Origin: Chiloscyllium plagiosum
Lineage: Eukaryota
NCBI RefSeq assembly: GCF_004010195.1
Contig: NC_057756.1
Span: 7,755,676-7,819,675, forward strand
DNA: 64,000 nt
Direction: 5' to 3'
Shown: one piece after another, positions 1-64,000 of the stretch
Position numbering within the stretch: the stretch's first letter is position 1
How the letters are laid out: the number at the start of each line of letters is the position of its first letter
The notes under the pieces: model-generated
Seen by the model: only the letters and a program-made list of their open reading frames with translations
What the model was told of the DNA's origin: nothing
Database searches by the model: none
Translations under genes and position numbers: made by a program

Positions 1-510
1 TGTTTGGCTTGCCCTATGATAGTAGTGTTGTCCCAGTCGAATTCATGTTGCTTGTTGTCTGCGTGTGTGGCTACTAAGGATAGCTGGTCGTGTCGTTTCG
101 TGGCTATCGAAACGACACGACCAGCTATCCTTGGTAGCCACACACGCAGACACCAAGCAACATGAATTTGACTGGGACAACACTACTATCATAGTGCAAG
201 CCAGACAGAGAACAGCCAGGGAATTCCTAGAGGCATGGCATTCATCCACAAACTCCATCAACAAACACATCGACCTGGACCCAATATACCAACCACTACA
301 GCGGACAGCTGAAACTGACAACCGGAAGCGGCAGGGACAGACCACTATAAACACCGGAGGAAACATCAAAGAAGCGCTTCGCAGGAGGCTCCCAAGCACT
401 GATGATGTCGCCTAGCCAGGGGACGAAACGTTTGCAACAAAAACTTCCAGCTCGGGAACAGAACAACAACAACGAGCACCCGAGCTACAAATCTTCACAC
501 AAACTTTGAA
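1..510 (+). mobile_element. Penelope-like element 3' fragment (GIY-YIG C-terminal region plus pLTR) with inverted 5' arm; truncated by the window start
   Basis: ORF 65-415 reads KRHDQLSLVATHA...HEFDWDNTTII...REFLEAWHS...NSINKH, typical of the PLE GIY-YIG tail. Bases 1-100 are the reverse complement of 108-207. Near-identical to the element at 24074-24779. Confidence 0.85.
396..435 (+). ncRNA. Minimal type I hammerhead ribozyme motif in PLE pLTR
   Basis: GCA-CTGATGA-T-[GTC gCCT agcc AGGg GAC]-GAAA-CG-TT-TGC: both catalytic boxes, stem II hairpin, stem I GCA/TGC and palindromic ACGT in place of stem III, as described for PLE hammerheads. Confidence 0.75.
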
Positions 511-937
511 CAATTTGAATTTAACCAATCAGTTTCAATTATGCCCCAGGATGCTAAAACCCAATTGATTTTGAATCTATTGTTTTTGCCAACCTCAAAC
601 CAATGAGACAATCTGATATTTGGGGTATAAAGCTGCAGGCATCTTGAAAGTTAGATCAGGAGAGTAACTGCCATCGAGAGAGAGACTGCCATTCAAAACA
701 ATCACTATCAAAGGTGCCTTTTTCATATGAAACATCTTTGCAGTAAAAAACAGAAGATGACTCAGGGAGATCTTCAGCCGAAAGAAGGAGGACACTGGAG
801 ATGACAGCCGCTTTGAAATTAAGTTGATGTAATTCTGATATGGGTTTTGATTGGAAAGGTATATTGTCATACTGTTGGAAGCAGATAACAAACATTTAAG
901 AGGAAAGTGGCTTAGTTGGAAAGAGTTGTTTAGTTTA

Positions 938-1238
938 TATTAAATTCCCTTCAGTGTGGAAACAGGCCCTTCAGCCCCACCGACCCACCGAAGAGTAACC
1001 CACCCAGACCCATTCCCCTAACTAATGCACCTCACTCTACTGGCAATTTAGCATGACCAATTCACCTGACCTGCACAACTTTGGACTGTGGGAGGAAACT
1101 GGACCACCCGAAGGAAACTCATGCAGACATGGGGAGAATGTGCAAACTCCATGCAGAGAGTCACCCAAGGCTGGAATTGAACCATGGTCCCTGGCGCTGT
1201 AGGCAGCAGTGCTAACCACTGTGCCACCGTGCCACCCC
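938..1238 (-). mobile_element. HE1/V-SINE type tRNA-derived SINE
   Basis: Reverse strand has GGCACGGTGGCACAGTGGTTAGCACTGCTGCC head, B-box-like GGTTCAATTCC and V-core GGAGTTTGCACATTCTCCCC; similar to five other copies in the window. Confidence 0.9.
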
Positions 1239-1246
1239 AAACAAGC

Positions 1247-1493
1247 ATCCCTACTATGTGGAAACAGGCCATTAGGCCCAACAAGTCCACACTGACCCTC
1301 TGAAGAGTACCCCACCCAGACCCATTCCCCAATATTTACCCGCGACTCATGCATCTAACGTATACATCCCTGAACACTATCAACAATTTAACACGGGCAA
1401 TTCCCCTGACCTGCACATCTTTGGACTGTGGGAGGAAACCGGAGCATCCGACGGAAACCCACACAGACACGGGGAGAATGTGCAAACTCTACA
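1247..1493 (-). mobile_element. HE1/V-SINE, 5'-truncated second copy
   Basis: Core and tail match 938-1238; tRNA head absent. Confidence 0.85.
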
Positions 1494-1683
1494 GGGTTCA
1501 CTTTTAGAGTTAAATAATAAACTAATATTTTTTCTTTAAATAGTGGAATTGGGAAGTTCTCTGCCACTCATACTTTAACAGATTACAAGGCGAGGTGAGC
1601 TTTTCAGGTCATTTGGTTTAATTAACAGAAGAAAAAATATCAATTTATTCTTACCCATGCAGGGCCATTCCCATTGTTCCTAT

Positions 1684-2232
1684 TGTTATGGAACGGACTA
1701 GACCCATTCAAAATATTGTGAGAATATCGCTAAGACTCTCACCTTTTCTTGTTTTAAAGGCTGATGTGAAATGGGCATGCCAGGAGGGATGCAGCGAGTC
1801 AAACCACTCGGCTTTAAGCAAAACTGAATTTATTTAAACACTACAATTGAAACTCAAACAAAAGAAAATGGAATTTAGAATAACTTAACTATTGGAAAAT
1901 GTGATCGAGCCGTTACAGTAACTGTTACTAATTAACATTTCAATTCAGTAACATCCCATAAACACACCCCTTCACAAAAAGGTAAATTCAAACACAGGTT
2001 CTTACAGGGAGGGGGGAATGATCAGAGCAGCTCTTTACTGAAGCTTGCAACTCTCCTGGACTCACACCTCTTGTGACCGCTGGAGCTAAAATAAACTAGA
2101 AAAACTGAGCTGGGGGACATGGCTACTTCCCTTCCATTGTCGAACTAGACCCTTTGGCACCTCTGCCTTTACAACCATTCTTCAAAAAAAACCAAGGACA
2201 AACTAACCTCCTCAAAGTGACAGTATTTCACA
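1684..2232. mobile_element. Solo LTR inserted into the Gypsy integrase tail
   Basis: TGTTATGG...TCACA termini, 4-bp flanks CTAT/CTAC, host reading frame continues on both sides; homologous to 30206-30783. Confidence 0.75.
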
Positions 2233-3656
2233 CTACACCAAAGTTTCGACCCCTGAAGTAAACTCTCTCTCTCACATGTAACGGAGTCTTATATCTCACG
2301 TTGACATTCCTAATGCCATTTCACCCTCCCCTCCCTGGTCCAGGATGAATCAGATTTAACCTGGAACAGAGTCTTCTCCCCATGAACAACTCTGCTGGAG
2401 CTATCTGTGTGGCTGCATGAGGGGTGGTCCTCTAATCAAATAGGAACCAGGACAGTTCAGAATCTTGTGAAAGTGTCGACTCTTTTTTAAAATCTGCTTT
2501 CAAAGTTTGGAATGCTCTTTCTGCCAGACTTTTGGATGATGGATGGTATGGAGTTGTCCTTGTATGTTGAAAACCATTCTGCTTTAGGAAATATTCAAAT
2601 TTCTTCATGGTAAATGAATGCCCGACATCTGTGAACAACACCTCTGGAAGCCCGTGTATCGCAAAAGATGTGCGCAGCTTTTCTGTCATCTTCCTTGCAG
2701 TTGACGAATGAACTCTATACATGTCCAACCACTTTGAGTTTGTATCCGTAATGACTAAGAACATTGAGGCCATGAAAGGGCTGGCATTGTCAATGTGTAA
2801 CCAAATGCAGGATTTACCCGGCCATTCCTACGAATGTTGATGGAGCTATTGACAGTAATTTGTGTCCTTTTTGGCATCTGGGGCACTGCCCCACTAATGC
2901 AACCATGTCTGCATCCAATCCTGGCCACCAGACATAACGTCTCACCAATATCTTCATTTTGGAAACCACTGGATGACCCTGGTGGAGTTCAGCCAGTATC
3001 TAGCAGTGAGATTTGATCAGGACAATCATTCCTGCTTCCCATAATAATATGTCATTGTCTACTGTGGTCTGGTCTCTCTGGGTCCAAAAAGGGTTTAAAT
3101 TCTGGCTGTGGTGGCCTTTTGGTATCCCCCATCACCACCAGCTGTTTCAGTTTTGCCAAGACTGGGGATCTTTCTGCATCTAAAGTCTGATATTGGCAGC
3201 TGTGACTGGAAGTGTGTCCAGAAGATTGAAAACCAATATGGACTTTTCAAGTGGCAGTAACAATGGAGGTGGCTCAATACAACCACATTTACGACACGGC
3301 CTCCGAGACAGTATTCCAGCTTGTAATTATAGTATTAGATCCTACTGCCCAATTTGTCCTGAAACTACGGGTGGCACTACCTTGTCCTCTTTAAGTAGAC
3401 CAAGCAGGGATTTGTTATTACAAATGTATTTCCGCAAAACTTCATGACTTAAAATACGACTGCCAAACCTTCCTTCTCCATCTGAACATATCTACGGTCT
3501 GCATTAACTAAAGTCCTGGACGCATACGTTATTGGGTGTTCCTCTCCATTGGGTCACCTATGAGCTTATACTACCCCAATGTAGGGAGGCATTGCATGTC
3601 AATACCAGACCTTGCTTGTGATAATAGTGTGCTATCAGTTTAGATGACCTTGCTGA

Positions 3657-3983
3657 GTTTATTATTCATTCACAGACTGAGGAGGTCTCTGGTTAGGTCA
3701 GCACTTATTGCCCAGAAGGCAGTTAAGGGTCAACCACGTTGCTGTGGGTCGGGAGTCCAGACCAGGTAATAATGGCAGTTTCCTTCCCTAAAGTTCATGA
3801 GCAAACCAAAATGGTTTTCCTGACAGTTGAATCATGACCATTAGACTCTTAATTCCAATTTTTAAAAATTGAATTCAAATCCCACCATCTGCTATGGCAG
3901 GATTTGAACCCATGCCCATAGAATGTTACCTGGGTCTCTGAATTAAGATTCCAGCAACAATACCACTAGGCCATTGACATCCC
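3657..3983 (-). mobile_element. tRNA-derived SINE (second family) inserted in Gypsy RNase H region
   Basis: Reverse strand TGGCCTAGTGGTA (A box) and GGTTCAAATCC (B box); interrupts the pol sequence. Confidence 0.7.
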
Positions 3984-4528
3984 GTCAGGTGCAGCTTCTT
4001 GACTTCCCTGAAGGAAGTGGCTTGGCTACATGAAAATGTTTCCAAGGCTGTCCCTTTTTTAAGAGATGATGCAAAGGTGCAAAGATGGAGGCCAGGTTAT
4101 GTATGAACTTTCCATAACAATTCACCAGCCTAAGGAAAGACCTAGGCTCTGGTCCAGATATGGGAGCTGGTGCACTTTTGATTGCTCTCACTTAATCTTC
4201 CAAGGGGTGTAAACCTGTCTTGTCGACTCTGTACTCCAAGTAAGTTACTTGGAATGTCCGGAACACGCTTTTTCCATTGGAAGGCATACACTTACCTGGG
4301 AAAAATGTCTAAGCACTATGTCCAAGTTCTCTAATTACTCCTTTTTGGTCTTCCCAGTTATTAGCACATCATCTAGATAACTGATGACCGGAGATAGACC
4401 GTTTAAAATGTTCTCCATTGTCTGCTGAAAAATTGCACAGGCTGACCATACCCCAGATGGTAGTCTCGTATATTGCCGCAAACGCTAATGGCATACTTCT
4501 GGGAATTCCCAACTAACCGCAATTGCAA

Positions 4529-4772
4529 GTGCTAATAACTGGGAAGGCCAATAAGGAATGACGAGAAAACTTGGACATAGTGCTTAAATATTTCTCCCAG
4601 GCAAGCGTATGCCTCGAATGGAAAAATGTGTGTTCTGGGCACCCCAAGTAACCTACTTGGAGTACAGAGTCGACAAGACTGGGTTACACCCCTTGGAAGA
4701 TTAAGTGAGAGTGATCAAAAGTGCACCAGCTCCCATATCTGGACCAGAGCTTAGGTCTTTCCTTGGGCTGGT
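4529..4772 (+). repeat. 244-bp inverted duplication of 4124-4367 (Gypsy RT segment)
   Basis: Reverse complement match; ORFs 3985-4191(-) and 4705-4935(+) both read R.IKSAPAPISGPE.RSFL. Confidence 0.92.
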
Positions 4773-5329
4773 CCAACTTTGTGAAGGACAGCAACCCTCC
4801 CGCTCCCCTGCCAGCTTTGTGTATAATTTCTCTATAAGAGGGGTTGGGTATTTATCCAGCTGCGTAAAAGCAGTTCAACATTTGTTTAAAGTCCCCACAG
4901 AGACGGACAGATCCATCAGGGTTCACAATGGATAAGACTGGCCAGTGCTGCCAGTCCACAAACTGAGCTGGTTTGATGAGTCCGTCTTGCTCCAGCCTTC
5001 TGTCCTCTGCCACTAATTTTTCCCGTAAGGCAAATGCCACTGGGCAAGCCTTGAAGAATCATGGGATTGCTTCCTGGTCAATATGCAATGTGAACTTGAC
5101 TCCTTTGATTGTCCCTAGACCCTCCTGAAAAACTTCCGGGTTTTTCATTTTCTCATTGAGAAATGTTAAGTCAATCTAGGTGAACGTTTCTCAACCAATT
5201 TCGCCCCATCAAGCTTGGGCCCAAGCCTTTTATTACAATTAGTAGCAACTGAACCAGCTGCTTCTCATAAGAGACCAGACCTAAGTTCGCCCCTTAATAC
5301 GTAAAAGGCTCCCTGGAATAGTCTCTAAG

Positions 5330-5850
5330 TGTACATTAGGTCACTTTTGGAATACTGCGTGCAATTCTGGTCTCCCTGCTGCAGAAGGGATGTTGTGAAA
5401 CTTGAAAGGGTTGAGAAAAGATTGACAAGATGTTGCCAGGGCTGAAGGGTTTCAGCTGTCAGGAGAGGCTAATTTCTCTGTAGCATCAGACAAAGGGTGA
5501 TCTTGTAAACGTTTACAAAATCATGAGACAAGGTCATTTCCCTGGGGTGGGGGAGTCCAGAACTAGAGGGCATAGGATTAAGGTGAAACTGGAAAGATAT
5601 AAAAGGGAGCTAAGGGGCAACTTTTTCATGCAGAGAGTGGTGCGTGTATGGAATGAGCAACCAGAGAAGTGGTGGAAGCTGGTACAATTACAGCTTTTAA
5701 AAGGCATTTGGATAGATATATGAATATTAAGGGTTTAGAGGGCTCTTGGCCAAATGCTGGCACATGGGACTAGATTAATTTCAGATATCTGGTCAGCATG
5801 GACGAGTTTGACCAAAGAGTCTGTTCCTGTGCTGTACGTCTCTATGACTC
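5330..5850 (+). mobile_element. CR1 LINE 3' fragment inside the Gypsy element
   Basis: LEYCVQFWSP-like and RTRGH...RGNFFMQRVVRVWN motifs; tail TCTATGACTC. Confidence 0.85.
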
Positions 5851-6635
5851 GACAGTCCAGGTCTTCTGCAAACTAAAGGGTTGGATTCCAGAGCAAAGTT
5901 TGGTAAAGACTGATTCTGCAATCACTGAAGTAGCTGCGCCTTTATCGTCCTCCATTAGAACTGGGTGACCATTTAACCAAACATTTATTTTGATTGGTTC
6001 TGATTTGGATGTTGCTAAGCAATTTAAGTGTTCCATACTAGGTGGAGTTGGTCGGTGGGCTTTCCAGGGTATACACTCTCCTGTATACCGGCCTGTGAGT
6101 TCCCCTCCACAATTCAGGTCCAGTGGGATTCCTGCTGTCTCGTGTCTGCATACCGGCACAACTGCAATGCCTTGCCAGCCTGGAACCTTGAGAAAATTTG
6201 AACCATTTGACTGAGGCTTGGCTTTGTTTTGGGGTTTTTCTGTGGGCTGACCTCGACTCCCTCTGCTCAGGATATGTCTTGAGTGAGTCTATGCAATTAC
6301 CTACATTGAAGTGGTGCTCCCCAATCTCAGTCAGACTGGTGAGGGTGTCCACCTCCATTTGCCGCATTTTCCAATGATAAAGCCAGTTGTAGTGCCTGTT
6401 TGAAGTTCAGTTGGGCTTCAGCCTTTGTACGGTTACTTCATTAATCCCAAATACAAAATGGTCTCTCAGAATCTCACTGAGGGTGAAACCAAAGTCACAT
6501 GCCTCTGTCAATCATTTTAACCTCATCAAAAATCACATCCTCGTGACCACTGAGGTAACTTCACAGAAGTCGGTACTCCATCACCAATCACCATTTATTT
6601 GTACGTGGAAAGTCCTTGACGCTAATCCAGCTCTG

Positions 6636-7610
6636 AAAGTGAGGACTGCAGATCAGAGTCAAACAGCGTGGTGCTGGAAAAGCACAGTGGGTCAGGCAGC
6701 AGTAGATGACGTGTGTGGACGTACAGGTAAATCTCTGTCAGGTGTGGAAGGATCCTTTGGGGCCTTGAATGGAGGTGAGGGGGGAGGTGTGGGCACAGGT
6801 TTTGCACATCTTGTGGTGGCAGGGAATGGTGCCGGGAATGGAGGGTGGGGGGCGTGGACCTAATGAGGGAGTCATAGATAGAATGGTGTATCTGGAATGC
6901 TAATAGGGGTGGGGAGGGGTCTGTTTGTAGGTGGCGAAAATGGCAGAGGATGGCATGATGTATCCGAAGGTTGGTGGGGTGGAAGGTAAGGACCAGTAGG
7001 GTCCTGTCCCTGTTGCGATTGGAGGGGTAGGGTTTAAGGGCGGAGGAGTGGGATGCCCATTTCCGCCACCTACAAGCAGACCCCACCTCCAGGGATATAG
7101 TTCCCTCCCCACCCCATCTACGTTCTGGAGAGAACATTCCCTCTGCAACTCCCCTTGTTAGGTTCATACCCCCTCACCAAACCACCCTCCAATCCCCTCA
7201 CCTTCCCCTGTATCTGCAAGAAGTGCAAAACGTGCGCCCTCACCTCCCCTCATCTTCATCCAAGGCCCCATAGGATCCTTCCACATCTGACAGAGATTTT
7301 CCTGTACTTCCACACAAGTCATCTACTGTGTCCATTGCTCTCGATGGGGAGACAGGACGCTAACATACGAAACATTTCAGAGAACATATCTGGGACACAT
7401 GCACCAAACAATGCTAGCACCCCGTGGGCAAACACTTTAACTCTCCCTCCCACTCTACCAAGGACATGCAGGTCCTGGGTCTCCTCCACTGTCAAACCCT
7501 AACCACCCGACGCCTGGAGGAAGAACAACTCATCTTCCACCTTGGGACCCTCCAACCACACAGGATCAATGTGGATTTCACCAGTTTCCTCACTTACCCC
7601 CTCCCCCCAC
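6636..7610. mobile_element. Penelope-like element fragment with inverted arrangement, inserted into the Gypsy LTR
   Basis: + strand HFNSPSHSTKDMQVLGLLHCQ...RRLEEEQLIFHLGTLQP (GIY-YIG C-terminus); - strand LVLTFHPTNLRIHHAILCHFRHLQTDP; about 6705-6945 is an inverted copy of about 7057-7330. Confidence 0.8.
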
Positions 7611-7714
7611 CTCCTGTTTATATCCGTCAGCCAGGGCTCCCGAATTGAACCAAATTAACAGCGCAGTCAGGGACCTCCTATTCAACCCGGCTGAGCTTGT
7701 TACAATGACTTACA

Positions 7715-8116
7715 GATTGGATAGGCTGGGAGCAGCGGAGGCTGAGGGGAAATCTGATTGAGGTATTCAAAATCATGACAGGGCAGAGACGGAGCAGAGC
7801 ATGATAATCTCTTCCAAATTGCCAAAGTGTCTAAGACCACAGGGAATAAATTGAAGGTGAAGAGCAAGTGGTTTAGAGGAGATTTACAAATTTGTTTTAC
7901 CTCCAGGGTGGTTGATGTATGGAACTTGCTGCCTGAAAGTGTGGCGAAGGCAGGTTCTTTCGCAACGTTCAAGGAATGGCTCAATGAGCACTTAAAATGC
8001 CAGGACATTATTGACTATGGACCAAGATGAATGGGAATAATGTAGTTTGGGTGCTTGTTGGTTAGTATAGAGGTGGTGGGCTGAAGGGCTTGTTTCTATG
8101 CTTTACAACTCTATGC
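7715..8116 (+). mobile_element. CR1 LINE 3' fragment
   Basis: RRLRGNLIEVFKIM-like coding and FTSRVVDVWNLLP; CR1-type 3' tail. Confidence 0.8.
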
Positions 8117-9239
8117 TTCAAAGTGTGTGATGACTTTTGTTAAGTATGAAGGTTGTATGTTTTTGTTTTTTTGTCCTTATGTTCCCATGTATTTTTGACT
8201 GTGGACTGAAATGGAAAAAAGGACTGGTGTGTAAAGGATTGTGTAAAGATTGCGATATTTCTTTAAGGTCACCTGACACTCATTGTGAGTGCTGTTTACA
8301 CTGCTGTTTGTTCAAGCAGTGGGAACAAGTCTTGTTACAGATGATGTGTACCAATGGAGATTCAGCTAGCAATAAGTAGCTGATTCGTCTGAGGACTGGT
8401 GACCAGGTATTGATGACGATGATGTAATTGACTCCAAGGTAGGTGAGTAGCATGTGGGTGGAAATGTTTGGATCAGAAGCTATTGGACCTCTCAAAGGAA
8501 CAATTTGTGCTTTTTGAATGCCGTAAAAATAACCTAAAAATCTGAAGAAAGCCAGTTCACGTTCCAGAATCATTTTCTTTTATTCAATCATGAGTTGTGG
8601 ACATCACTGCTGGACCTTGGAGAAATTACAAATATGATTGAATGGAACGATGCCAGGGATGAGGGACTTTAGTTCATGTTGATAGACTGTCAATGTTGGA
8701 ATTATGCTCCTTGACCAGAGAGTGTTAAAAAGTCACCTAAATGACATTTTCAAAATCATAGCAGACTTTAACAGAGGAAACAAGGAACTGTTTCTAGCAG
8801 GAAGGTCAGAAACCAGAAGAACATATTTTGAAGACAATCAGCAAACAGCCAGATGGTGAGATAAGGGGGAAATGTTTCAACACAGTGAGTTGCTGACATC
8901 TGGAATGTAATAACGGAAAGGAGAGGGGAAGCCGATTCCATCTTCTGTACTTTATCATTGCATGAGTAGAGTGCATTTATCAAGGATTGCTGATCATGCA
9001 AATATTAGTGAATGGAGATGCAGTGGCAAATGCATTTCCACACAGTGAATTGTGAAGACAGTGAATTCTGGACCAATGTGATTGAGCAGAGTATTTTTTT
9101 AAAAAATATTTAAAAGGTTAGAACTTCAAAGTTCCAGGAGATTCAGGGCTGTGTTCACAGGTTATCAAAGGATAGCAGTCAGGTGGAAACACTAACCAGG
9201 ATGATGAAGGATAATGGTATAGAAAGTCATATATCCCAA

Positions 9240-9416
9240 CAGAGGTGAAAATGAGGACTGCAGATGCTGGTGATCAGAGTCAAGATTAGAGTGGTGCTGG
9301 AAAAGCAAAGCAGGTTAGGCATCATCAGGAAGGGCTTTTGCCCGAAATGTCGATTTTCCTGCTCCTCAGATGCTGCCTGACCTGCTATGCTTTTCCAGCA
9401 CCACTCTAATCTTGAC
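9240..9416. mobile_element. Short fold-back Penelope-derived element with 13-bp TSD
   Basis: Inverted arms GAGTCAAGATTAGAGTGGTGCTGGAAAAGCA / TGCTTTTCCAGCACCACTCTAATCTTGACTC; TSD TCATATATCCCAA at 9227-9239 and 9417-9429; partial hammerhead GGGCTTTTGCCCGAAA. Confidence 0.8.
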
Positions 9417-10126
9417 TCATATATCCCAATATGTTGATGACACAGGTTAAGTGACATTGTAGGAGTAAATGACAGCATAAAGCCACAAAAAAATTCAAAA
9501 CTGGAAGAAGAAGGGTCATTAGACTCAAAATATTAACTCTGTTTCTCCCTCCATGGATGCTGCCAGATCTGCTGAGTTTCTCCAGCAATTTCTATTTATG
9601 CTTCAGATCTTTAGCATCAACAGGGTTTTATTCATGGAAAGTACATATTGGGCTTGGATAGCGACCTGTCCCCACACTGGAACAATCCTCCAAGCATTAG
9701 ATTTTGCAAAGTGAATTGTCCGTAATCCCCAGTTTGGTTACTGGGGAGGAAATGCATGACTGCATCCATGTGTTCAACATAAACATCAGGAGCGCAGTCT
9801 TCGTCAGTTGGTGGGAAGACTAAAGCTTGTAGATGAGATCAGGAGTGAGCTCCCCCTGTAGTCTGTTTGTCTGTTCCATTGTGTGTTTTGGTGAGGCCAT
9901 CTGGAAGGATGTGGATAAGGTCAGGGTAAGAGGATCTCACCTATATCAGCACTCAGGTCAAAGGCTCCCTTTCCAAAGTCAGTGTCACTGTCTTCTGCTC
10001 AAACCTACAGATGGTGTGCAGCCCAATGGGTACCTGTACATCGGAATAGCCCTGGATCTAAGGAAAATCAAGGCAAGAGAGGATAAAGAATGGAGCTGGA
10101 AAAAACACAGCTGGTCAAGCAGCATC

Positions 10127-12722
10127 ACAGAACATAGAACATAGAACATTACAGTGCAGTACAGGCTCTTTGGCCCTTTGAAGTTGCGCTGGCCTATGGA
10201 ACCAATCTGAAGCCCATCTAACCTACACTATTCCATTTTCATCGATATGCCTATCCCATGACCATTTAAATGCCCCTAAAGTTGGCGAGTCTACTACTGT
10301 TGCAGGCAGGCTGTTCCACGCCCCTGGTACTCTCTGAGTAAAGAAACTACCCTGAAATCTGTCCTAAATCTATCACTCCTCAATTTAAAGCCATGCCTCC
10401 TCATTCTAGCCATCACCATCTGAGGAAAAAGGCTCTCACTGTCCAAACTATCTAACCCTCTGATTATTTTATATGTCTCAATTAAGTCACCTCTCAACCT
10501 TCTTCTCTCTAACAAAACAGCCTCAAGTCCCTCAGCCTTTCCTCGTAAGACCTTCCCTCCATACCAGGCAACATCCTAGTAAATCTCCTCTGCACCCTTT
10601 CCAAAGCTTCCAGATCCTTCCTGTAATGCGGTGACTAGAACTGTATGCAATACTCCAAATGTGGCCGCACCAGAGTTTTGTACAGCTCCAGCATAATCTC
10701 ATGGTTCCGGAACTCAATCCCACTCCCAATGAAAGCTAACACACCGTATGCCTTCTTATCAACCCTATCAACCTGGGTGGCAACTTTCAAGGATTTATGT
10801 ACTTGGACACAAATCTCTCTGCTCATCTACACTACCAAGAATTTTACCATTAGCTCAGTACTCTGCACTTATATTACTCCTTCCGAAGTGAATCATCTCA
10901 CAATTTTCCACATTAAATTCCATTTGCCACCTTTCAGCCCAACTCTGCAGCTTATCTAAGTATCTCTGTAATCTATAACATCCTTCATCACTATCCGCAA
11001 CGCTACCGACCTTAGTGTCATCCGTAAGTTTACTAATCCATCCTTCTATGCCCTTGTCCAGGTCATTTATAAAAATGGCAAACAACACTGGACCCAAAAC
11101 AAATCTTTGTGGTACCCCACTAGGAACTGAACTCCAGGATGAATATTTCCCATCAACCACCACCCTCTGTCTTCTTTCAGCCAATGTCTGATCCAAACTG
11201 CCAAATCACCCCCAATCCCATACCTATGTATTTTGTGCAAGAGCCTACTATTGGGGATTTGTGAACCTCCAGTCTTGTGGAACTATTCCTGTAGACAATG
11301 ACGACATAAAGATCAAAGCCAATGTCCTCTCTGGCTTCCCAGAGAATCCTCGGATAAATCCCATCCGCCCAGGGGATTTATCTACTTTTACATTTTCCAG
11401 AATTACTAACACCTCCTCCTTATGCACCTCAACCCCATTTAGTCTAGTAGCCTATATCTCAGTATTCTCCTCAACCACATTGTCCTTTTCTGGTATGAAA
11501 ACTGATGAAAAGTATTCATTTAGCGCTTCCCCTATCTCTTCTGACTCCATGCACAACTTCCCGCTACTATGCTTGATTGGCCTTAATCTTACTCTAGTCA
11601 TTCTTTTTTTCCTGATACATCTACAGAAAGCCTTAGGGTTTTCCCTGGTCATATACACTAATGACTTCTCATGTCCCTTCCTGGTACTTCTTAGCTCTTT
11701 CTTTAGGTCTTTCCTGGCTAACTTGTAACTCTCAAGTGCCCTAACTGAGCTATCACAACTCATCCTAACATAAGCCTTCTTCTTCCTCTTGACAAGAGAT
11801 TCCTTAGTATACCATGGGTCCTTTGCTCGACCACTTCCTCCCTGCCTGACAGGTACATACTTATGAAGGATCCACAGTAGCTGGTCCTTGAATAAGCTCT
11901 ACATTTCAATTGTGCCCATCCCCTGCAATTTCCTTACCCATCCTATGATCTTAAATCTTGCCTAATCTTGCTTTTCCCACAGCTACAACTCTTGCCCAGT
12001 GGTACATACGTATCCCTTTCTATCATTCAAGTAAACATAACCGAATTGTGGTTACTATCACCAAAGTGCTCACCGACCTCCAGATCTAACACCTAGCCGG
12101 GTTCATTACCCAGCACCAAATCTAATGTGGCCTCACTCCATGTCAGCCTGTCTACATACTGTGTCACGAAACCCTCCTGCACACATTAGACAAAAACTGA
12201 CCCTTCTAAAGTATTTGAACGATAGTATTCCCAGTCAATATTTGGAAAGTTAAAGCCCACCAAAACAACTACTCTGTCACTCTCACTCCTATTGAGGATT
12301 ATCTTTGCTACCCTATCCTCTACATCTTTGGAACTATTTGGAGGCTGAGAGAAAACTCCCAACAGTGTAATCTTTCCTTTCCTGTTTCTAATCTCAGCCT
12401 ATACTACCTCAGTAGATGAGTCCTCAAACGTCCTTTCTGCAAATGTAATACCGTCCTTGACTAACAGTGCCACACCCCTCCCTTTTATCATTTTCTCTGT
12501 TCTAAAACATTTAAATCCCAGAACCTACAACAACTATTCCTGTCCCTGCTCTACCCATGTCTCTTAAATGGCCACAACATCGAAATCCCAGGTACCAACC
12601 CATGCTGCAAATTCATCCACCTTATTCTGGATGCTCCTGGCGCTGAAATAGACACACTTCAAACAAATGTCTTGCTTGCGGGTGCCTTCTTGGGATCTTG
12701 AAATCTTAGTTATGACTTCACT
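10127..12722 (-). mobile_element. CR1 LINE ORF2 (APE endonuclease plus RT), degraded with internal deletions
   Basis: SGVPQRFVLGPVLFAIFINDLD, LTDDTK, LVRPHLEYCIQF; endonuclease start near 12660; (ATAGAAC)n tail at 10127-10148. Confidence 0.92.
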
Positions 12723-13017
12723 AATATTCCACTATTCCAGGTGGAACACTGCCTGGAGTTGGAATATAACATACTCTCTGCAGCAAAGTTTATGGGAGAG
12801 AAAAAGTACTTTACACCACAAGTCCATCAAGCAGTAATCAGGAGGTAACATTCCAGAGGCTGTGACTAGAGGCAAAGCAGATGGCGGACCCGGTCCAATG
12901 GCCCTCTGAGCAGACTGTCAAAATCCAGGGCAGAATGAGTCACCAAATTCAGACACAATTCCAGGGACAGCATGGCTTGGAGGTAGAACTCAAGCGCAAA
13001 GTGTTTGCTTGCTTGTT

Positions 13018-14000
13018 TTTATTCACACATGGGATGTAGGTGGTAGTGACTGAGGCATAATTGATTGCCCTGTCCCTAGTTGCCCCTTGAGAAGATGGTG
13101 GTGAGCTGCCTTCTTGAACCACTGTAGACCATCTGCTGTGGGTAGACCCACAATGCTAATGCTGGGGATTTCAGGATATTGACCCAACCACATGCAATAA
13201 TGACAATATATTTCCAAGTCTGGATGGTGATTGGCTTGCAATGGGAACTTGCAGTGGGTATTGTTCCCATGTATCTGTTGCCCTTGTGCTTTTAGTTTGA
13301 AGCAGTTGTGGGTTTGGAAGATGATATTTTAAGAAGTCTTGGTGAATTTCTGCACTGCATCGTGCAGATGTTTCACACTGCTGCTGCTGAGCATTAGTGG
13401 TGGAAGGAGTGAATATTTTACATGTAATGCCAATCAAGTGGGCTGCTTTAGACTGAATGGTGTGGAGTTTCTTGAGTGTTGGAGCTGCACCCATCCAGTC
13501 AAGTGGGGAGTATTCTATCGCAGTCCTGACTTGGGTCTTGTCGATCTTGGAAGACTTTGGTGAGTAAGGAAGTGAGTTATTCACTACAGGTTTCCTAGCC
13601 TCTGATCTGCTCTTGTAGCCATTAAATTTTAATGATGAATTCAGTTCCATTTCTGGTTAATAGTAACTTATAACATGTTGATAGTAAGTGACTCAGTGAT
13701 GGTAACATCATTTAATGTCAAGGGATGAGGGTTAGATTCTCTTCTATTGGAGATGGTTACTGCTGGGCACTTACATGGTGCAAACCTGCCACTTGGCAGT
13801 GCAAATCTGGGTATTGGGCAGGTCTTGCTGCATTTGAATGCAGACTGCTTCCATGGCTGAAGAGTTATGAATGGTACTGAATATTGTACAATCATCACTG
13901 GGTATCCCTACTACTGACATTATCTTGGAAGAAAGGTCATTGTTGAAGCAGTAGAAGATATTTGCTCAAAGGACAAAACTCAAGTGGAAATTCATGGTGA
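13018..14000 (-). mobile_element. LINE 3' fragment (CR1/L2 group, second family)
   Basis: KTQVRTAIEYSPLDWMGAAPTLKKLHTIQSKAAHLIG; same family at about 55270-55790, 23830-24045 and 39780-40140. Confidence 0.8.
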
Positions 14001-15504
14001 TGAATGACCTCCAACAACTAAATGCCTTATTCCTGCTGAAATGTACCATTACTGTCTCAATTCTGTGTTCTTTTTCTCTCATTTTTAATATTATCTGATA
14101 TCCCCAAGTATCCAATTTCTTCTTGGGTAAGTGGCAACTTTAACATCATTCTTTTTTGTTGTCAGTCTCAGCTTTTGAATTTCCTGCAACCTGGGAGTTA
14201 GTTCATATGGACAAGATCACTATATAGATGTTCCCAGACCTGATCTTACCAAAAGAAGTATTTGTGCAGTCTCTGTATGCATGTTATTAACTTCTTGCAA
14301 ATGAGGATCAACCAGTAAAGCCAGGTCTCTCCCACCAACTGTTCATTCTAATGCTTCCTTCACTTTCATGACCAGCTTTAAATATTTATATAATGTGTGT
14401 GTGATTGTAAATGTTGAAATGGGTTGTGAGGGCTCCTGTGACACAGTGGGAGTGCCCCCACCTCTGCACCAGGGTGCCTGGGTTCAGGTCCTACCTGCTG
14501 TAGGGGTGTGTCATACCACCTCTGAACAGCTTGATTACAAACTTCTGCAACTGCGTTGGGGAATCTTGATGAAAACAAATGTGACTTCATGAGGTACATA
14601 TATACATGCTGATTCAGAACAGGCAGCAGTCAGTATGGAGCCTTTACTTCTATCAAGGATCAACCTTTACAGAAAACTGCAATATCAGTCAATGACAGAG
14701 TCATCGCCCTGTTTTACACTTAATATATATTTGAGTGCATCATTGCACCTGTTGGGATTGTTGGTGAGCCTTGTATGTGATTAATCTTGTCTGCATTGGT
14801 TTTTAAGGTTAACAATATAGTGATTGGAAATCGGTGAAAGGTATTTTCACCGGCTATTTGTCACTGTTTATTTGCAGCTATAGTAATTTAATTTCTTGGA
14901 ACAACTTGCATTTTGCTCCCATTAATATTTCAGTTTTAGCTGGGATTGTAACACTGAGTGTTCAGAGAGCACTGTCTGTCTTGCTGGTACAGACCTCCAA
15001 CTACTAGAGGAGAAATGGTCTGGGATGCAGAGTGGAAGGTTATGCTTTTAAATGGAAACAGAAATGAACAATCAAAAAATATGTTTTTTTTAAACAAGGG
15101 AATCAGGTACATGATTTTTACCGCAGGGATAATCTGGATAATTAAACTCTGCAGTCTAATGGTTATTCAATTACCACAGTTACAAAGATGTTCTCAACCA
15201 TTTTAATAAAGTGGATGTGTTGGACTGCGGCTCGTTATGGGCTAAAGAAAACCAATATATTTCTAACAGTTCGGAAATTTGAGCTTATTCATGAATAAAT
15301 TGATTGTTTCTTTTGCTTCACTGACACCCCCTCAACACATTCTGCTTACCCTGGCTCCCAGCAACACCATGGTATGAAATATGAATCAGTTTAGGAATCA
15401 AAATGAGTCAGATATTGGAGCTGTAAATGAAGTTGACACTGTAATAGGATTTCATAAAACAGAGATGTATCCAATATGTTTAAACTGCAACCATTTAGTT
15501 AGAA

Positions 15505-15625
15505 GTGTTTTGAGGAAGGGTCACTTGACCTGAAATGTTAACTCTGATTTCTCTCCACAGATGCTGCGAGACCTGCTAAGCTTTTCCAGCAATTTCTGAT
15601 TTACAGCATCCAGCGTTCCTTTGAT
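15505..15625 (+). mobile_element. Short PLE terminal fragment with decayed hammerhead motif
   Basis: TTGAGGAAGGGTCACTTGACCTGAAATGTTAAC followed by CAGATGCTG..GACCTGCT..GCTTTTCCAGCAA; same terminus as 19485-19591 and 52962-53060. Confidence 0.65.
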
Positions 15626-16267
15626 CCTTTTAGTTAGAAATGCAACTGTGGTTCCCTTTTTTGGTTGTAACATTTACCAGTCTTGACCCCAAATAAAGTG
15701 CAACTTCCCTGGCCTGCAGTTTCTGCTTTTTCTGTCCTGGTTAGTTTTGGCTTGGTTGCACTGATTAATGCTGGGTTGAAGCTTCACACAGACTAACAAG
15801 GCTCAGGGAATACGTGAAGCCGCCAAAGTCCATTGCTGTTGTTCGTGATTGGGAATCAAGAAAAGCTCTCATCTTTACACAGGAACTCTCATGGAGAGAA
15901 CTATGAAAAGCAACGGTTGGGAAATGGACCACAACCCTGTGTTAATCCATCACCTCATGCTTTAAATGAAGCTAGCCTTGAATTTGTTATATAGACAAGC
16001 TGCTGTAATTTGTCTGGAGAGAAATGCAGTATCTTTTATATCTATTTGTTCAATGTAATTCATTGACACTTATCATTCTTACCTGAAGATGTGGGCTCAT
16101 TAAATGTACCACCAGCTTATCTCATCACCATGGCAGCAGCAGATCTCCTAGTCATCTTCTTCAGCATGGTAATGTCGTTCATCTTTGGTGCATTGTACAC
16201 CTTCATGCCTCACACTGTCCCTTGCATCCTTCAGGAAGTGATAATATATGTAACCCTAGACTGTTTT

Positions 16268-16573
16268 TTTAGATTAGATTACTTACAGTGTGGAAACAGG
16301 CCCTTCAGCCCAACAAGTCCACACCGACCCGCCGAAGCGCAACCCATCCATATCCATTCCGCTACATTTACCCCTGCATCTAACACTATGGCCAATTCAC
16401 CTAACCTGCACATTTTTGGACTGTGGGAGGAAACCGGGGCACCCGGAGGAAACCCACGCAGACACGGGGAGAATGTGCAAACTCCACACAGTCAGTCGCC
16501 TGAGGCGGGAATTGGACCCGGGTCTCTGGCGCTGTGAGGCAGCAGTGCTAACCACTGTGCCACCGTGCCGCCC
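16268..16573 (-). mobile_element. Full-length HE1/V-SINE inserted in the GPCR coding exon
   Basis: Intact head, core and (TCTAA)n tail; CpG-rich, close to the copy at 52261. Confidence 0.93.
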
Positions 16574-16580
16574 ACCAACC

Positions 16581-16668
16581 AATCCTATTACAGTGTCAAC
16601 TTCATTTACAGCTCCAATATCTGACTCATTTTGATTCCTAAACTGATTCATATTTCATACCATGGTGT
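16581..16668 (-). repeat. 88-bp exact inverted copy of intron segment 15364-15451
   Basis: Base-for-base reverse complement. Confidence 0.95.
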
Positions 16669-18947
16669 CTGGTTAACAGTCACTTTCACTTTTCATCATT
16701 TTGTTTTGATTTGTTGCCAGCAGTTCAAACTCAAATACTCCACCGTCACAACTGCAAGGGTGGTGATAGGAACCGTGTGTATGTTGAGTTTAGTGACTAA
16801 CATTCTGCATTACTTTACTGATGAATCCTATGAATCGTACATACCTGTTGGTTGTGTACAAAGTCCCGAGGGTTACACTCTTCCTGGGTGGCTGGTTCTT
16901 CTGGTTCCACAATATTTCAACCCCACTGCTGGCTTTCTGCCTGATTTTGGTGCTTAATGTGCTGACCATCAGACATGTTTTAATATCGAGTAGAGCCCGG
17001 AGGAAGCTCCGTGGTCACGGCAAGGCTGAGAAACATGAAGATCCAGAGATGGAGAGTCGGAGGAAATCAATGATTTTACTTTTCTGTTTGTCAGGGAACT
17101 TTATTCTTTTGTGGCTGACAGAACTGATTATGATGATGTACTTCAATATCAACAACTCAATTGTTGTCACAGATTAGGGTGACCCAGTAAATATATCTGG
17201 TAATGCAGGGAGACAGGTTAAAACTTCTCAGTTCCTGCACAGACATGTTTATTAACTCTGTCACTCAAAGTAAGATCCGAGAGGAAATAATAAATGGAAT
17301 TAAGTATCCATTTACATTCATTATAAAATTGAAATAAATCTCATAACCAGATTTCAAGATGTTTCTGGTCAGAGAGTAAGGGAACTGAGGTGAATATAAT
17401 AGTGTTGTTTGCACTTAACAGGGAACATTACAGAAAACACAAGATTTTACATTTCAGTTCATCATTGACTGTTCATGATACTCCCAAAACAATCGATTAT
17501 GCTTCTACATTTTTCCCCATCCTCTGTTTGTCCAGCTTCTTTCAGATGCATGGACAACAATCACCTCAACCAATCTCAGCTTCTCTCCACTCCATTTCAC
17601 CTGAAATTCCAATTTGCCGTGTTGGTTAATCTTGAACTTTGAAGTTCTCACAGGTTCGTTCCTTTCTGGAAGTGGAAAATGAGAACTGCCTTTATCAAAA
17701 CCTGTTATAATTTTGCAAACCTTTATTTACTCTACACTCCTCTATACATTTCAAAGTGAAAGATATAACCTCATGGCACTGGTGCTTTTAACTCTGTGTC
17801 CTCTCCACCACTTCTATAACCCTCATATAAGGTCAACAGAACTGTGCGCAGCCATCCATGTTTAAACACTATTTTTACATACATTGTTTACTTTTTATTT
17901 ACTGGGTCTCTCTGGAAAAACATCCAACTTGCTAATTATCTCCTTTCTTGTTATCTTTCAAAGTAATTTCATCGCCTTTCTTTCAATATGTATTCATCAT
18001 GATGACTGTAATGAACTGTTCTTCAACAGATATAACATTGTAGCAGATCCTTAATACTTTGCATTTCTGGTATTTATTCTTCTCATTGTTAATGCAAAGT
18101 ATTTATGGTTCCATTTGAAGGTGCCTCCAATGCATAGACTGAGTATATGATTAAATGTTGTAATAATCTGACAGTAATGCGACTGCTTTAATGCCTCTTT
18201 TTCTGAAACAAGTGTGAAGCAACATAAAATTCAATCTTATATCAGCATCAGGAGGACCCAGCATCTCACCAACATTTCAATAATAAGGCACAGCTTTCAG
18301 AAGTGAGTATGGACATTGAATGAAGCCAGGGGCAGCTGGTTTGAGGGAACAGCAGACTGCCTCAGGGAGAACGGATAAACACAGCAGCCAACATTAAGAT
18401 GTTTGTGTTATGACAATATGCCCCACACGTTATTGCTTTACACAAACCTTGAATTCCATTGTTTGGATCCAAAAAAGTAATTGCAAGTAAAATAGAGCTC
18501 TCTGAACAAAATAAAGTTTAAATCAAAGAAGTTTGGCAGGTTTGCACCAGTTTGGAGGCAATGGAATAAGATGTATAAACTGTTTGAGGTGGAATTAGCA
18601 GACCCTGCTACATCTCTCCACATTTTAGATTTAATTGAAGTCAATGTTAGCTTGTTGGACATTTGAGAATGTACATATTCCTCAACAAATAGCCTCCACT
18701 AAAGCGGTGCGTGCAGATACACAAGAGCAAAATGTTGACCTGATGACTTTATCCTAAAACCTACCGTGCTTCACAGTAGCAGCACAACTTGCTGAGGGAA
18801 ACCATACCTTGAAAATAAAATGTCATGAACCTATGTGAAGATTGCTTCGAAGTTTAGTTAGCTGATCTTATTTAAAGAATACAGCGGCAGTGAGAGGCCA
18901 CAGTTAAAATAGTTAAAAGTGCTATATCAGTTCTGTGAGTTATATGT

Positions 18948-19138
18948 CGAGAGTGTGTTGCTGGAAAAGCACAGCAGGTCAGGCAGCATCCGAGGAGTGG
19001 AAGAATTGACGTTTTGGGCATCAGTAATATGCCCGGAACATCGATTCTTCTGTTCCTCGGATGTTGCCTGACCGGCTGTGCTTTTCCAGCAATGCACTCT
19101 CGACTCTGATCTCCAGCATCTGCAGTCCTCACTTTCCC
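18948..19138. mobile_element. Short fold-back Penelope-derived element with 16-bp TSD
   Basis: Inverted arms centred near 19025; TSD TCTGTGAGTTATATGT at 18932-18947 and 19139-19154. Confidence 0.85.
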
Positions 19139-19484
19139 TCTGTGAGTTATATGTTTCATTTCATAGGTTATTGATGTGTACTGAGTAAATGAAAGTTTGC
19201 AAAATTTTAACGTTTTGATAAAGTCAATTTGGAACTGCCACTTCCAGAAAGGGACATAGTGTGCGACCATCAATGTTAAGAGATTCACCAACACAGCATT
19301 AAATAGCAATACAGCTCCCCCTTATCTCTCAAGATTGCTTCACATTTTCATTTGGACAGTCCAAGAAGGTGAAGACCTTGTACAGTGGGAACACTTTAAT
19401 AGAAAATGCTACTTTGCATTTTGTAAGTAAACTCGACAAAAATGTAACAAGGACATAACGAGAAATACCACAAGTAGGTGAGAA

Positions 19485-20345
19485 CAAAAGACAAAAATAG
19501 GAATTCCTGGAAAAGCTCAGCAGGGTCTGGCAGCATCAGTAGGGAGAAATCAGAGTTAACATTTCAAGTCGAGTGACCCTTCCTCAGAACTATGCAGAAG
19601 ATAGCCTAGTGAGAGGAGATAAGGAGTAAACGGTACATGGGGATAGAGCCCAAAGAGAGAGAAGGCTGACTAGACAAAGAATTGGTTAATGATCTGGCTA
19701 GGAGGGTGAATAGCTGTTAATGGGGACTGTTAGTAGCTAACAATGGGTGGTATGTGATAACAAGGTCTGGTTGTTGGGTTTGGGATCAGGACATGGGAGA
19801 GCTCAAGACATAAAGTTGCTGAACTTGATATTGAAGGCTGCAGGATCCCCAGGCGGAAAATGAGGTGGTGTTCTTCCAGCTTGCGGTGAGGTACTTTGGA
19901 GCACTGCAGCAAGCCAGAGACAAAGATGTTGGCCAGGGAATGGGGCGTTGAAATGGCAGACAACTGGAAGTTCAGGATCCATTTTTTGCAAGCGGAATAC
20001 AAGTGTTTTCCAAAGCAGTCACCCTGTTTATGCGTTGTTGCCTCAATATCGAGGACACCACATTGTGAGCAGTGAATGCAGTGGACTAGATCATGTGAGG
20101 TACAGCTTCATCTGGAAGGTGTGTTTGGGCCCTTGGATACTGAGGAGGGAGGAAGGAAACAGGCAGGTGTTACACCTTCGGTGGCTACAGCAGAAAGTGC
20201 AGTGAGGCCATGGGGAGGTGCTGGGAGTGAAAGAAATGTGGACTTGGGTATCCCACTTGTGGAAGGCTGACAAGGGAGGGGAGAGGAATATGTGTCTGGT
20301 GGTGATATCTCGCTGGAGTTGGCAGAAATGGTGGCGAATGATCCT
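19485..20345 (-). mobile_element. Penelope-like element 3' fragment with hammerhead motif at 19554-19591
   Basis: VSGLLQCSKVPHRKLEEHHLIFRLGILQP; reverse strand AGTT-CTGAGGA-A-GGGTC-ACTC-GACTT-GAAA-TG-TT-AACT. Confidence 0.8.
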
Positions 20346-21171
20346 AAGTGAGAGTAAAGATGACTGAAACCAACCAGAGGTCCTATAAAGATGCAGAATT
20401 AGCCATGGGGGATATTTGTTGCAAGTGAAATCTGCAGGAGTGAGAAAACTGCTTTATTCAAACAGGTACGTTCTCTGTCCACATACTTTCACTTTCCTCA
20501 TCCAAATCATTACTTTATGCTATCAATAACTACAACTTCACCATGGACCCTTGCTGAACACCAGTAATTATAGGTTGCCACTTGAAAATGCGCCAGCTAA
20601 ACCCATGACCATCTCAGTCTGAAAGGACAAGACTGCAGAAAGGTTAGAACACCATCCCCTGCATGTTACCCACCAAGCCACTCGGGGGAAATGGTAGTAA
20701 AGTGGACTTGAGGAACATCTGATCCGCCATGTTCTCTTTGAATGGCGAAGCAGGCTCGATGGGCCAAATGGCCATTTCTTATGGTCATAGGGTCATTCTG
20801 CACTTTGACTTTGAAATATATCACCGTTTCTTCAGTGTCACTGTCAAAATCCTGGAACTTCCTCTCCAAAAGCATTGTGGGTCTACCACAGCAATAGGCA
20901 GTGCCTTCACTGGGGCAGTTAAGGACAGGCAGTAACGCCCACACTCTGTGAATAAATATTCAAATAGCCTGTGCAGACTATCAACCTGAATCATGGTAAT
21001 CAGACTCTGGACTGGGGAGCGTAGCAATTGAACTTCCACTACTGTGCCACGTTCCACCTCGAGACCAGGTTAGATACTACATGTGAACAGCTGTCCAGTT
21101 TGGAGTTCAATTCAAATGGCCAACAATTTGCTTATACTGCAGTCTATCAGGGAATTTATCACTGATGTCTT

Positions 21172-21190
21172 ACTTCCTCATTTTGACTCA
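21172..21190 (+). promoter_or_regulatory. Candidate PU.1/Ets plus AP-1 composite site upstream of the Siglec-like gene
   Basis: ACTTCCTCATTT (reverse AAATGAGGAAGT) abutting TGACTCA, in non-repeat DNA about 120 bp before a consensus donor. Confidence 0.4.
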
Positions 21191-21199
21191 ATGTGTCAG

Positions 21200-21306
21200 C
21201 TCTTTCTAATTAAAAACGCAGATGGAACAGCGCAGGAATATGCCATTCTGTCCGAACAGAGCATCTCGGCACTTGGTCCCTGGACGAACTGTCAGGCAGG
21301 TCCTGG
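21200..21306 (+). other. Putative 5' UTR exon of the Siglec-like gene (start uncertain)
   Basis: Consensus donor TGG|GTAAGT at 21307; the next exon begins with an acceptor, so an upstream exon is required. Confidence 0.45.
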
Positions 21307-21384
21307 GTAAGTAACAGAACAGTCAGAATTAATTTCAATGATCACCATCGACCTTTGTTGATGTTGCCAATTGTTAAAGGTATT

Positions 21385-21885
21385 GTTTCATTGAAGGCAG
21401 CTCAGAGAAGATTCACCAGGATGATTCCAGGTATGGAGGGACTGTCTTATGAGCAAAGACTAAACAGGTTGGGATTTTACTAATTGGAGTTGGCAAAGAA
21501 AGAGAGGTGATCTGATTGAATCATACAGGAGTCTTAAGGGGCTTGACAGAGTAAATTCTGAGTGGATGTTTCCCCTCATGGGAGAGTCCAGGACCAGAGG
21601 GCACAGTCTCAGAATAAACGGGCACAAAATCAAATTCCGATAAGGAGGAATTTCTTCTGTCAGCAGGTTGTGAGTCTTTGGAACTCCTTGCCACAGTGAG
21701 CTGTGGGGGCAGAGTCATTGTGTATATCAAAGGTTGAAATAGATTCTTGATCATTAGAGGAATCAAGGGTGACAGACAAAACACAGGAAGGGGAACATGA
21801 GAAATGTTGGATCAATCATGAGCCAATTGAATGATGAAGCAGGCTTGAGGAGGCAAATAGCCTACTCCTGTTCCTATTTCTTGTG
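21385..21885 (+). mobile_element. CR1 LINE 3' fragment
   Basis: EGSSEKIHQ/QRRFTRMIPG-type coding, RGHS motif and CCTACTCCTGTTCCTATTTCTT tail. Confidence 0.8.
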
Positions 21886-22083
21886 GACGTAATTTTAAAA
21901 ACAGATTCCAGTGACTCTATTTTGCAACAATTCTACTTGCAAATGACATCTGGGCATCCAGCTCATGTCTGTGAGGGCATTGTCTGAAAGCAGTTCCGAT
22001 CCCTCAAGAGCTGTGGAAAAAGCGGTGAGATCTGAATAACATCTTTCTATTTCAGAAGCTGATAAAATACCTGGGAGTGGACA

Positions 22084-22123
22084 ATGATTGGGAAATCTTA
22101 CATCTTGCTGTTGCTTCTTCAAG
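22084..22123 (+). CDS. Siglec-like gene: leader (signal peptide) exon, coding part
   Basis: Acceptor TTTCTATTTCAG at 22055; ATG ATT GGG AAA TCT TAC ATC TTG CTG TTG CTT CTT CAA G|GTAATG = MIGKSYILLLLLQ, phase 1, joins in frame to (A)GLAQEW or (A)GLSQEW. Confidence 0.82.
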
Positions 22124-23179
22124 GTAATGCCCTCGTCAGCTCGGACAGATGTATGGTTCAGAGGTTTGTAGAAGACCATTCTTATTGAGTTTTGGTTGGG
22201 AACCAATTCAGCAGTGAGCCAGAGTACAAGCCCAAACTATGGTAGGTTCACCCATCACCATTGTGCTCACTGATATGCCCTGGCTCCCGGTCTGATAGCA
22301 GCATTGGAGGGAGAAAGAGATCTCAGAATGTTTAAGGGTTAGTTGAGGTTACAAAGGAGAGTGGAGGGTTTGGCAATAGAAGGCTAGATTCATAAAACCG
22401 AGATACTGACACTCAAGGCATTAATGTAGGTCAGTGCGTGTGAGATGAGAGGGACATTTGAGAAGCGCGGATAAAAACTGAAGGGTGATGTGAATTTTGA
22501 TGTCAGGTCTTTGATAGCTGCGGCCCAACTTTTGTGCCTGTTACCGATTTTAGTCCCAATGTCCTACAGCAGCTCCTGGGATAGACAAGATACGAGTTAT
22601 CCTGATGGCCTCTGTTCTGCTGTACTGTGTAAATTTCACAGACTCTGCAGCTCCAGAGGAAATGGTTTAGTCACTAACTGAGAGGGCAATAGGATCAGAT
22701 TGCAGAGGAAGTTTGAAATGCAGGAATGGAAGGGATATTGGCAAGGGAAACACTTTCAGGGCTGTGGGAGAAAGAGTAGATCATGGGGACTAATTTAAGT
22801 AGGGCTGGCCCGGGCACGGTGGATGGAATAGTCTCTATCTGTGCTGTATATTTCTGCAATCCAATGATTTAAGCTCCTTACCAACAACGACTCACTTTCC
22901 TGCTGAAGTCATAGTTGTTCCAGATGGACAGGAAACAATTGGCTTCTGGTATCAGCCTTCTGCACGTGGTCCAGTTCCGTTTGAAGCACAAAGACTGTGA
23001 GAATCATCTGTAAAAGCCATACATTAATCAGAGAGACAACTTTGCCACATGCAGAGCTCAGGCCAGAGTGTTTCATAGTGTCTGCTGCAGTAGGGTCAGT
23101 GCTGAGCCTGGAGACAAGTCAGTCTCCAATTCTGCATCAGAATCAACACTACAGCAATGTGAGGTTTGGAACAGATATA

Positions 23180-23520
23180 ATCCCTTAAACACTGAGGATC
23201 CAAAGGCAGTGCATAGTCACTGATGATCAAAAGAATTCCCACAGATAAAGGGTATCCAAAGAGATCCCGGAAACAATAATGATGCAAAGGTTATCCCCAG
23301 ATAACGAGGATTCAAATAGATCCCTAAGACAACAGAGTTCCAAATACACTCCTCAGACAATGGAGACTCAGAGAAATCCCTTAGGCAATGAGGATCCAAA
23401 GAGATTCTTGAATAATGAGGATCTAAAGAGATTCCTCGGACAATGAGGATCCAAAGTGATTCTTGGACAATGAGGATCTAAAGAGATTCCTTGGACAACG
23501 AGGATCCAAAGTGATTCCTA
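23180..23520. repeat. Minisatellite, about 28-bp unit GGACAATGAGGATCCAAAGAGATTCCTT, about 12 copies
   Basis: Direct periodicity, more homogeneous toward the 3' end. Confidence 0.85.
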
Positions 23521-24073
23521 ATAGCCATCAAATTGAGAGCAATGACTTCCAAGGAGTCATAGAACATTATGGCATGGAAACAGGCCCTTCAGCCCAAACT
23601 GGTTCATGCTGACTCAGCTTGTTCTAATTGCCCACATTTGGTTCCTCCCCCTTTAAACCCTTCCCATCCATGTATCTATCCAAATGTTTTTAAATGTTGC
23701 TATTGTGTCTGCCTCAAACACTTTTTCTGGCAGTCCATTCCATTTATGCACTACTCTCTGCATACATGGGATCCTCAGTAGATTCATTCAATTGCTGCAA
23801 GAGAGAGAAAGAGGGAGAAGCAGAGAGTGAATATGAAATGGCTTGGGTCTGAGTGGCATGGAGGGGAACTTGCAGCTGGTGGTGTTTCCTTGTATCTGCT
23901 GCCCTTGTCCTTTTAGATGGAGTTAGTTGTGCGTCTGGAAGGCACTGTCTGAGGATCGCTGGTGAATTTCTTCAGTGTATCTTGCAGACAGCACACACTG
24001 CTGCTACTGAGCTTGAGTACTGCAGGGGGTGGACCTGCCAATAAAGACTGAAATGAGGAAACACTTTCAGTTT

Positions 24074-24779
24074 TTCTGTTCGCCGAGCTGGAAGTTTTTG
24101 TTGTAAACGTTTCGTCCCCTGGCTAGGCGACGTCATCAGTGCTTGGGAGCCTCCTGCGAAGCGCTTCTTTGATGTTTCCTCCGGTGTTTATAGTGGTCTG
24201 TCCCTGCCGCTTCCGGTTGTCAGTTTCAGCTGTCCGCTGTAGTGGTTGGTATATTGGGTCCAGGTCGATGTGTTTGTTGATGGAGTTTGTGGATGAATGC
24301 CATGCCTCTCGGAATTCCCTGGCTGTTCTCTGTCTGGCTTGCCCTATGATAGTAGTGTTGTCCCAGTCGAATTCATGTTGCTTGTTGTCTGCGTGTGTGG
24401 CTACTAAGGATAGCTGGTCGTGTCGTTTCGTGGCTAGTTGATGTCCATGTATGCAGATTGTTAGCTGTCTTCCTGATTGTCCTGTATAGTGTTTTGTGCA
24501 GTCCTTGCATTCATCCACAAACTCCATCAACAAACACATCGACCTGGACCCAATATACCAACCACTACAGCGGACAGCTGAAACTGACAACCGGAAGCGG
24601 CAGGGACAGACCACTATAAACACCGGAGGAAACATCAAAGAAGCGCTTCGCAGGAGGCTCCCAAGCACTGATGATGTCGCCTAGCCAGGGGACGAAACGT
24701 TTGCAACAAAAACTTCCAGCTCGGCGAACAGAACCACAGCAACGAGCACCCGAGCTACAAATCTTCGCACAAACTTTGA
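24074..24779. mobile_element. Young Penelope-like element insertion with inverted pLTR arms and 13-bp TSD
   Basis: - strand CKDCTKHYTGQSGRQL (YIG box). Arms 24074-24300 and 24507-24733 differ at about 2 positions. TSD ACTTTCAGTTTTT at 24063-24075 and 24780-24792. Sits in an old CR1 tail. Confidence 0.9.
24665..24704 (+). ncRNA. Minimal hammerhead ribozyme motif (antisense twin at 24103-24142)
   Basis: Identical to the motif at 396-435. Confidence 0.75.
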
Positions 24780-25955
24780 ACTTTCAGTTTTTGGAAATCT
24801 CCTCAACTGAGAGTCATGGCAGATGGATCATTCCATATATTCAATGCTGAGAGAGAGAGAGCTTTGATTGACAAGGAAGTAAAGGTGTTAGACAGGGCAA
24901 GCAGGAAAGTGGAGTTCAGTTCACAACTAATTGCTTAGTGGTTCAGGCTGGAGGGACCAAATGGCTATCCTGCTCATAATTCTTAGGACGTATAAGCAGA
25001 AAGTATTGGAGAAACTGAACAGATCCACTCCTATCTGTGGAGAGAGATACAGAGTTTACATTTCATATCCAGTATGAATCTTCCTCAGAAATCCTACTAT
25101 TTGGGATCTTGACTTATACAACCTTCCCTCTCTTTCACAAATGTGTAAATCCCCCGATGACAGTTGATGAACACTGAGAAACTGTGTTGGGTTTGCTCAG
25201 CACCGTTAGATGTTCCTCAGATCGGCATTTTTCTGTTCGTGGTCAGTCGTAATTTCGAAGAAGAGGAAACTCAACTGTATAGAGGAACTATGCTATTTAA
25301 AATTAAAATCGAAACCTTCTTTGAGACTATTAATCATCTCCACGGGGTGAAATTACCGCATGTTCTGATTGGATTGGAACTGGGATCTGATTGTGTATAC
25401 ATTCCATTAATAGAGAATCCTTCATCACATTTGAAACATTTGGTGGAGCAGCAGTCAGTATTGAGACAGATAGAGTCATAGTAACAGAGATGTACAGCAT
25501 GAAAACAGACCCTTCGGTCCAACTCATCCATGCCGACCAGATATCCTAACCTAATTTAATCCCACTTGTCAGCACCTGGCCCAGAACCCTCCAAACCCTT
25601 CCCCTTATTCAAAAACACAAAAATCTTCAGGGACTTCACAGGGTAGGCACAGACAGGGTATATCTGTTTGTGGGAAAGTCTAGGACCAGGAGGCCACAAA
25701 CTCAGAACAAAACGTCGCACATTTAAGACTGAGATGAGGAGGAATTTCTTCTCTGAGATTCACAAATCTGCGGACCTCTTCTACTGCAGAGTGTTGTCGA
25801 AGCTGGGTCGTCATTAAGTATATTCAAGGATGAGGTAGGCAGAAAAGGCAGGAAAGTGGAATTGAGGATTATCAGTTTAACCATGAACTGACTGAAAACT
25901 CATTGAAAATTCAATATGCCACATTGCCTATATCTTCTCCTACAGAGGATGGAAT

Positions 25956-26287
25956 CATCAAATCCCTACAGTGTAGGGATAGACCACTTGGCCCAACATG
26001 TCCACACCAATCCTCTGAAGAGTAACCCACCAAGACCCATTCCCCTACCGTATATTTACCCCTGACGAATGCACCTAAGCTGAACACTATGGGACAATTT
26101 AGCCTGGCCAATTCACAGAACCTGCACACCTTTGGACTGTGGAAGGAAACTGGAGTATCCAGAGGAAACCCACACAGATACAGGGAGAATATGCAAAGTC
26201 CACACAGGCAGTCACCTGAGGCAGGAATCAAACCCTGGTCCCTGGCACTGTGAGGCAGCAGTGCTAACCACTGAGCCACCATGCCGC
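25956..26287 (-). mobile_element. HE1/V-SINE
   Basis: tRNA head, V core and tail as in other copies. Confidence 0.9.
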
Positions 26288-27424
26288 GTGGTGGTCTTAT
26301 GGACGTCCTGCTAAATATCTGTTGAAAGTCGGTGAAACCACACTGAGGGTGCTGTGTGCAGTTTCCTTCACCACCTTATAAAGAGGATATCGAGGGGCTG
26401 GAAATGTGTCAAGGAGATTGACAAAGATGATCCCAGCCATGGGGGGTTTACACATCAGGAAATTATTGCCAATCAGGATGTCTTCTCTTTTGGAAGAAAG
26501 AAGGCTGAGGGATGACTCTATAGATGCTGACCAAGATTTGAATGTTTTAGATTGAGTGTATCAAGGGAAAAATATGTCATTTTGTGGGAAAGAGCATAAC
26601 TTTGGCCAATAATAAAAGGCAGACACCAAGAAATCCAATGAGGAATTTGGGAGAAACAGAGAGCCGGGGGAATTTGGGACTCGATCCTGCAGAGAGTGGG
26701 ATGAGATAGTGGGACTCACTCCAACTGGGAGTCAGGAAGAGAATATGGGACTCACACCCATAGTGAAGAGGGGGGAAGAATGTGGGACTCACTCCCACAA
26801 ACAATAATTGAGGTGAATCGTGTCAATGTGTTGAATGGGAACACTGGATAAACACATGAGGGAGAAGGGAATAGAGCGTTCTGATGGTAGACTTTGATTT
26901 AAAAAAAGCAATGGGAGGCTCAAATGCAGCATTAACAGCAGCATGGATGCGTTGGCACAAAGGGCCCTGTTCTCTGTCTTGTATCCTTTCCTATGGATTC
27001 ACAATTATCTGTAATTCTTGCTCTTTCTGGTCTGTCTGATCATTGTCAATGACTTTGTCCTCTAACAGTTCTCAAAGTTTTTGCCTGCTTCTTGAATCCC
27101 ACAATTAAATCTGTCCTCAACATAGCACCATCGTGTTACAGATATTAAACTGTGTCAATACACGAGATGAGGCATCTGTAATGCCTAAACCATCTGAAAA
27201 GGAGTTCTCCAAACAAAAATGTTTAAGGATCACTGGCTTTGACAATGAAGATCCAGGAAGGTGTCTCTAATTAGTGATTCATGCTGGTGATAAGGGTGTG
27301 AGTTCTGAGGGTTCCTCATCCATTCTGCTGCTCTGTAAATCAGCACAGACTGTATCTCCATTGGTGTGTGTGGGATGTACTGAGTTGGGTAGAAAACTGA
27401 ACAGGGCTGTGAGAACTGCGTGCC

Positions 27425-28566
27425 AATGGACTACAGTAAAGCCTTTGATAAGGTTCCACATGGTAGGCTGTTGGAGAAAATGCAGTGGCATGGAATTGAG
27501 GGCGATTTAGCAGTTTGGATTAGAAACTGGCTTTCTGAAAGAAGGCAGCGTGTGGTGGTTGATGGAAAATATTCAGCCTGGAGTCCGGTTACTAGTGGTG
27601 TGCCACAAGGATCTGTTTTGGGACCACTGCTGTTTGTCATTTTTATAAATGACTTAGACACAGGCATAGGTGGATGGATTAGTAAATTTGCAGATGACAC
27701 TAAAGTCGGTGGAGTAGTGGACAGTGTGGAAGAATGTCTCAGGTTGCAGGGGGACATTGATAAACTGCAGAATTGGGCTGAGAGGTGGGAAATGGAGTTC
27801 AATGCAGTTAAATGTGAGGTGATGCTCTTTGGGAAGGATAACAGGAAGGCAGAGTACAGGGTCGATGGAAAGATCTGCAGAGGGATCTTGGAGTCCATAC
27901 ATAGATCCCTGAAAGTTGCCACCCAGGTGGATAGTGCTGTTAAGAAGGTATACGGTGTGTCAGGTTTCATTCGTAGGGAGATTGAGTTCCGGAGCCGCAA
28001 TATCATGCTGCAACAATACAAAATGCTGGTGCGGCCACATTTGGAATATTGTGTACAGTTCTGGTCCCCATATTTTGGGAAGGATGTGGAAGCATTGGAA
28101 AAGGTGCAGAGGAGATTTACTAGGATGTTGCCTGGTCTGGAGGGAAGGTCTTATGAGGAAAGGCTGAGAGACTTGAACCTGTTCTCATTGGAAAGAAGAA
28201 GGTTAAGAGGGGATTTGATAGAGACATACAAGATGATCAGAGGATTAGTGAGGGTAGACAGTGAAAGTCTTTTTCCTAGGATGATGACATCAGTGTGTAC
28301 AAGGGGGCATAACTACAAATTGAGGGGTGATAGATTTAAGTCAGATGTCAGAGGCAGGTTCTTTACGCAGAGAGTGGTAAGGGTGTGGAATTCCCTACCT
28401 GCTAATATAGCCATCTCAGCCACATTAGGGAGATTTAAACAATCTTAGATAACCACATGGATGATTTTGGGATAGTGTAGGGGGATGAGCTGAGAATAGT
28501 TCACAGGTCGGTGCAATATCGAGGGTCGAAGAGCCTGTTCTGTGCTGTATTGTTTTATGTTCTATG
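27425..28566 (+). mobile_element. CR1 LINE, 5'-truncated, RT C-terminal ORF of 342 aa
   Basis: [54 protein letters not shown]; TTCTATG tail. Confidence 0.95.
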
Positions 28567-28744
28567 TAGGATGAACCTGTCTGCTCTGTGTCCAGAGTTC
28601 CTCTCCATCTGCTGTGTACCCCTTGGGGAGTTGTGTGTCCTGTAGATGGTCCACACTGCAGCTACCAGTGACGGAAGGTGTGGATATCAAATCAAGTGGA
28701 TCCACAGGCCATCCAGTGCTAAATACTGGTATTTCTCTCCACAG

Positions 28745-29110
28745 CTGGACTGGCACAAGAGTGGAATGCCAAAACTCAAGGTGGGGTGGTGGCACAGGAA
28801 GGTTCCTGTGCACAGATTCCATGCCGCTACAATTACCCTTCACATCTGTCAAACCTCCCGCGAATTGGAATCTGGTTTAATAACGAAAATAGGCAAACAT
28901 CATCAACAGCCTTTCACTCCAACGATCACAGTCGTGAGTTGGCACGGTTCCGCCATCGGACCCAGCTGTCTGGAGACCTGAAAGATGGAGACTGTTCCCT
29001 GATTATAAAGGGCATCACACGGGAAGATGCAGGACCATATTATTTCAGAGTAGAATTTGACAATGTGAACAGTTACAGCTACCTTCCAGCAACCTGGCTT
29101 CAAGTTTCTG
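28745..29110 (+). CDS. Siglec-like gene: V-set Ig exon V1
   Basis: TTTCTCTCCACAG acceptor, G|GTAAGT donor, 366 bp, phase 1-1, open; QEGSCAQIPC, GDLKDGDCSLII, DAGPYYFRVE Siglec V-set signature. Confidence 0.93.
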
Positions 29111-29547
29111 GTAAGTGCTGAGTTATAATTACTCATAATCCTACTGTCAAGTCAATGGGAGAGGACAGGCCACCAAGTCGGATTTGTTAGTTTTATAGCT
29201 GTGTTAACCTGGTGTTGCAGCTTTCAGGATTTCATCTGTTTGTATTGTATAGTATTCATCTATTTGAGTATTGCAATTGTAATAGCCCCCACTGCTTCCT
29301 CTGGCAGTTCATTCCACAAACAAACCACCCTCTGTGTAAAAAGGTTGCTCCTCAAGTCCCTTTTATATCTTTCTTCTGTTTTTACATCCTTGTAACCTCC
29401 CTCTTCCTTCAGTTCTATGGACAGTCTCGAGTTCTGTCTTCTAGTGGATACCTGTCTTTACGCATCCCATTGTTGGTGGATTGACATTCCAGTTGTCTGG
29501 AACTTGGAGGTCAGGAATTCCTTCCCCCAATGTCCCTGCCTCTCTCC

Positions 29548-31020
29548 TTTGACGTCTTGCCTTAAGACCATAAGAAATTGGAATAGGCGGTGGCCATTCA
29601 GCCCCTCATGCCTGCTCTGCCATTCAGTACGGTCATGGCTGATCCGACATTCCTCACGTCCACTTCCTGCATTTTCCCCGTAACCCTTGATTCCTCAACT
29701 AATGAAAGATCTGTCAACGTCAGCCTCAAAAACACACAAGGATCTTGCCCCCAATAGCTCTCTGTGGCAAAGAGTTCTAAAGACACTTAACCCTCCGAGA
29801 GAAGAAATTCCTCTTCATCTCAGTCTTAAATTTTAATCTTTTAATCCGAGACACTGTCCTCTTGTTCGAAACTCCCCCATGGAGGATAACATCCTCTCAA
29901 TAGCAACTCTATCAAGCCCCTTCAAAATCCTTTATGTTTCAATCAGGTCACCTGTCTTTCTTCTTAAATTCACTGAGAACAGTCCCAACCTGTTTAACCT
30001 TTGATCCTCCATTCTGGGGATCATCCTAGTGAACTTCCTCCGAACTGCCTCCAGTGAAATGATATCTTTCCTTACATAAGGGGACCAAAACTGTTGACAG
30101 TACTCTGCAGGTGGTTTCCCCAGCACCTTGTCCATTTGCAGGAAGACTTCCTTACACTTTATCCTCTAAACCCTTTGAAGTAAGGGCCAACATTCCATTA
30201 GCCTTTGTTATGGACCAGGCCAGACCCCCGCAAGCCATTTCAAGAAAGTAGCCTGGACCCTAACTTTGCGAGTTGTTTTAAGCAGGTGTAGAGTGGATAT
30301 TCCAGGAGAAATGCAGCTGGCCCAACCACTTACTTTTAAACAAAACAGAATTTATTTGTAAAAATACCGAATGAAACACAGACAAAAGAGAACAGAATGC
30401 AGAATAACTTAACGTATCTGAAAACCCAACAGATAATCACAAAAAAAAGGAAAAATTCAACATAGGAGAGATGTCAGAGAGGGGGAGGAACAGCATGGAC
30501 CTGCTTCTTTGGTTCCAGCGGCTTCACAACACTGCCTGACAGCTAAAACCAAACCAAACCAGAGAAAAGATGAGCTGGGAGAACTGGCCACTCCCCTCTC
30601 ATTGTACAAGTGTTTTCTTTTAACTTGAAGACCCTTTTTCCTGAGACAGTATCTATTAGCTATAATCAAACTGGCCACAAAACCCTTCAAACCTAGATAC
30701 CCTGGAACCTGTGTTTTTATGATCGCCCGAGTAAAGAAAACCCAAGAACAACATAACCTGGTTAAAAAAGCAGCATCATCACACTTTCCTGATTACCTTC
30801 TGTGTTTTGAGCACCAGTCTCTCCAAGACCTTCTGTTCAGCAGCTTTCTGCAGGTTTTTATCCTTTCAAATAAGACTCTGGTCTTTCGTTCTCCCTTCCA
30901 GAATGAACAACTTCCCATTTTCCCATGTTATTTTCCTTTTGCCAATTTTTTTGTCCACTGACTTAACCAATCAATAGCTCTCTGTAGACTGTTTGAATCT
31001 CTCTCGTAACGTGCCTTTCC
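29548..31020 (-). mobile_element. CR1 LINE 3' fragment interrupted by a solo LTR
   Basis: EYCQQFWSPYVRKDIISLEAVRRKFTRMIP; continues past 30783. Confidence 0.8.
30206..30783. mobile_element. Solo LTR, same family as 1684-2232
   Basis: TGTTATGG...TCACA termini, flanks CCTT/CTTT, colinear similarity with 1684-2232. Confidence 0.78.
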
Positions 31021-31333
31021 ACTTCTTCCACTTTGACTCTTTGAGTGAGCTTTTTGTCAGCTGCCTTAATCTCACTTCATATGACTCGCCATTTATACTT
31101 TGCCTGACAATGGTCTCTTGCAATAACTTGGGATGTTTAGTACATTGAGTGTGCTATATAAATATAATTTTGGAATACATTTTACTGATTACAAGCCCAT
31201 TCTGCAAGTTAATGAATCCTTCAAATAATTTGTTCCAATCCACCTCAGCACTGACCATTTCTCAATCCAGAGTGACCTGTAAATCTGGATCTACAAGCCA
31301 CTTGGTGCTAAATACTAATGTTTCTCGTCCCAG

Positions 31334-31702
31334 CTGGACTGTCACAGGAGTGGAAACATGGTACTCCCCAAGAGGTGACAGTGCAGGAAGGTTCCTGTGC
31401 ACAGATTCCTTGCCATTACAATTATCCATCATGTCTGGAAAATGAACCACGCAATGGAGTCTGGTTTAACAGTGAGAACCAGAAGCCCTGGGATCCCATA
31501 GCCTTTCACTCCAAGGATCACATTCACGAGTTGCCACGGTTACGCAATCAGACCCAGCTGTCTGGAAACCTCAAAAATGGAGACTGTTCCCTGATTATAA
31601 CCAACGTCAAACGAGAAGATGCAGGACCTTATTTTTTCAGAGTAGAATTTGAAAATGGCCCCAGTTTTAACTATTATCCTGTAACCCAGCTTCATGTTTC
31701 CA
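31334..31702 (+). CDS. Siglec-like gene: V-set Ig exon V2
   Basis: TTTCTCGTCCCAG acceptor, A|GTAAGT donor, 369 bp, phase 1-1, open; QEGSCAQIPC, GNLKNGDCSLII, DAGPYFFRVE. Confidence 0.93.
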
Positions 31703-32479
31703 GTAAGTGCTGTGTTATAATTGCTCAATAGTTCACATCCAACACTCAATGGGAAATAACATAAATTGTGACAACATTAACACAACAACCAGTGTGTGAT
31801 AAACCCATGTCTGATTCTCATTTACTGGAGGTAGCTTCCAGTTCAATCCTGAAGAAACCTCTGTTACTGACTTGAACATTAATAATTCAATATATTAACT
31901 GTGTCCATCAATGCTATAAGGTAATCCACTCCCATCTATCTCTCTAATCCTTTTTAAATGACCCAGAGAGATAAAATAAAACTCATATTTCTGTTGCGCC
32001 TTTCACCATCTCATGGTATTCCAAATATCTTCACAGAAGTAATTCTCCCATGGGAGCTGCTGTTGCTATGAAGGATTCACAGCAGCCAAATATTGCACAG
32101 CAAGCTCCAAAAAACAGGATTCTGACAAAAATCTGATCGCATCTTCCATTGTTCTGGCTGAGATTGTGACAAATAGGTGCTGCATGTGGGATTTCATTGG
32201 AATTTGCTAGAGTTTGGAGGAAGCGAGGAGCCTGTCCTTCCTGGGCTCTGAACTGCACCACCACCCAGTATTGTCCAATCATGGGTCTCAGTGTAAAAGT
32301 GTGTTAAACTGAGTGACATAGACCTCACCAAATCCAAAAATGGAAAGTCTTTATTGATTGTTGTCGTCGATACTAGTATCATCCTGGGGAAAGCGTTTTC
32401 TCTCATGGGAGTGCGATTTTTATTTTAACAACCACTTCACGATATATGTATCTGAAAGAGCTCATTTTGTATGTGTTAG

Positions 32480-32773
32480 GTTTCACAGATAAACCCATGA
32501 TATTCCCTGTGGAAATTATCGCTGGAAAACGTGTGAACCTAAGGTGCACCTTCAACACAACGTGCAATGGAACAGCTCCTGTCTTAGCCTGGGACACTCC
32601 CACTGCCGTACCTGGATCAGTCTCAAACACTGTAACTCAGCATGGTGTCACTCTGACCTATACTTCTGTTCTGAGCCTGATCCCATCACCCAGACACCAG
32701 GGACAAACTCTCACCTGCAGAGTGAGTTATCCAACTGTTTCATCAGAGCAGACCATCACACTGACAATACAAT
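32480..32773 (+). CDS. Siglec-like gene: second-domain C2-set Ig exon
   Basis: FTDKPMIFPVEIIAGKRVNLRCTFNTTCNGTAPVLAW...TSVLSLIPSPRHQGQTLTCRVSY; extra Cys typical of Siglec domain 2; TAG acceptor (alternative in-frame CAG at 32488), T|GTAAGT donor. Confidence 0.92.
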
Positions 32774-32882
32774 GTAAGTATGGACATCTACCATTCTACA
32801 TTATGCGGAGTATTCTACGTTGTGCCTGGCAAGGTCTGACAGTGGAAATATAACTGTGCAATCAAGTACTCTCCAGCAATGC

Positions 32883-35800
32883 AGGACTGACCCTCTGACA
32901 GTGCAGCACTCCTCAGCACTGACCCTCTGACCGTGAATCACTCCTCAGCACTGAACTTCTGACAGTACAGCACTCCTCAGTACTGACCCTCTGACAGTAC
33001 GGCACACCCTCAGACTGGCACCCCGACAGTGCAGCAAAACTCAGTACTGACCCTCTGACCGTGGATCACTCCTCAGTACTGACCCTCTGACAGTACAGCA
33101 CTCCACAGCGCTGACCCTCTTACAGTGCAGCACTCCTCAGCACTGACCCTTTGACAGTACAGCACTCCTCAGCACTGACCCTCTTACAGTGCAGCACTCC
33201 TCAGCACTGACCCTTTGACAGTGCAGCACTCCTCACCACTGACCCTCCGACAGTGCAGCACTCCACAGCACTGACCCTCTGACAGTGCGGCGCTCCCTCA
33301 GCACTGACCCTCCGACAGTACGGCGCTCCCTCAGCACTGGCACCCAGACAGTACAGCACTCCACAGCACTGACCCTCTGACAGTGCAGCACTCCCTCAGC
33401 ACTGGCACCCAGACAGTGCAGCACTTCTCAGCACTGACCCTCTGACAGTGCAGCACTCCCTCAGCACTGACCCTCCGACAGTACGGCACTCCCTCAGTAC
33501 TGACACTCTGACAGTGCAGCACTCCCTCAGTACTGACCCTCTGACAGTGCAGCACTCCTCAGCACTGACCCTCCGGCAGTGCAGCACTCCTCAGCACTGA
33601 CCCTCCGACAGTACGGCACTCCCTCAGCACTGACCCTCCGGCAGTGCAGCACTCCTCAGCACTGACCCTCTTACAGTGCAGCACTCCCTCAGCACTGACC
33701 CTCTGACAGTGCAGCACTCCCTCAGTACTGACCCTCCGACAGTGCGGCGCTACCTCAGTACTGACCCTCCGACAGTGCGGCGCTCCCTCAGTACTGACCC
33801 TCCGACAGTGCGGCACTCCCTCCCTCAGTACTGACCCTCCGACAGTGCGGCGCTACCTCAGTACTGACCCTCCGACAGTGCGGCATTCCCTCAGTACTGA
33901 CCCTCCAACAGTGCAGCACTCCCTCAGTATTGACTCTCCAAAAGTGCGGCACTCCCTCAGCACTGACCCTCTAACAGTACGGCACTCCCTCAGTACTGAC
34001 ACTCTGACAGTGCAACACTCCTCAGCACTGACCCTCTAACAGTGCAGCACTCCTCAGCACTGACCCTCCGACAGTACGGCACTCCCTCAGTACTGACACT
34101 CCGACAGTGCAGCACTCCCTCAGTACTGACACTCCGACAGTGTAGCACTCCTCAGCACTGACCCTCCGGCAGAGCAGCACTCCCTCAGTACTGACCCTCC
34201 AACAGTGCGGCACTCCCTCAGTACTGACCCGCCGACAGTGCGGCACTCCCTCAGTACTAACCCTCCGGCAGTGCACACTCCCTCAGCACTGACCCTCCGG
34301 CAGTGCAGACTCCCTCAGTACTGACCCTCCGACAGTGCGGCACTCACTTAGTACTGACCCGCCGACAGTGTAGCACTCCCTCAGCTCTTACCCTCCAGCA
34401 GTGCACACTCCCTCAGCACTGACCCTCCGGCAGTGCAGACTCCCTCAGTACTGACCCTCCTGCAGTACACACTCCCTCAGTACTGACCTTCCTGCAGTGC
34501 ACACTCCCTCAGTACTGATCCTTCTGNNNNNNNNNNNNNNNNNNNNNNNNNNNNNNNNNNNNNNNNNNNNNNNNNNNNNNNNNNNNNNNNNNNNNNNNNN
34601 NNNNNNNNNNNNNNNNNNNNNNNNNNNNNNNNNNNNNNNNNNNNNNNNNNNNNNNNNNNNNNNNNNNNNNNNNNNNNNNNNNNNNNNNNNNNNNNNNNNN
34701 NNNNNNNNNNNNNNNNNNNNNNNNNNNNNNNNNNNNNNNNNNNNNNNNNNNNNNNNNNNNNNNNNNNNNNNNNNNNNNNNNNNNNNNNNNNNNNNNNNNN
34801 NNNNNNNNNNNNNNNNNNNNNNNNNNNNNNNNNNNNNNNNNNNNNNNNNNNNNNNNNNNNNNNNNNNNNNNNNNNNNNNNNNNNNNNNNNNNNNNNNNNN
34901 NNNNNNNNNNNNNNNNNNNNNNNNNNNNNNNNNNNNNNNNNNNNNNNNNNNNNNNNNNNNNNNNNNNNNNNNNNNNNNNNNNNNNNNNNNNNNNNNNNNN
35001 NNNNNNNNNTCCCTCAGCACTGACCCTCCGAAAGTGCCCACTCCCTCAGCACTGACCCTCCGACAGTACAGCACTCCTCAGCACTGACCCTCTGACAGTG
35101 CAGCACCCCTCAGCACTGACCCTCTGACAGTGCGGCACTCCCTCAGTACTGACATTCTGACCATGCATCACTCCTCAGCATTGAACTTCTGACAGTGCAG
35201 CACTCCTCACCACTGACCCTTTGACAGTGCAGCACTCCTCACCACTGACCCTCCAACAGTGCAGAACTCCTCAGTACTGACCCTCCGACAGTGCAGCACT
35301 CCCTCAGCACTGATCCTCTGACAGTGCAGCACTCCCTCAGCACTGACCCTCCGACAGTGCAGCACTCCCTCAGCACTGACCCTCCGACAGTACGGCACTC
35401 CCTCAGTACTAACACTCTGACAGTGCAGCACTCCTCAGCACTGACCCTCTGACAGTGCAGCACTCCCTCAGCACTGACCCTCTGACAGTGCAGCACTCCT
35501 CTGCACTGACCCCCTGACAGTGCGGCACTCCCTCAGTACTGACCCTCCGACAGTGCGGCATTCCCTCAGTACTGACCCTCCGACAGTGCAGCACTCCCTC
35601 AGTATTGACCCTCCAAAAGTGCAGCACTCCCTCAGCACTGACCCTCCGACAGTATGGCACTCCCTCAGTACTGACACTCCGAAAGTGCAGCTCTCCCTCA
35701 GTACTGACACTCCGATAGTGCAGCACTCCTCAGCACTGACCCTCCGACAGTACGGCACTCCCTCAGTACTGACACTCCGACAGTGCAGCACTCCCTCAGT

Positions 35801-38406
35801 ACTGACACTCCGACAGTGTAGCACTCCTCAGCACTGACCCTCCGGCAGAGCAGCACTCCCTCAGTACTGACCCTCCAACAGTGCGGCACTCCCTCAGTAC
35901 TGACCCGCCGACAGTGCGGCACTCCCTCAGTACTGATCCTCCGGCAGTGCACACTCCCTCAGTACTGACTCTCCTTAAGTGCACACTCCCTCAGTACTGA
36001 CCCTCCGACAGTGCGGCACTCACTTAGTACTGACCCGCCGACAGTGTAGCACTCCCTCAGCACTGACCCTCCGGCAGTGCAGACTCCCTCAGTACTGATC
36101 CTTCTGCAGTGCACACTCCCTCAGTACTGACCTTCCTGCAGTACACACTCCCTCAGTACCGACCGTCCTGCAATGCACACTCCCTCAGTACTGACCCGCT
36201 GACAGAGCAGCAATCCCTCAGCACTGACCCTTTGACAGTGTAAGCACTCCCTCAGCACTGACCCTCTGACAGTGCAGCATCTCCACAGTGCTGACCCTCT
36301 GACAGTGCAGCAATCCCTCAGCATTGACCCTCCGACAGTGTGGCATTCCCTCAGTACTGACCTTCTGACAGTGCAGCATTCTCTCCGTACTGATTTTCTG
36401 ACATTGCTGTGGTCCCTCAGTGCTGACCCTCTGATAGTGTAATCCTTCCTCAGTACTGACCCTCTGACAATGAGGCAATTCCTCAATGCTGACCCTCTGA
36501 CAGTGCAGCATCCCCCACAATGCTGACCCTCTGACAGTGCAGCATCCCCCACAGTGCTGGCCCTCTGACAGTGCAGCATTCCCACAGTACTGACCTTCTG
36601 ACAGTGCACCATTCCCTCAATACTGACCTTCTGACAGTGCAGCATCCCCTTCAGACAGTGCTGCATTCCCTCAGTACTGACTTTCTGACAGTGCGGTGGT
36701 CCTTCAGTACCGACCCTCTGACAGTGCAGCATTCCTACAGTGCTGACCCTCTGACAGTGCAGTATTCCTTCAGTACTGACCCTCTGACGGTGCAGCAATC
36801 CCTCAGTAATGACCCTCTGACAGTGCAGCATTCCCACAGTGCTGACCCTCTGACAGTGCAGCATTCCCTCAGTACTGACCTGACAGTGCAGCATTCCCAC
36901 AGTGCTGATCCTCTGACAGTGCAGCATTCCGTTAGTACTGACTGTCTGACAGTGCAGCAATCCCTCAACTCAGACCCTCCAACAGTGCGGCATTCCCTCT
37001 GTACTGACCCTCCAGCAGTGCAGCACTCCTCAGCACTGACCCTCCGACAGTGCGGCACTCCCTCAGCACTGACTTTCTGGCAGTGCAGCACTCCTCAGCA
37101 CTGAACCTCTGACAGTGCAGCACTCCCTCAGCACTGACCCTCTGACAGTGCAGCACTCCCTCAGCGCTGATCCTCCGGCAGTGCACACTCCCTCAGCATC
37201 GACCTTCCAACAGTACGCCACTCCCTCAGCTCTGACCCTCTGGCAGTGCACACTCCGTCAGCACTGACCCTCCAACAGTGCTGCGCTCCCTAAGCACTGA
37301 TTCTCCAGCTGTGCATACTCCCTCAGTACTGACTTTCTGGCAGTGCAGCAATCCCTCAGTAATGACCCTCCTGCAGTGTACACTCCCTCAGTGCTAACCT
37401 TCCTGCAGTGCACACTCCCTCAGTACTGACCCTCCTGCAGTGCACACACCCTCAGCACTGACCCTCCCGCATTGCACACTCCCTCAGGACTGACCCCCTG
37501 GCAGTGCACACTCCTTCAGTACTGACCCTCCAGCAGTGCGGCACTCCCACTGTACTGACCCTCTGGCAGTGCAGCACTCCTCAGTACTGACTCTCCAACA
37601 GTACTGCACTCCCTTAGCACTGACTCTTGGACAGTATAGCACTAGCTCACTAATGACCCACCAACAGTACTGCACTTGCTCAGTGCTGACCCTCAGACAG
37701 TGCAGCATTCAGTCACTACTGATTATCAGAGACTATGGCACTCCCTCAGTACTGACCCTCTGATAGTGAACAGTCACTCAGTACTGACCCTCGGACAGTA
37801 CTGCACCCCCTCAGCACTGACTCTCTGCCAGTATAGCACTCCCTCAGTAGTGACCCTCTGACAGTATAGCACTCCCTCAGCACTGACCCTCGGACAGTAT
37901 AGCACTCCCTCAGTGCTGACCCTCTGACAGTGCAGCATCCCCTTCATACTGACCCTCTGACAGTGCAGTGGTCCCTCAGTGCTGACCCTCTGACAGTGCA
38001 GCATCCCCTTCATACTTACCCTCTGACAGTGCAGCATCCCCTTCATACTTACCCTCTGACAGTGCAGTGGTCCCTCAGTACTGACCCTCTGACAGTGCAG
38101 CAATCCCTCAGCATTGACCCTCTGACAGTGCAGCATTCCCTCCGCACTGATTTTCTGACAGTGCAGCATTCCCACATTGCTGACCCTCTGATAGTGCAGT
38201 ATTCCCTCAGTCCTAATCCTCTGACAGTGTAGCATTCCCTCCGTACTGATGTTCTGACAGTGTGGTGGTCCCTCAGTGTTGACCCTCTGATAGCGTAATC
38301 CTTCCTCAGTACTGACCCTCTGACAGTATAGCAATCCCTCAGTGCTCACCCTCTGACAGTATAGCAACTCACTCAGTTCTGACCCTCTGACAGTGCAGCA
38401 TTCCCT
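32883..38406. repeat. Intronic minisatellite, 33-bp (and 31-bp) unit CACTCCCTCAGTACTGACCCTCCGACAGTGCAG, spans a gap
   Basis: Continuous tandem periodicity over about 5 kb of called bases. Confidence 0.97.
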
Positions 38407-39388
38407 NNNNNNNNNNNNNNNNNNNNNNNNNNNNNNNNNNNNNNNNNNNNNNNNNNNNNNNNNNNNNNNNNNNNNNNNNNNNNNNNNNNNNNNNNNNNNN
38501 NNNNNNNNNNNNNNNNNNNNNNNNNNNNNNGCCTGATTGCCTCTGGATGGATCCTGGGGTCAATCCTAGGAGCTGTTTCATGGTGCTATAAAATCAGTAG
38601 TCAGTAGACATTTTGGGAGCCAGTGGGTGAAGGCATGTATTGTAAGTAAACATCATTAAATGCTTAACGTTATAGAATTATAGAGCTGGACACCATGGAA
38701 ACAGACCCTCCGGTCCAACTCATCCATGCTGACCGGAAATCCTAAACTTATATAATCTAATTTGCCAGCATTTGGCTCAGATCACTCTAAACCCTTCCTA
38801 TTCACATACCCAATCCAGCTGTTTTTAAACGTTGTAATTGTACCAGGCTCCACCTGTTCCTCTGGCTGCTCATTCCATACACGAACCACCCTCTGTGTGG
38901 AAAACGTTGCTCACTATATGCCTTTGTAATATTTCCCCTCACACCTTAAACCTATGCATTCTAGTTTTGGACTCCCCTACCCGGGGAAAAGATCATATTT
39001 ACCCGAACCATGCCCCTCATGGTCTTATACACCTCTATAAGGTCACCCCTTAGACTCCAACATTCCAACAAAAATACTCCATAGTGTATTCAGCTTCTCA
39101 CTTGATAGCTCAAACCCTTGAACCCTGGCAACATCCTTGTAAATCTTTTCTGAACCCATTCCTGTTTCAGACCAGCCCAGCTAGAGTAGGGAGTCCAGAA
39201 TTAAATGCAGTATTCCAGAAGTGGCCTAACCACTGTCCTGTACAACCGCAACATGACCTCTCAACTCGTATAATCAGTGCACTGACCGACAAAGGCATAC
39301 ATACCAAAACCCTTCCTCACTATCCAGTGCTAATGGAGTCTTGCTGTGCTTTCCATTTGCTCACAATATTCTCTTCCTTTCTTCTTAG

Positions 39389-39670
39389 ACTCACCACGGA
39401 ATCTCTCAATTACATCTCTTGCTGTGATTAAAGATTCATCGATCAGTGTAATTGAGGGGAATTCTGCAGTGATAATCTGCTCTGTTGTGAGCTTCCCAGC
39501 TTCTAACCTGATGTGGAGACATCTTAACATCACAATGAACAGAACAAGCTCCAACAATGACTTATGGTTGCAAATTCCTCACATTACGTACAGGGAGACT
39601 GGAGACTATCAGTGTGTGGCAGAGAATAAATATGGAGCAGTGGATGGCTCCATTACCATTGCTGTGGAAT
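39389..39670 (+). CDS. Siglec-like gene: 282-bp repeated Ig exon R1 (intact)
   Basis: SPRNLSITSLAVIKDSSISVIEGNSAVIICSV...W...GDYQCVAEN; TAG acceptor, GTAAGT donor, phase 1-1. Confidence 0.88.
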
Positions 39671-40311
39671 GTAAGTGAATGTGTATATGTTTCAACATCA
39701 CTCACTGATACACACACAGAAGGTCACATGCACTCAGACACACACTGCCTCACGCACTAGGAAACAGACACCAGCACAATACTGCCCGAGTGATTGGCAG
39801 ATACCTCCCACTTTACACATTCACTGCCTCAACCATCATCACCCAGTTGCAGCACTATCTATAACAATCTGCACTCCAGAAATTCACCAAGACTTCATTG
39901 ATAGCATCTTCCATACCCATATTGGTGGGCAAGGGCAGCAGCTACATGGAAACACTACAACTCGCAAGTTCCCCTGCAAGCAACCTATAGCGTGACTTGG
40001 AAATATATCACCATTTCGACAGCATAACAAGGTCAACTGCTATTTTCGAGACTGCAATGGTTCAATAAGGCACCATCTCTTTCTCAAGGCAATTACCGAT
40101 AGGCAACAAATGCTAGCTGACCCAAAACCACCTACAATCTTTGAATTAATAAAAGGAAACAAACAGGAATTGTTTATTTGAAATGTTGACATCAGAATTT
40201 CACAGGGGAAAGACAACTTGAAATGCACATGGTGATCAGATACAGAGGGATGAAATATTTAGCATCCATGTGCTCTGTTTTCATTCACATGAATTCCTTA
40301 TTTAGAGTTAG

Positions 40312-40593
40312 ACACACCACCAAATCTCTCAATTAGTTCTCTTGCGAAGATTAAAGATTCATCAATCAATATAATTGAGGTGAATTCTGCAATGATAATC
40401 TGCTCTGTCGAGAGGCTCCCAGCTTCTAACCTGGCAGGGAGATATTTTAATGTAAAAATGATCAGAACAAGTTCCAACAATGAGCTGTAGTTGAATATTC
40501 CTCATATTACGTACAGGGAGATTGAAGACTATGAGTGTGTGGCAGAGAATGGTCAGGGAACTGTGGAGGGCTCCATAACCATCACTGTGCAAT
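40312..40593 (+). pseudogene. Repeated Ig exon R2, pseudo-exon
   Basis: In-frame TAG at 40488-40490 (TGG in most sister copies), eroded polypyrimidine tract, most divergent copy. Confidence 0.85.
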
Positions 40594-41976
40594 GTGAGTG
40601 TACACAGGCATTGAAATGGCTTGCAGACACACACATGAACAGATATGTATATCCTACAGACACCCAGTTGTGACATATCCTCTCAGTGTTACACTGGAGC
40701 ATCAGTATAAGATTGAATTCTCTGTGGAAGGAATAGAAACTCTAGATTAACAAGATGCTCAATGATCCAACGGCCTCGTGCACCCAGAATTGTAGATTTC
40801 TTTGTTTTGAAATCAGTTTTGATGTTGATTTCATATGGATTGGTGAAGCAGCAACTGATTAAAATTGTAACATTGAGGGAAAAAGAATTTCAGTGGTGAC
40901 TATATTCAATCCTGCCGAGAGGTAAGGGTGAGGTTTATTGCAACGTTTCTCAGATCTCACTCAGATCAATTCAAGAATCAGATGTTAGTTTAGGTTTTAA
41001 TGAGTTAAACAGTTAGTAGGAGGGCAGAGGGAGAGAGAGCGAGAGAAAGAGAAAGACAGAGAGACAGAGAGAGCGAGAGAGAGAGAGAGAGAGAGAGAGG
41101 CAGAAGCTAGGTCCCTGCAGGTTAGAGTACGTGAGCTGTACTCCAAGCAAATGTTATGAATGAAACTGGCTGGATGGAGCTTAGAATCAAGTCCCACAAA
41201 GTACTCTACAGCTCCAATGCAGTCAGGAATCTCGAGAAGTCATTTGTGCCAATAAGTGAGATTACATCATGCAGTTAGAATCCAGGAAGAATTTACTAAG
41301 CATCATTAATATTTCAGAAAGTGAAAACTTGGAACCGCTTGAACACATTTATTGAGATCTGGTAATCCCAGGGACACTAATGTCTGGTGATGTTCCTGAA
41401 AAGTCCATAGAATCGATCTTCACTTCATTTAGTGTTTAATGAGCTCTGTAGCATGATCAGTCACAGTTTCTCTGATGTGATATTTTCCTCATGTTAACTT
41501 TGGAAATTACTGGATATGATTTAGATAGTACTAATGTTCTAATTTTGAATCATAACATTTCCTTTCATTTGTTTAAAATATGGACTTTTATGATTTTATG
41601 CTCTTTGTAATGACATGGCAACACAAACATTGCCTCTGTTCAAGAAAGCACTTGACAGATGATAACTTGGCAATCTGGCTTGGCATGATAACATATCCTT
41701 CAATATTAAATTGATCATATCCAATTCACTGCTGCCAAGGCTTTGGGAATATTGTGAGGATGAGAGAGGCATTTTCTTCCTTTCAGGATGGAGAGTGTCC
41801 TCATTTGTGGGATGAGAAACCGACAGTGTGACAGTTTACATGGGCAGTGTCCTTCATACAGCAACTACCACTCAGAGAAGGCGATGGGGGGGTGCACATC
41901 TGAGTGTCAGAGAGATGGTTATGGAGTCTTGCTGGGCACTCTGTTTGCTAACAGTACTCTCTTCTCTTGTTTTCAG

Positions 41977-42258
41977 ACTCACCACGGAATTTCTCAATTA
42001 CATCTCTTGCTGTGATTAAAGACTCATCAATCAGCGTAATTGAGGGGAATTCTGCAGTGATAATCTGCTCTGTTGAGAGCTTCCCAGCTTCTAACCTGAC
42101 GTGGAGACATCTTAATGTCACAATGAACAGAACAAGTACCAGCAATGAGCTGTGGTTGGAGATTCCTCACATTACATACAGGGAGACTGGAGACTATCAG
42201 TGCGTGGCAGAGAATGAACATGGATCAGTGGAGGGCTCCATAACCATCACTGTGGAAT
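41977..42258 (+). CDS. Repeated Ig exon R3 (intact)
   Basis: 282 bp open, CAG / GTGAGT splice sites. Confidence 0.88.
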
Positions 42259-42344
42259 GTGAGTGTATACAGACTTCAACATCTCTCTCACATACACACA
42301 CACAAACACACAGGTTCAGACCTGTAGACACACACATGTGACAT

Positions 42345-42478
42345 GAGAGATTTAAACAATCCTTAGATAAGCACATGGATGATTTTGGGATAGTGTAGGG
42401 GGACCAGCTGAGAATAGTTCACAGGTTGGCGCAACATTGAGGGCCGAAGGGCCTGTTCCGCGCTGTATTGTTCTCTGT
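42345..42478 (+). mobile_element. Very short CR1 3' end, same family as 27425-28566
   Basis: Matches 28428-28565; absent from the paralogous positions near 46047 and 47866. Confidence 0.8.
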
Positions 42479-43214
42479 CCCTTCTCTCAGTGTTGCACTG
42501 GAGCATCAGTATAAGCTTCAATTCTCTGCTAAAGGAAGGGAAACCCTAGATGAAGAAGTGCTGCCTCGAACCCACGATCCCCTGCACACATAATTATTGA
42601 CTGCGCACATAATCACTTTTGCTGTTGGCTCCATTTGTACAATGTATAAACCAGTAACTGGTGAACATTGTAACATTCAGGGTAACAGAATTACAAAGGC
42701 TGCTACATTGAATGCTGCCTAAAAATACGCAAGGTAAACATTTTAAGGTTTTGAAACCGACAGAACTGCGGAAGCTGTAATTCAGAAACAGAAACAGAAA
42801 TTGCTGGAAAAGCCCTTCCTCAGAACTGTCACCAGATTTGAAACATTAACTCTGATTTCTGTTTACAGATGCTGCCAGACCTGCTGAGCTTTCCCACCAA
42901 TTTTTGTTCTTGGTGCAATGTTTTGCATTAGTTGAACAGTCAAAGGCAATTCACGTTGGAGGCATTTATATAGTTAATAGTGGGGGGGGAGGGTGTGAGA
43001 GATAGAGAGACACAGACATGTAGTTTTCCCTTCGGGAAGTGTTCTATCATCTGTGCTACTAAGGGGGTTCCCACAGGGGCCTGATTGCCTCGGGATAGAG
43101 CCTGTGCTCAATCCTAGGAGCTGTTTTATGGTGCCATACAATCAGTAGTCAGTAGACATTTTAGGAGCCATTTGGTGAAGCCAAGTATTACAAGTAAACC
43201 TTATTAAATGCATA

Positions 43215-44165
43215 TTGTCATAGAATCATAAAGCTGTCCAGAAACAGACCCTTCAGTCTAACTCATCCATGCTGACCAGAAATCCTAAATTAACATAGTT
43301 CCATTTGCCAGCATTTGGCTCAGATCACTCTAAACCCTTCCTATTCACACACCCATCCAGCTGCCTTTTAAATGTTGTAAATATACCAGCCTCCGCCAGT
43401 TCTCCGAGCTGCTCATTCCATGCATGTACCACGCTGTGTGTGGAAAAAGTTGCCCATTAAGTGCCTTTATAATCTTTCCCCCTCACCTTAAACCTATGCA
43501 ATCTAGTTTAGAACTCCCCTACCCCGGGGAAAAGACCTTGTATATTTACATCCAGGCCCCTCATGATCTTATAAACCTCTATAAGGTCACTCGTTAGACC
43601 CCACATTCCAGGGAAAACAGCCCCAGCTTATTCACCCTCTCCCTGTAGCTCAAACCCTTGAACCCTGGCAACATCCTTGTAACTCTTTTCTGAACCTACT
43701 CCTGTTTCACAACATCCCACCTAGAGCACGGAGACCAGAATTGAACGCAGCATTCCAGAACTAGCCTAATCACTGTCCTGTACAGACGCAACATGACCTC
43801 CCAACTTCTGTACTCAATGCACTACCAATAAAGGCAAGCAGACCAAAATCCTTCTTCACTATTCAGTCTAGTTGCTTTTCCACTTGCAAGGCACTATGAA
43901 CCTGCACTGCCCAGGACTTTACCCGTAAGCATATAAATCCTGTCCTGATGTGCCTTTCCAAAATGATGCAGCTCACATTTATCTAAATTACACTCCATCT
44001 GCCACTCCTCGGCCCATCTGCTCAAAGTCCTGTCGTACACTGAGGCAACCTTCTTTGCTGTCCACCATGCCTTCAATTTTGGTGTCATTAGCAAACCTGC
44101 AAACTGTACATCCTGTGTTCACATCCAAATAATTTGTATAAATGACAAAAAGCAATGGACACAGC
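43215..44165 (-). mobile_element. CR1 3' fragment carried within the duplicated exon unit
   Basis: RWAEEWQMECNLDKCE; paralogous copies at about 38670-39325, 46795-47138 and 48835-49870. Confidence 0.85.
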
Positions 44166-44858
44166 AAAACAAACTCTAACCCATTTCTGATTGTTTACTA
44201 ATTCAAATGGTGATAAATTGGTGTTTCTTGTAAATTAGATTTGAATGACATTTTATGATCCAGAGAGTCATTAATGTCTGGGACGGTTGTTGAGAAATAT
44301 TTGGGATCTATCTTTACTTCATTAAACATTTCTGTGGGGTGATCAATCCATCATAGTCTCGCTGTTAATTTTGAAATTTTGAATTTAATTTGGAAATTGT
44401 TGATTGCATTACTGTTAAAACTTTGTACAGTTACACTTTTCATTTACTAACACCACGGAAAGTTGTGACTTTATTCTCTTTGTAAGTCTGTGGCATCTCA
44501 AATGTTGTCTCCGTCAAAGAAAACATCCTGGTCCCCCATCAGATGGTAACCTGGGGATCTGGTCTGTGGTCATAACACATCCCTCAATATTCCATTGACC
44601 AGATTCAATTCATTGCTCCCAAGGCTTTGGGAATATTGTAAGGATGTGAAAGGCAGTTTCTTTCAGATGGTCAGTACTCTCATTGGTAGGAGGAAGAAGC
44701 AACAGTGTGGCAGTTTACATCAGCAATTTCTACTGGAAATGTAACACAGCAACTTCCACTCAGAGACAGTAATGCCGGATCCACATATCACAGACCGACA
44801 AGTGGTTATGGATACTTGCTGTCCATTTGCTCAGAATATTCTCTTCATTGCTTCTTAG

Positions 44859-45140
44859 ACTCACCATGGAATCTCTCAATTACTTCTCTTGCTGTAATTA
44901 AAGATTCATCGATCAGTGTAATTGAGGGGAATTCTGCAGTGATAATCTGCTCTGTCGAGAGCTCCCCAGCTTCTAACCTGATGTGGAGACATCTTAATGT
45001 CACAATGAACAGAACAAGTTCCAACACTGAGCTGCGGTTGGAGATTCCTCACATTACGTACAGGGCGACTGGAGACTATCAGTGTGCGGCAGAGAATGAA
45101 CATGGAGCAGTGGACGGCTCCATAACCATCACAGTGTAAT
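44859..45140 (+). pseudogene. Repeated Ig exon R4 with stop in its last full codon
   Basis: Open for the whole domain, then TAA at 45137-45139 (GAA/CAA in sisters); donor changed to GTTAGT. Confidence 0.7.
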
Positions 45141-45676
45141 GTTAGTGTACACAGACTTCAACATCGTCTCACATACACACACAAATACATGGGTACAGAC
45201 TTTCACAGACACACAGAGGGTAGTTCGTGTATGGAAGGAGTAGCCAGAGGAACAGGTGGAGCCTGGTACAATTACAACATTTAAAAGACAGCTGGATGGG
45301 TATGTGAATAGGAAGGGTTTAGAGTGATCTGAGCCAAATGCTGGCAAATGGGACTATATATGTTTAGGATTTTGGGTCAGCGTGGAGACTTGGACCGGAG
45401 GGTCTGTTTCCACGGTTTCCAGCTCTATAATTCTATAACGTTAAGCTTTTAATGATGTTTACTTACAATACTTGGCTTCACCCACTGGTTCCTAGAATTA
45501 TTCCAGAAGTGGCCTAACCACTGTCCTGTACAGCCGTAACATGACCTCCCAACTCGTATACTCAGTGCGCTGACTGACAAAGGCATACATACCAAAACCC
45601 TTCTTCACTATCCAGTGCTAATGGAGTCTTGCTGTGCTTTCCATTTGCTCACAATATTCTCCTCCTTTTTTCTTAG

Positions 45677-45958
45677 ACCCACCACGGAATCTCTCAATTA
45701 CTTCTCTTGCTGTGATTAAAGATTCATCGATCAGTGTAATTGAGGGGAATTCTGCAGTGATAATCTGCTCTGTTGTGAGCTTCCCAGCTTCTAACCTGAT
45801 GTGGAAACATCTTAATGTCACAATGAACAGAACAGGTTCCAACAATGAGCTGTGGTTGGAGATTCCTCACATTACGTACAGGGCGACTGGAGACTATCAG
45901 TGTGTGGCAGAGAATGAACATGGAGCAGTGGAGGGCTCCATAACCATCACAGTGGAAT
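45677..45958 (+). CDS. Repeated Ig exon R5 (intact)
   Basis: 282 bp open, TAG / GTGAGT. Confidence 0.88.
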
Positions 45959-45979
45959 GTGAGTGTACAGACTTCAACA

Positions 45980-46014
<35 letters not shown>

Positions 46015-47638
46015 TACACGTACAGACCTGCAGATACACACGTGACATGTCCCTTCTCTCAGTGTTGCACTGGGGCATCAGTATGATCTTCAGTTGTCTG
46101 TTAAAGGAAGGGAAACTCTTGATGAACCAGATGCTGCCTTGAACCCACAGTCCCCTGCACAGATCATTGTTGATTTTGTTGTGGAGAAATCATTTATGTT
46201 GTTGGATGCATTTGTACTGTGTAAGCCAGCAACTGGTGAATATTGAAAAATTCAGGGAAACAGAATTTCAATGGCTGCTGCATTGCATAATGCCTCAAAA
46301 TAAACATTGCAAAACTTTTAAAACTGACAGAACTGCGGATACTATAAATCAGAAACAGAAACATGAAATTGCTGGAAAAGCTCTTCCTCAGAACTATCAC
46401 CAGACCTGAAACGTTAATTCTGATTCTGTTTACAGATGTTGCCAGACCTGCTGAGCTTTCCCACCAATTTTTGTTCTTGTTGCAAGGTTTTACATCAGTT
46501 CGACACTCAAAAGTAATTCAAGTTGGAGGTACTTAGATAGTTAGGAGCAGGAGGAGACTGTCAGCGAGAGAGAGAGAGACACACACAGACAAACATGTAG
46601 TTATCCTTTCAGGAAGTGTTCTATCATCTGTGCTGCTAAGTAGGTTCCCATAGGGGCCTGATTGCCTCTGGATGGATCCTGGGGTCAATCCTAGGAGCTG
46701 TTTTATGGTGCTATACAATCAGTAGTCAGTAGACATTCTGGGAGCCAGAGGGTGAAGCCAAGTATTGCAAGTAAACATCATTAAATGCTTAATGTCATAG
46801 AATCATAGAGCTGGACACCATGGAAACAGACCCTCCGGTCCAACTCATCCATGCTAACCGGAAATCCTAAACTTATATAATCTAATTTGCCAGCATTTGG
46901 CTCAGATCACTCTAAACCCTTCCTATTCACATACCCATCCAGCTGTCTTTTAAACGTTGTAATTGTACCAGGCTCCACCTGTTCCTCTGGCTGCTCATTC
47001 CATACACGTACCACCCTCTGTGTGGAAAACGTTGCTCACTATATGCCTTTGTAATCTTTCCCCTCACACCTTAAACCTATGCATTCTAGTTTTGGACTCC
47101 CCTACCCCGGGGAAAAGATCATATTTACCCGAACCATGNNNNNNNNNNNNNNNNNNNNNNNNNNNNNNNNNNNNNNNNNNNNNNNNNNNNNNNNNNNNNN
47201 NNNNNNNNNNNNNNNNNNNNNNNNNNNNNNNNNNNNNNNNNNNNNNNNNNNNNNNNNNNNNNNNNNNNNNNNNNNNNNNNNNNNNNNNNNNNNNNNNNNN
47301 NNNNNNNNNNNNNNNNNNNNNNNNNNNNNNNNNNNNNNNNNNNNNNNNNNNNNNNNNNNNNNNNNNNNNNNNNNNNNNNNNNNNNNNNNNNNNNNNNNNN
47401 NNNNNNNNNNNNNNNNNNNNNNNNNNNNNNNNNNNNNNNNNNNNNNNNNNNNNNNNNNNNNNNNNNNNNNNNNNNNNNNNNNNNNNNNNNNNNNNNNNNN
47501 NNNNNNNNNNNNNNNNNNNNNNNNNNNNNNNNNNNNNNNNNNNNNNNNNNNNNNNNNNNNNNNNNNNNNNNNNNNNNNNNNNNNNNNNNNNNNNNNNNNN
47601 NNNNNNNNNNNNNNNNNNNNNNNNNNNNNNNNNNNNNN

Positions 47639-47783
47639 AATGTCACAGTGAACCGAACACGTTCCAACAATCAGCTGTTGTTGGAGATTCCTCACATTAC
47701 GTACAGGGCGACTGGAGACTATCAGTGTGTGGCAGAGAATGAACATGGAGCAGTGCAGGGCTCCATAACCATCACTGTGGAAT
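47639..47783 (+). CDS. Repeated Ig exon R6, 3' half (5' half in gap)
   Basis: NVTVNRTRSNNQLLLEIPHITYRATGDYQCVAENEHGAVQGSITITVE, GTGAGT donor. Confidence 0.75.
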
Positions 47784-48128
47784 GTGAGTGTACAGACTTC
47801 AACATCTCTCTCACATACACACACACAAACACATGGATACAGACCTGCAGACTCACACATGTGACATGTCCCTTCTCTCAGTGTTGCACTGGAGCATCAG
47901 CATGAGCTTCAGTTGTCTGTTAAAGGAAGGGAAACTCTGGAGTAAACAGCTACTGCTTTGAACCAACAATCCATTGCACAGATAATTGCAGATTTTGCTG
48001 TGATGAAACCATTTTCCTTTTTGCACCCATTTGTACTTTGAAAGCCAGCAACGAGTGAACATTTTAACACTCAGGGAAAAAGAATTTTAATCATTGCTAC
48101 ATCGAATGCTGCCTAGAACTAATCAAGG

Positions 48129-48346
48129 AGAAAGTGAGGACTACAGATGCTGGAGATCAGAATCGAGAGGGTGGTGTTGGAAAAGCACAGCAAGTCAGGC
48201 AGCATCTGAAGAGCAGGAGAATCGACGTTTTGGGCATAAACCTTTCATCACGAATTCCTAATGAAAGGCTTATGCCTGAAACATTGATTCTTCTGCTCCT
48301 CAGATGCTGCCAGACCTGCTGTGCTTTTCCAGCACCACCCTCTTGA
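48129..48346. mobile_element. Short fold-back Penelope-derived element with two back-to-back decayed hammerheads
   Basis: Palindrome centred on GAATTC (about 48252-48257); TSD CTAGAACTAATCAAGG / CTAGAAATAAGTAAGG; empty site in the paralogous unit near 42719. Confidence 0.85.
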
Positions 48347-50594
48347 CTAGAAATAAGTAAGGTACACATTGCAAGGTTTTAAAAATTGAAGGAATTGCGG
48401 ATGCTGTAAATCAGGAACAAAACCAGAAATTGCTGGAGAAGCCTTTCCTCAGAATTGTGACTGGACCTGAAACATTACCTCTGATTTCTCTTCGCAGATG
48501 TTGCCAGACTTGCTGAGCTTTCCCAGCAACTTCTGTTTTTGTTACAAGGGTTTACATCAGTTCAGCAGTCAAAGGCAATTTAAGTTTGAGGCATTTAGAT
48601 AGTTAGTGGGGGGGTGGCGGGGAGGAGGTGGGAGAGAGAGAGAGAGAGAGCGCAGGAAGTGTTCTATCATTTGTGTGCACAGAGCATTTCTATAGTGGCC
48701 TGATTGTCTCTGGTTGGAGCCTGGGATCAATTCTAGGATCTGTGTTATAGCACCATACAATCAGGAGTCAGGATGCATTCTAGGAACCAGTAGGTAAGCC
48801 AAGTGTTATAGGTAACTCATTAAATGCTGTGAGTCATAGTATCATAGAGCTATGCAGTACAGAAACAGACCCTCCTGTCTAACTAGTCAATGCCGACCAG
48901 ATATCCTGAAATCATATTTTCCCATTTGCCCACATTTGGCCAGATCCCTCTAAACCCTTTCTATTCATATACCCACCCAGATGCATTTTAAATGTTGTCA
49001 TTGTACCAACTCGACCACTTTCTCTGGCAGCCCATTCCATAAAGACAACACCCTCTGCATGAAAAAGTTGCCCCTTTGGTTCCTTTTAAATCTTTGCCCT
49101 TTCGCTTTAAAGCTACGGTCTCTAGTTTTTGACTTCGTCACCCTAGGAAAAAGACCTCGTCTGTTTACACTATCCATGCCCCCCATGATCATACAAACCT
49201 CGATGAAGTCACCCCTCAGCCTCCGACGCTCCAGGGAACACAACCCCAGCCTATTCAACCTCTCCCTGTAGCTCAAACTCTCCAACCCTGCCAACATCCT
49301 TGTAGATCTTTTCTGACCCCTTTTAAGGTTCACAACATCCTTCCTATAGCAGGGAGACCAGAATTGAATGCAATATTTTAAATGTGGCTGAACCAATGTC
49401 TTGAATATTCGCATCATGACCTCCCAGCTCCCTTACTCACTGTACTGAGCAATAAAGGCAACCTTGCCAAAAGCCTTCTTCACTATCCTGTCTGCCTGAG
49501 GTCCCATTTTCAAGGAACTACAAACCTGCACCCAAGGTCTCTGTTCAGCAACACTCCGAGGACCTTATCATTAAGTGTATAGGTCCTGCCGTGATTTGCC
49601 TTTCCAAAATGCCACATCTCACATTTATCTAAATTAAACTCCATCTGCCTCTCCTCAGCCCATTGGACCATCTGATCAAGGTCCCATTGCACTCTGAGGT
49701 AACCTTCTTCAGTGTCCACTACACCTTCAATTTTGGTGTCATCAGGATACTTACTAACCATACTTCCTATGTTCACATCCGAATCATTTGCATAAATGAC
49801 AAAATGCAATGGACCCAGCAACGATCCTGGTCACAGGCCTCCAGTCCGAAAAGCAACCCTCCACTGCTCCCCTTTAGGGATATGAGGGCAAGGGTCTGGC
49901 TCAGAACACATCTATGATTAATTACAAATTCAAATGGTGAGGAATTGCTATCCCTTGTAAATGAGATCTCATTGACATTTCATGGTCCACAGGATCATTA
50001 ATATCTGGGAGTGTTGTTGAGAAATATTCGGAATCTATCTTCTTCTCATTTGGCATTTGATGAGTTCTGTGGGGTGATCGATTACAGCCTCACTGTTAAA
50101 TTTGAAAATTAGAATATAAATTGTACATTGGTGACTGTATTACCATTCTAACTTTGGATAGTTACACTTTCCATTTATTAATATGGAATGCTGTGACTTT
50201 ACTCTCTTTCTAAGTCCATGACATCTCAAACTTTATCTCCATTAAAGAAAGCATCCTGGTCCCTCAACAGATGGCAACCTGGTGATCTGGCTTGAGATCA
50301 TAATATATCTCTCAATATTCTATTGATCAAATTCAATTCATTGCTCCCAAGCCTTTGAGAATGTTATGAGGATCTGAAAGGCCATTTCTTTCATTCAGAT
50401 GGACAGTACCATCATTGGTGAGAGGAAGAACTTACAGTGTGGCTATTTATATCGGCAGTGAACATCAAAAATGTAATACAACAAGTTTCACTCTGAGAAG
50501 GTTATGGGAATCCACACATCAGAGTCAGAGAGATGGTTATGGAGTCTTGCTGTACACTCTGCTTACTCACAATATATTCTTCCTTTCTTCTTAG

Positions 50595-50876
50595 ACTCAC
50601 CACAGAATCTCTCAATGACTTCTGTTGCTGTGATTAAAGATTCATCGGTCAATATAATTGAGGGGAATTCTGCAGTGATAATCTGCTCTGTTGTGAGCTT
50701 CCCAGCTTCTAACCTGATGTGGAGACATCTTAACATCACAACGAACAGAACCAGTTCCAACAATGAGCTGTGGTTGGAGATTCCTCACATTACGTACAGG
50801 GAGACTGGAGACTATCAGTGTGTGGCAGAGAATAAACATGGAGCAGTGGAGGGCTCCATAACCATTATTGTGGAAT
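50595..50876 (+). CDS. Repeated Ig exon R7 (intact)
   Basis: 282 bp open, TAG / GTGAGT. Confidence 0.88.
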
Positions 50877-51685
50877 GTGAGTGTACAGACATCAACATCT
50901 CTCTCACATACACACACAAACAAATGGGTACAGCCCTGCAGACACACATTAGACATATCTCTTCCCTCAGTTGTACTGGAGTATCAGTATGAGTTTCAAT
51001 TCTCTGTTGATTTACAAGATACTGCCTTGAGCCAGCAATTCCCTGCACTGAGAATTGCAGATTTCTTTGTGGTGAAGTTATTTCTGCTGTTGGACTGTCT
51101 AATCCAGCAGTCGGTGAATATTGCAATATTCTGGAATAAGAGTTCCACTGCTTGCTACATTGAATGCTGCCGAGAGATAAAGGTGGGGTTTGTTGCAAGG
51201 TCTCATCCAGATCTGTTGCAAGGTCAGCCGCCATTTTGGTTTTAATCGCTCAGACAGTTGGAGGGAGAGTGAGCCAGAAGCTGGCTCCATGGAGGATTAT
51301 TGCTGTTAGCTGTACTGCTCTGAGAAAGCAACCAGGCCATTGTGAAGGCCACTCAATTGGCTTCTGCCAGCAGAATGCTACCCCTGCACCGCTCTGCACT
51401 CTGCAGTACTTTAGAATCTACTGTCAGGATTTCAAGCTCTCCTTGGACAATTTGGCCCATTAACTTTTTCTTTCTCCACAAATGCTGCTTGGCCTGCTGA
51501 GAATGTCAAGGTCTTTCAGTTTTCATTTGAGATTTTGAACTATTTTCCCAACACTGGGCAGTGAATACCTGGATTGTTTTTAGTTAGGTAGGAAATGGCC
51601 TGAATCCAATGTAGATAAATGGGGATGAGACAGAGATTGCAGTGATCTGACTAAGTGGTGAAATAGGCTCAGATGGCTTATGGTG

Positions 51686-51782
51686 ATTCCTGATGAAGGG
51701 CTTATGCTCGAAACATCGTCTCTCCTGCTCCTCAGATACTGCCTGACTGACTGTGCTTTTCCAGCACCACACTTATTGACTT
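51686..51782 (+). mobile_element. Single-arm PLE terminal fragment with hammerhead motif (51687-51719)
   Basis: CTGATGA-A-GGGC-TTAT-GCTC-GAAA-CA-TC followed by the same arm as the 9240, 18948 and 48129 elements. Confidence 0.75.
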
Positions 51783-52260
51783 TGACGACTTACAGTCACT
51801 CCTAAAGTTTCTCCCAAGTATTAATTCTTCAATCCATGCATTCATTCTTCTCAAATTTGTTGACTGTGGCTTATGTTCTTCACCTAGTTTTTCTATTTCA
51901 GACAGCTCGATGTATGCCTTCGTACGATATCATCAAAAAGAAATTACTGCACACAGTGTTTCCATCAATAATTCAAATCCCCCAATTTGCTTTGCAAGCA
52001 TTTTCTTGCTAAATATTCTGCTAAGCTGAACTTTAAAGACCTCAGAATGCAAAAATTAGCATGAGCTCAGTGTTTGGTCCAAAGTTTTGATGTCACTGAA
52101 TGCTTCCTGGCATCCTGTGACTCTCTTTTTAACTGCTTGGGATTTGATTCATTTACAGAACTGCTCTCCTCAGGTCAACATATAAGTATTGGAGTTTAGT
52201 GAGCTCATGGGAGCATTAAAATTAGATTCTAATTTCACAGTTGCTGTTTTTGTAAAACCG

Positions 52261-52582
52261 GGGGCAGCACGGTGGCACAGTGGTTAGCACTGCTGCCTCA
52301 CAGCGCCAGAGACCCGGGTTCAATTCCCGACTCAGGCGACTGACTGTGTGGAGTTTGCACATTCTCCCCGTGTCTGCGTGGGTTTCCTCCGGGTGCTCTG
52401 GTTTCCTCCCACAGTCCAAAGATGTGCAGGTCAGGTGAATTGGCCATGCTAAATTGCCTGTAGTGTTAGTAAAGGGGTAAATGTATGGGAATGGGTGGGT
52501 TACGCTTCGGCGGGTTGGTGTGGACTTGTTGGGCCGAAGGGCCTGTTTCCACACTGTAAGTAATTTAATCTAATCTAATCTA
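52261..52582 (+). mobile_element. Full-length HE1/V-SINE
   Basis: A box, B box GGTTCAATTCC, V core, (TCTAA)n tail. Confidence 0.93.
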
Positions 52583-52961
52583 AACACCTCAGGATGTGGA
52601 CGTAACTGGCAGATGTTAAGTTTAGTGCACGTGGGTAGTTTTCTCAATAGGTTACTTCCTTCTGCACTGTAGTCTTTGTAGTGAAAGTGCCAAACTGTTT
52701 GATTCATGCTTTTTTAAATACAACTTAACAGAGCTCTGCAGAGTACAGTTCAGTGGATGAGAGACCAACACATAGGCCAGAACAGATAGGTTTTGCATGC
52801 TCTGTTAATTAATAGAAATTAGGGATTAGCTTGGTTTTTAAAACAATAGAAATTACGTGACACTCCCTAATCTATTTGTTTTATTATTTTCAATTTCATT
52901 AACTGAATTTGAACTTTAAACTCTATCATGGGAGGTTTGAATGAAATTCTATGGATTGTTA

Positions 52962-53520
52962 CAAAAACAGAAATGGCTGGAAAGATTCCGCAGGTCTGGC
53001 AGCATCTGTGGAGAGAAATCTGAGTTAACGTTTCGGATTCAGTGACCCTTCCTAGAACTGATGGTAGTGAGGAAAAGGTTGTTTATATGCAGAAGATAGG
53101 GTGTTGGGAGGATGGTAAAGTGTAAACGATAGGTGGAGATAGAGGCCAAAGACAGAGAGAAGAACAGTTGGACAAACAAGGGAGTTGATGATAAGATGAG
53201 GAAAATGGATAGTTACTAATGGGGACAATTAATGGTTAACCATGGGTTGTGTATAACAGCAGACCATGTGATAACAAGGCCTGGTGTGAGGGGAAGGGGG
53301 TCAGGACATGGGAGAAGAAGTCCCAAGTCCTTTCTTGTTGAACTCAATATTGAGTCCAGAAGGCTGGGATGTTCTCAAGTGGAAAATGAGGTGCTGTTGT
53401 TCTAGGTTGTGCTGAGCTTTCACCAGAGCACTACAGCAAGTCCAAGACAGAGATGCTGACCAGGGAACACAATGATAGAAGTGTTAGACAACCAGAAGCT
53501 CAGGGTTTCCGTCAGCATAA
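52962..53520 (-). mobile_element. Penelope-like element 3' fragment, family of 19485-20345
   Basis: Colinear similarity including the terminus and a hammerhead remnant at about 53023-53058. Confidence 0.75.
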
Positions 53521-53929
53521 ACTGGGTTTCCCCAGCTTTCTGTTGAAGGCAGTTAAAAACGTGCAGAGAGCTGACAATAGCAATATTGGAGTTACAGCAG
53601 TGAATAATAAGACTGGCACGATATGTTCCAAATACAAAATGATACAATTTAATGCTGTGGACTGCCACATGGATGATTAACTGGTCATTTGGAGTTTTAT
53701 TATGCAAAATACATTTTATTTGAGTTGTTTCACCTCATTATTAACCTGCCCATTGAGTACTATTTGAGCAATAGGTGCATGTGTCTGCAACCTTAAAAAT
53801 CTTCAGCCAATCTTCTCCAGCATTGTTCAGTATGGCATCAAAATTATGTTTGTAACTTTTATCATGGTCTCATTTTAAAGCTGGCTGCAAAGATCAGCAA
53901 GTGTGTAAGGAGTGGAGGTATAATCAGGG

Positions 53930-54812
53930 TTGAAAAGGGAGTGTTGACAGATGTTGTTTTTGTGGACTTCCAGAAGGTGTGTGATAAGGTTTTCCACAAG
54001 AGCAAAGACGAAGGAACACAGAATTCCGGTGTAACATTGAGGCCTTGTAGAGTTAATGGTAGGGCTCTGGGTAGCGTTGTCAGAGAGACCTCGGGATTCA
54101 GGTACATAGTTCTTTGAAAGTGGTTTCATAGGTGGACAGAGTGGTTAAGAAGGTGTTTAGCATACTTGTATTCATTGCTCAGACCATTGAGTGTAGGAGT
54201 TGGGACATTATGTTGAGATTGTAGAGGACATTGGTGAGGCCACTTTTGAAGTACTTTGTTCAGTTCAGGTCACCCTTTTACAGGAAAGATATTATTAAAT
54301 TGGAGACAGTACAGAAAAGAATAACCAGGAAGTTACTGGGACGAGAGGTTTGAGTTAGAAGGAGAGGATAAGCTGGGACTTTTCTCACATGAGCGTAGGA
54401 GGTTAAGAGGTGACCTTACAGAGGTTTATAAGATCATGAGGGGCATAGTTAAGGTGAATAGTAAAGGTTTTTTTCCCTCATGTGGGGAGGCGGGGGTGGG
54501 GGGGAGGGCGGTTTGGCTGGTTCAAAAGTAGAGGCCATATTTTTAAGGTGAGAGGGAAAGATTTAAGAGGCACCTGACGGGCAACCTTTCTACACAGAGG
54601 GTGGTGTGTATCTGGAATAAACTGCCGGAAGAGGTGGCGGATGCCGGTACAGTAACAGCATTTAAAAGACATTTGGATGGGTGCAAAAATCGGAAAGGTT
54701 CAGAGGGATATGGACCAAATGCAGGCAAGTGAGACCAGCTGAGTTTGTTAAACTTGGTTGGTATGGATGAGTTGGGTTGAAGGGTCTGTTTCTGTGCCGT
54801 ATGACACTATGA
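53930..54812 (+). mobile_element. CR1 LINE 3' fragment
   Basis: DFQKVCDKV-like start, LVRPLLKYFVQF-like coding, RRLRGDL, CR1 tail. Confidence 0.8.
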
Positions 54813-55267
54813 CCCCCTATAACTGAAGGGCCTTGACTTGATCTGGTTGGAGCTTTGGATGACATCCTAGGAACTGTTTTATAGCTCAGTAAAGTTTAGA
54901 ATCAGGTTATGTTCTGGGAGGCGGGAGGTGAGGCTACATTTTAAAGTTTGAACTCAGGAGAAAAGGTTTTTAACTTTGTGAGGCAAGGCGCTGAGAAGAG
55001 GGCTGTTTTTCATCAATAACTGAGAAAATAAGGATCTGGAAACCCTTGCAAAGTTTTACTCGGGGAATGAAGAAGGGATAAGAAAATTTGACAAGAGGTA
55101 TAGGCTGGTGTGTGGGAACCCCCTGTAATGATAATCCACAGCATCACTAATGTTTGGGAGTGTTGGTGAGAAATCTGTTGGATCTATCTTCGCCCCATTT
55201 ATTATTTGATGAGCTCTGTGGGGTGATCAATCACAGTCTCTGTTATCCACATTTACCTCATATTCAT

Positions 55268-55792
55268 TTTTTTAAATTCATTTGTGGGAAGGAGGCATCA
55301 CTGGCTGTCCCAGCATTCATTGCATGTCGCTGGTTGCCCTAGACAAGGTGGGGGTGAGCTGCCCTTCTTGAACCACTGCAGGCCAGCTGTTGTGGGTTGA
55401 TCCATAATGCCCTCAGGTAGGGAATTCCAGGATTATTACCAAGCGACTGAGAAAGGCAACCTATTTCCAAGTCAGGATGGTGAATGGCTTGGAGGGGAAT
55501 TTGAAGATGGTGATGTTCCCATGTATCTGCTACCCTTGTCCTTCTGGACGGAATGGTTGTGGGTTTGGAAGGTGCTGACTGAGGATCTTTAGTGAATTTC
55601 TGCAGTAAATCTTGTAGAACACACACACTGAACATTGGTGGTGGAGGGAATGGATGCTTGTGGATGTAGTGCTAATCAAATGGACTGCTTTGTCCTGGAT
55701 GATGTTGAGTTTCTTGAATGTTCTTGGAGCTGCACACATCCAGGCAAGTGGAGGGTATCGTATCTCACTCCTGACTTGTGATTGCAGACTTT
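55268..55792 (-). mobile_element. LINE 3' fragment, family of 13018-14000
   Basis: QVRSEIRYPPLAWMCAAPRTFKKLNIIQDKAVHLI. Confidence 0.8.
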
Positions 55793-56002
55793 TGGAAATT
55801 AAAATAGAAGGTGTATGTATATTGCCCATTGTATTACTGTTCTAAACTTGGATTGTAAAATCATTTGCAGAAATCTAAAGAATTTTATGTGTATTTCTTT
55901 ATAGGAACCTGCGGTCTCAAACTTTGTTTCCTATAAAAAAGAAACATCTTGGTCCCCTACCAGATGGTAACCTGGTGATCTGATCTGGGATCATAACATA
56001 TA

Positions 56003-59000
56003 AAATCTCTTTGGATTCTCCTTAACCCTATTTGCCAAAGTTACCTCTTGTCCCCTTTTTGCCCTCCTGATTCCCTCTTACGTACACTTCTACTGCCTTT
56101 ATACTCTTCTAAGGATTCACACAATCCCTGCTGTCTACGCCTGACATACGCTTCCTTCTTTTTCATAACCATCACTTCAATTTCTCTCATCATCCAGTAT
56201 TCCCCACACCTACCAGCCTTGTCTTTCACCCTAACCGGAACATACTGTCTCTGCATTCTCATTATCTCATTTTTGAAGGCTTCCTATTTTCCAGCCATCT
56301 CATTACCTCTGAACATCCACCCCCAATCAACTTTCAAAAGTTCTTACCTAATATCGTCAAAATTGGCCTGCTTCCAATTTAGAACTTTCACTTTTAGATC
56401 TGGTCTATCCCTTTCTATCACTATTTTAAAACTAATAGAATTATGGTCGCTGACCCCAAAGTACTCCCCAACTGAGACTTCTTTCCCAAGAGTAGGTCAA
56501 ATTTTGCACCTTTTCTAGGAGGGACATAAAATATACTGAATCTAAATCTTTTCTGATACACACTGAACAAATTCCTCTCCATCTAACCCCTTAACAGTAT
56601 GGCACTCCTGACCTATGTTTGGAAAGTTAAAATCCCTACCATTAAAAATTTGTTTCTCAATTTCCCACTGACTATTGGAGGGTCTATAATACAATCCCAA
56701 TAAGGTGATTATCCCTTTCTTGATTCTCACTTCCACCCAAATAACTTCCCTGGACGTATTCCCAGGAATATCCTCTCTAAGTACAGCCATAATGTTCTCC
56801 CTTATCAAAAACACCACTCCCCTCCTCTCTCAAACCCCTGTAACATTTCTATTCTGGAACATTAAGTTGCCAGTCCTGTCCATCCCTGAGCCACATCTCT
56901 ATAATTGCTATGATATCCCATGTTCCTAACCATGCCCTGAGTTCATCTGCCTTCCCTGTTAGGCCTCTTGCATTGAAATAAATGCAGTTTAATTCATCAG
57001 TCCTACCGTGTTCTCTGCTGTGTTCCTGCCCACCCTCCCTGTTTTGATTCACTCATTTTCCCAATGGTACCAGTCTCAGATTGATCTCTTTCCTCACTAT
57101 CTCTCTGGGATCCCCCCCCCACTCCGCCATCTTAATAGTTTAAACGAAACACACTTCCTGCAGACAGAATCATTAGTAACATGGAAATTCTCCCTAAACT
57201 CCCAGTTCCGACAGGAAGAGCACATCGCTCTACTAAAGGGCATCTTTGCACCTTCACAACCTCCAGACCCAGAAAATAGCACAGTCTTACTGCTTGAAAA
57301 AACACTGCTTCAGGCTAACTTAGTACTAAGTTATATGTTTTTAAATTTTAATCAAGAGACAGATCTCAATAAAGCATATAACCAAAAATAACCCACTCTC
57401 CTCACTATTGCAGATTTACAAAAAAAAAGCAGCAAAGTTATACTTAAAAACCATGCACTTATTTGCTGCCGTAAAGTGCTGTTGTTTTGATTTCTTTTTT
57501 ACCCAAAGTTCCAAAGCAATGCAACAGTTTATAAAACAATAATTACTGCTCCTGGAATTTGAGGAAATGAGCTCCAACACCTAAAATGCCTCAAAACTAT
57601 TTTGGTGCCACTATTTCAGAAAGGTGATAAGGAAAAGCCAGGGAACTATAGACCACTGAGCCTGACAACGGTGGTGGGGAAGTTGTTGGAGGCAATCCTG
57701 AGGGACAGAATCGACATGTTTTTGGATATGCAAGGACTGTTTAGGGATAGTCAACATGGCTTTCTGCATGGGAAATCATGTCTCACTATGTTGATTGAGT
57801 TTATTGAAGATGTAACGAAGAGGATTGATTAGGGCAGAGCAGTGGATATATATGGACTTCAGTAAGGCATTCGAAAAGGTTCCCCATGGTAGACTGGATA
57901 GATCACATGGAATACGGGGGAGAACTAGCAATTTGATACAGAACTGGCTCAAAATTAAAATGATGTGCAGGTGCCGATGTTGGACTGGGGTAGTCAAAGT
58001 TAAAGACCACACAACATTAGGTTGTCGTCCAACCGGTTTATTTGAAAGTACAAGCTTTCGGAGTGCTACCTGATGAAGGAGCAGCGCTCTGAAGGATTGC
58101 ACTTCCAAATAAACCTGTTGGAGTATAACCCGGTGTTGTGTGATTTTTAACTTCAAAGGTAGCTAGTGGTGGAGGGTTGTTTTTCAGACTGGAGGCCTGT
58201 GACCAGTGGAGTGCCACAAGGATCAGTGCTGGGTCCATGCTTTCCGTCATTTACATAAATGATTTGGATAGGCGGTATAATTAATAAGTTTGCAGCTGAC
58301 ACCAGAATTGGAGGTGCAGTGGACAGCGAAGAAGGTTACCTCAGAGTACAACAGAATCTTAACCAGATGGGCCAATGGGCTGAGGACTGGCAAATGGAGT
58401 TTAATTTAGAAAAATGTGAGGTGCTGTATTCTGGAAAAGCAAATCAGAGCAGGACATATACACCTAATGGTAAGGTCCTGGGGAGTGTTGCTGAACAGAG
58501 AGACCTTGGAGTGCAGGTTCATTGTACTTTGAAAGTGGCGTCACAGGTAGACAGGATAGTGAAGAAGGTGTCTGGTATGCTTTCTTTTATTAGTCAGAGC
58601 ATTGAGTATAGGAGTTGGGAGGTCATATTGTGTGTGTACAGGACACTGATTTGGCCACTTTTGGAATCTTGTGTACAATTCTGGTCACTCTCCTATAGGA
58701 AGGATGTTGTAAATCCTGAAATGTTTCAGCAAAGATATACAAGGACGTTGCCAGGGTTGGAGAGTTTCAGCGATAGGGAGAGGCTGAATAGGCTGGGGCT
58801 GTTTTCCCTGGAGCATCAGTGGCTCAGGGGTGACTTTATAGAGGTTATAAAATCATGAGGGGCATGTATAGGATAAATACATAAGGTATTTTCCCTGGGA
58901 TGGGGGAGTCCATAAGTAGAAGGCATAGGTTTAGGGTGTGAGGGGAAAGCTTTCAAAGGGACCTAAGTGGCAACCTTTTTACTCAAAGAGTGGTGGGTGT

Positions 59001-59187
59001 ATAGAATGATCTGCTAGAGGAAGCGGTGGACGTTGGTACAATTCAACATTTAAAAGGCATCTGGATGGGTATGTGAATAGGAAGGGTTTTGAGGGACATG
59101 GACCAAGTGCTGGCAATTGGGCCTAGATTAAGTTCGGATATCTGGTCAGCATGGATGTGTTCCATGCTGCATAGCTCTATGACTCTG
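56003..59187. mobile_element. CR1 LINE with inverted 5' portion (5' UTR, ORF1 zinc finger and endonuclease on -, RT and tail on +)
   Basis: - strand CSSCRNWE...CRKC and LNCIYFNARGLTGKADELRAW; + strand VPLFQKGDKEKPGNYRPLSLT to TCTATGACTCT tail; host sequence CATAACATA|TATCCCTCAATATTCC rejoins across it. Confidence 0.85.
57953..58152. mobile_element. Short fold-back element, third hammerhead-bearing family, nested in CR1
   Basis: Inverted arms; CTGATGAAGGAGCAGCGCTCTGAAG; flanks TCAAA/TCAAA; relative at about 59793-59955. Confidence 0.7.
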
Positions 59188-59466
59188 TATCCCTCAATAT
59201 TCCATTGATCAAATTGAATTCATTGTTGCAAAGGCTTTGAGAATATTGTAAGAATGTGATAGGCATTGTGCTTCTTTCAGGATGGAGAGCGCCCTCATTG
59301 GTGGGAGGAGGAAGAACGTACAGTATAAAAGTTTACATTGGTAGTGTCCATCAACAATGTAATACAGCAACTTAGATATAAGGATCCATACGTCAGATTC
59401 AGACAGAGATATGGAGTCTTGCAGTGCACTGTGTTTGCTCACAATATTCTCTTCCTTTCTGTCTAG

Positions 59467-59748
59467 ATGCACCACGGAATCTCTCAATTACTTCTCTTGC
59501 TGTGATTAAAAATTCATCGATCAGTGTAATTGAGGGGAATTCTGCAGTGATAATCTGTTCTGTCGAGAGCTTCCCAGCTTCTAACCTGACATGGAGACAT
59601 CTTAATGTCACAGTGAATAGAACATGTTCCAACAATGAGCTGTGGTTGGAGATTCCTCGAGTTACATTCAGAGAGACTCGAGACTATCAGTGTGTGGCGG
59701 AGAATGGACACGGAGCAGTGGAGGGCTCCATAACCGTCACTGTGCAAT
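59467..59748 (+). CDS. Repeated Ig exon R8 (intact)
   Basis: 282 bp open, TAG / GTGAGT. Confidence 0.88.
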
Positions 59749-60927
59749 GTGAGTGTACACAGATTTCAACACACACACACACCTCTACAGACATGATGTG
59801 GAGGTGCCAGTGATGGGCAAAGTCTGAAGCCACATGACACCAGGTTATAGTCCAACAGGTTTATTTTTTTAATCCCCAGCTTTCGGAGCACTGCTCCTTT
59901 GTCAGGTGAGTAAATTTGACTACACCTGATGACCTGGTGTCATATGACTTTTGACACACACAGATAAGACCTGTGGCATCCCTCAGTGTTGCACTGGATC
60001 AGTATGAGCTTAATTCTCAGCTGAAGGAATGGAAATTCTACATTTACAAGATGCTGTCTTGAACCAGTAACTCTTGCGCATTTTGCTGTGCTGAAATTAT
60101 TTTCAGTGTTGGATCCATTTGCACTATGTAAGCCAGCAAGTGATGAACATTGTAACATTCAGGGAACAAGCTTTCCAATGGTTGCATGTTCATTCCTACC
60201 TGGACATAAGGGTGCGATTTGTTGCAACGGTTCCAGTAAATCTCTCAGATGAGGTCAAGAATCAAAAGCTGTTTTGAGCTTGTGTCAATTGGACAGTTAT
60301 TGGTGGGGGCTGAGGGGGGAGGACTTGTTGGTGGTGGGGAGCACCAGACACCACCAGAGAGAGAGAGAGAGAGAGAGACAAACGCATTTGAACATCTGTT
60401 TATGAAGAGTGCTGCTTGCTGTACTGCTCTGATAAAGGCCTGATTCTGTCTGGCTGGAGATCGGGATGAAGTCCCAGGAGCTGTTTTATTGTTCAGTTCG
60501 GAATCCGGAGACCACCTCTGATCCAATAGCTGATGCTAAGTGTTACCGTTTGAACTAACAGGAATAGGTCTTAAATTTGTGTGAGATCAGAGGCTCAGAA
60601 GATCTTCATTAATAATCCAGCAAGTGAGGAGTTGCAATCCCTTTTAAAGTTTTAATGAGATTTGATGATATACAGAGTCACTAATGTCAAGATATGTCAC
60701 TGAGAAATCTGTGGAATCTATCTATTTAGTATTTGAATAGCTCTGTGGGCTGATTGATCACACTTTCTCTGTTATCTATATTTATCTGATGTTAATTTTG
60801 GAAATTCGTAAGATAGGACAAAGGAGCAAGAGTAGGCCATTTGGCCCATCAAACTTGTTCTTCTGTTCAATAAGATAATGGCTGATCAATGAACAAACTT
60901 CATCAACCTGCCTTTGGCCCAGCTCTA

Positions 60928-61229
60928 TGGGCGGCATGGTGGCACAGTGGTTAGCACTGCTGGCTCACAGCACCAGAGACCCGGGTTCAATTCCCACCTC
61001 AGGCGACTGTCTGTGTGGAGTTTACACGTTCTCCCCGTGTCTGCGTGGGTTTCCTCCGGGTGCTCCGGTTTCCTCCCACAGTTCAAAAATATGCAGGTTA
61101 GGTGGGTTGGCCATGCTAAATTGCCCGTAGTGTTAGGTGAAGGGGTAAATGTAGGGGGGGTCGGTTGTGCGTTGGTGTGGGCTTGTTGGGCCAAAGGGCC
61201 TGTTTCCACACTGTAAGTAATCTAATTTA
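60928..61229 (+). mobile_element. HE1/V-SINE
   Basis: Head, core and tail as 52261. Confidence 0.92.
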
Positions 61230-61764
61230 ATACCTTTGCTGAACAAAAGTTTATCTGTCTCAGAATTAAAGTTATCAATTGATCAAGCATCCACTGCCAT
61301 TTACAGAACAGAGTTCCAAGTTTGGAATCTAAGTTGGATATATATTATATATTTCATTACTGTTCTAACTTTGGATAGTAACTTTTCGTTTGTGACTTTA
61401 TTCGCTTTGTTAGTCTGTGACATTTCAAACTCCGTTTCTTTTCAAAGAAAGCTTCCTGATGCCTCACCAGATAAGAACTGGTGATCTGGTCTGGGATCAT
61501 AACATATTCCGTTGATCAAATCCAATTCATTGCTGCCAAGGCTTTGAGAATATTGTGAGGATGGACAAGGCATTTTGTTTCTTTCAGAATGGAGAGCGCC
61601 CCCTCATTGGTGACAGCTTACACAGACAGTGTCCATCAGAAATGTAATAAAGCAACTCCCACTCAGAGATGGTTACAGGTGATCCACGTATGAGAATCAG
61701 AGAGATGGTTATAGAGTCTTGCTGTGCACTGTTTGCTCACGAGATTCTCTTCCTTTGTTTTTAG

Positions 61765-62046
61765 ACCCACCACGGAATCTCACAATAACTTCTCTTACTG
61801 TGATTAAAGATTCATCAATCAATATAATTGAGGGGAATTCTGCAATGATAATCTGCTCTGTCGAGAGTTTCCCAGCTTCTAACCTGACGTGGAGACATCT
61901 TAATGTCGCAATGAACAGAACAAGTTCCAACAATGAGCTGCGGTTGGAGATTCCTTACGTTACATCCAAGGAGACTGGAGACTATCAGTGTGTGGCAGAG
62001 AATGACCATGGAGCAGTGGAGGGCTCCATCACCATCATTGTGCAAT
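61765..62046 (+). CDS. Repeated Ig exon R9 (intact)
   Basis: 282 bp open, TAG / GTGAGA. Confidence 0.88.
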
Positions 62047-62179
62047 GTGAGACTACTGTTAGATTCATTCATTGTTACAGGAACCATTGGCACTGCCTTG
62101 TTCCTTCTCCGGATTTCATAAAGCCCCCCTCATTCCACGCTCCAATGTTATTCACAGTCTGATTTTCCTTTATCCTTTC

Positions 62180-62434
62180 CTGCTATTCCCCTTCCCTATC
62201 ACTTTACATTTACCCGGACTAATGCACCTAACTTGCACATTCGTGGACAATTTAGTTTGGCCAATTCACCTGAACCTGCACATCTTTGGATTGTGGGAGG
62301 AAACCCGAGCACCTGGAGGAAAGACACGGGGAGAATGTGCAAACTCCACACAGACATTCGCCTGAGGCTGGAATCGAACTCGGGTCCCTAGTGCTGTGAT
62401 GCAGCAATGCTAAGCACTGAGCCACCGTGCTGCC
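62180..62434 (-). mobile_element. HE1/V-SINE, older copy
   Basis: Reverse strand GGCAGCACGGTGGCTCAGTGCTTAGCATTGCTGC head and V core. Confidence 0.85.
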
Positions 62435-63476
62435 AATTTCTCTGACAACTGTTGCTGAGACAAAGATAGTTCCTCATTTCTAGGTCCTTACTCATCTGTC
62501 TAGTTCACTCTGACTGCACTTAACACTCCCTTTTAACTCCAATTTTTCCCAGTCTTTATCTAAGCCACTCACTTATCTTGCTCTGCGTTCAGCTGAATCT
62601 GAGCATCCTCGGCTATACCCACATCTCAAAAGCTGTTACCCTCCTCTCTCCACTTTCTTCAGAGTCTAACCCTCACATCCATCACATACAATCCTCCACG
62701 TTAGTGACTATACCTGACATTTGCTCAACTTCGGGCTGTTTTCAGATGTTGAGACTGAAGTCACAGGCCATGCTGTGGCTTTTCTAAGCTAAATTTCAGT
62801 CCTGGATGTAATTTGGATGTTTATCATTGAACCAAATATTGGAATGTGTCCACTTTCTCTATCACAATGCACCCAATCATGATGTCTCCATTGCCATTCA
62901 GAGCCATTATATTGACCGTCACCACATTCATGTTCAGTCCAAATGTCTCCTTGCCTTTTGTCTGGGTCCATCAAACCCTCCAGTACCTCCTTTGTTCTGT
63001 TTGTGTGTGTGGTGTCATCCGCAGACCAGTGATTCCCCAGCCATGTCATTAGAAACCGAAGAATGTCCTGAGAGACTCTGAGATTTACATTGTTTGTGGC
63101 AGGAATGTGGATGTGTGTAAACACAGGCACAAATACTTCAGCACTCTTTCCTCTTTTAAGACACTTTCTAAATTAAACCTTTGGGTGGTGCTTTCAGTCA
63201 GTGACCAAAGGTCTCCTTTTGTGGCTCAGGATAACATTTTGCCTGAAGGTGGTGAAAATTGAGTGAGAGAATTCCAAAGCTTCAGGCTGTACCTGATCGG
63301 CATGGACGAGTTGGACCAAAAGGCCTGCTTCCATGCTGTACATCTCGATGATTCTATGCAGGCAATTGAAGGTGGAGCCATAAATATCAGAAAACACTCA
63401 AGATGCCGGAACAGAGATCTCAGAACGTTGTGGGCCATGGGGATTACCTGCTGATTCTCCTCTGCTCTTGTTCCAG

Positions 63477-63752
63477 ATCCCCCACGGGAGACCACAGTGT
63501 CCATCAGTGGAGCCTCAGCTGGGATCAGAGAGGGACACAACGTCACATTAATCTGTTCCAGTCAAAGTGTCCCACCGATATTGCATTACACGTGGTTCAG
63601 GATGGAAGGTAACACCAGCATCCAGTTAAACACAAGCAGCCAGATTCTCTCCTTCACTCCAGTCACACGTGGGAATGATGCAGGTTTCTACTGCACAGTC
63701 ACAAGTCCATTGGGTAACAGCAGCTCCAATATGACCCACCTGAATGTGGAAT
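63477..63752 (+). CDS. Siglec-like gene: distinct CD22/sialoadhesin-type C2 Ig exon
   Basis: PPRETTVSISGASAGIREGHNVTLICSSQSVPPILHYTWF...DAGFYCTVTSPLGNSSS; CTTGTTCCAG acceptor, T|GTAAGC donor, 276 bp, phase 1-1. Confidence 0.9.
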
Positions 63753-64000
63753 GTAAGCATTTTACTCTGTCTGTCTCTTCTTTAAACTCCGTGATCGTCT
63801 GTCTGGGGAAGCTTACACACTGTAGTTTAGTATAACCTCCTCGCTGCTGTAACCTGTCCCTCACTGAGGTAATAGTGATACTAGGATAGGTGACCAGCTT
63901 GGCTGCTAAGGAACATCATAAATGAGGAGAGACTGGGGCATGGAGGATTAGGGAGGAAATTTCAGAAATTTGACTCCTGGGCAGGTGAAGATATGGTCAC

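What the first reader, a model, noticed from the sequence alone, without database searches (positions are those of the whole stretch)
22056..32773. Siglec-like gene with two intact V-set exons sharing one leader and one C2 exon: candidate switchable glycan-binding head
Seen: one leader exon (22084-22123), two open V-set exons (28745-29110, 31334-31702) with canonical splice sites and homologous intron flanks, then a single domain-2 exon. I found no second leader between V1 and V2. Both V exons begin with the end of the signal peptide (AGLAQ-EW, AGLSQ-EW) and keep the FRVE arginine. They are about 63% identical (77/123 by hand), with differences concentrated in the A strand, the C-C' loop (NNENRQTSST vs NSENQKPWDPI) and the G strand (DNVNSYSYL vs ENGPSFNYY). 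Known: Siglecs normally have one N-terminal V-set domain whose GSC cysteine bonds to the adjacent C2 domain, and these loops set glycan preference; tandem V-sets are rare (e.g. Siglec-12). Inference: with only one C2 partner, V1 and V2 may be mutually exclusive cassettes giving two specificities on one stalk. A V1-V2 double head is also frame-compatible.
Basis: partly seen in the sequence, partly recalled or inferred. Interest (0 to 1): 0.85.

Follow-up and report, generated by a model that had tools for sequence, protein, structure and literature searches.

The report
Shark Siglec gene with spare head exon
A bamboo-shark sialic-acid receptor gene carries two intact exons for its sugar-binding head, but the evidence at hand shows only the first being used, and the second looks like an optional add-on that would stack behind the first, not a swap-in alternative.

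Summary
One leader (22084-22123), two open phase-1 V-set exons (28745-29110, 31334-31702; 62% identical in protein) and one C2 exon (32480-32773) start a long 'sialoadhesin-like' inhibitory Siglec gene of Chiloscyllium plagiosum. No second leader was found.

The 'switchable head' reading is not supported for this gene.
- All five RefSeq models of the orthologue (four C. punctatum isoforms, one H. ocellatum) join V1 directly to C2.
- Three RNA-like runs gave thin coverage of V1 and C2 and none of V2.
- No classical mechanism that enforces mutual exclusion is present.

V2 belongs to an old, elasmobranch-wide V lineage. It carries an extra cysteine seven residues after the B-strand cysteine, much as the C2 domain's interdomain cysteine sits six after. 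That cysteine occurs in 29 of 40 V domains that follow another V and in 0 of 125 leader-proximal ones, but the association is not phylogenetically significant.

RefSeq models with 2-7 tandem V-sets exist in 11 elasmobranch species. One great white shark gene has isoforms with and without a V exon.

Best reading: V1-C2 is the main form and V2 is an optional cassette giving a Siglec-12-like double head. An unused copy is the main rival. The scan noted the same layout 135 kb downstream.

The parts
22084..22123 (+). Leader exon, coding part (MIGKSYILLLLLQ + 1 base; phase 1), donor GT at 22124
   Evidence: The peptide is identical to the N-terminus of C. punctatum sialoadhesin-like X1/X3/X4 and of H. 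ocellatum P0182.
22127..22163 (+). Alternative start and donor inside intron 1 (MPSSARTDVWFR + 1 base, GT at 22164)
   Evidence: Read. The same 12 residues open C. punctatum isoform X2 (P0179), which then continues into V1.
28745..29110 (+). V1: V-set exon, 366 nt, phase 1-1. This is the head domain that the evidence shows in use.
   Evidence: 90% identical to the V of C. punctatum P0168/P0179 and 88% to H. ocellatum P0182. A contig of run X1 covers 28798-28961 with 0 differences.
31334..31702 (+). V2: second V-set exon, 369 nt, phase 1-1, intact, with an extra Cys (YPSC). No transcript evidence was found for it.
   Evidence: 91% identical to the second V of C. punctatum P0211. It sits in the V2-type clade. 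Depth is 0 in runs X1-X3.
32480..32773 (+). C2-set exon (Siglec domain 2), 294 nt, with three Cys including the interdomain one (TTC)
   Evidence: All three Cys align with CD33 C163, C169 and C212 (PMC13220637 and PMC7426717 passages). Contigs end at both exon borders (records 14 and 24).
32882..38406 (.). 33-nt minisatellite of about 5.5 kb with two N gaps, in the intron after the C2 exon
   Evidence: N runs lie at 34527-35009 and 38407-38530.
39391..63751 (+). Array of ten I-set/Ig exon copies of the same gene. tblastn-matched parts: 39391-39669, 40314-40592 (internal stop), 41979-42257, 44861-45139 (stop in last codon), 45682-45957, 47639-47815 (beside an N gap), 50597-50902, 59469-59747, 61767-62060, 63467-63751.
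   Evidence: Exons 41979-42257 and 59469-59747 are 100% identical to C. plagiosum XP_043539166.1 (P0180).

Best explanation
This is the 5' end of a long inhibitory CD33-related-type Siglec gene of the whitespotted bamboo shark. Its orthologue in C. punctatum is the RefSeq 'sialoadhesin-like' gene.

The main transcript splices leader -> V1 -> C2 -> a long run of I-set domains. V1's first cysteine (GSC) is then expected to bond to the extra cysteine of the C2 domain, as in CD33.

V2 is an intact copy of an old 'second-position' V-set exon type, and it is skipped in that main form. Because it is a symmetrical phase-1 exon with normal splice sites, it can be included as a cassette. Inclusion would give leader-V1-V2-C2, a Siglec-12-like double head. 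In that form V1's GSC cysteine would bond to V2's extra B-C-loop cysteine, and V2's own GSC cysteine would bond to C2.

Shown: the exons, their family, the orthologue models, the cysteine pattern across the family, and the absence of V2 from the contigs that were laid.

Inferred: that V2 is ever included in this gene, the disulfide chain, and sialic-acid binding by either head.
For: - Gene identity. Window exons are 100% identical to C. plagiosum XP_043539166.1 in two I-set exons and at its N-terminus. V1 and C2 are 88-93% identical to the 'sialoadhesin-like' or 'Siglec-10' models of C. punctatum and H. ocellatum.
- V1->C2 is the modelled junction. All 5 of 5 orthologue models read ...TWLQVSGFTDKP..., which joins V1 directly to C2. 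C. punctatum isoform X2 uses an alternative donor that is also present in the window (22127-22163). That argues the 5' models rest on transcripts (inference).
- Reads. Run X1 (same organism label as the DNA holders) covers V1 at 28798-28961 with 0 differences and C2 at 32530-32719. All bins from 31099 to 32421, V2 included, have depth 0 in X1, X2 and X3.
- V2 is not a fresh copy of V1. dS is 0.53. V2 groups with the second V of H. ocellatum P0164 and R. typus P0166 (SH-aLRT 90), while V1 groups with the orthologues' V1.
- The extra cysteine. Cys at +7 after the B-strand Cys occurs in 29 of 40 distinct V domains that follow a V, 0 of 125 leader-proximal ones, 2 of 7 in models cut at the domain start, 0 of 9 'other' and 0 of 4 after a C2. 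C2's interdomain Cys lies at +6 and aligns with CD33 C169, which forms the interdomain bond (PMC7426717 passage).
- Tandem V models are common. They occur in 43 of 176 family proteins held, from 11 species. The nearest V2, at 91%, sits in a V1-V2-C2 model (P0211).
- Cassette behaviour is modelled. In one Carcharodon gene, X1/X2 is L-V1-V2-C2 and X4 lacks residues 14-136, which is exactly one V exon.
- V2 is intact, whereas 2 of 10 I-set exon copies of the same gene carry stops.
Against: - No read, contig or gene model shows V2 of this gene spliced to anything.
- The read evidence is thin. The runs are only guessed to be RNA and are held as contigs. Depth on V1 is 3.6, and only 164 of its 366 nt are covered. 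The covered part of C2 is identical in protein to the paralogue P0236, so that contig may not come from this gene. The one run on record as RNA (single-cell, X10) laid 0 reads, which is no test.
The orthologue models may lack V2 simply because the exon is absent there.
- The cysteine-position association is not significant once relatedness is allowed for. There are 3 independent pairs on supported branches: about 2.1 go the same way, none the other way, p 0.25-1.
- Nine V-after-V domains lack the Cys. Carcharodon X4 places a Cys-bearing V2 directly after the leader.
- All family data are automatic gene models. Some of them clearly chain exons of neighbouring units, for example 7 V in Cetorhinus.
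- Intactness has little weight here. V1 and C2, which are expressed, differ from their C. punctatum counterparts as much as V2 differs from its nearest relative: 10% against 9%.
Confidence: 0.48

Rival explanations
1. V2 is an unused exon copy in this gene. It would be a recent duplicate or gene-conversion product of the second V of the neighbouring Siglec-13-like gene that landed in the V1-C2 intron. It is always skipped and has not yet had time to decay.
For: - V2 is 91% identical to the V2 of paralogue P0211, while V1 and C2 are only 79% and 78% identical to that gene's V1 and C2.
- No V2 appears in 5 of 5 orthologue models or in three runs.
- The same gene tolerates dead exon copies: 2 of 10 I-set copies carry stops.
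- Expressed exons of this family evolve about as fast as V2 does, so an open frame over this time span is weak evidence of use.
Against: - V2 keeps an open 123-codon frame, both splice sites, all four cysteines, the essential Arg and the core motifs.
- Only 3 of its 9 departures from the V2-type consensus are its own; 6 are shared with P0211.
- dN/dS between V1 and V2 is 0.48, although most of that path predates this gene.
Confidence: 0.27
2. The double head is constitutive. V1 and V2 are both always included, as in mammalian Siglec-12, and the lack of V2 reads is a sampling accident.
For: - Both exons are in frame with consensus-like sites.
- V1-V2-C2 is the usual layout of the models that hold a V2-type domain.
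- The cysteine pattern fits a chained V1-V2-C2.
- Read coverage is fragmentary.
Against: - 5 of 5 orthologue models join V1 to C2, and their 5' ends show transcript-like detail.
- V2 has depth 0 in all three runs that cover V1 and C2.
Confidence: 0.12
3. One reading: V1 and V2 are mutually exclusive cassettes, giving two glycan specificities on one stalk (leader-V1-C2 or leader-V2-C2).
For: - There is one leader and one C2 exon, and both V exons start with the signal-peptide end.
- The loops that set glycan preference differ between V1 and V2.
- A leader-V2-C2 isoform is modelled for one Carcharodon gene (P0311).
Against: - No enforcing mechanism is present. The intron is 2,223 nt, all sites are GT-AG, including both exons stays in frame, and there is no selector/docking pairing beyond shuffles (8 to 34 of 40 shuffles reach the observed energy).
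- V2's extra Cys is never found in leader-proximal V domains (0 of 125). It would be unpaired in a leader-V2-C2 protein.
- In the Carcharodon gene the partner isoform is the double head, not leader-V1-C2.
- No V2 reads were found.
Confidence: 0.08

Closest known systems
Mammalian Siglec-12 (Siglec-XII, S2V/SLG)
   Same: It is an inhibitory CD33-related Siglec with two N-terminal V-set domains before the C2 domains (PMC7876704 and PMC6288428 passages). NCBI's pipeline names many of the shark tandem-V models 'Siglec-12'.
   Different: The resemblance is independent in origin. Shark V1 and V2 cluster with each other's lineages, not with mammalian proteins, and the solved Siglec V-sets match only distantly (E 1e-13 to 1e-15). 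In this gene the second V is not in the modelled transcript. The shark family reaches 3-7 V in models. I did not examine whether Siglec-12's second V has a matching extra Cys. I recall that the two 2001 splice variants differ by one V-set; I saw only that paper's title, in a reference list.
CD33 (Siglec-3) exon-2 skipping (CD33 deltaE2)
   Same: A symmetrical V-set exon of a Siglec is included or skipped, which changes the head on the same stalk. The C2 domain's extra Cys (C169) is the interdomain partner (PMC7426717 passage). The C2 exon here aligns with it.
   Different: In CD33 skipping removes the only V-set, which leaves no lectin head. Here skipping V2 leaves a normal single-head Siglec, and inclusion would add a second head.
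RefSeq 'sialoadhesin-like' of Chiloscyllium punctatum (XP_072409734-37) and 'Siglec-10' of Hemiscyllium ocellatum (XP_060708556)
   Same: These are the orthologues. The leader is identical, V1 is 88-90% and C2 90-93% identical, and they have the same long I-set array.
   Different: The models contain no V2. I could not check whether the exon exists in their introns.
Sialoadhesin (Siglec-1) and CD22 (Siglec-2)
   Same: They are long multi-Ig Siglecs with one V-set head. The sialoadhesin V-set is among the best solved matches, with W2 and R97 aligned.
   Different: The shark gene's C-terminus lies outside the window; I read it from P0180. It has LYANI and TEYAKI motifs, which I recall as ITIM/ITSM-like and typical of CD33-related Siglecs and Siglec-10, and which sialoadhesin lacks. 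The repeated domains are recent tandem copies of one exon. CD22 is only a weak match, at E 1e-3.

Membership tests
Siglec (sialic-acid-binding Ig-like lectin) family | N-terminal V-set domain with the essential arginine on the F strand | tested here: met
   Both V1 and V2 keep the R of FRVE. It aligns with the Arg of Siglec-10, -8, -7, MAG and sialoadhesin.
Siglec (sialic-acid-binding Ig-like lectin) family | Cysteine pattern: a B-E intrasheet pair plus one extra Cys in the V-set and one extra Cys in domain 2 for an interdomain bond | tested here: met
   Met by sequence only. GSC, IPC and GDC are present in both V exons. The three Cys of the C2 exon align with CD33 C163/C169/C212 (PMC13220637 and PMC7426717 passages). 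No bond was observed.
Siglec (sialic-acid-binding Ig-like lectin) family | Binds sialylated glycans | not testable with these tools
   Needs glycan arrays on V1-C2-Fc and V1-V2-C2-Fc proteins.
CD33-related / inhibitory Siglecs | Cytoplasmic ITIM plus ITIM-like/ITSM motif | tested here: met
   The tail lies outside the window. The C. plagiosum model P0180 matches window exons at 100% and ends with ...LYANINF... and ...TEYAKIRF.... The motif consensus is recalled, not taken from a call.
Siglec-12-type double-V receptor | Two V-set domains translated in tandem in the mature protein | tested here: inconclusive
   It is frame-compatible and modelled in paralogues (P0211, P0164). For this gene, however, 5 of 5 orthologue models and the laid contigs show V1-C2 only.
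Mutually exclusive exon cluster | An enforcing mechanism: too-short intron, U2/U12 incompatibility, frame shift with NMD when both are included, or competing RNA pairings | tested here: not met
   The intron is 2,223 nt, all sites are GT-AG, and 366 and 369 nt both keep the frame. Duplex energies lie within shuffles. Only 60-nt upstream flanks were tried against two 300-nt stretches, so this was not an exhaustive search.
Mutually exclusive exon cluster | Transcripts hold exactly one of the alternative exons | tested here: inconclusive
   Only V1 was seen. No junction tables were obtained for V2.
Sialoadhesin (Siglec-1) orthologue | Orthology to Siglec-1, with 17 Ig domains and no tyrosine motifs in the tail (recalled) | tested here: not met
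   The tail has ITIM/ITSM-like motifs. A bird sialoadhesin is only 31% identical over the V-C2 part of the related shark protein P0011. 'Sialoadhesin-like' is a pipeline name.

The most novel reading that the evidence does not exclude
Elasmobranch CD33-like Siglecs may have evolved a 'stackable' V-set module. This would be a second-position V lineage that carries, in its B-C loop, the same acceptor cysteine that Siglec C2 domains use. Lectin heads could then be chained covalently (V-S-S-V-S-S-C2) and added or dropped by cassette splicing. In this gene, regulated inclusion of V2 would switch a single-head receptor into a double-head one with two different binding loops on a very long stalk.
Probability: 0.3. 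Interest if true: 0.65.

Novelty: new variant of a known kind. Interest (0 to 1): 0.42.

Why it matters
Mammalian Siglecs are described as having a single lectin head, with Siglec-12 as the lone exception (PMC7876704 passage). If sharks routinely build Siglecs with two or more heads and vary the number by exon choice, that would be an independent way to tune the valency and specificity of self-glycan sensing in the oldest jawed-vertebrate immune systems.

It would also give structural biologists a natural V-V interface to study. The extra-cysteine signature is a simple, testable marker.

For this particular gene the practical message is more modest. The annotated form has one head, and the second head exon still awaits transcript evidence.

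I found no paper describing shark Siglec gene structure. Three searches returned 11, 2 and 6 papers, and none was on the topic by title or abstract. Supplements were closed, and the whale-shark genome paper (PMC8455134) was seen only in the listing.

Tried and rejected
- Second leader. blastn of the region against itself and an ATG/hydrophobic/phase-1-donor scan found none between V1 and V2.
- Docking/selector RNA pairing. The first script timed out. A smaller one gave energies within shuffles.
- Selection. Pairwise dN/dS is 0.48, but it cannot separate the two branches. No nucleotide sequence of any relative was available.
- Decay test. V2 has 9 departures from the V2-type consensus at 64 conserved columns. 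The median of the others is 1, and 1 of 30 has as many. This looked like decay, but 6 of the 9 are shared with P0211's V2, and the consensus is dominated by other shark orders, so I rejected it as evidence.
- Cysteine and position. The raw table is striking, but the independent-pairs test has no power.
- Same-species gene model. Three protein searches found no protein holding this V1 or V2 at 100%. The C. plagiosum RefSeq models of this gene start inside I-set exons. This is probably because of the minisatellite and the gaps after the C2 exon (inference).
- Structure prediction was not run, because the tool returns no coordinates and the Cys-Cys distance could not have been read.
- The single-cell RNA run laid no reads.

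Full report
**What is there.** The sequence shows the following exons.
- A leader exon at 22084-22123 encodes MIGKSYILLLLLQ plus one base, with a GT donor.
- V1 runs 28745-29110 (366 nt) and V2 runs 31334-31702 (369 nt).
- The domain-2 exon runs 32480-32773 (294 nt).
- All have AG acceptors and GT donors and are phase 1-1.

V1 and V2 are 62.3% identical over 122 aligned residues, and 275 of 366 aligned exon nucleotides match. Both pass Pfam's V-set and Ig_CD22 cut-offs, and the third exon passes C2-set_2. The best solved relatives of both V exons are Siglec-10, MAG, sialoadhesin, Siglec-8, -7, -5 and CD33, at E 1e-11 to 1e-15, with the essential arginine aligned.

**Extent of the duplication and the missing leader.** Only 28697-29135 and 31286-31727 are alike, at 76%. 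That is the exon plus about 48 nt upstream and 25 nt downstream, and beyond that the flanks do not align. No copy of the leader lies between V1 and V2. A scan for ATG + hydrophobic core + phase-1 donor found only one weak ORF there, with two alternative poor donors.

**Which gene and which animal.** Downstream of the C2 exon lie a 33-nt minisatellite of about 5.5 kb with two N gaps (32882-38406) and then ten copies of an I-set exon up to 63.7 kb.
- Two of these exons, and the N-terminus of XP_043539166.1 ('Siglec-10 isoform X1', Chiloscyllium plagiosum; P0180), are 100% identical to the window. So the window is C. plagiosum or something extremely close.
- That species' RefSeq models start inside I-set exons and lack the V and C2 part.
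- Their tail, which lies outside the window, holds LYANI and TEYAKI motifs. I recall these as ITIM and ITSM types.
- The orthologues are C. punctatum 'sialoadhesin-like' X1-X4 (V1 90%, C2 90%) and H. ocellatum XP_060708556 (V1 88%, C2 93%).

**What the orthologue models do.** All five join V1 directly to C2 (...TWLQVSGFTDKP...). Isoform X2 of C. punctatum opens with MPSSARTDVWFR. The window encodes the same peptide at 22127-22163, just past the leader's donor, followed by a GT. Such detail suggests that the 5' models rest on transcripts; this is my inference. The models may therefore lack V2 because the exon is skipped or because it is absent.

**Reads.** The look-up of sequencing runs listed no holder on record as RNA. 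It gave three small-share runs guessed to be RNA (X1, same organism label as the DNA holders; X2 and X3, other labels) and two single-cell RNA runs. I laid X1, X2, X3 and X10 on 28600-33000 at 90% likeness, with these results.
- Bins 31099-32421, V2 included, have depth 0 in X1-X3. V1 and C2 bins have depth, and repeat-rich parts of the V1-V2 intron have high depth. This pattern fits RNA plus transposon transcripts.
- X1 has one 164-nt contig on V1 (28798-28961; 0 differences; depth 3.6) and one on C2 (32530-32719; 1 difference; depth 3.3).
- An X3 contig has 40 letters upstream of V1's acceptor. An X2 contig runs 28 letters upstream of the C2 acceptor. An X3 contig runs 111 letters past the C2 donor. 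The exon borders are therefore in use.
- X10 laid no reads, which is no test.

The limits are serious. Coverage is low and fragmentary and the data are contigs only. Tables 5 and 7 were truncated (60 joints and 630 loose ends not shown) and listed no V1-C2 or V2 junction. The covered part of C2 is identical in protein to the paralogue P0236. This evidence leans against constitutive V2 but does not exclude a minor form.

**V2 is an old domain type, not a recent copy of V1.** Searching V1 against 1.84 billion representatives gave 1,135 hits at E <= 0.001, of which the best 150 are listed. The top hits are elasmobranch RefSeq models with 2-7 V-sets in a row before one C2.
- After two more searches I held 304 proteins. 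Of these, 176 belong to the family and 43 have at least two adjoining V domains. Fifteen of the 43 are isoforms of one Cetorhinus gene.
- The 43 come from 11 species (names).
- In a tree of 85 distinct V domains, V1 sits with the orthologues' V1 (SH-aLRT 89). V2 sits with the second V of H. ocellatum P0164 and R. typus P0166 (SH-aLRT 90), inside a clade of second-position V domains from lamniform, carcharhiniform and squalomorph sharks.
- The nearest V2 is the second V of C. punctatum 'Siglec-13' (P0211; 91%), a leader-V1-V2-C2 model. Its accession number directly precedes those of the sialoadhesin-like isoforms.

**The extra cysteine.** V2 has a fourth cysteine (YPSC) seven residues after the B-strand cysteine, and V1 has none there.
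- The C2 exon's extra cysteine lies six residues after its B-strand cysteine. It aligns with CD33 C169, which forms the interdomain bond (PMC7426717 passage). The intradomain pairs are C41-C101 and C163-C212 (PMC13220637 passage).
- Across distinct V domains of the 176 proteins, the +7 cysteine is present in 29 of 40 that follow another V (9 without, 2 unparsed). It is present in 0 of 125 leader-proximal ones (117 none, 4 with a Cys elsewhere, 4 unparsed). It is also present in 2 of 7 models cut at the domain start, 0 of 9 in other contexts and 0 of 4 after a C2.
- V2-type domains used as the sole head have lost it or never had it (for example P0162, P0014, P0172, P0194).
- On the tree the trait needs at least 6 changes, of which 4 are forced by supported branches.
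- The independent-pairs test finds only 3 usable pairs: 2.1 go the same way, 0 go opposite, p 0.25-1. The association is suggestive, not shown.
- The reading that this cysteine accepts the GSC cysteine of the preceding V is an inference.

**Against mutual exclusion.** The V1-V2 intron is 2,223 nt, all sites are GT-AG, and including both exons keeps the frame. Pairing of the 60-nt upstream flanks with 300 nt after the leader or before C2 is no stronger than in shuffles: 17, 34, 8 and 16 of 40 shuffles reach the observed energy.

**For variable use of V exons in the family.** One Carcharodon gene has X1/X2 = leader-V1-V2-C2 and X4 lacking residues 14-136, which is exactly the V1 exon. X3 has a partial V1. 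Model isoforms with one or two heads therefore exist. The X4 isoform also shows a cysteine-bearing V2 directly after a leader, which counts against a strict need for an upstream V.

**Is V2 constrained here?**
- dN/dS between V1 and V2 is 0.48 (dS 0.53, dN 0.25), but most of that path predates this gene.
- V2 differs from P0211's V2 at 11 of 122 residues. V1 and C2 differ from their orthologues at about 10%. Expressed exons therefore evolve as fast as V2, and intactness is weak evidence.
- A 26-nt run is identical between V1 and V2 (28795 and 31384). This hints at gene conversion or strong constraint around GSCAQIPC.
- Two of the ten I-set exon copies in the same gene carry stops, while V2 carries none.

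**Verdict.**
- Most likely (0.48): V1-C2 is the main product, and V2 is an optional cassette that would add a second head.
- Main rival (0.27): V2 is an unused copy.

The layout is a variant of the Siglec-12 double-V theme and of CD33-type V-exon skipping. It is already present, unremarked, in automatic annotations of many sharks and rays. I found no paper on it.

Noticed in passing
window 22127-22163: Just past the leader's donor lies an ATG and an 11-codon extension ending in a second phase-1 GT donor. Its peptide, MPSSARTDVWFR, is identical to the N-terminus of C. punctatum sialoadhesin-like isoform X2 (P0179). That isoform would lack a signal peptide.
   Followed up: partly
window 32882-38406: A 33-nt minisatellite of about 5.5 kb (roughly 150 units, 78-85% matches) with two N gaps starts about 110 nt after the C2 exon. 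It may explain why the C. plagiosum RefSeq models of this gene are cut at the 5' end.
   Followed up: partly
window 40314-40592 and 44861-45139: Two of the ten near-identical I-set exon copies are broken. One has an internal stop and has lost the conserved Trp. The other has a stop in its last codon and a changed donor. RefSeq isoforms X1-X3 of C. plagiosum start in different I-set exons (39391, 45682, 47639) and skip these two.
   Followed up: partly
window 28795-28820 and 31384-31409: A 26-nt run is identical between V1 and V2, over QEGSCAQIP. Orectolobiform V1 and V2 both read GSCAQIPC, while carcharhiniform and lamniform V1 and V2 both read GSCVQIPC. This hints at concerted evolution between the two exon types.
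   Followed up: no
window 28743-28883 (run X3) against 32545-32745: In run X3 the V1-like contig differs at 13 of 141 letters while the C2 contig differs at 1 of 201. The V1-like contig is either a paralogue's V or a much faster-evolving or polymorphic V1.
   Followed up: no
window 27420-28448 (+); 10855-11196, 49510-49821 and 58259-58858: The 27420-28448 ORF is a reverse-transcriptase fragment of LINE type (RVT_1, E 3e-20), lying in the leader-V1 intron. The other three ORFs look like the same kind of fragment by eye in the ORF list and were not scanned. Transposon-derived parts of the V1-V2 intron attract very deep contig coverage.
   Followed up: partly
window 16091-17177 (+): ORFs with a weak rhodopsin-type 7TM match (E 2e-4, below Pfam's cut-off) lie upstream of the Siglec gene. 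They seem to be interrupted by a SINE-like insert.
   Followed up: partly
proteins P0158 and P0187-P0200 (Cetorhinus), P0160 (S. torazame), P0159 (Hemitrygon): Some RefSeq models chain 5-7 V exons, or five V-C2 units, in one protein. The Cetorhinus array alternates V domains without and with the extra Cys. These may be real arrays or neighbouring units stitched together by the pipeline.
   Followed up: no
one search hit list: 143 elasmobranch proteins of 206-656 aa match a V1-V2-C2 query at E <= 1e-20, and two of them come from transcript-like Logan contigs. This points to a large CD33-like Siglec expansion in sharks and rays.
   Followed up: no

Follow-up and report, generated by a model that had tools for sequence, protein, structure and literature searches.

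We analysed a window of 64,000 bp of Chiloscyllium plagiosum DNA (contig NC_057756.1, positions 7,755,676 to 7,819,675), at the locus of the RefSeq gene 'Siglec-10'; five exons found there are 100% identical to RefSeq models. The C. plagiosum models (P0115, P0116 and P0121) are truncated at the 5′ end, lack V and C2, and carry four to five repeats each. Upstream of the repeats, on the + strand, we identified a signal-peptide exon (22084..22123) that runs from an ATG to a phase-1 GT donor and agrees at 13 of 13 residues with the beginning of P0118, the orthologue from C. punctatum. It is followed by a Siglec V-set exon, V1 (28745..29110, +), with an F-strand Arg, three Cys and Pfam V-set and Ig_CD22 hits above cut-off. 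V1 is the V exon that orthologous models use, and is 88–90% identical to the V domains of P0117 and P0118. A second open V-set exon, V2 (31334..31702, +; phase 1-1; Pfam V-set), has splice sites and retains the Arg (YFFR); it is 58–62% identical to the same V domains and is missing from orthologous models. The C2-set exon, encoding Siglec domain 2 (32480..32773, +; Pfam C2-set_2), is 90–93% identical to P0117 and P0118. A 32–33 bp satellite (32882..38406, unstranded) occupies the intron between C2 and the first repeat, R1, with N gaps at 34527–35009 and 38407–38530; we infer the splice join from V-C2 to R1 in C. plagiosum from the orthologous models. The architecture originally predicted, V + C2 + up to seven repeats + further domains, is supported, with two V exons rather than one.

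Judged by its domain sequences, the gene is a Siglec whose five-domain plan (V, C2, d3, d4, d5) resembles that of MAG, with d3 amplified. It has the layout of a Siglec, a type I membrane protein in which C2-set-type Ig domains follow a V-set domain at the N terminus. The Cys pattern of the V and first C2 domains, giving intra-sheet and inter-domain disulfides, is a hallmark of Siglecs; V1 and C2 each have three Cys that line up with Cys of MAG, and the disulfides are predicted on this alignment. Passages of PMC8198044 give as a Siglec feature a conserved V-domain Arg that binds the sialic-acid carboxylate. The best PDB matches of V1 are Siglec-10 (top match, E 2e-15), MAG and sialoadhesin, and the Arg of its YYFR motif aligns with the Arg of the FFR/YFR/FRF motifs of these proteins. 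Across the family, 109 of 116 V domains have Arg at this position and the other 7 have Lys. From this Arg and the V-set hallmarks, V1 is predicted to bind sialic acid.

The window ends before the d5-like exon, the transmembrane segment and the tail; the transmembrane segment is present in P0115 and has no charged residue. The P0115 tail carries a proximal ITIM-like motif, VLYANI, and a distal TEYAKI, with equivalents in both orthologues. Both match a broad consensus that allows I, L or V at the end, but not the stricter one, given in passages of PMC7226832, that requires L or V there. With an ITIM/ITSM-like tail, the receptor is likely of the inhibitory type.

The repeat exons

We confirmed nine tandem copies of one Ig exon by blastn and tblastn (E 1e-147 to 1e-56), as originally predicted; no tenth copy was found in the window by either program, the next match having E 0.05. 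All eight complete copies are 282 bp, phase 1-1, bounded by AG and GT, and free of indels, with 81.9–95.4% pairwise nucleotide identity (matrix windows shifted by one base). All lie on the + strand. R1 (39389..39670) is open and, among the repeats of the C. punctatum and Hemiscyllium models, is nearest to the first. R2 (40312..40593) is decayed: codon 59 is an in-frame TAG, the C-strand Trp is gone, one sequon is left, the pyrimidine tract is the weakest (0.55, versus 0.73–0.86 in the other copies), suggesting a weak acceptor, and dN is approximately doubled (mean 0.170, versus 0.085 among intact copies). R3 (41977..42258) is open and 100% identical to one repeat of P0115. R4 (44859..45140) is 95% identical to R5 and bears a TAA as its last codon. 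R5 (45677..45958) is open, and its 3′ half begins model P0116. Only the 3′ half of R6 is visible (47639..47783), the 5′ half falling within an N gap (47139–47638); the visible half is 100% identical to the start of P0121. R7 (50595..50876), R8 (59467..59748) and R9 (61765..62046) are all open. The next exon, X (63477..63752, +), encodes an Ig domain that aligns to MAG domain 4 (5lf5) and is 100% identical to P0115. The six complete open copies all keep both Cys without an indel; adding R6, we count at most seven open repeats. Intact copies had been credited with three to four sequons each; the true range is three to five (R8 has five; the first sequon of R3 is NFS).

The duplicated intronic units proposed earlier are real: the R3–R4 intron is collinear with the R6–R7 intron over 2548 bp at 76% identity. 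R2, however, has no homologous upstream intron. Whereas the complete open exons are free of indels, their upstream introns share 76–82% identity, with 3–8 gaps per pair in ~220 bp.

Some copies might instead be haplotype duplicates that the assembly has set in tandem around gaps. The region has three N gaps, the contig at 38531–47138 carries the same 482 bp at both ends (96.7% identical), and the contigs listed from other DNA runs leave the R2 and R4 stops uncovered. However, the most alike pair of complete exons is 95.4% identical, but between the window and another DNA run the divergence is ~0.5%. Contigs of that run, at depth 2.6–6, span R1–R2, lead into R3 and R7, and reach up to R4, and a model from C. 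punctatum, placed on a record of 76.7 Mb, carries 10 copies. Every joint found in the DNA runs lies between interspersed repeats, and the summed contig depths of these runs cannot serve as a copy number. We consider even a partial artefact scarcely credible. An artefact accounting for the whole array, which the original prediction already held to be unlikely, is rejected: introns differ by 17–36%, other DNA runs contain several unique junctions, and orthologues carry 6 and 10 copies.

Alternatively, the copies could be cassettes that splicing includes or skips, such that one gene yields a ladder of heights, with R4 possibly acting as a stop cassette whose inclusion leads to secretion or decay. 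Skipping of any repeat exon preserves the frame; RefSeq isoforms P0115, P0116 and P0121 splice R3, R5 or R6 straight to R7, and C. punctatum isoform X4 lacks r4–r6. Against this, R3 and R6 have identical final bases, so short reads can be mis-assigned, and we found neither AATAAA nor ATTAAA in the intron after R4, which makes decay the more likely outcome of including R4. A splicing-based length rheostat seems unlikely to us. In two single-cell poly(A) RNA runs from one sample, repeat-exon bins free of interspersed repeats had zero depth, no read crossed a splice junction, and the RNA reads that could be placed were interspersed-repeat sequence in one run and absent in the other; since only 2% and 6% of reads were sampled, these runs are no test of array expression.

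Age and distribution of the arrays

We built a tree of the repeat exons with related-shark orthologues, a quick tree of 93 columns with SH-aLRT support only. R6 clusters with r7 of C. punctatum and r2/r3 of Hemiscyllium (support 97). R7 is positionally orthologous to r8 in the former and r4 in the latter (97), R8 to r9 and r5 (100), and R9 to the last repeat in both (85), with weaker affinity to Stegostoma and Rhincodon. The array had been called recent. This applies to the V-proximal copies, which are younger, but not to R6–R9, which have positional orthologues in C. punctatum and Hemiscyllium; most flanking introns of the array, moreover, are only 64–83% alike. A single recent origin of all nine copies is rejected, since the membrane-proximal four have orthologues across genera. 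We conclude that the membrane-proximal part of the array is the older one, and that the V-proximal part is younger and is still turning over.

Among the elasmobranchs, 13 of 21 species have gene models with at least five repeats. These long-stalk models do not form one clade, and similar long stalks in sharks and rays likely arose several times. In Heptranchias, members with 1, 2 and 10 repeats sit on V-C2 branches of at most 0.05.

Height may be unselected. A symmetric 1-1 exon could duplicate by chance in a LINE- and satellite-rich, recombining Siglec cluster, with the extra copies tolerated or skipped. Copy number is 6, 9 and 10 among three close species (9 in C. plagiosum), and 88 of 113 family representatives have only one or two repeats. 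Two of the nine C. plagiosum copies are broken, and a codon model of the six intact copies gave an omega of 0.69 that is not significantly below 1 (2 x delta lnL ~2.2 against omega 1); both observations also count against reading the array as a stalk. Fish CD22-like models commonly contain young Ig arrays, and one search found near-identical Ig arrays in 16 of 43 more distant Siglec-type proteins, suggesting that such arrays may form easily. On the other side, two genera keep R6–R9 open and in register, arrays of 8–10 repeats are found in four orders, and exons are 87–95% alike without an indel whereas most flanking introns are 64–83% alike, a pattern that gene conversion could also yield. We regard neutral birth and death as rather unlikely.

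The stalk had also been described as glycosylated. Intact copies do carry sequons, but across the family long paralogues have no more of them per repeat (3.53, n = 88) than short ones (3.57, n = 123), and a glycan enrichment specific to long stalks is rejected.

Kinship with known receptors

MAG (Siglec-4, PDB 5LF5) is the best whole-protein PDB match (E 8.7e-74) and has the same V-C2-d3-d4-d5 order. By alignment the repeat corresponds to MAG d3, X to d4 and Y to d5. The shark gene differs from MAG in having d3 6–10 times, a distantly related V that falls outside the group containing gecko MAG, and membership in a multigene elasmobranch family. Orthology to MAG is rejected: P0215, the MAG of gecko, has P0267 as its partner rather than this family, in which d3 is present in 6–10 copies. 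Passages of PMC7226832 state that fish MAG carries an ITIM.

The shark gene resembles CD33-related Siglecs (Siglec-5, -7, -8 and -10) in its proximal ITIM-like and distal TEY motifs and in a lineage-specific multigene expansion, and its V-C2-R segment aligns to Siglec-8 domains 1–3. In a V tree of 121 columns it may group with CD33-like V domains (support of the joint group 87), the comparison being elephant-shrew and turtle proteins judged CD33-like by resemblance, not by name. Mammalian CD33-related Siglecs have 2–5 Ig domains, and the shark ectodomain is far longer. According to passages of PMC8198044, CD33-related Siglecs evolve by duplication, conversion and exon shuffling.

Sialoadhesin (Siglec-1, CD169) likewise has a long Ig stalk below a sialic-acid-binding V domain. 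It has 17 domains, against 11–14 in the tall shark and ray members, and, unlike the shark gene, it has no regulatory tail. In an offset scan of five long sialoadhesin-type proteins, internal similarity per 90 residues did not exceed 57%, versus 97–100% in the shark and ray arrays. Orthology to sialoadhesin is rejected, as the tail has tyrosine motifs and the V domain belongs to an elasmobranch group of its own (support 99) that excludes the sialoadhesins of frog and duck. With V outside the sialoadhesin group and a repeat that matches MAG domain 3, the route to a long stalk was independent of sialoadhesin, as had been proposed.

Fish CD22-like models (paddlefish, bowfin, catfish, cardinalfish, anchovy and basking shark) also have a Siglec-type V followed by young arrays, of 83–98 residue units or multiples that are up to 100% identical. 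They have other V lineages and mostly repeat another domain, and are database models rather than characterised proteins. Exon amplification is a common mechanism: LPA kringle IV-2 and the CR1 long homologous repeats are exon-intron units multiplied by unequal crossing-over, which changes protein length. Those modules are not Ig domains, and in them length polymorphism is established.

Stalk height and signalling

The reading we favour, at about an even chance, is that of an inhibitory shark Siglec whose d3 exon was tandemly copied nine times, making a spacer that raises the V domain above the cell's own sugar coat. Unequal crossing-over likely copied the third-domain exon in tandem; splicing would then omit R2 and R4 and link the open copies, at most seven of them. 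The chained repeats are predicted to form a stiff, N-glycosylated spacer under the V domain, giving an ectodomain of 8–11 Ig domains that, on the sialoadhesin calibration, would measure ~20–25 nm. This height could free the binding site from cis sialic acids, such that the receptor would read sialylated 'self' on other cells and signal through its ITIM/ITSM-like tail. Passages of PMC10027830 report that the length of sialoadhesin permits trans binding: forms with at most four Ig domains do not bind red cells, six bind less, and 17 reach ~33 nm.

An AlphaFold2 model of the Hemiscyllium orthologue has a mean pLDDT of 65 (most repeats 70–85, one 45–57) and a continuous strand across 4 of 7 domain junctions around the repeats; with a pTM of 0.34, its overall shape is unreliable. 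Searching with this model in Foldseek, MAG was the sole low-rmsd match among those listed (8.6–9.3 Å over ~525 columns), the others being at least 18 Å. DSCAM, contactin and titin, which lead by E-value, are rejected as kin, being generic Ig-array matches with rmsd >40 Å.

In kinetic-segregation models, size-based exclusion removes molecules from close cell contacts. Height could likewise serve to expel a tall inhibitory receptor from such contacts, lifting inhibition locally. This would suit the coupling of a long ectodomain to an inhibitory-type tail, and passages of PMC7226832 describe sialoadhesin, the precedent for reach, as having no regulatory domains. Size exclusion is, however, compatible with reach, and we consider it very unlikely.

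More broadly, and only tentatively, since we think the full proposal more probably wrong than right, these genes may form an elasmobranch-specific expanded inhibitory Siglec family in which the V exon (ligand) and the number of d3 copies, 1–10 (height), are separate dials. Tall members would have arisen repeatedly, converging on 11–14 Ig domains, and short paralogues can carry a V-C2 head nearly identical to theirs. Whether sialic acids on the same cell mask a Siglec is known to depend on the length of its stalk; if the proposal is true, one head would sense self-sialic acid in cis on a short stalk but in trans on a tall one, and splicing or allelic copy number would tune this switch, amounting to a naturally occurring titration of the rainforest model in an inhibitory receptor. 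Sialoadhesin is the one natural tall example tested; it is non-signalling and its domains are old. With 1–10 copies of one Ig module in a tyrosine-motif family, spanning the 4–6 domain threshold of sialoadhesin, the effect of height on inhibition is testable with natural constructs.

The findings suggest that cartilaginous fish have a large family of Siglecs of the inhibitory type. Passages of a teleost paper state that fish lack CD33-related inhibitory Siglecs (PMC7226832). In the literature searched, mostly open-access main texts, we found no description of elasmobranch Siglec architecture or of such an inhibitory-type family in cartilaginous fish. Supplementary file 9 of the whale-shark paper lists Siglec families and may bear on the question of elasmobranch Siglecs.

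A repeated Ig exon within a Siglec-type gene

When the whole window was searched with one copy of the repeat exon as query, we found nine copies (R1–R9, 39389–62046) and no other match, in agreement with the original prediction of at least nine copies of one 282-bp phase 1-1 immunoglobulin (Ig) exon. Eight are complete, each 282 bp long with AG/GT ends, phase 1-1 and zero indels, while R6 (47639–47783) is interrupted by a 500-N gap (47139–47638). All four copies scanned passed the Pfam Ig_3 and I-set cut-offs. Pairwise nucleotide identity among the complete copies is 81.9–95.4%. R2 has a TAG inside the exon and has lost the C-strand Trp, and the final codon of R4 is TAA. The open copies (R1, R3, R5, R7, R8 and R9) bear multiple sequons, as predicted, although the range is 3–5 rather than 3–4. 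Inter-copy introns share homologous blocks at 64–83% identity, and the R3–R4 and R6–R7 introns are collinear across 2548 bp (76%), as expected if the copies sit in duplicated intronic units; the stretches upstream of R1, R5 and R6, at 92–97% alike, are a younger set.

The locus is a real gene, already annotated. RefSeq XP_043539166 (C. plagiosum 'Siglec-10') is 100% identical to R3, R7, R8, R9 and a further Ig exon, X (63477–63752), 3' of the array. The three RefSeq models of the locus lack their 5' end and connect R7 to R3, R5 or R6; that the array serves as a splicing ladder is, in our judgement, improbable. Upstream of the array lie a signal exon (22084–22123), two V exons (V1, 28745–29110; V2, 31334–31702) and one C2 exon (32480–32773). 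Both orthologues, one from C. punctatum with 10 repeats and one from Hemiscyllium ocellatum with 6, have the order signal-V1-C2-repeats-X-Y-transmembrane-tail, where Y is a d5-like exon beyond the window, and the window V1 and C2 match them at 88–93%. We infer from these orthologues that C2 joins R1 across a satellite and two gaps. The intron concerned contains a 5.5-kb satellite of 32–33 bp units (32882–38406) and two assembly gaps. V2, a second open V exon with the Arg, is missing from the orthologous models, and several paralogue models have V-V-C order; V2 could encode a further ligand-binding head, used either in tandem or as an alternative.

V1 matches structures of Siglec-10, MAG and sialoadhesin, with the sialic-acid-binding Arg in place. 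The repeat aligns to the third Ig domain (d3) of MAG and of Siglec-8, X to MAG d4 and Y to d5. The tail carries VLYANI and TEYAKI motifs, and the transmembrane segment is without charge. In a 52-row V tree the elasmobranch family forms a single group (support 99) away from sialoadhesins and gecko MAG, with no resolved sister. Independence from sialoadhesin, as originally proposed, is thus upheld for the V domains, and orthology to sialoadhesin or MAG was rejected; the array would act in the manner of the sialoadhesin stalk, and the scaffold is MAG-like, but the gene is neither. Its tail and family dynamics resemble those of CD33-related Siglecs, to which it may or may not be orthologous.

Authenticity and age of the copies

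An assembly artefact is scarcely credible as the source of the array. The contig 38531–47138 opens and closes with the same 482 bp (96.7% identical), so copy order and number near the gaps may be wrong. However, no repeat-exon pair is as similar as alleles would be, and contigs from DNA run X1, ~99.5% identical to the window at depth 2.6–6, span the R1 end to the R2 start, enter R3 and R7, and come to within 10 bp of R4. Run X3 gave one contig leading into R5. Four of 24 listed public runs were compared, over 38531–51300 only, and the R2 and R4 stops were covered by none of the contigs listed.

The claim that the copies are recent was set against a quickly built tree of 130 repeats, drawn from the window and 19 selected multi-repeat proteins. 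R6 (support 97), R7 (97) and R8 (100) pair with their positional counterparts in C. punctatum and Hemiscyllium, as does R9 with less support (85). C. punctatum r3–r6 (89) and Stegostoma r1–r5 (96), by contrast, form species-specific groups. Array growth has therefore been mostly V-proximal; recency holds for that part, but not for R6–R9. At deeper levels the grouping follows lineage, with one group of rays (99), one of Heptranchias (98) and one of catsharks with lamniforms (88). Heptranchias repeats are 94–100% identical inside one gene. In Heptranchias perlo (P0003, P0122, P0048, P0084, P0102), two 10-repeat genes have repeats that are intermingled in the tree, and their V-C2 head is almost identical to that of short paralogues. 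Of the six repeats in the older C. punctatum model (P0120), five have exact matches in the newer model (P0118) and one has at least 8 differences from each repeat there, a lead for copy-number variation or annotation skipping.

By a counting method, intact copies have dN 0.085 and dS 0.165, and R2 has dN 0.170; under a codon model allowing transition bias, omega is 0.69, not significantly below 1. Neutral exon turnover is an unlikely account of the array, though one to be taken seriously. A better sign of constraint than omega is the six copies free of indels and stops, together with the kept register of R6–R9.

Stalk length across sharks and rays

Among 113 representatives with the repeat, all automatic gene models and some with read-through junk (Stegostoma P0002), repeat number is 1–2 in 88, 3–4 in 12 and 5–10 in 13; once cluster members are included, a model with at least five is available for 13 of the 21 named species. 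Neither repeat search returned chimaera or bony-fish proteins among its matches. Short and long paralogues do not differ in sequon density (3.57 and 3.53 per repeat, respectively). Long genes are interspersed with short paralogues of their own lineage in V+C2 (86 rows) and Y+TM (53 rows) trees, which left out isoform duplicates and rows without those domains. Grouping the 12 long rows together, a set defined by repeat count after the tree had been inspected, was rejected (p-AU 5e-67). The long/short state changes 6 times; shuffling gives 11.0 changes, and none of the 500 shuffles fell to the observed number. Stalk length therefore appears partly inherited and altered several times; one old long gene with family-wide gene conversion could yield an equal pattern.

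Among family members, Cetorhinus maximus LOC144671591 (P0034, P0126–P0139; isoform numbers to at least X24) and P0140–P0145 have 3–8 tandem V domains, then one C2. This arrangement might reflect chained models, or else a set of variable V exons that share one constant part through splicing. Hemitrygon akajei P0016 and P0123–P0125 have 4–5 near-identical V-C2 pairs, then 5–6 repeats, suggesting that the head was amplified as well as the stalk. Lys replaces the sialic-acid Arg in a carpet-shark subgroup (P0018, P0031, P0040, P0042, P0045, P0047; 7 of 116 V domains).

Young Ig arrays are not peculiar to the C. plagiosum gene. Of the 43 Siglec-V proteins that are more distant, among 130 new rows of one search (enriched for such arrays by its long multi-Ig query), 16 have tandem stretches at least 70% alike; these 16 include CD22-like models from paddlefish, bowfin, catfish, cardinalfish, anchovy and basking shark. 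The literature searched, mainly open-access articles, contains no description of elasmobranch Siglec architecture.

A possible spacer, and other features of the window

Symmetric exons would keep every copy number in frame. When the Hemiscyllium orthologue was modelled with AlphaFold2, the repeats took the form of beta-sandwiches, with strands continuous over four junctions, and the shape came nearer to extended MAG than to horseshoe-shaped arrays, although pTM is only 0.34. According to PMC10027830, sialoadhesin with up to 4 domains gave no red-cell binding, and with 6 domains it bound less than the full-length protein; reach is ~14 nm for 6 domains and ~33 nm for 17, from which about 23 nm may be interpolated for 11 domains and 28 nm for 14. 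Because the elasmobranch family has 3 to 14 domains, across the sialoadhesin threshold of 4–6, we favour, at roughly an even chance, a stalk that would act as a spacer, unmasking a putative inhibitory sialic-acid sensor for trans recognition. Size exclusion is a very improbable role for it.

Broken rhodopsin-type GPCR reading frames at 16067–17177, with an interspersed repeat inside (~16269–16573), match 7tm_1 only weakly (E 3e-4, short of the cut-off). The signal exon–V1 intron contains an open LINE reverse-transcriptase fragment of 351 codons (27393–28448). Positions 1–511 and 24070–24781 share a repeat, 97–99% identical and partly inverted, which is a young mobile-element copy.
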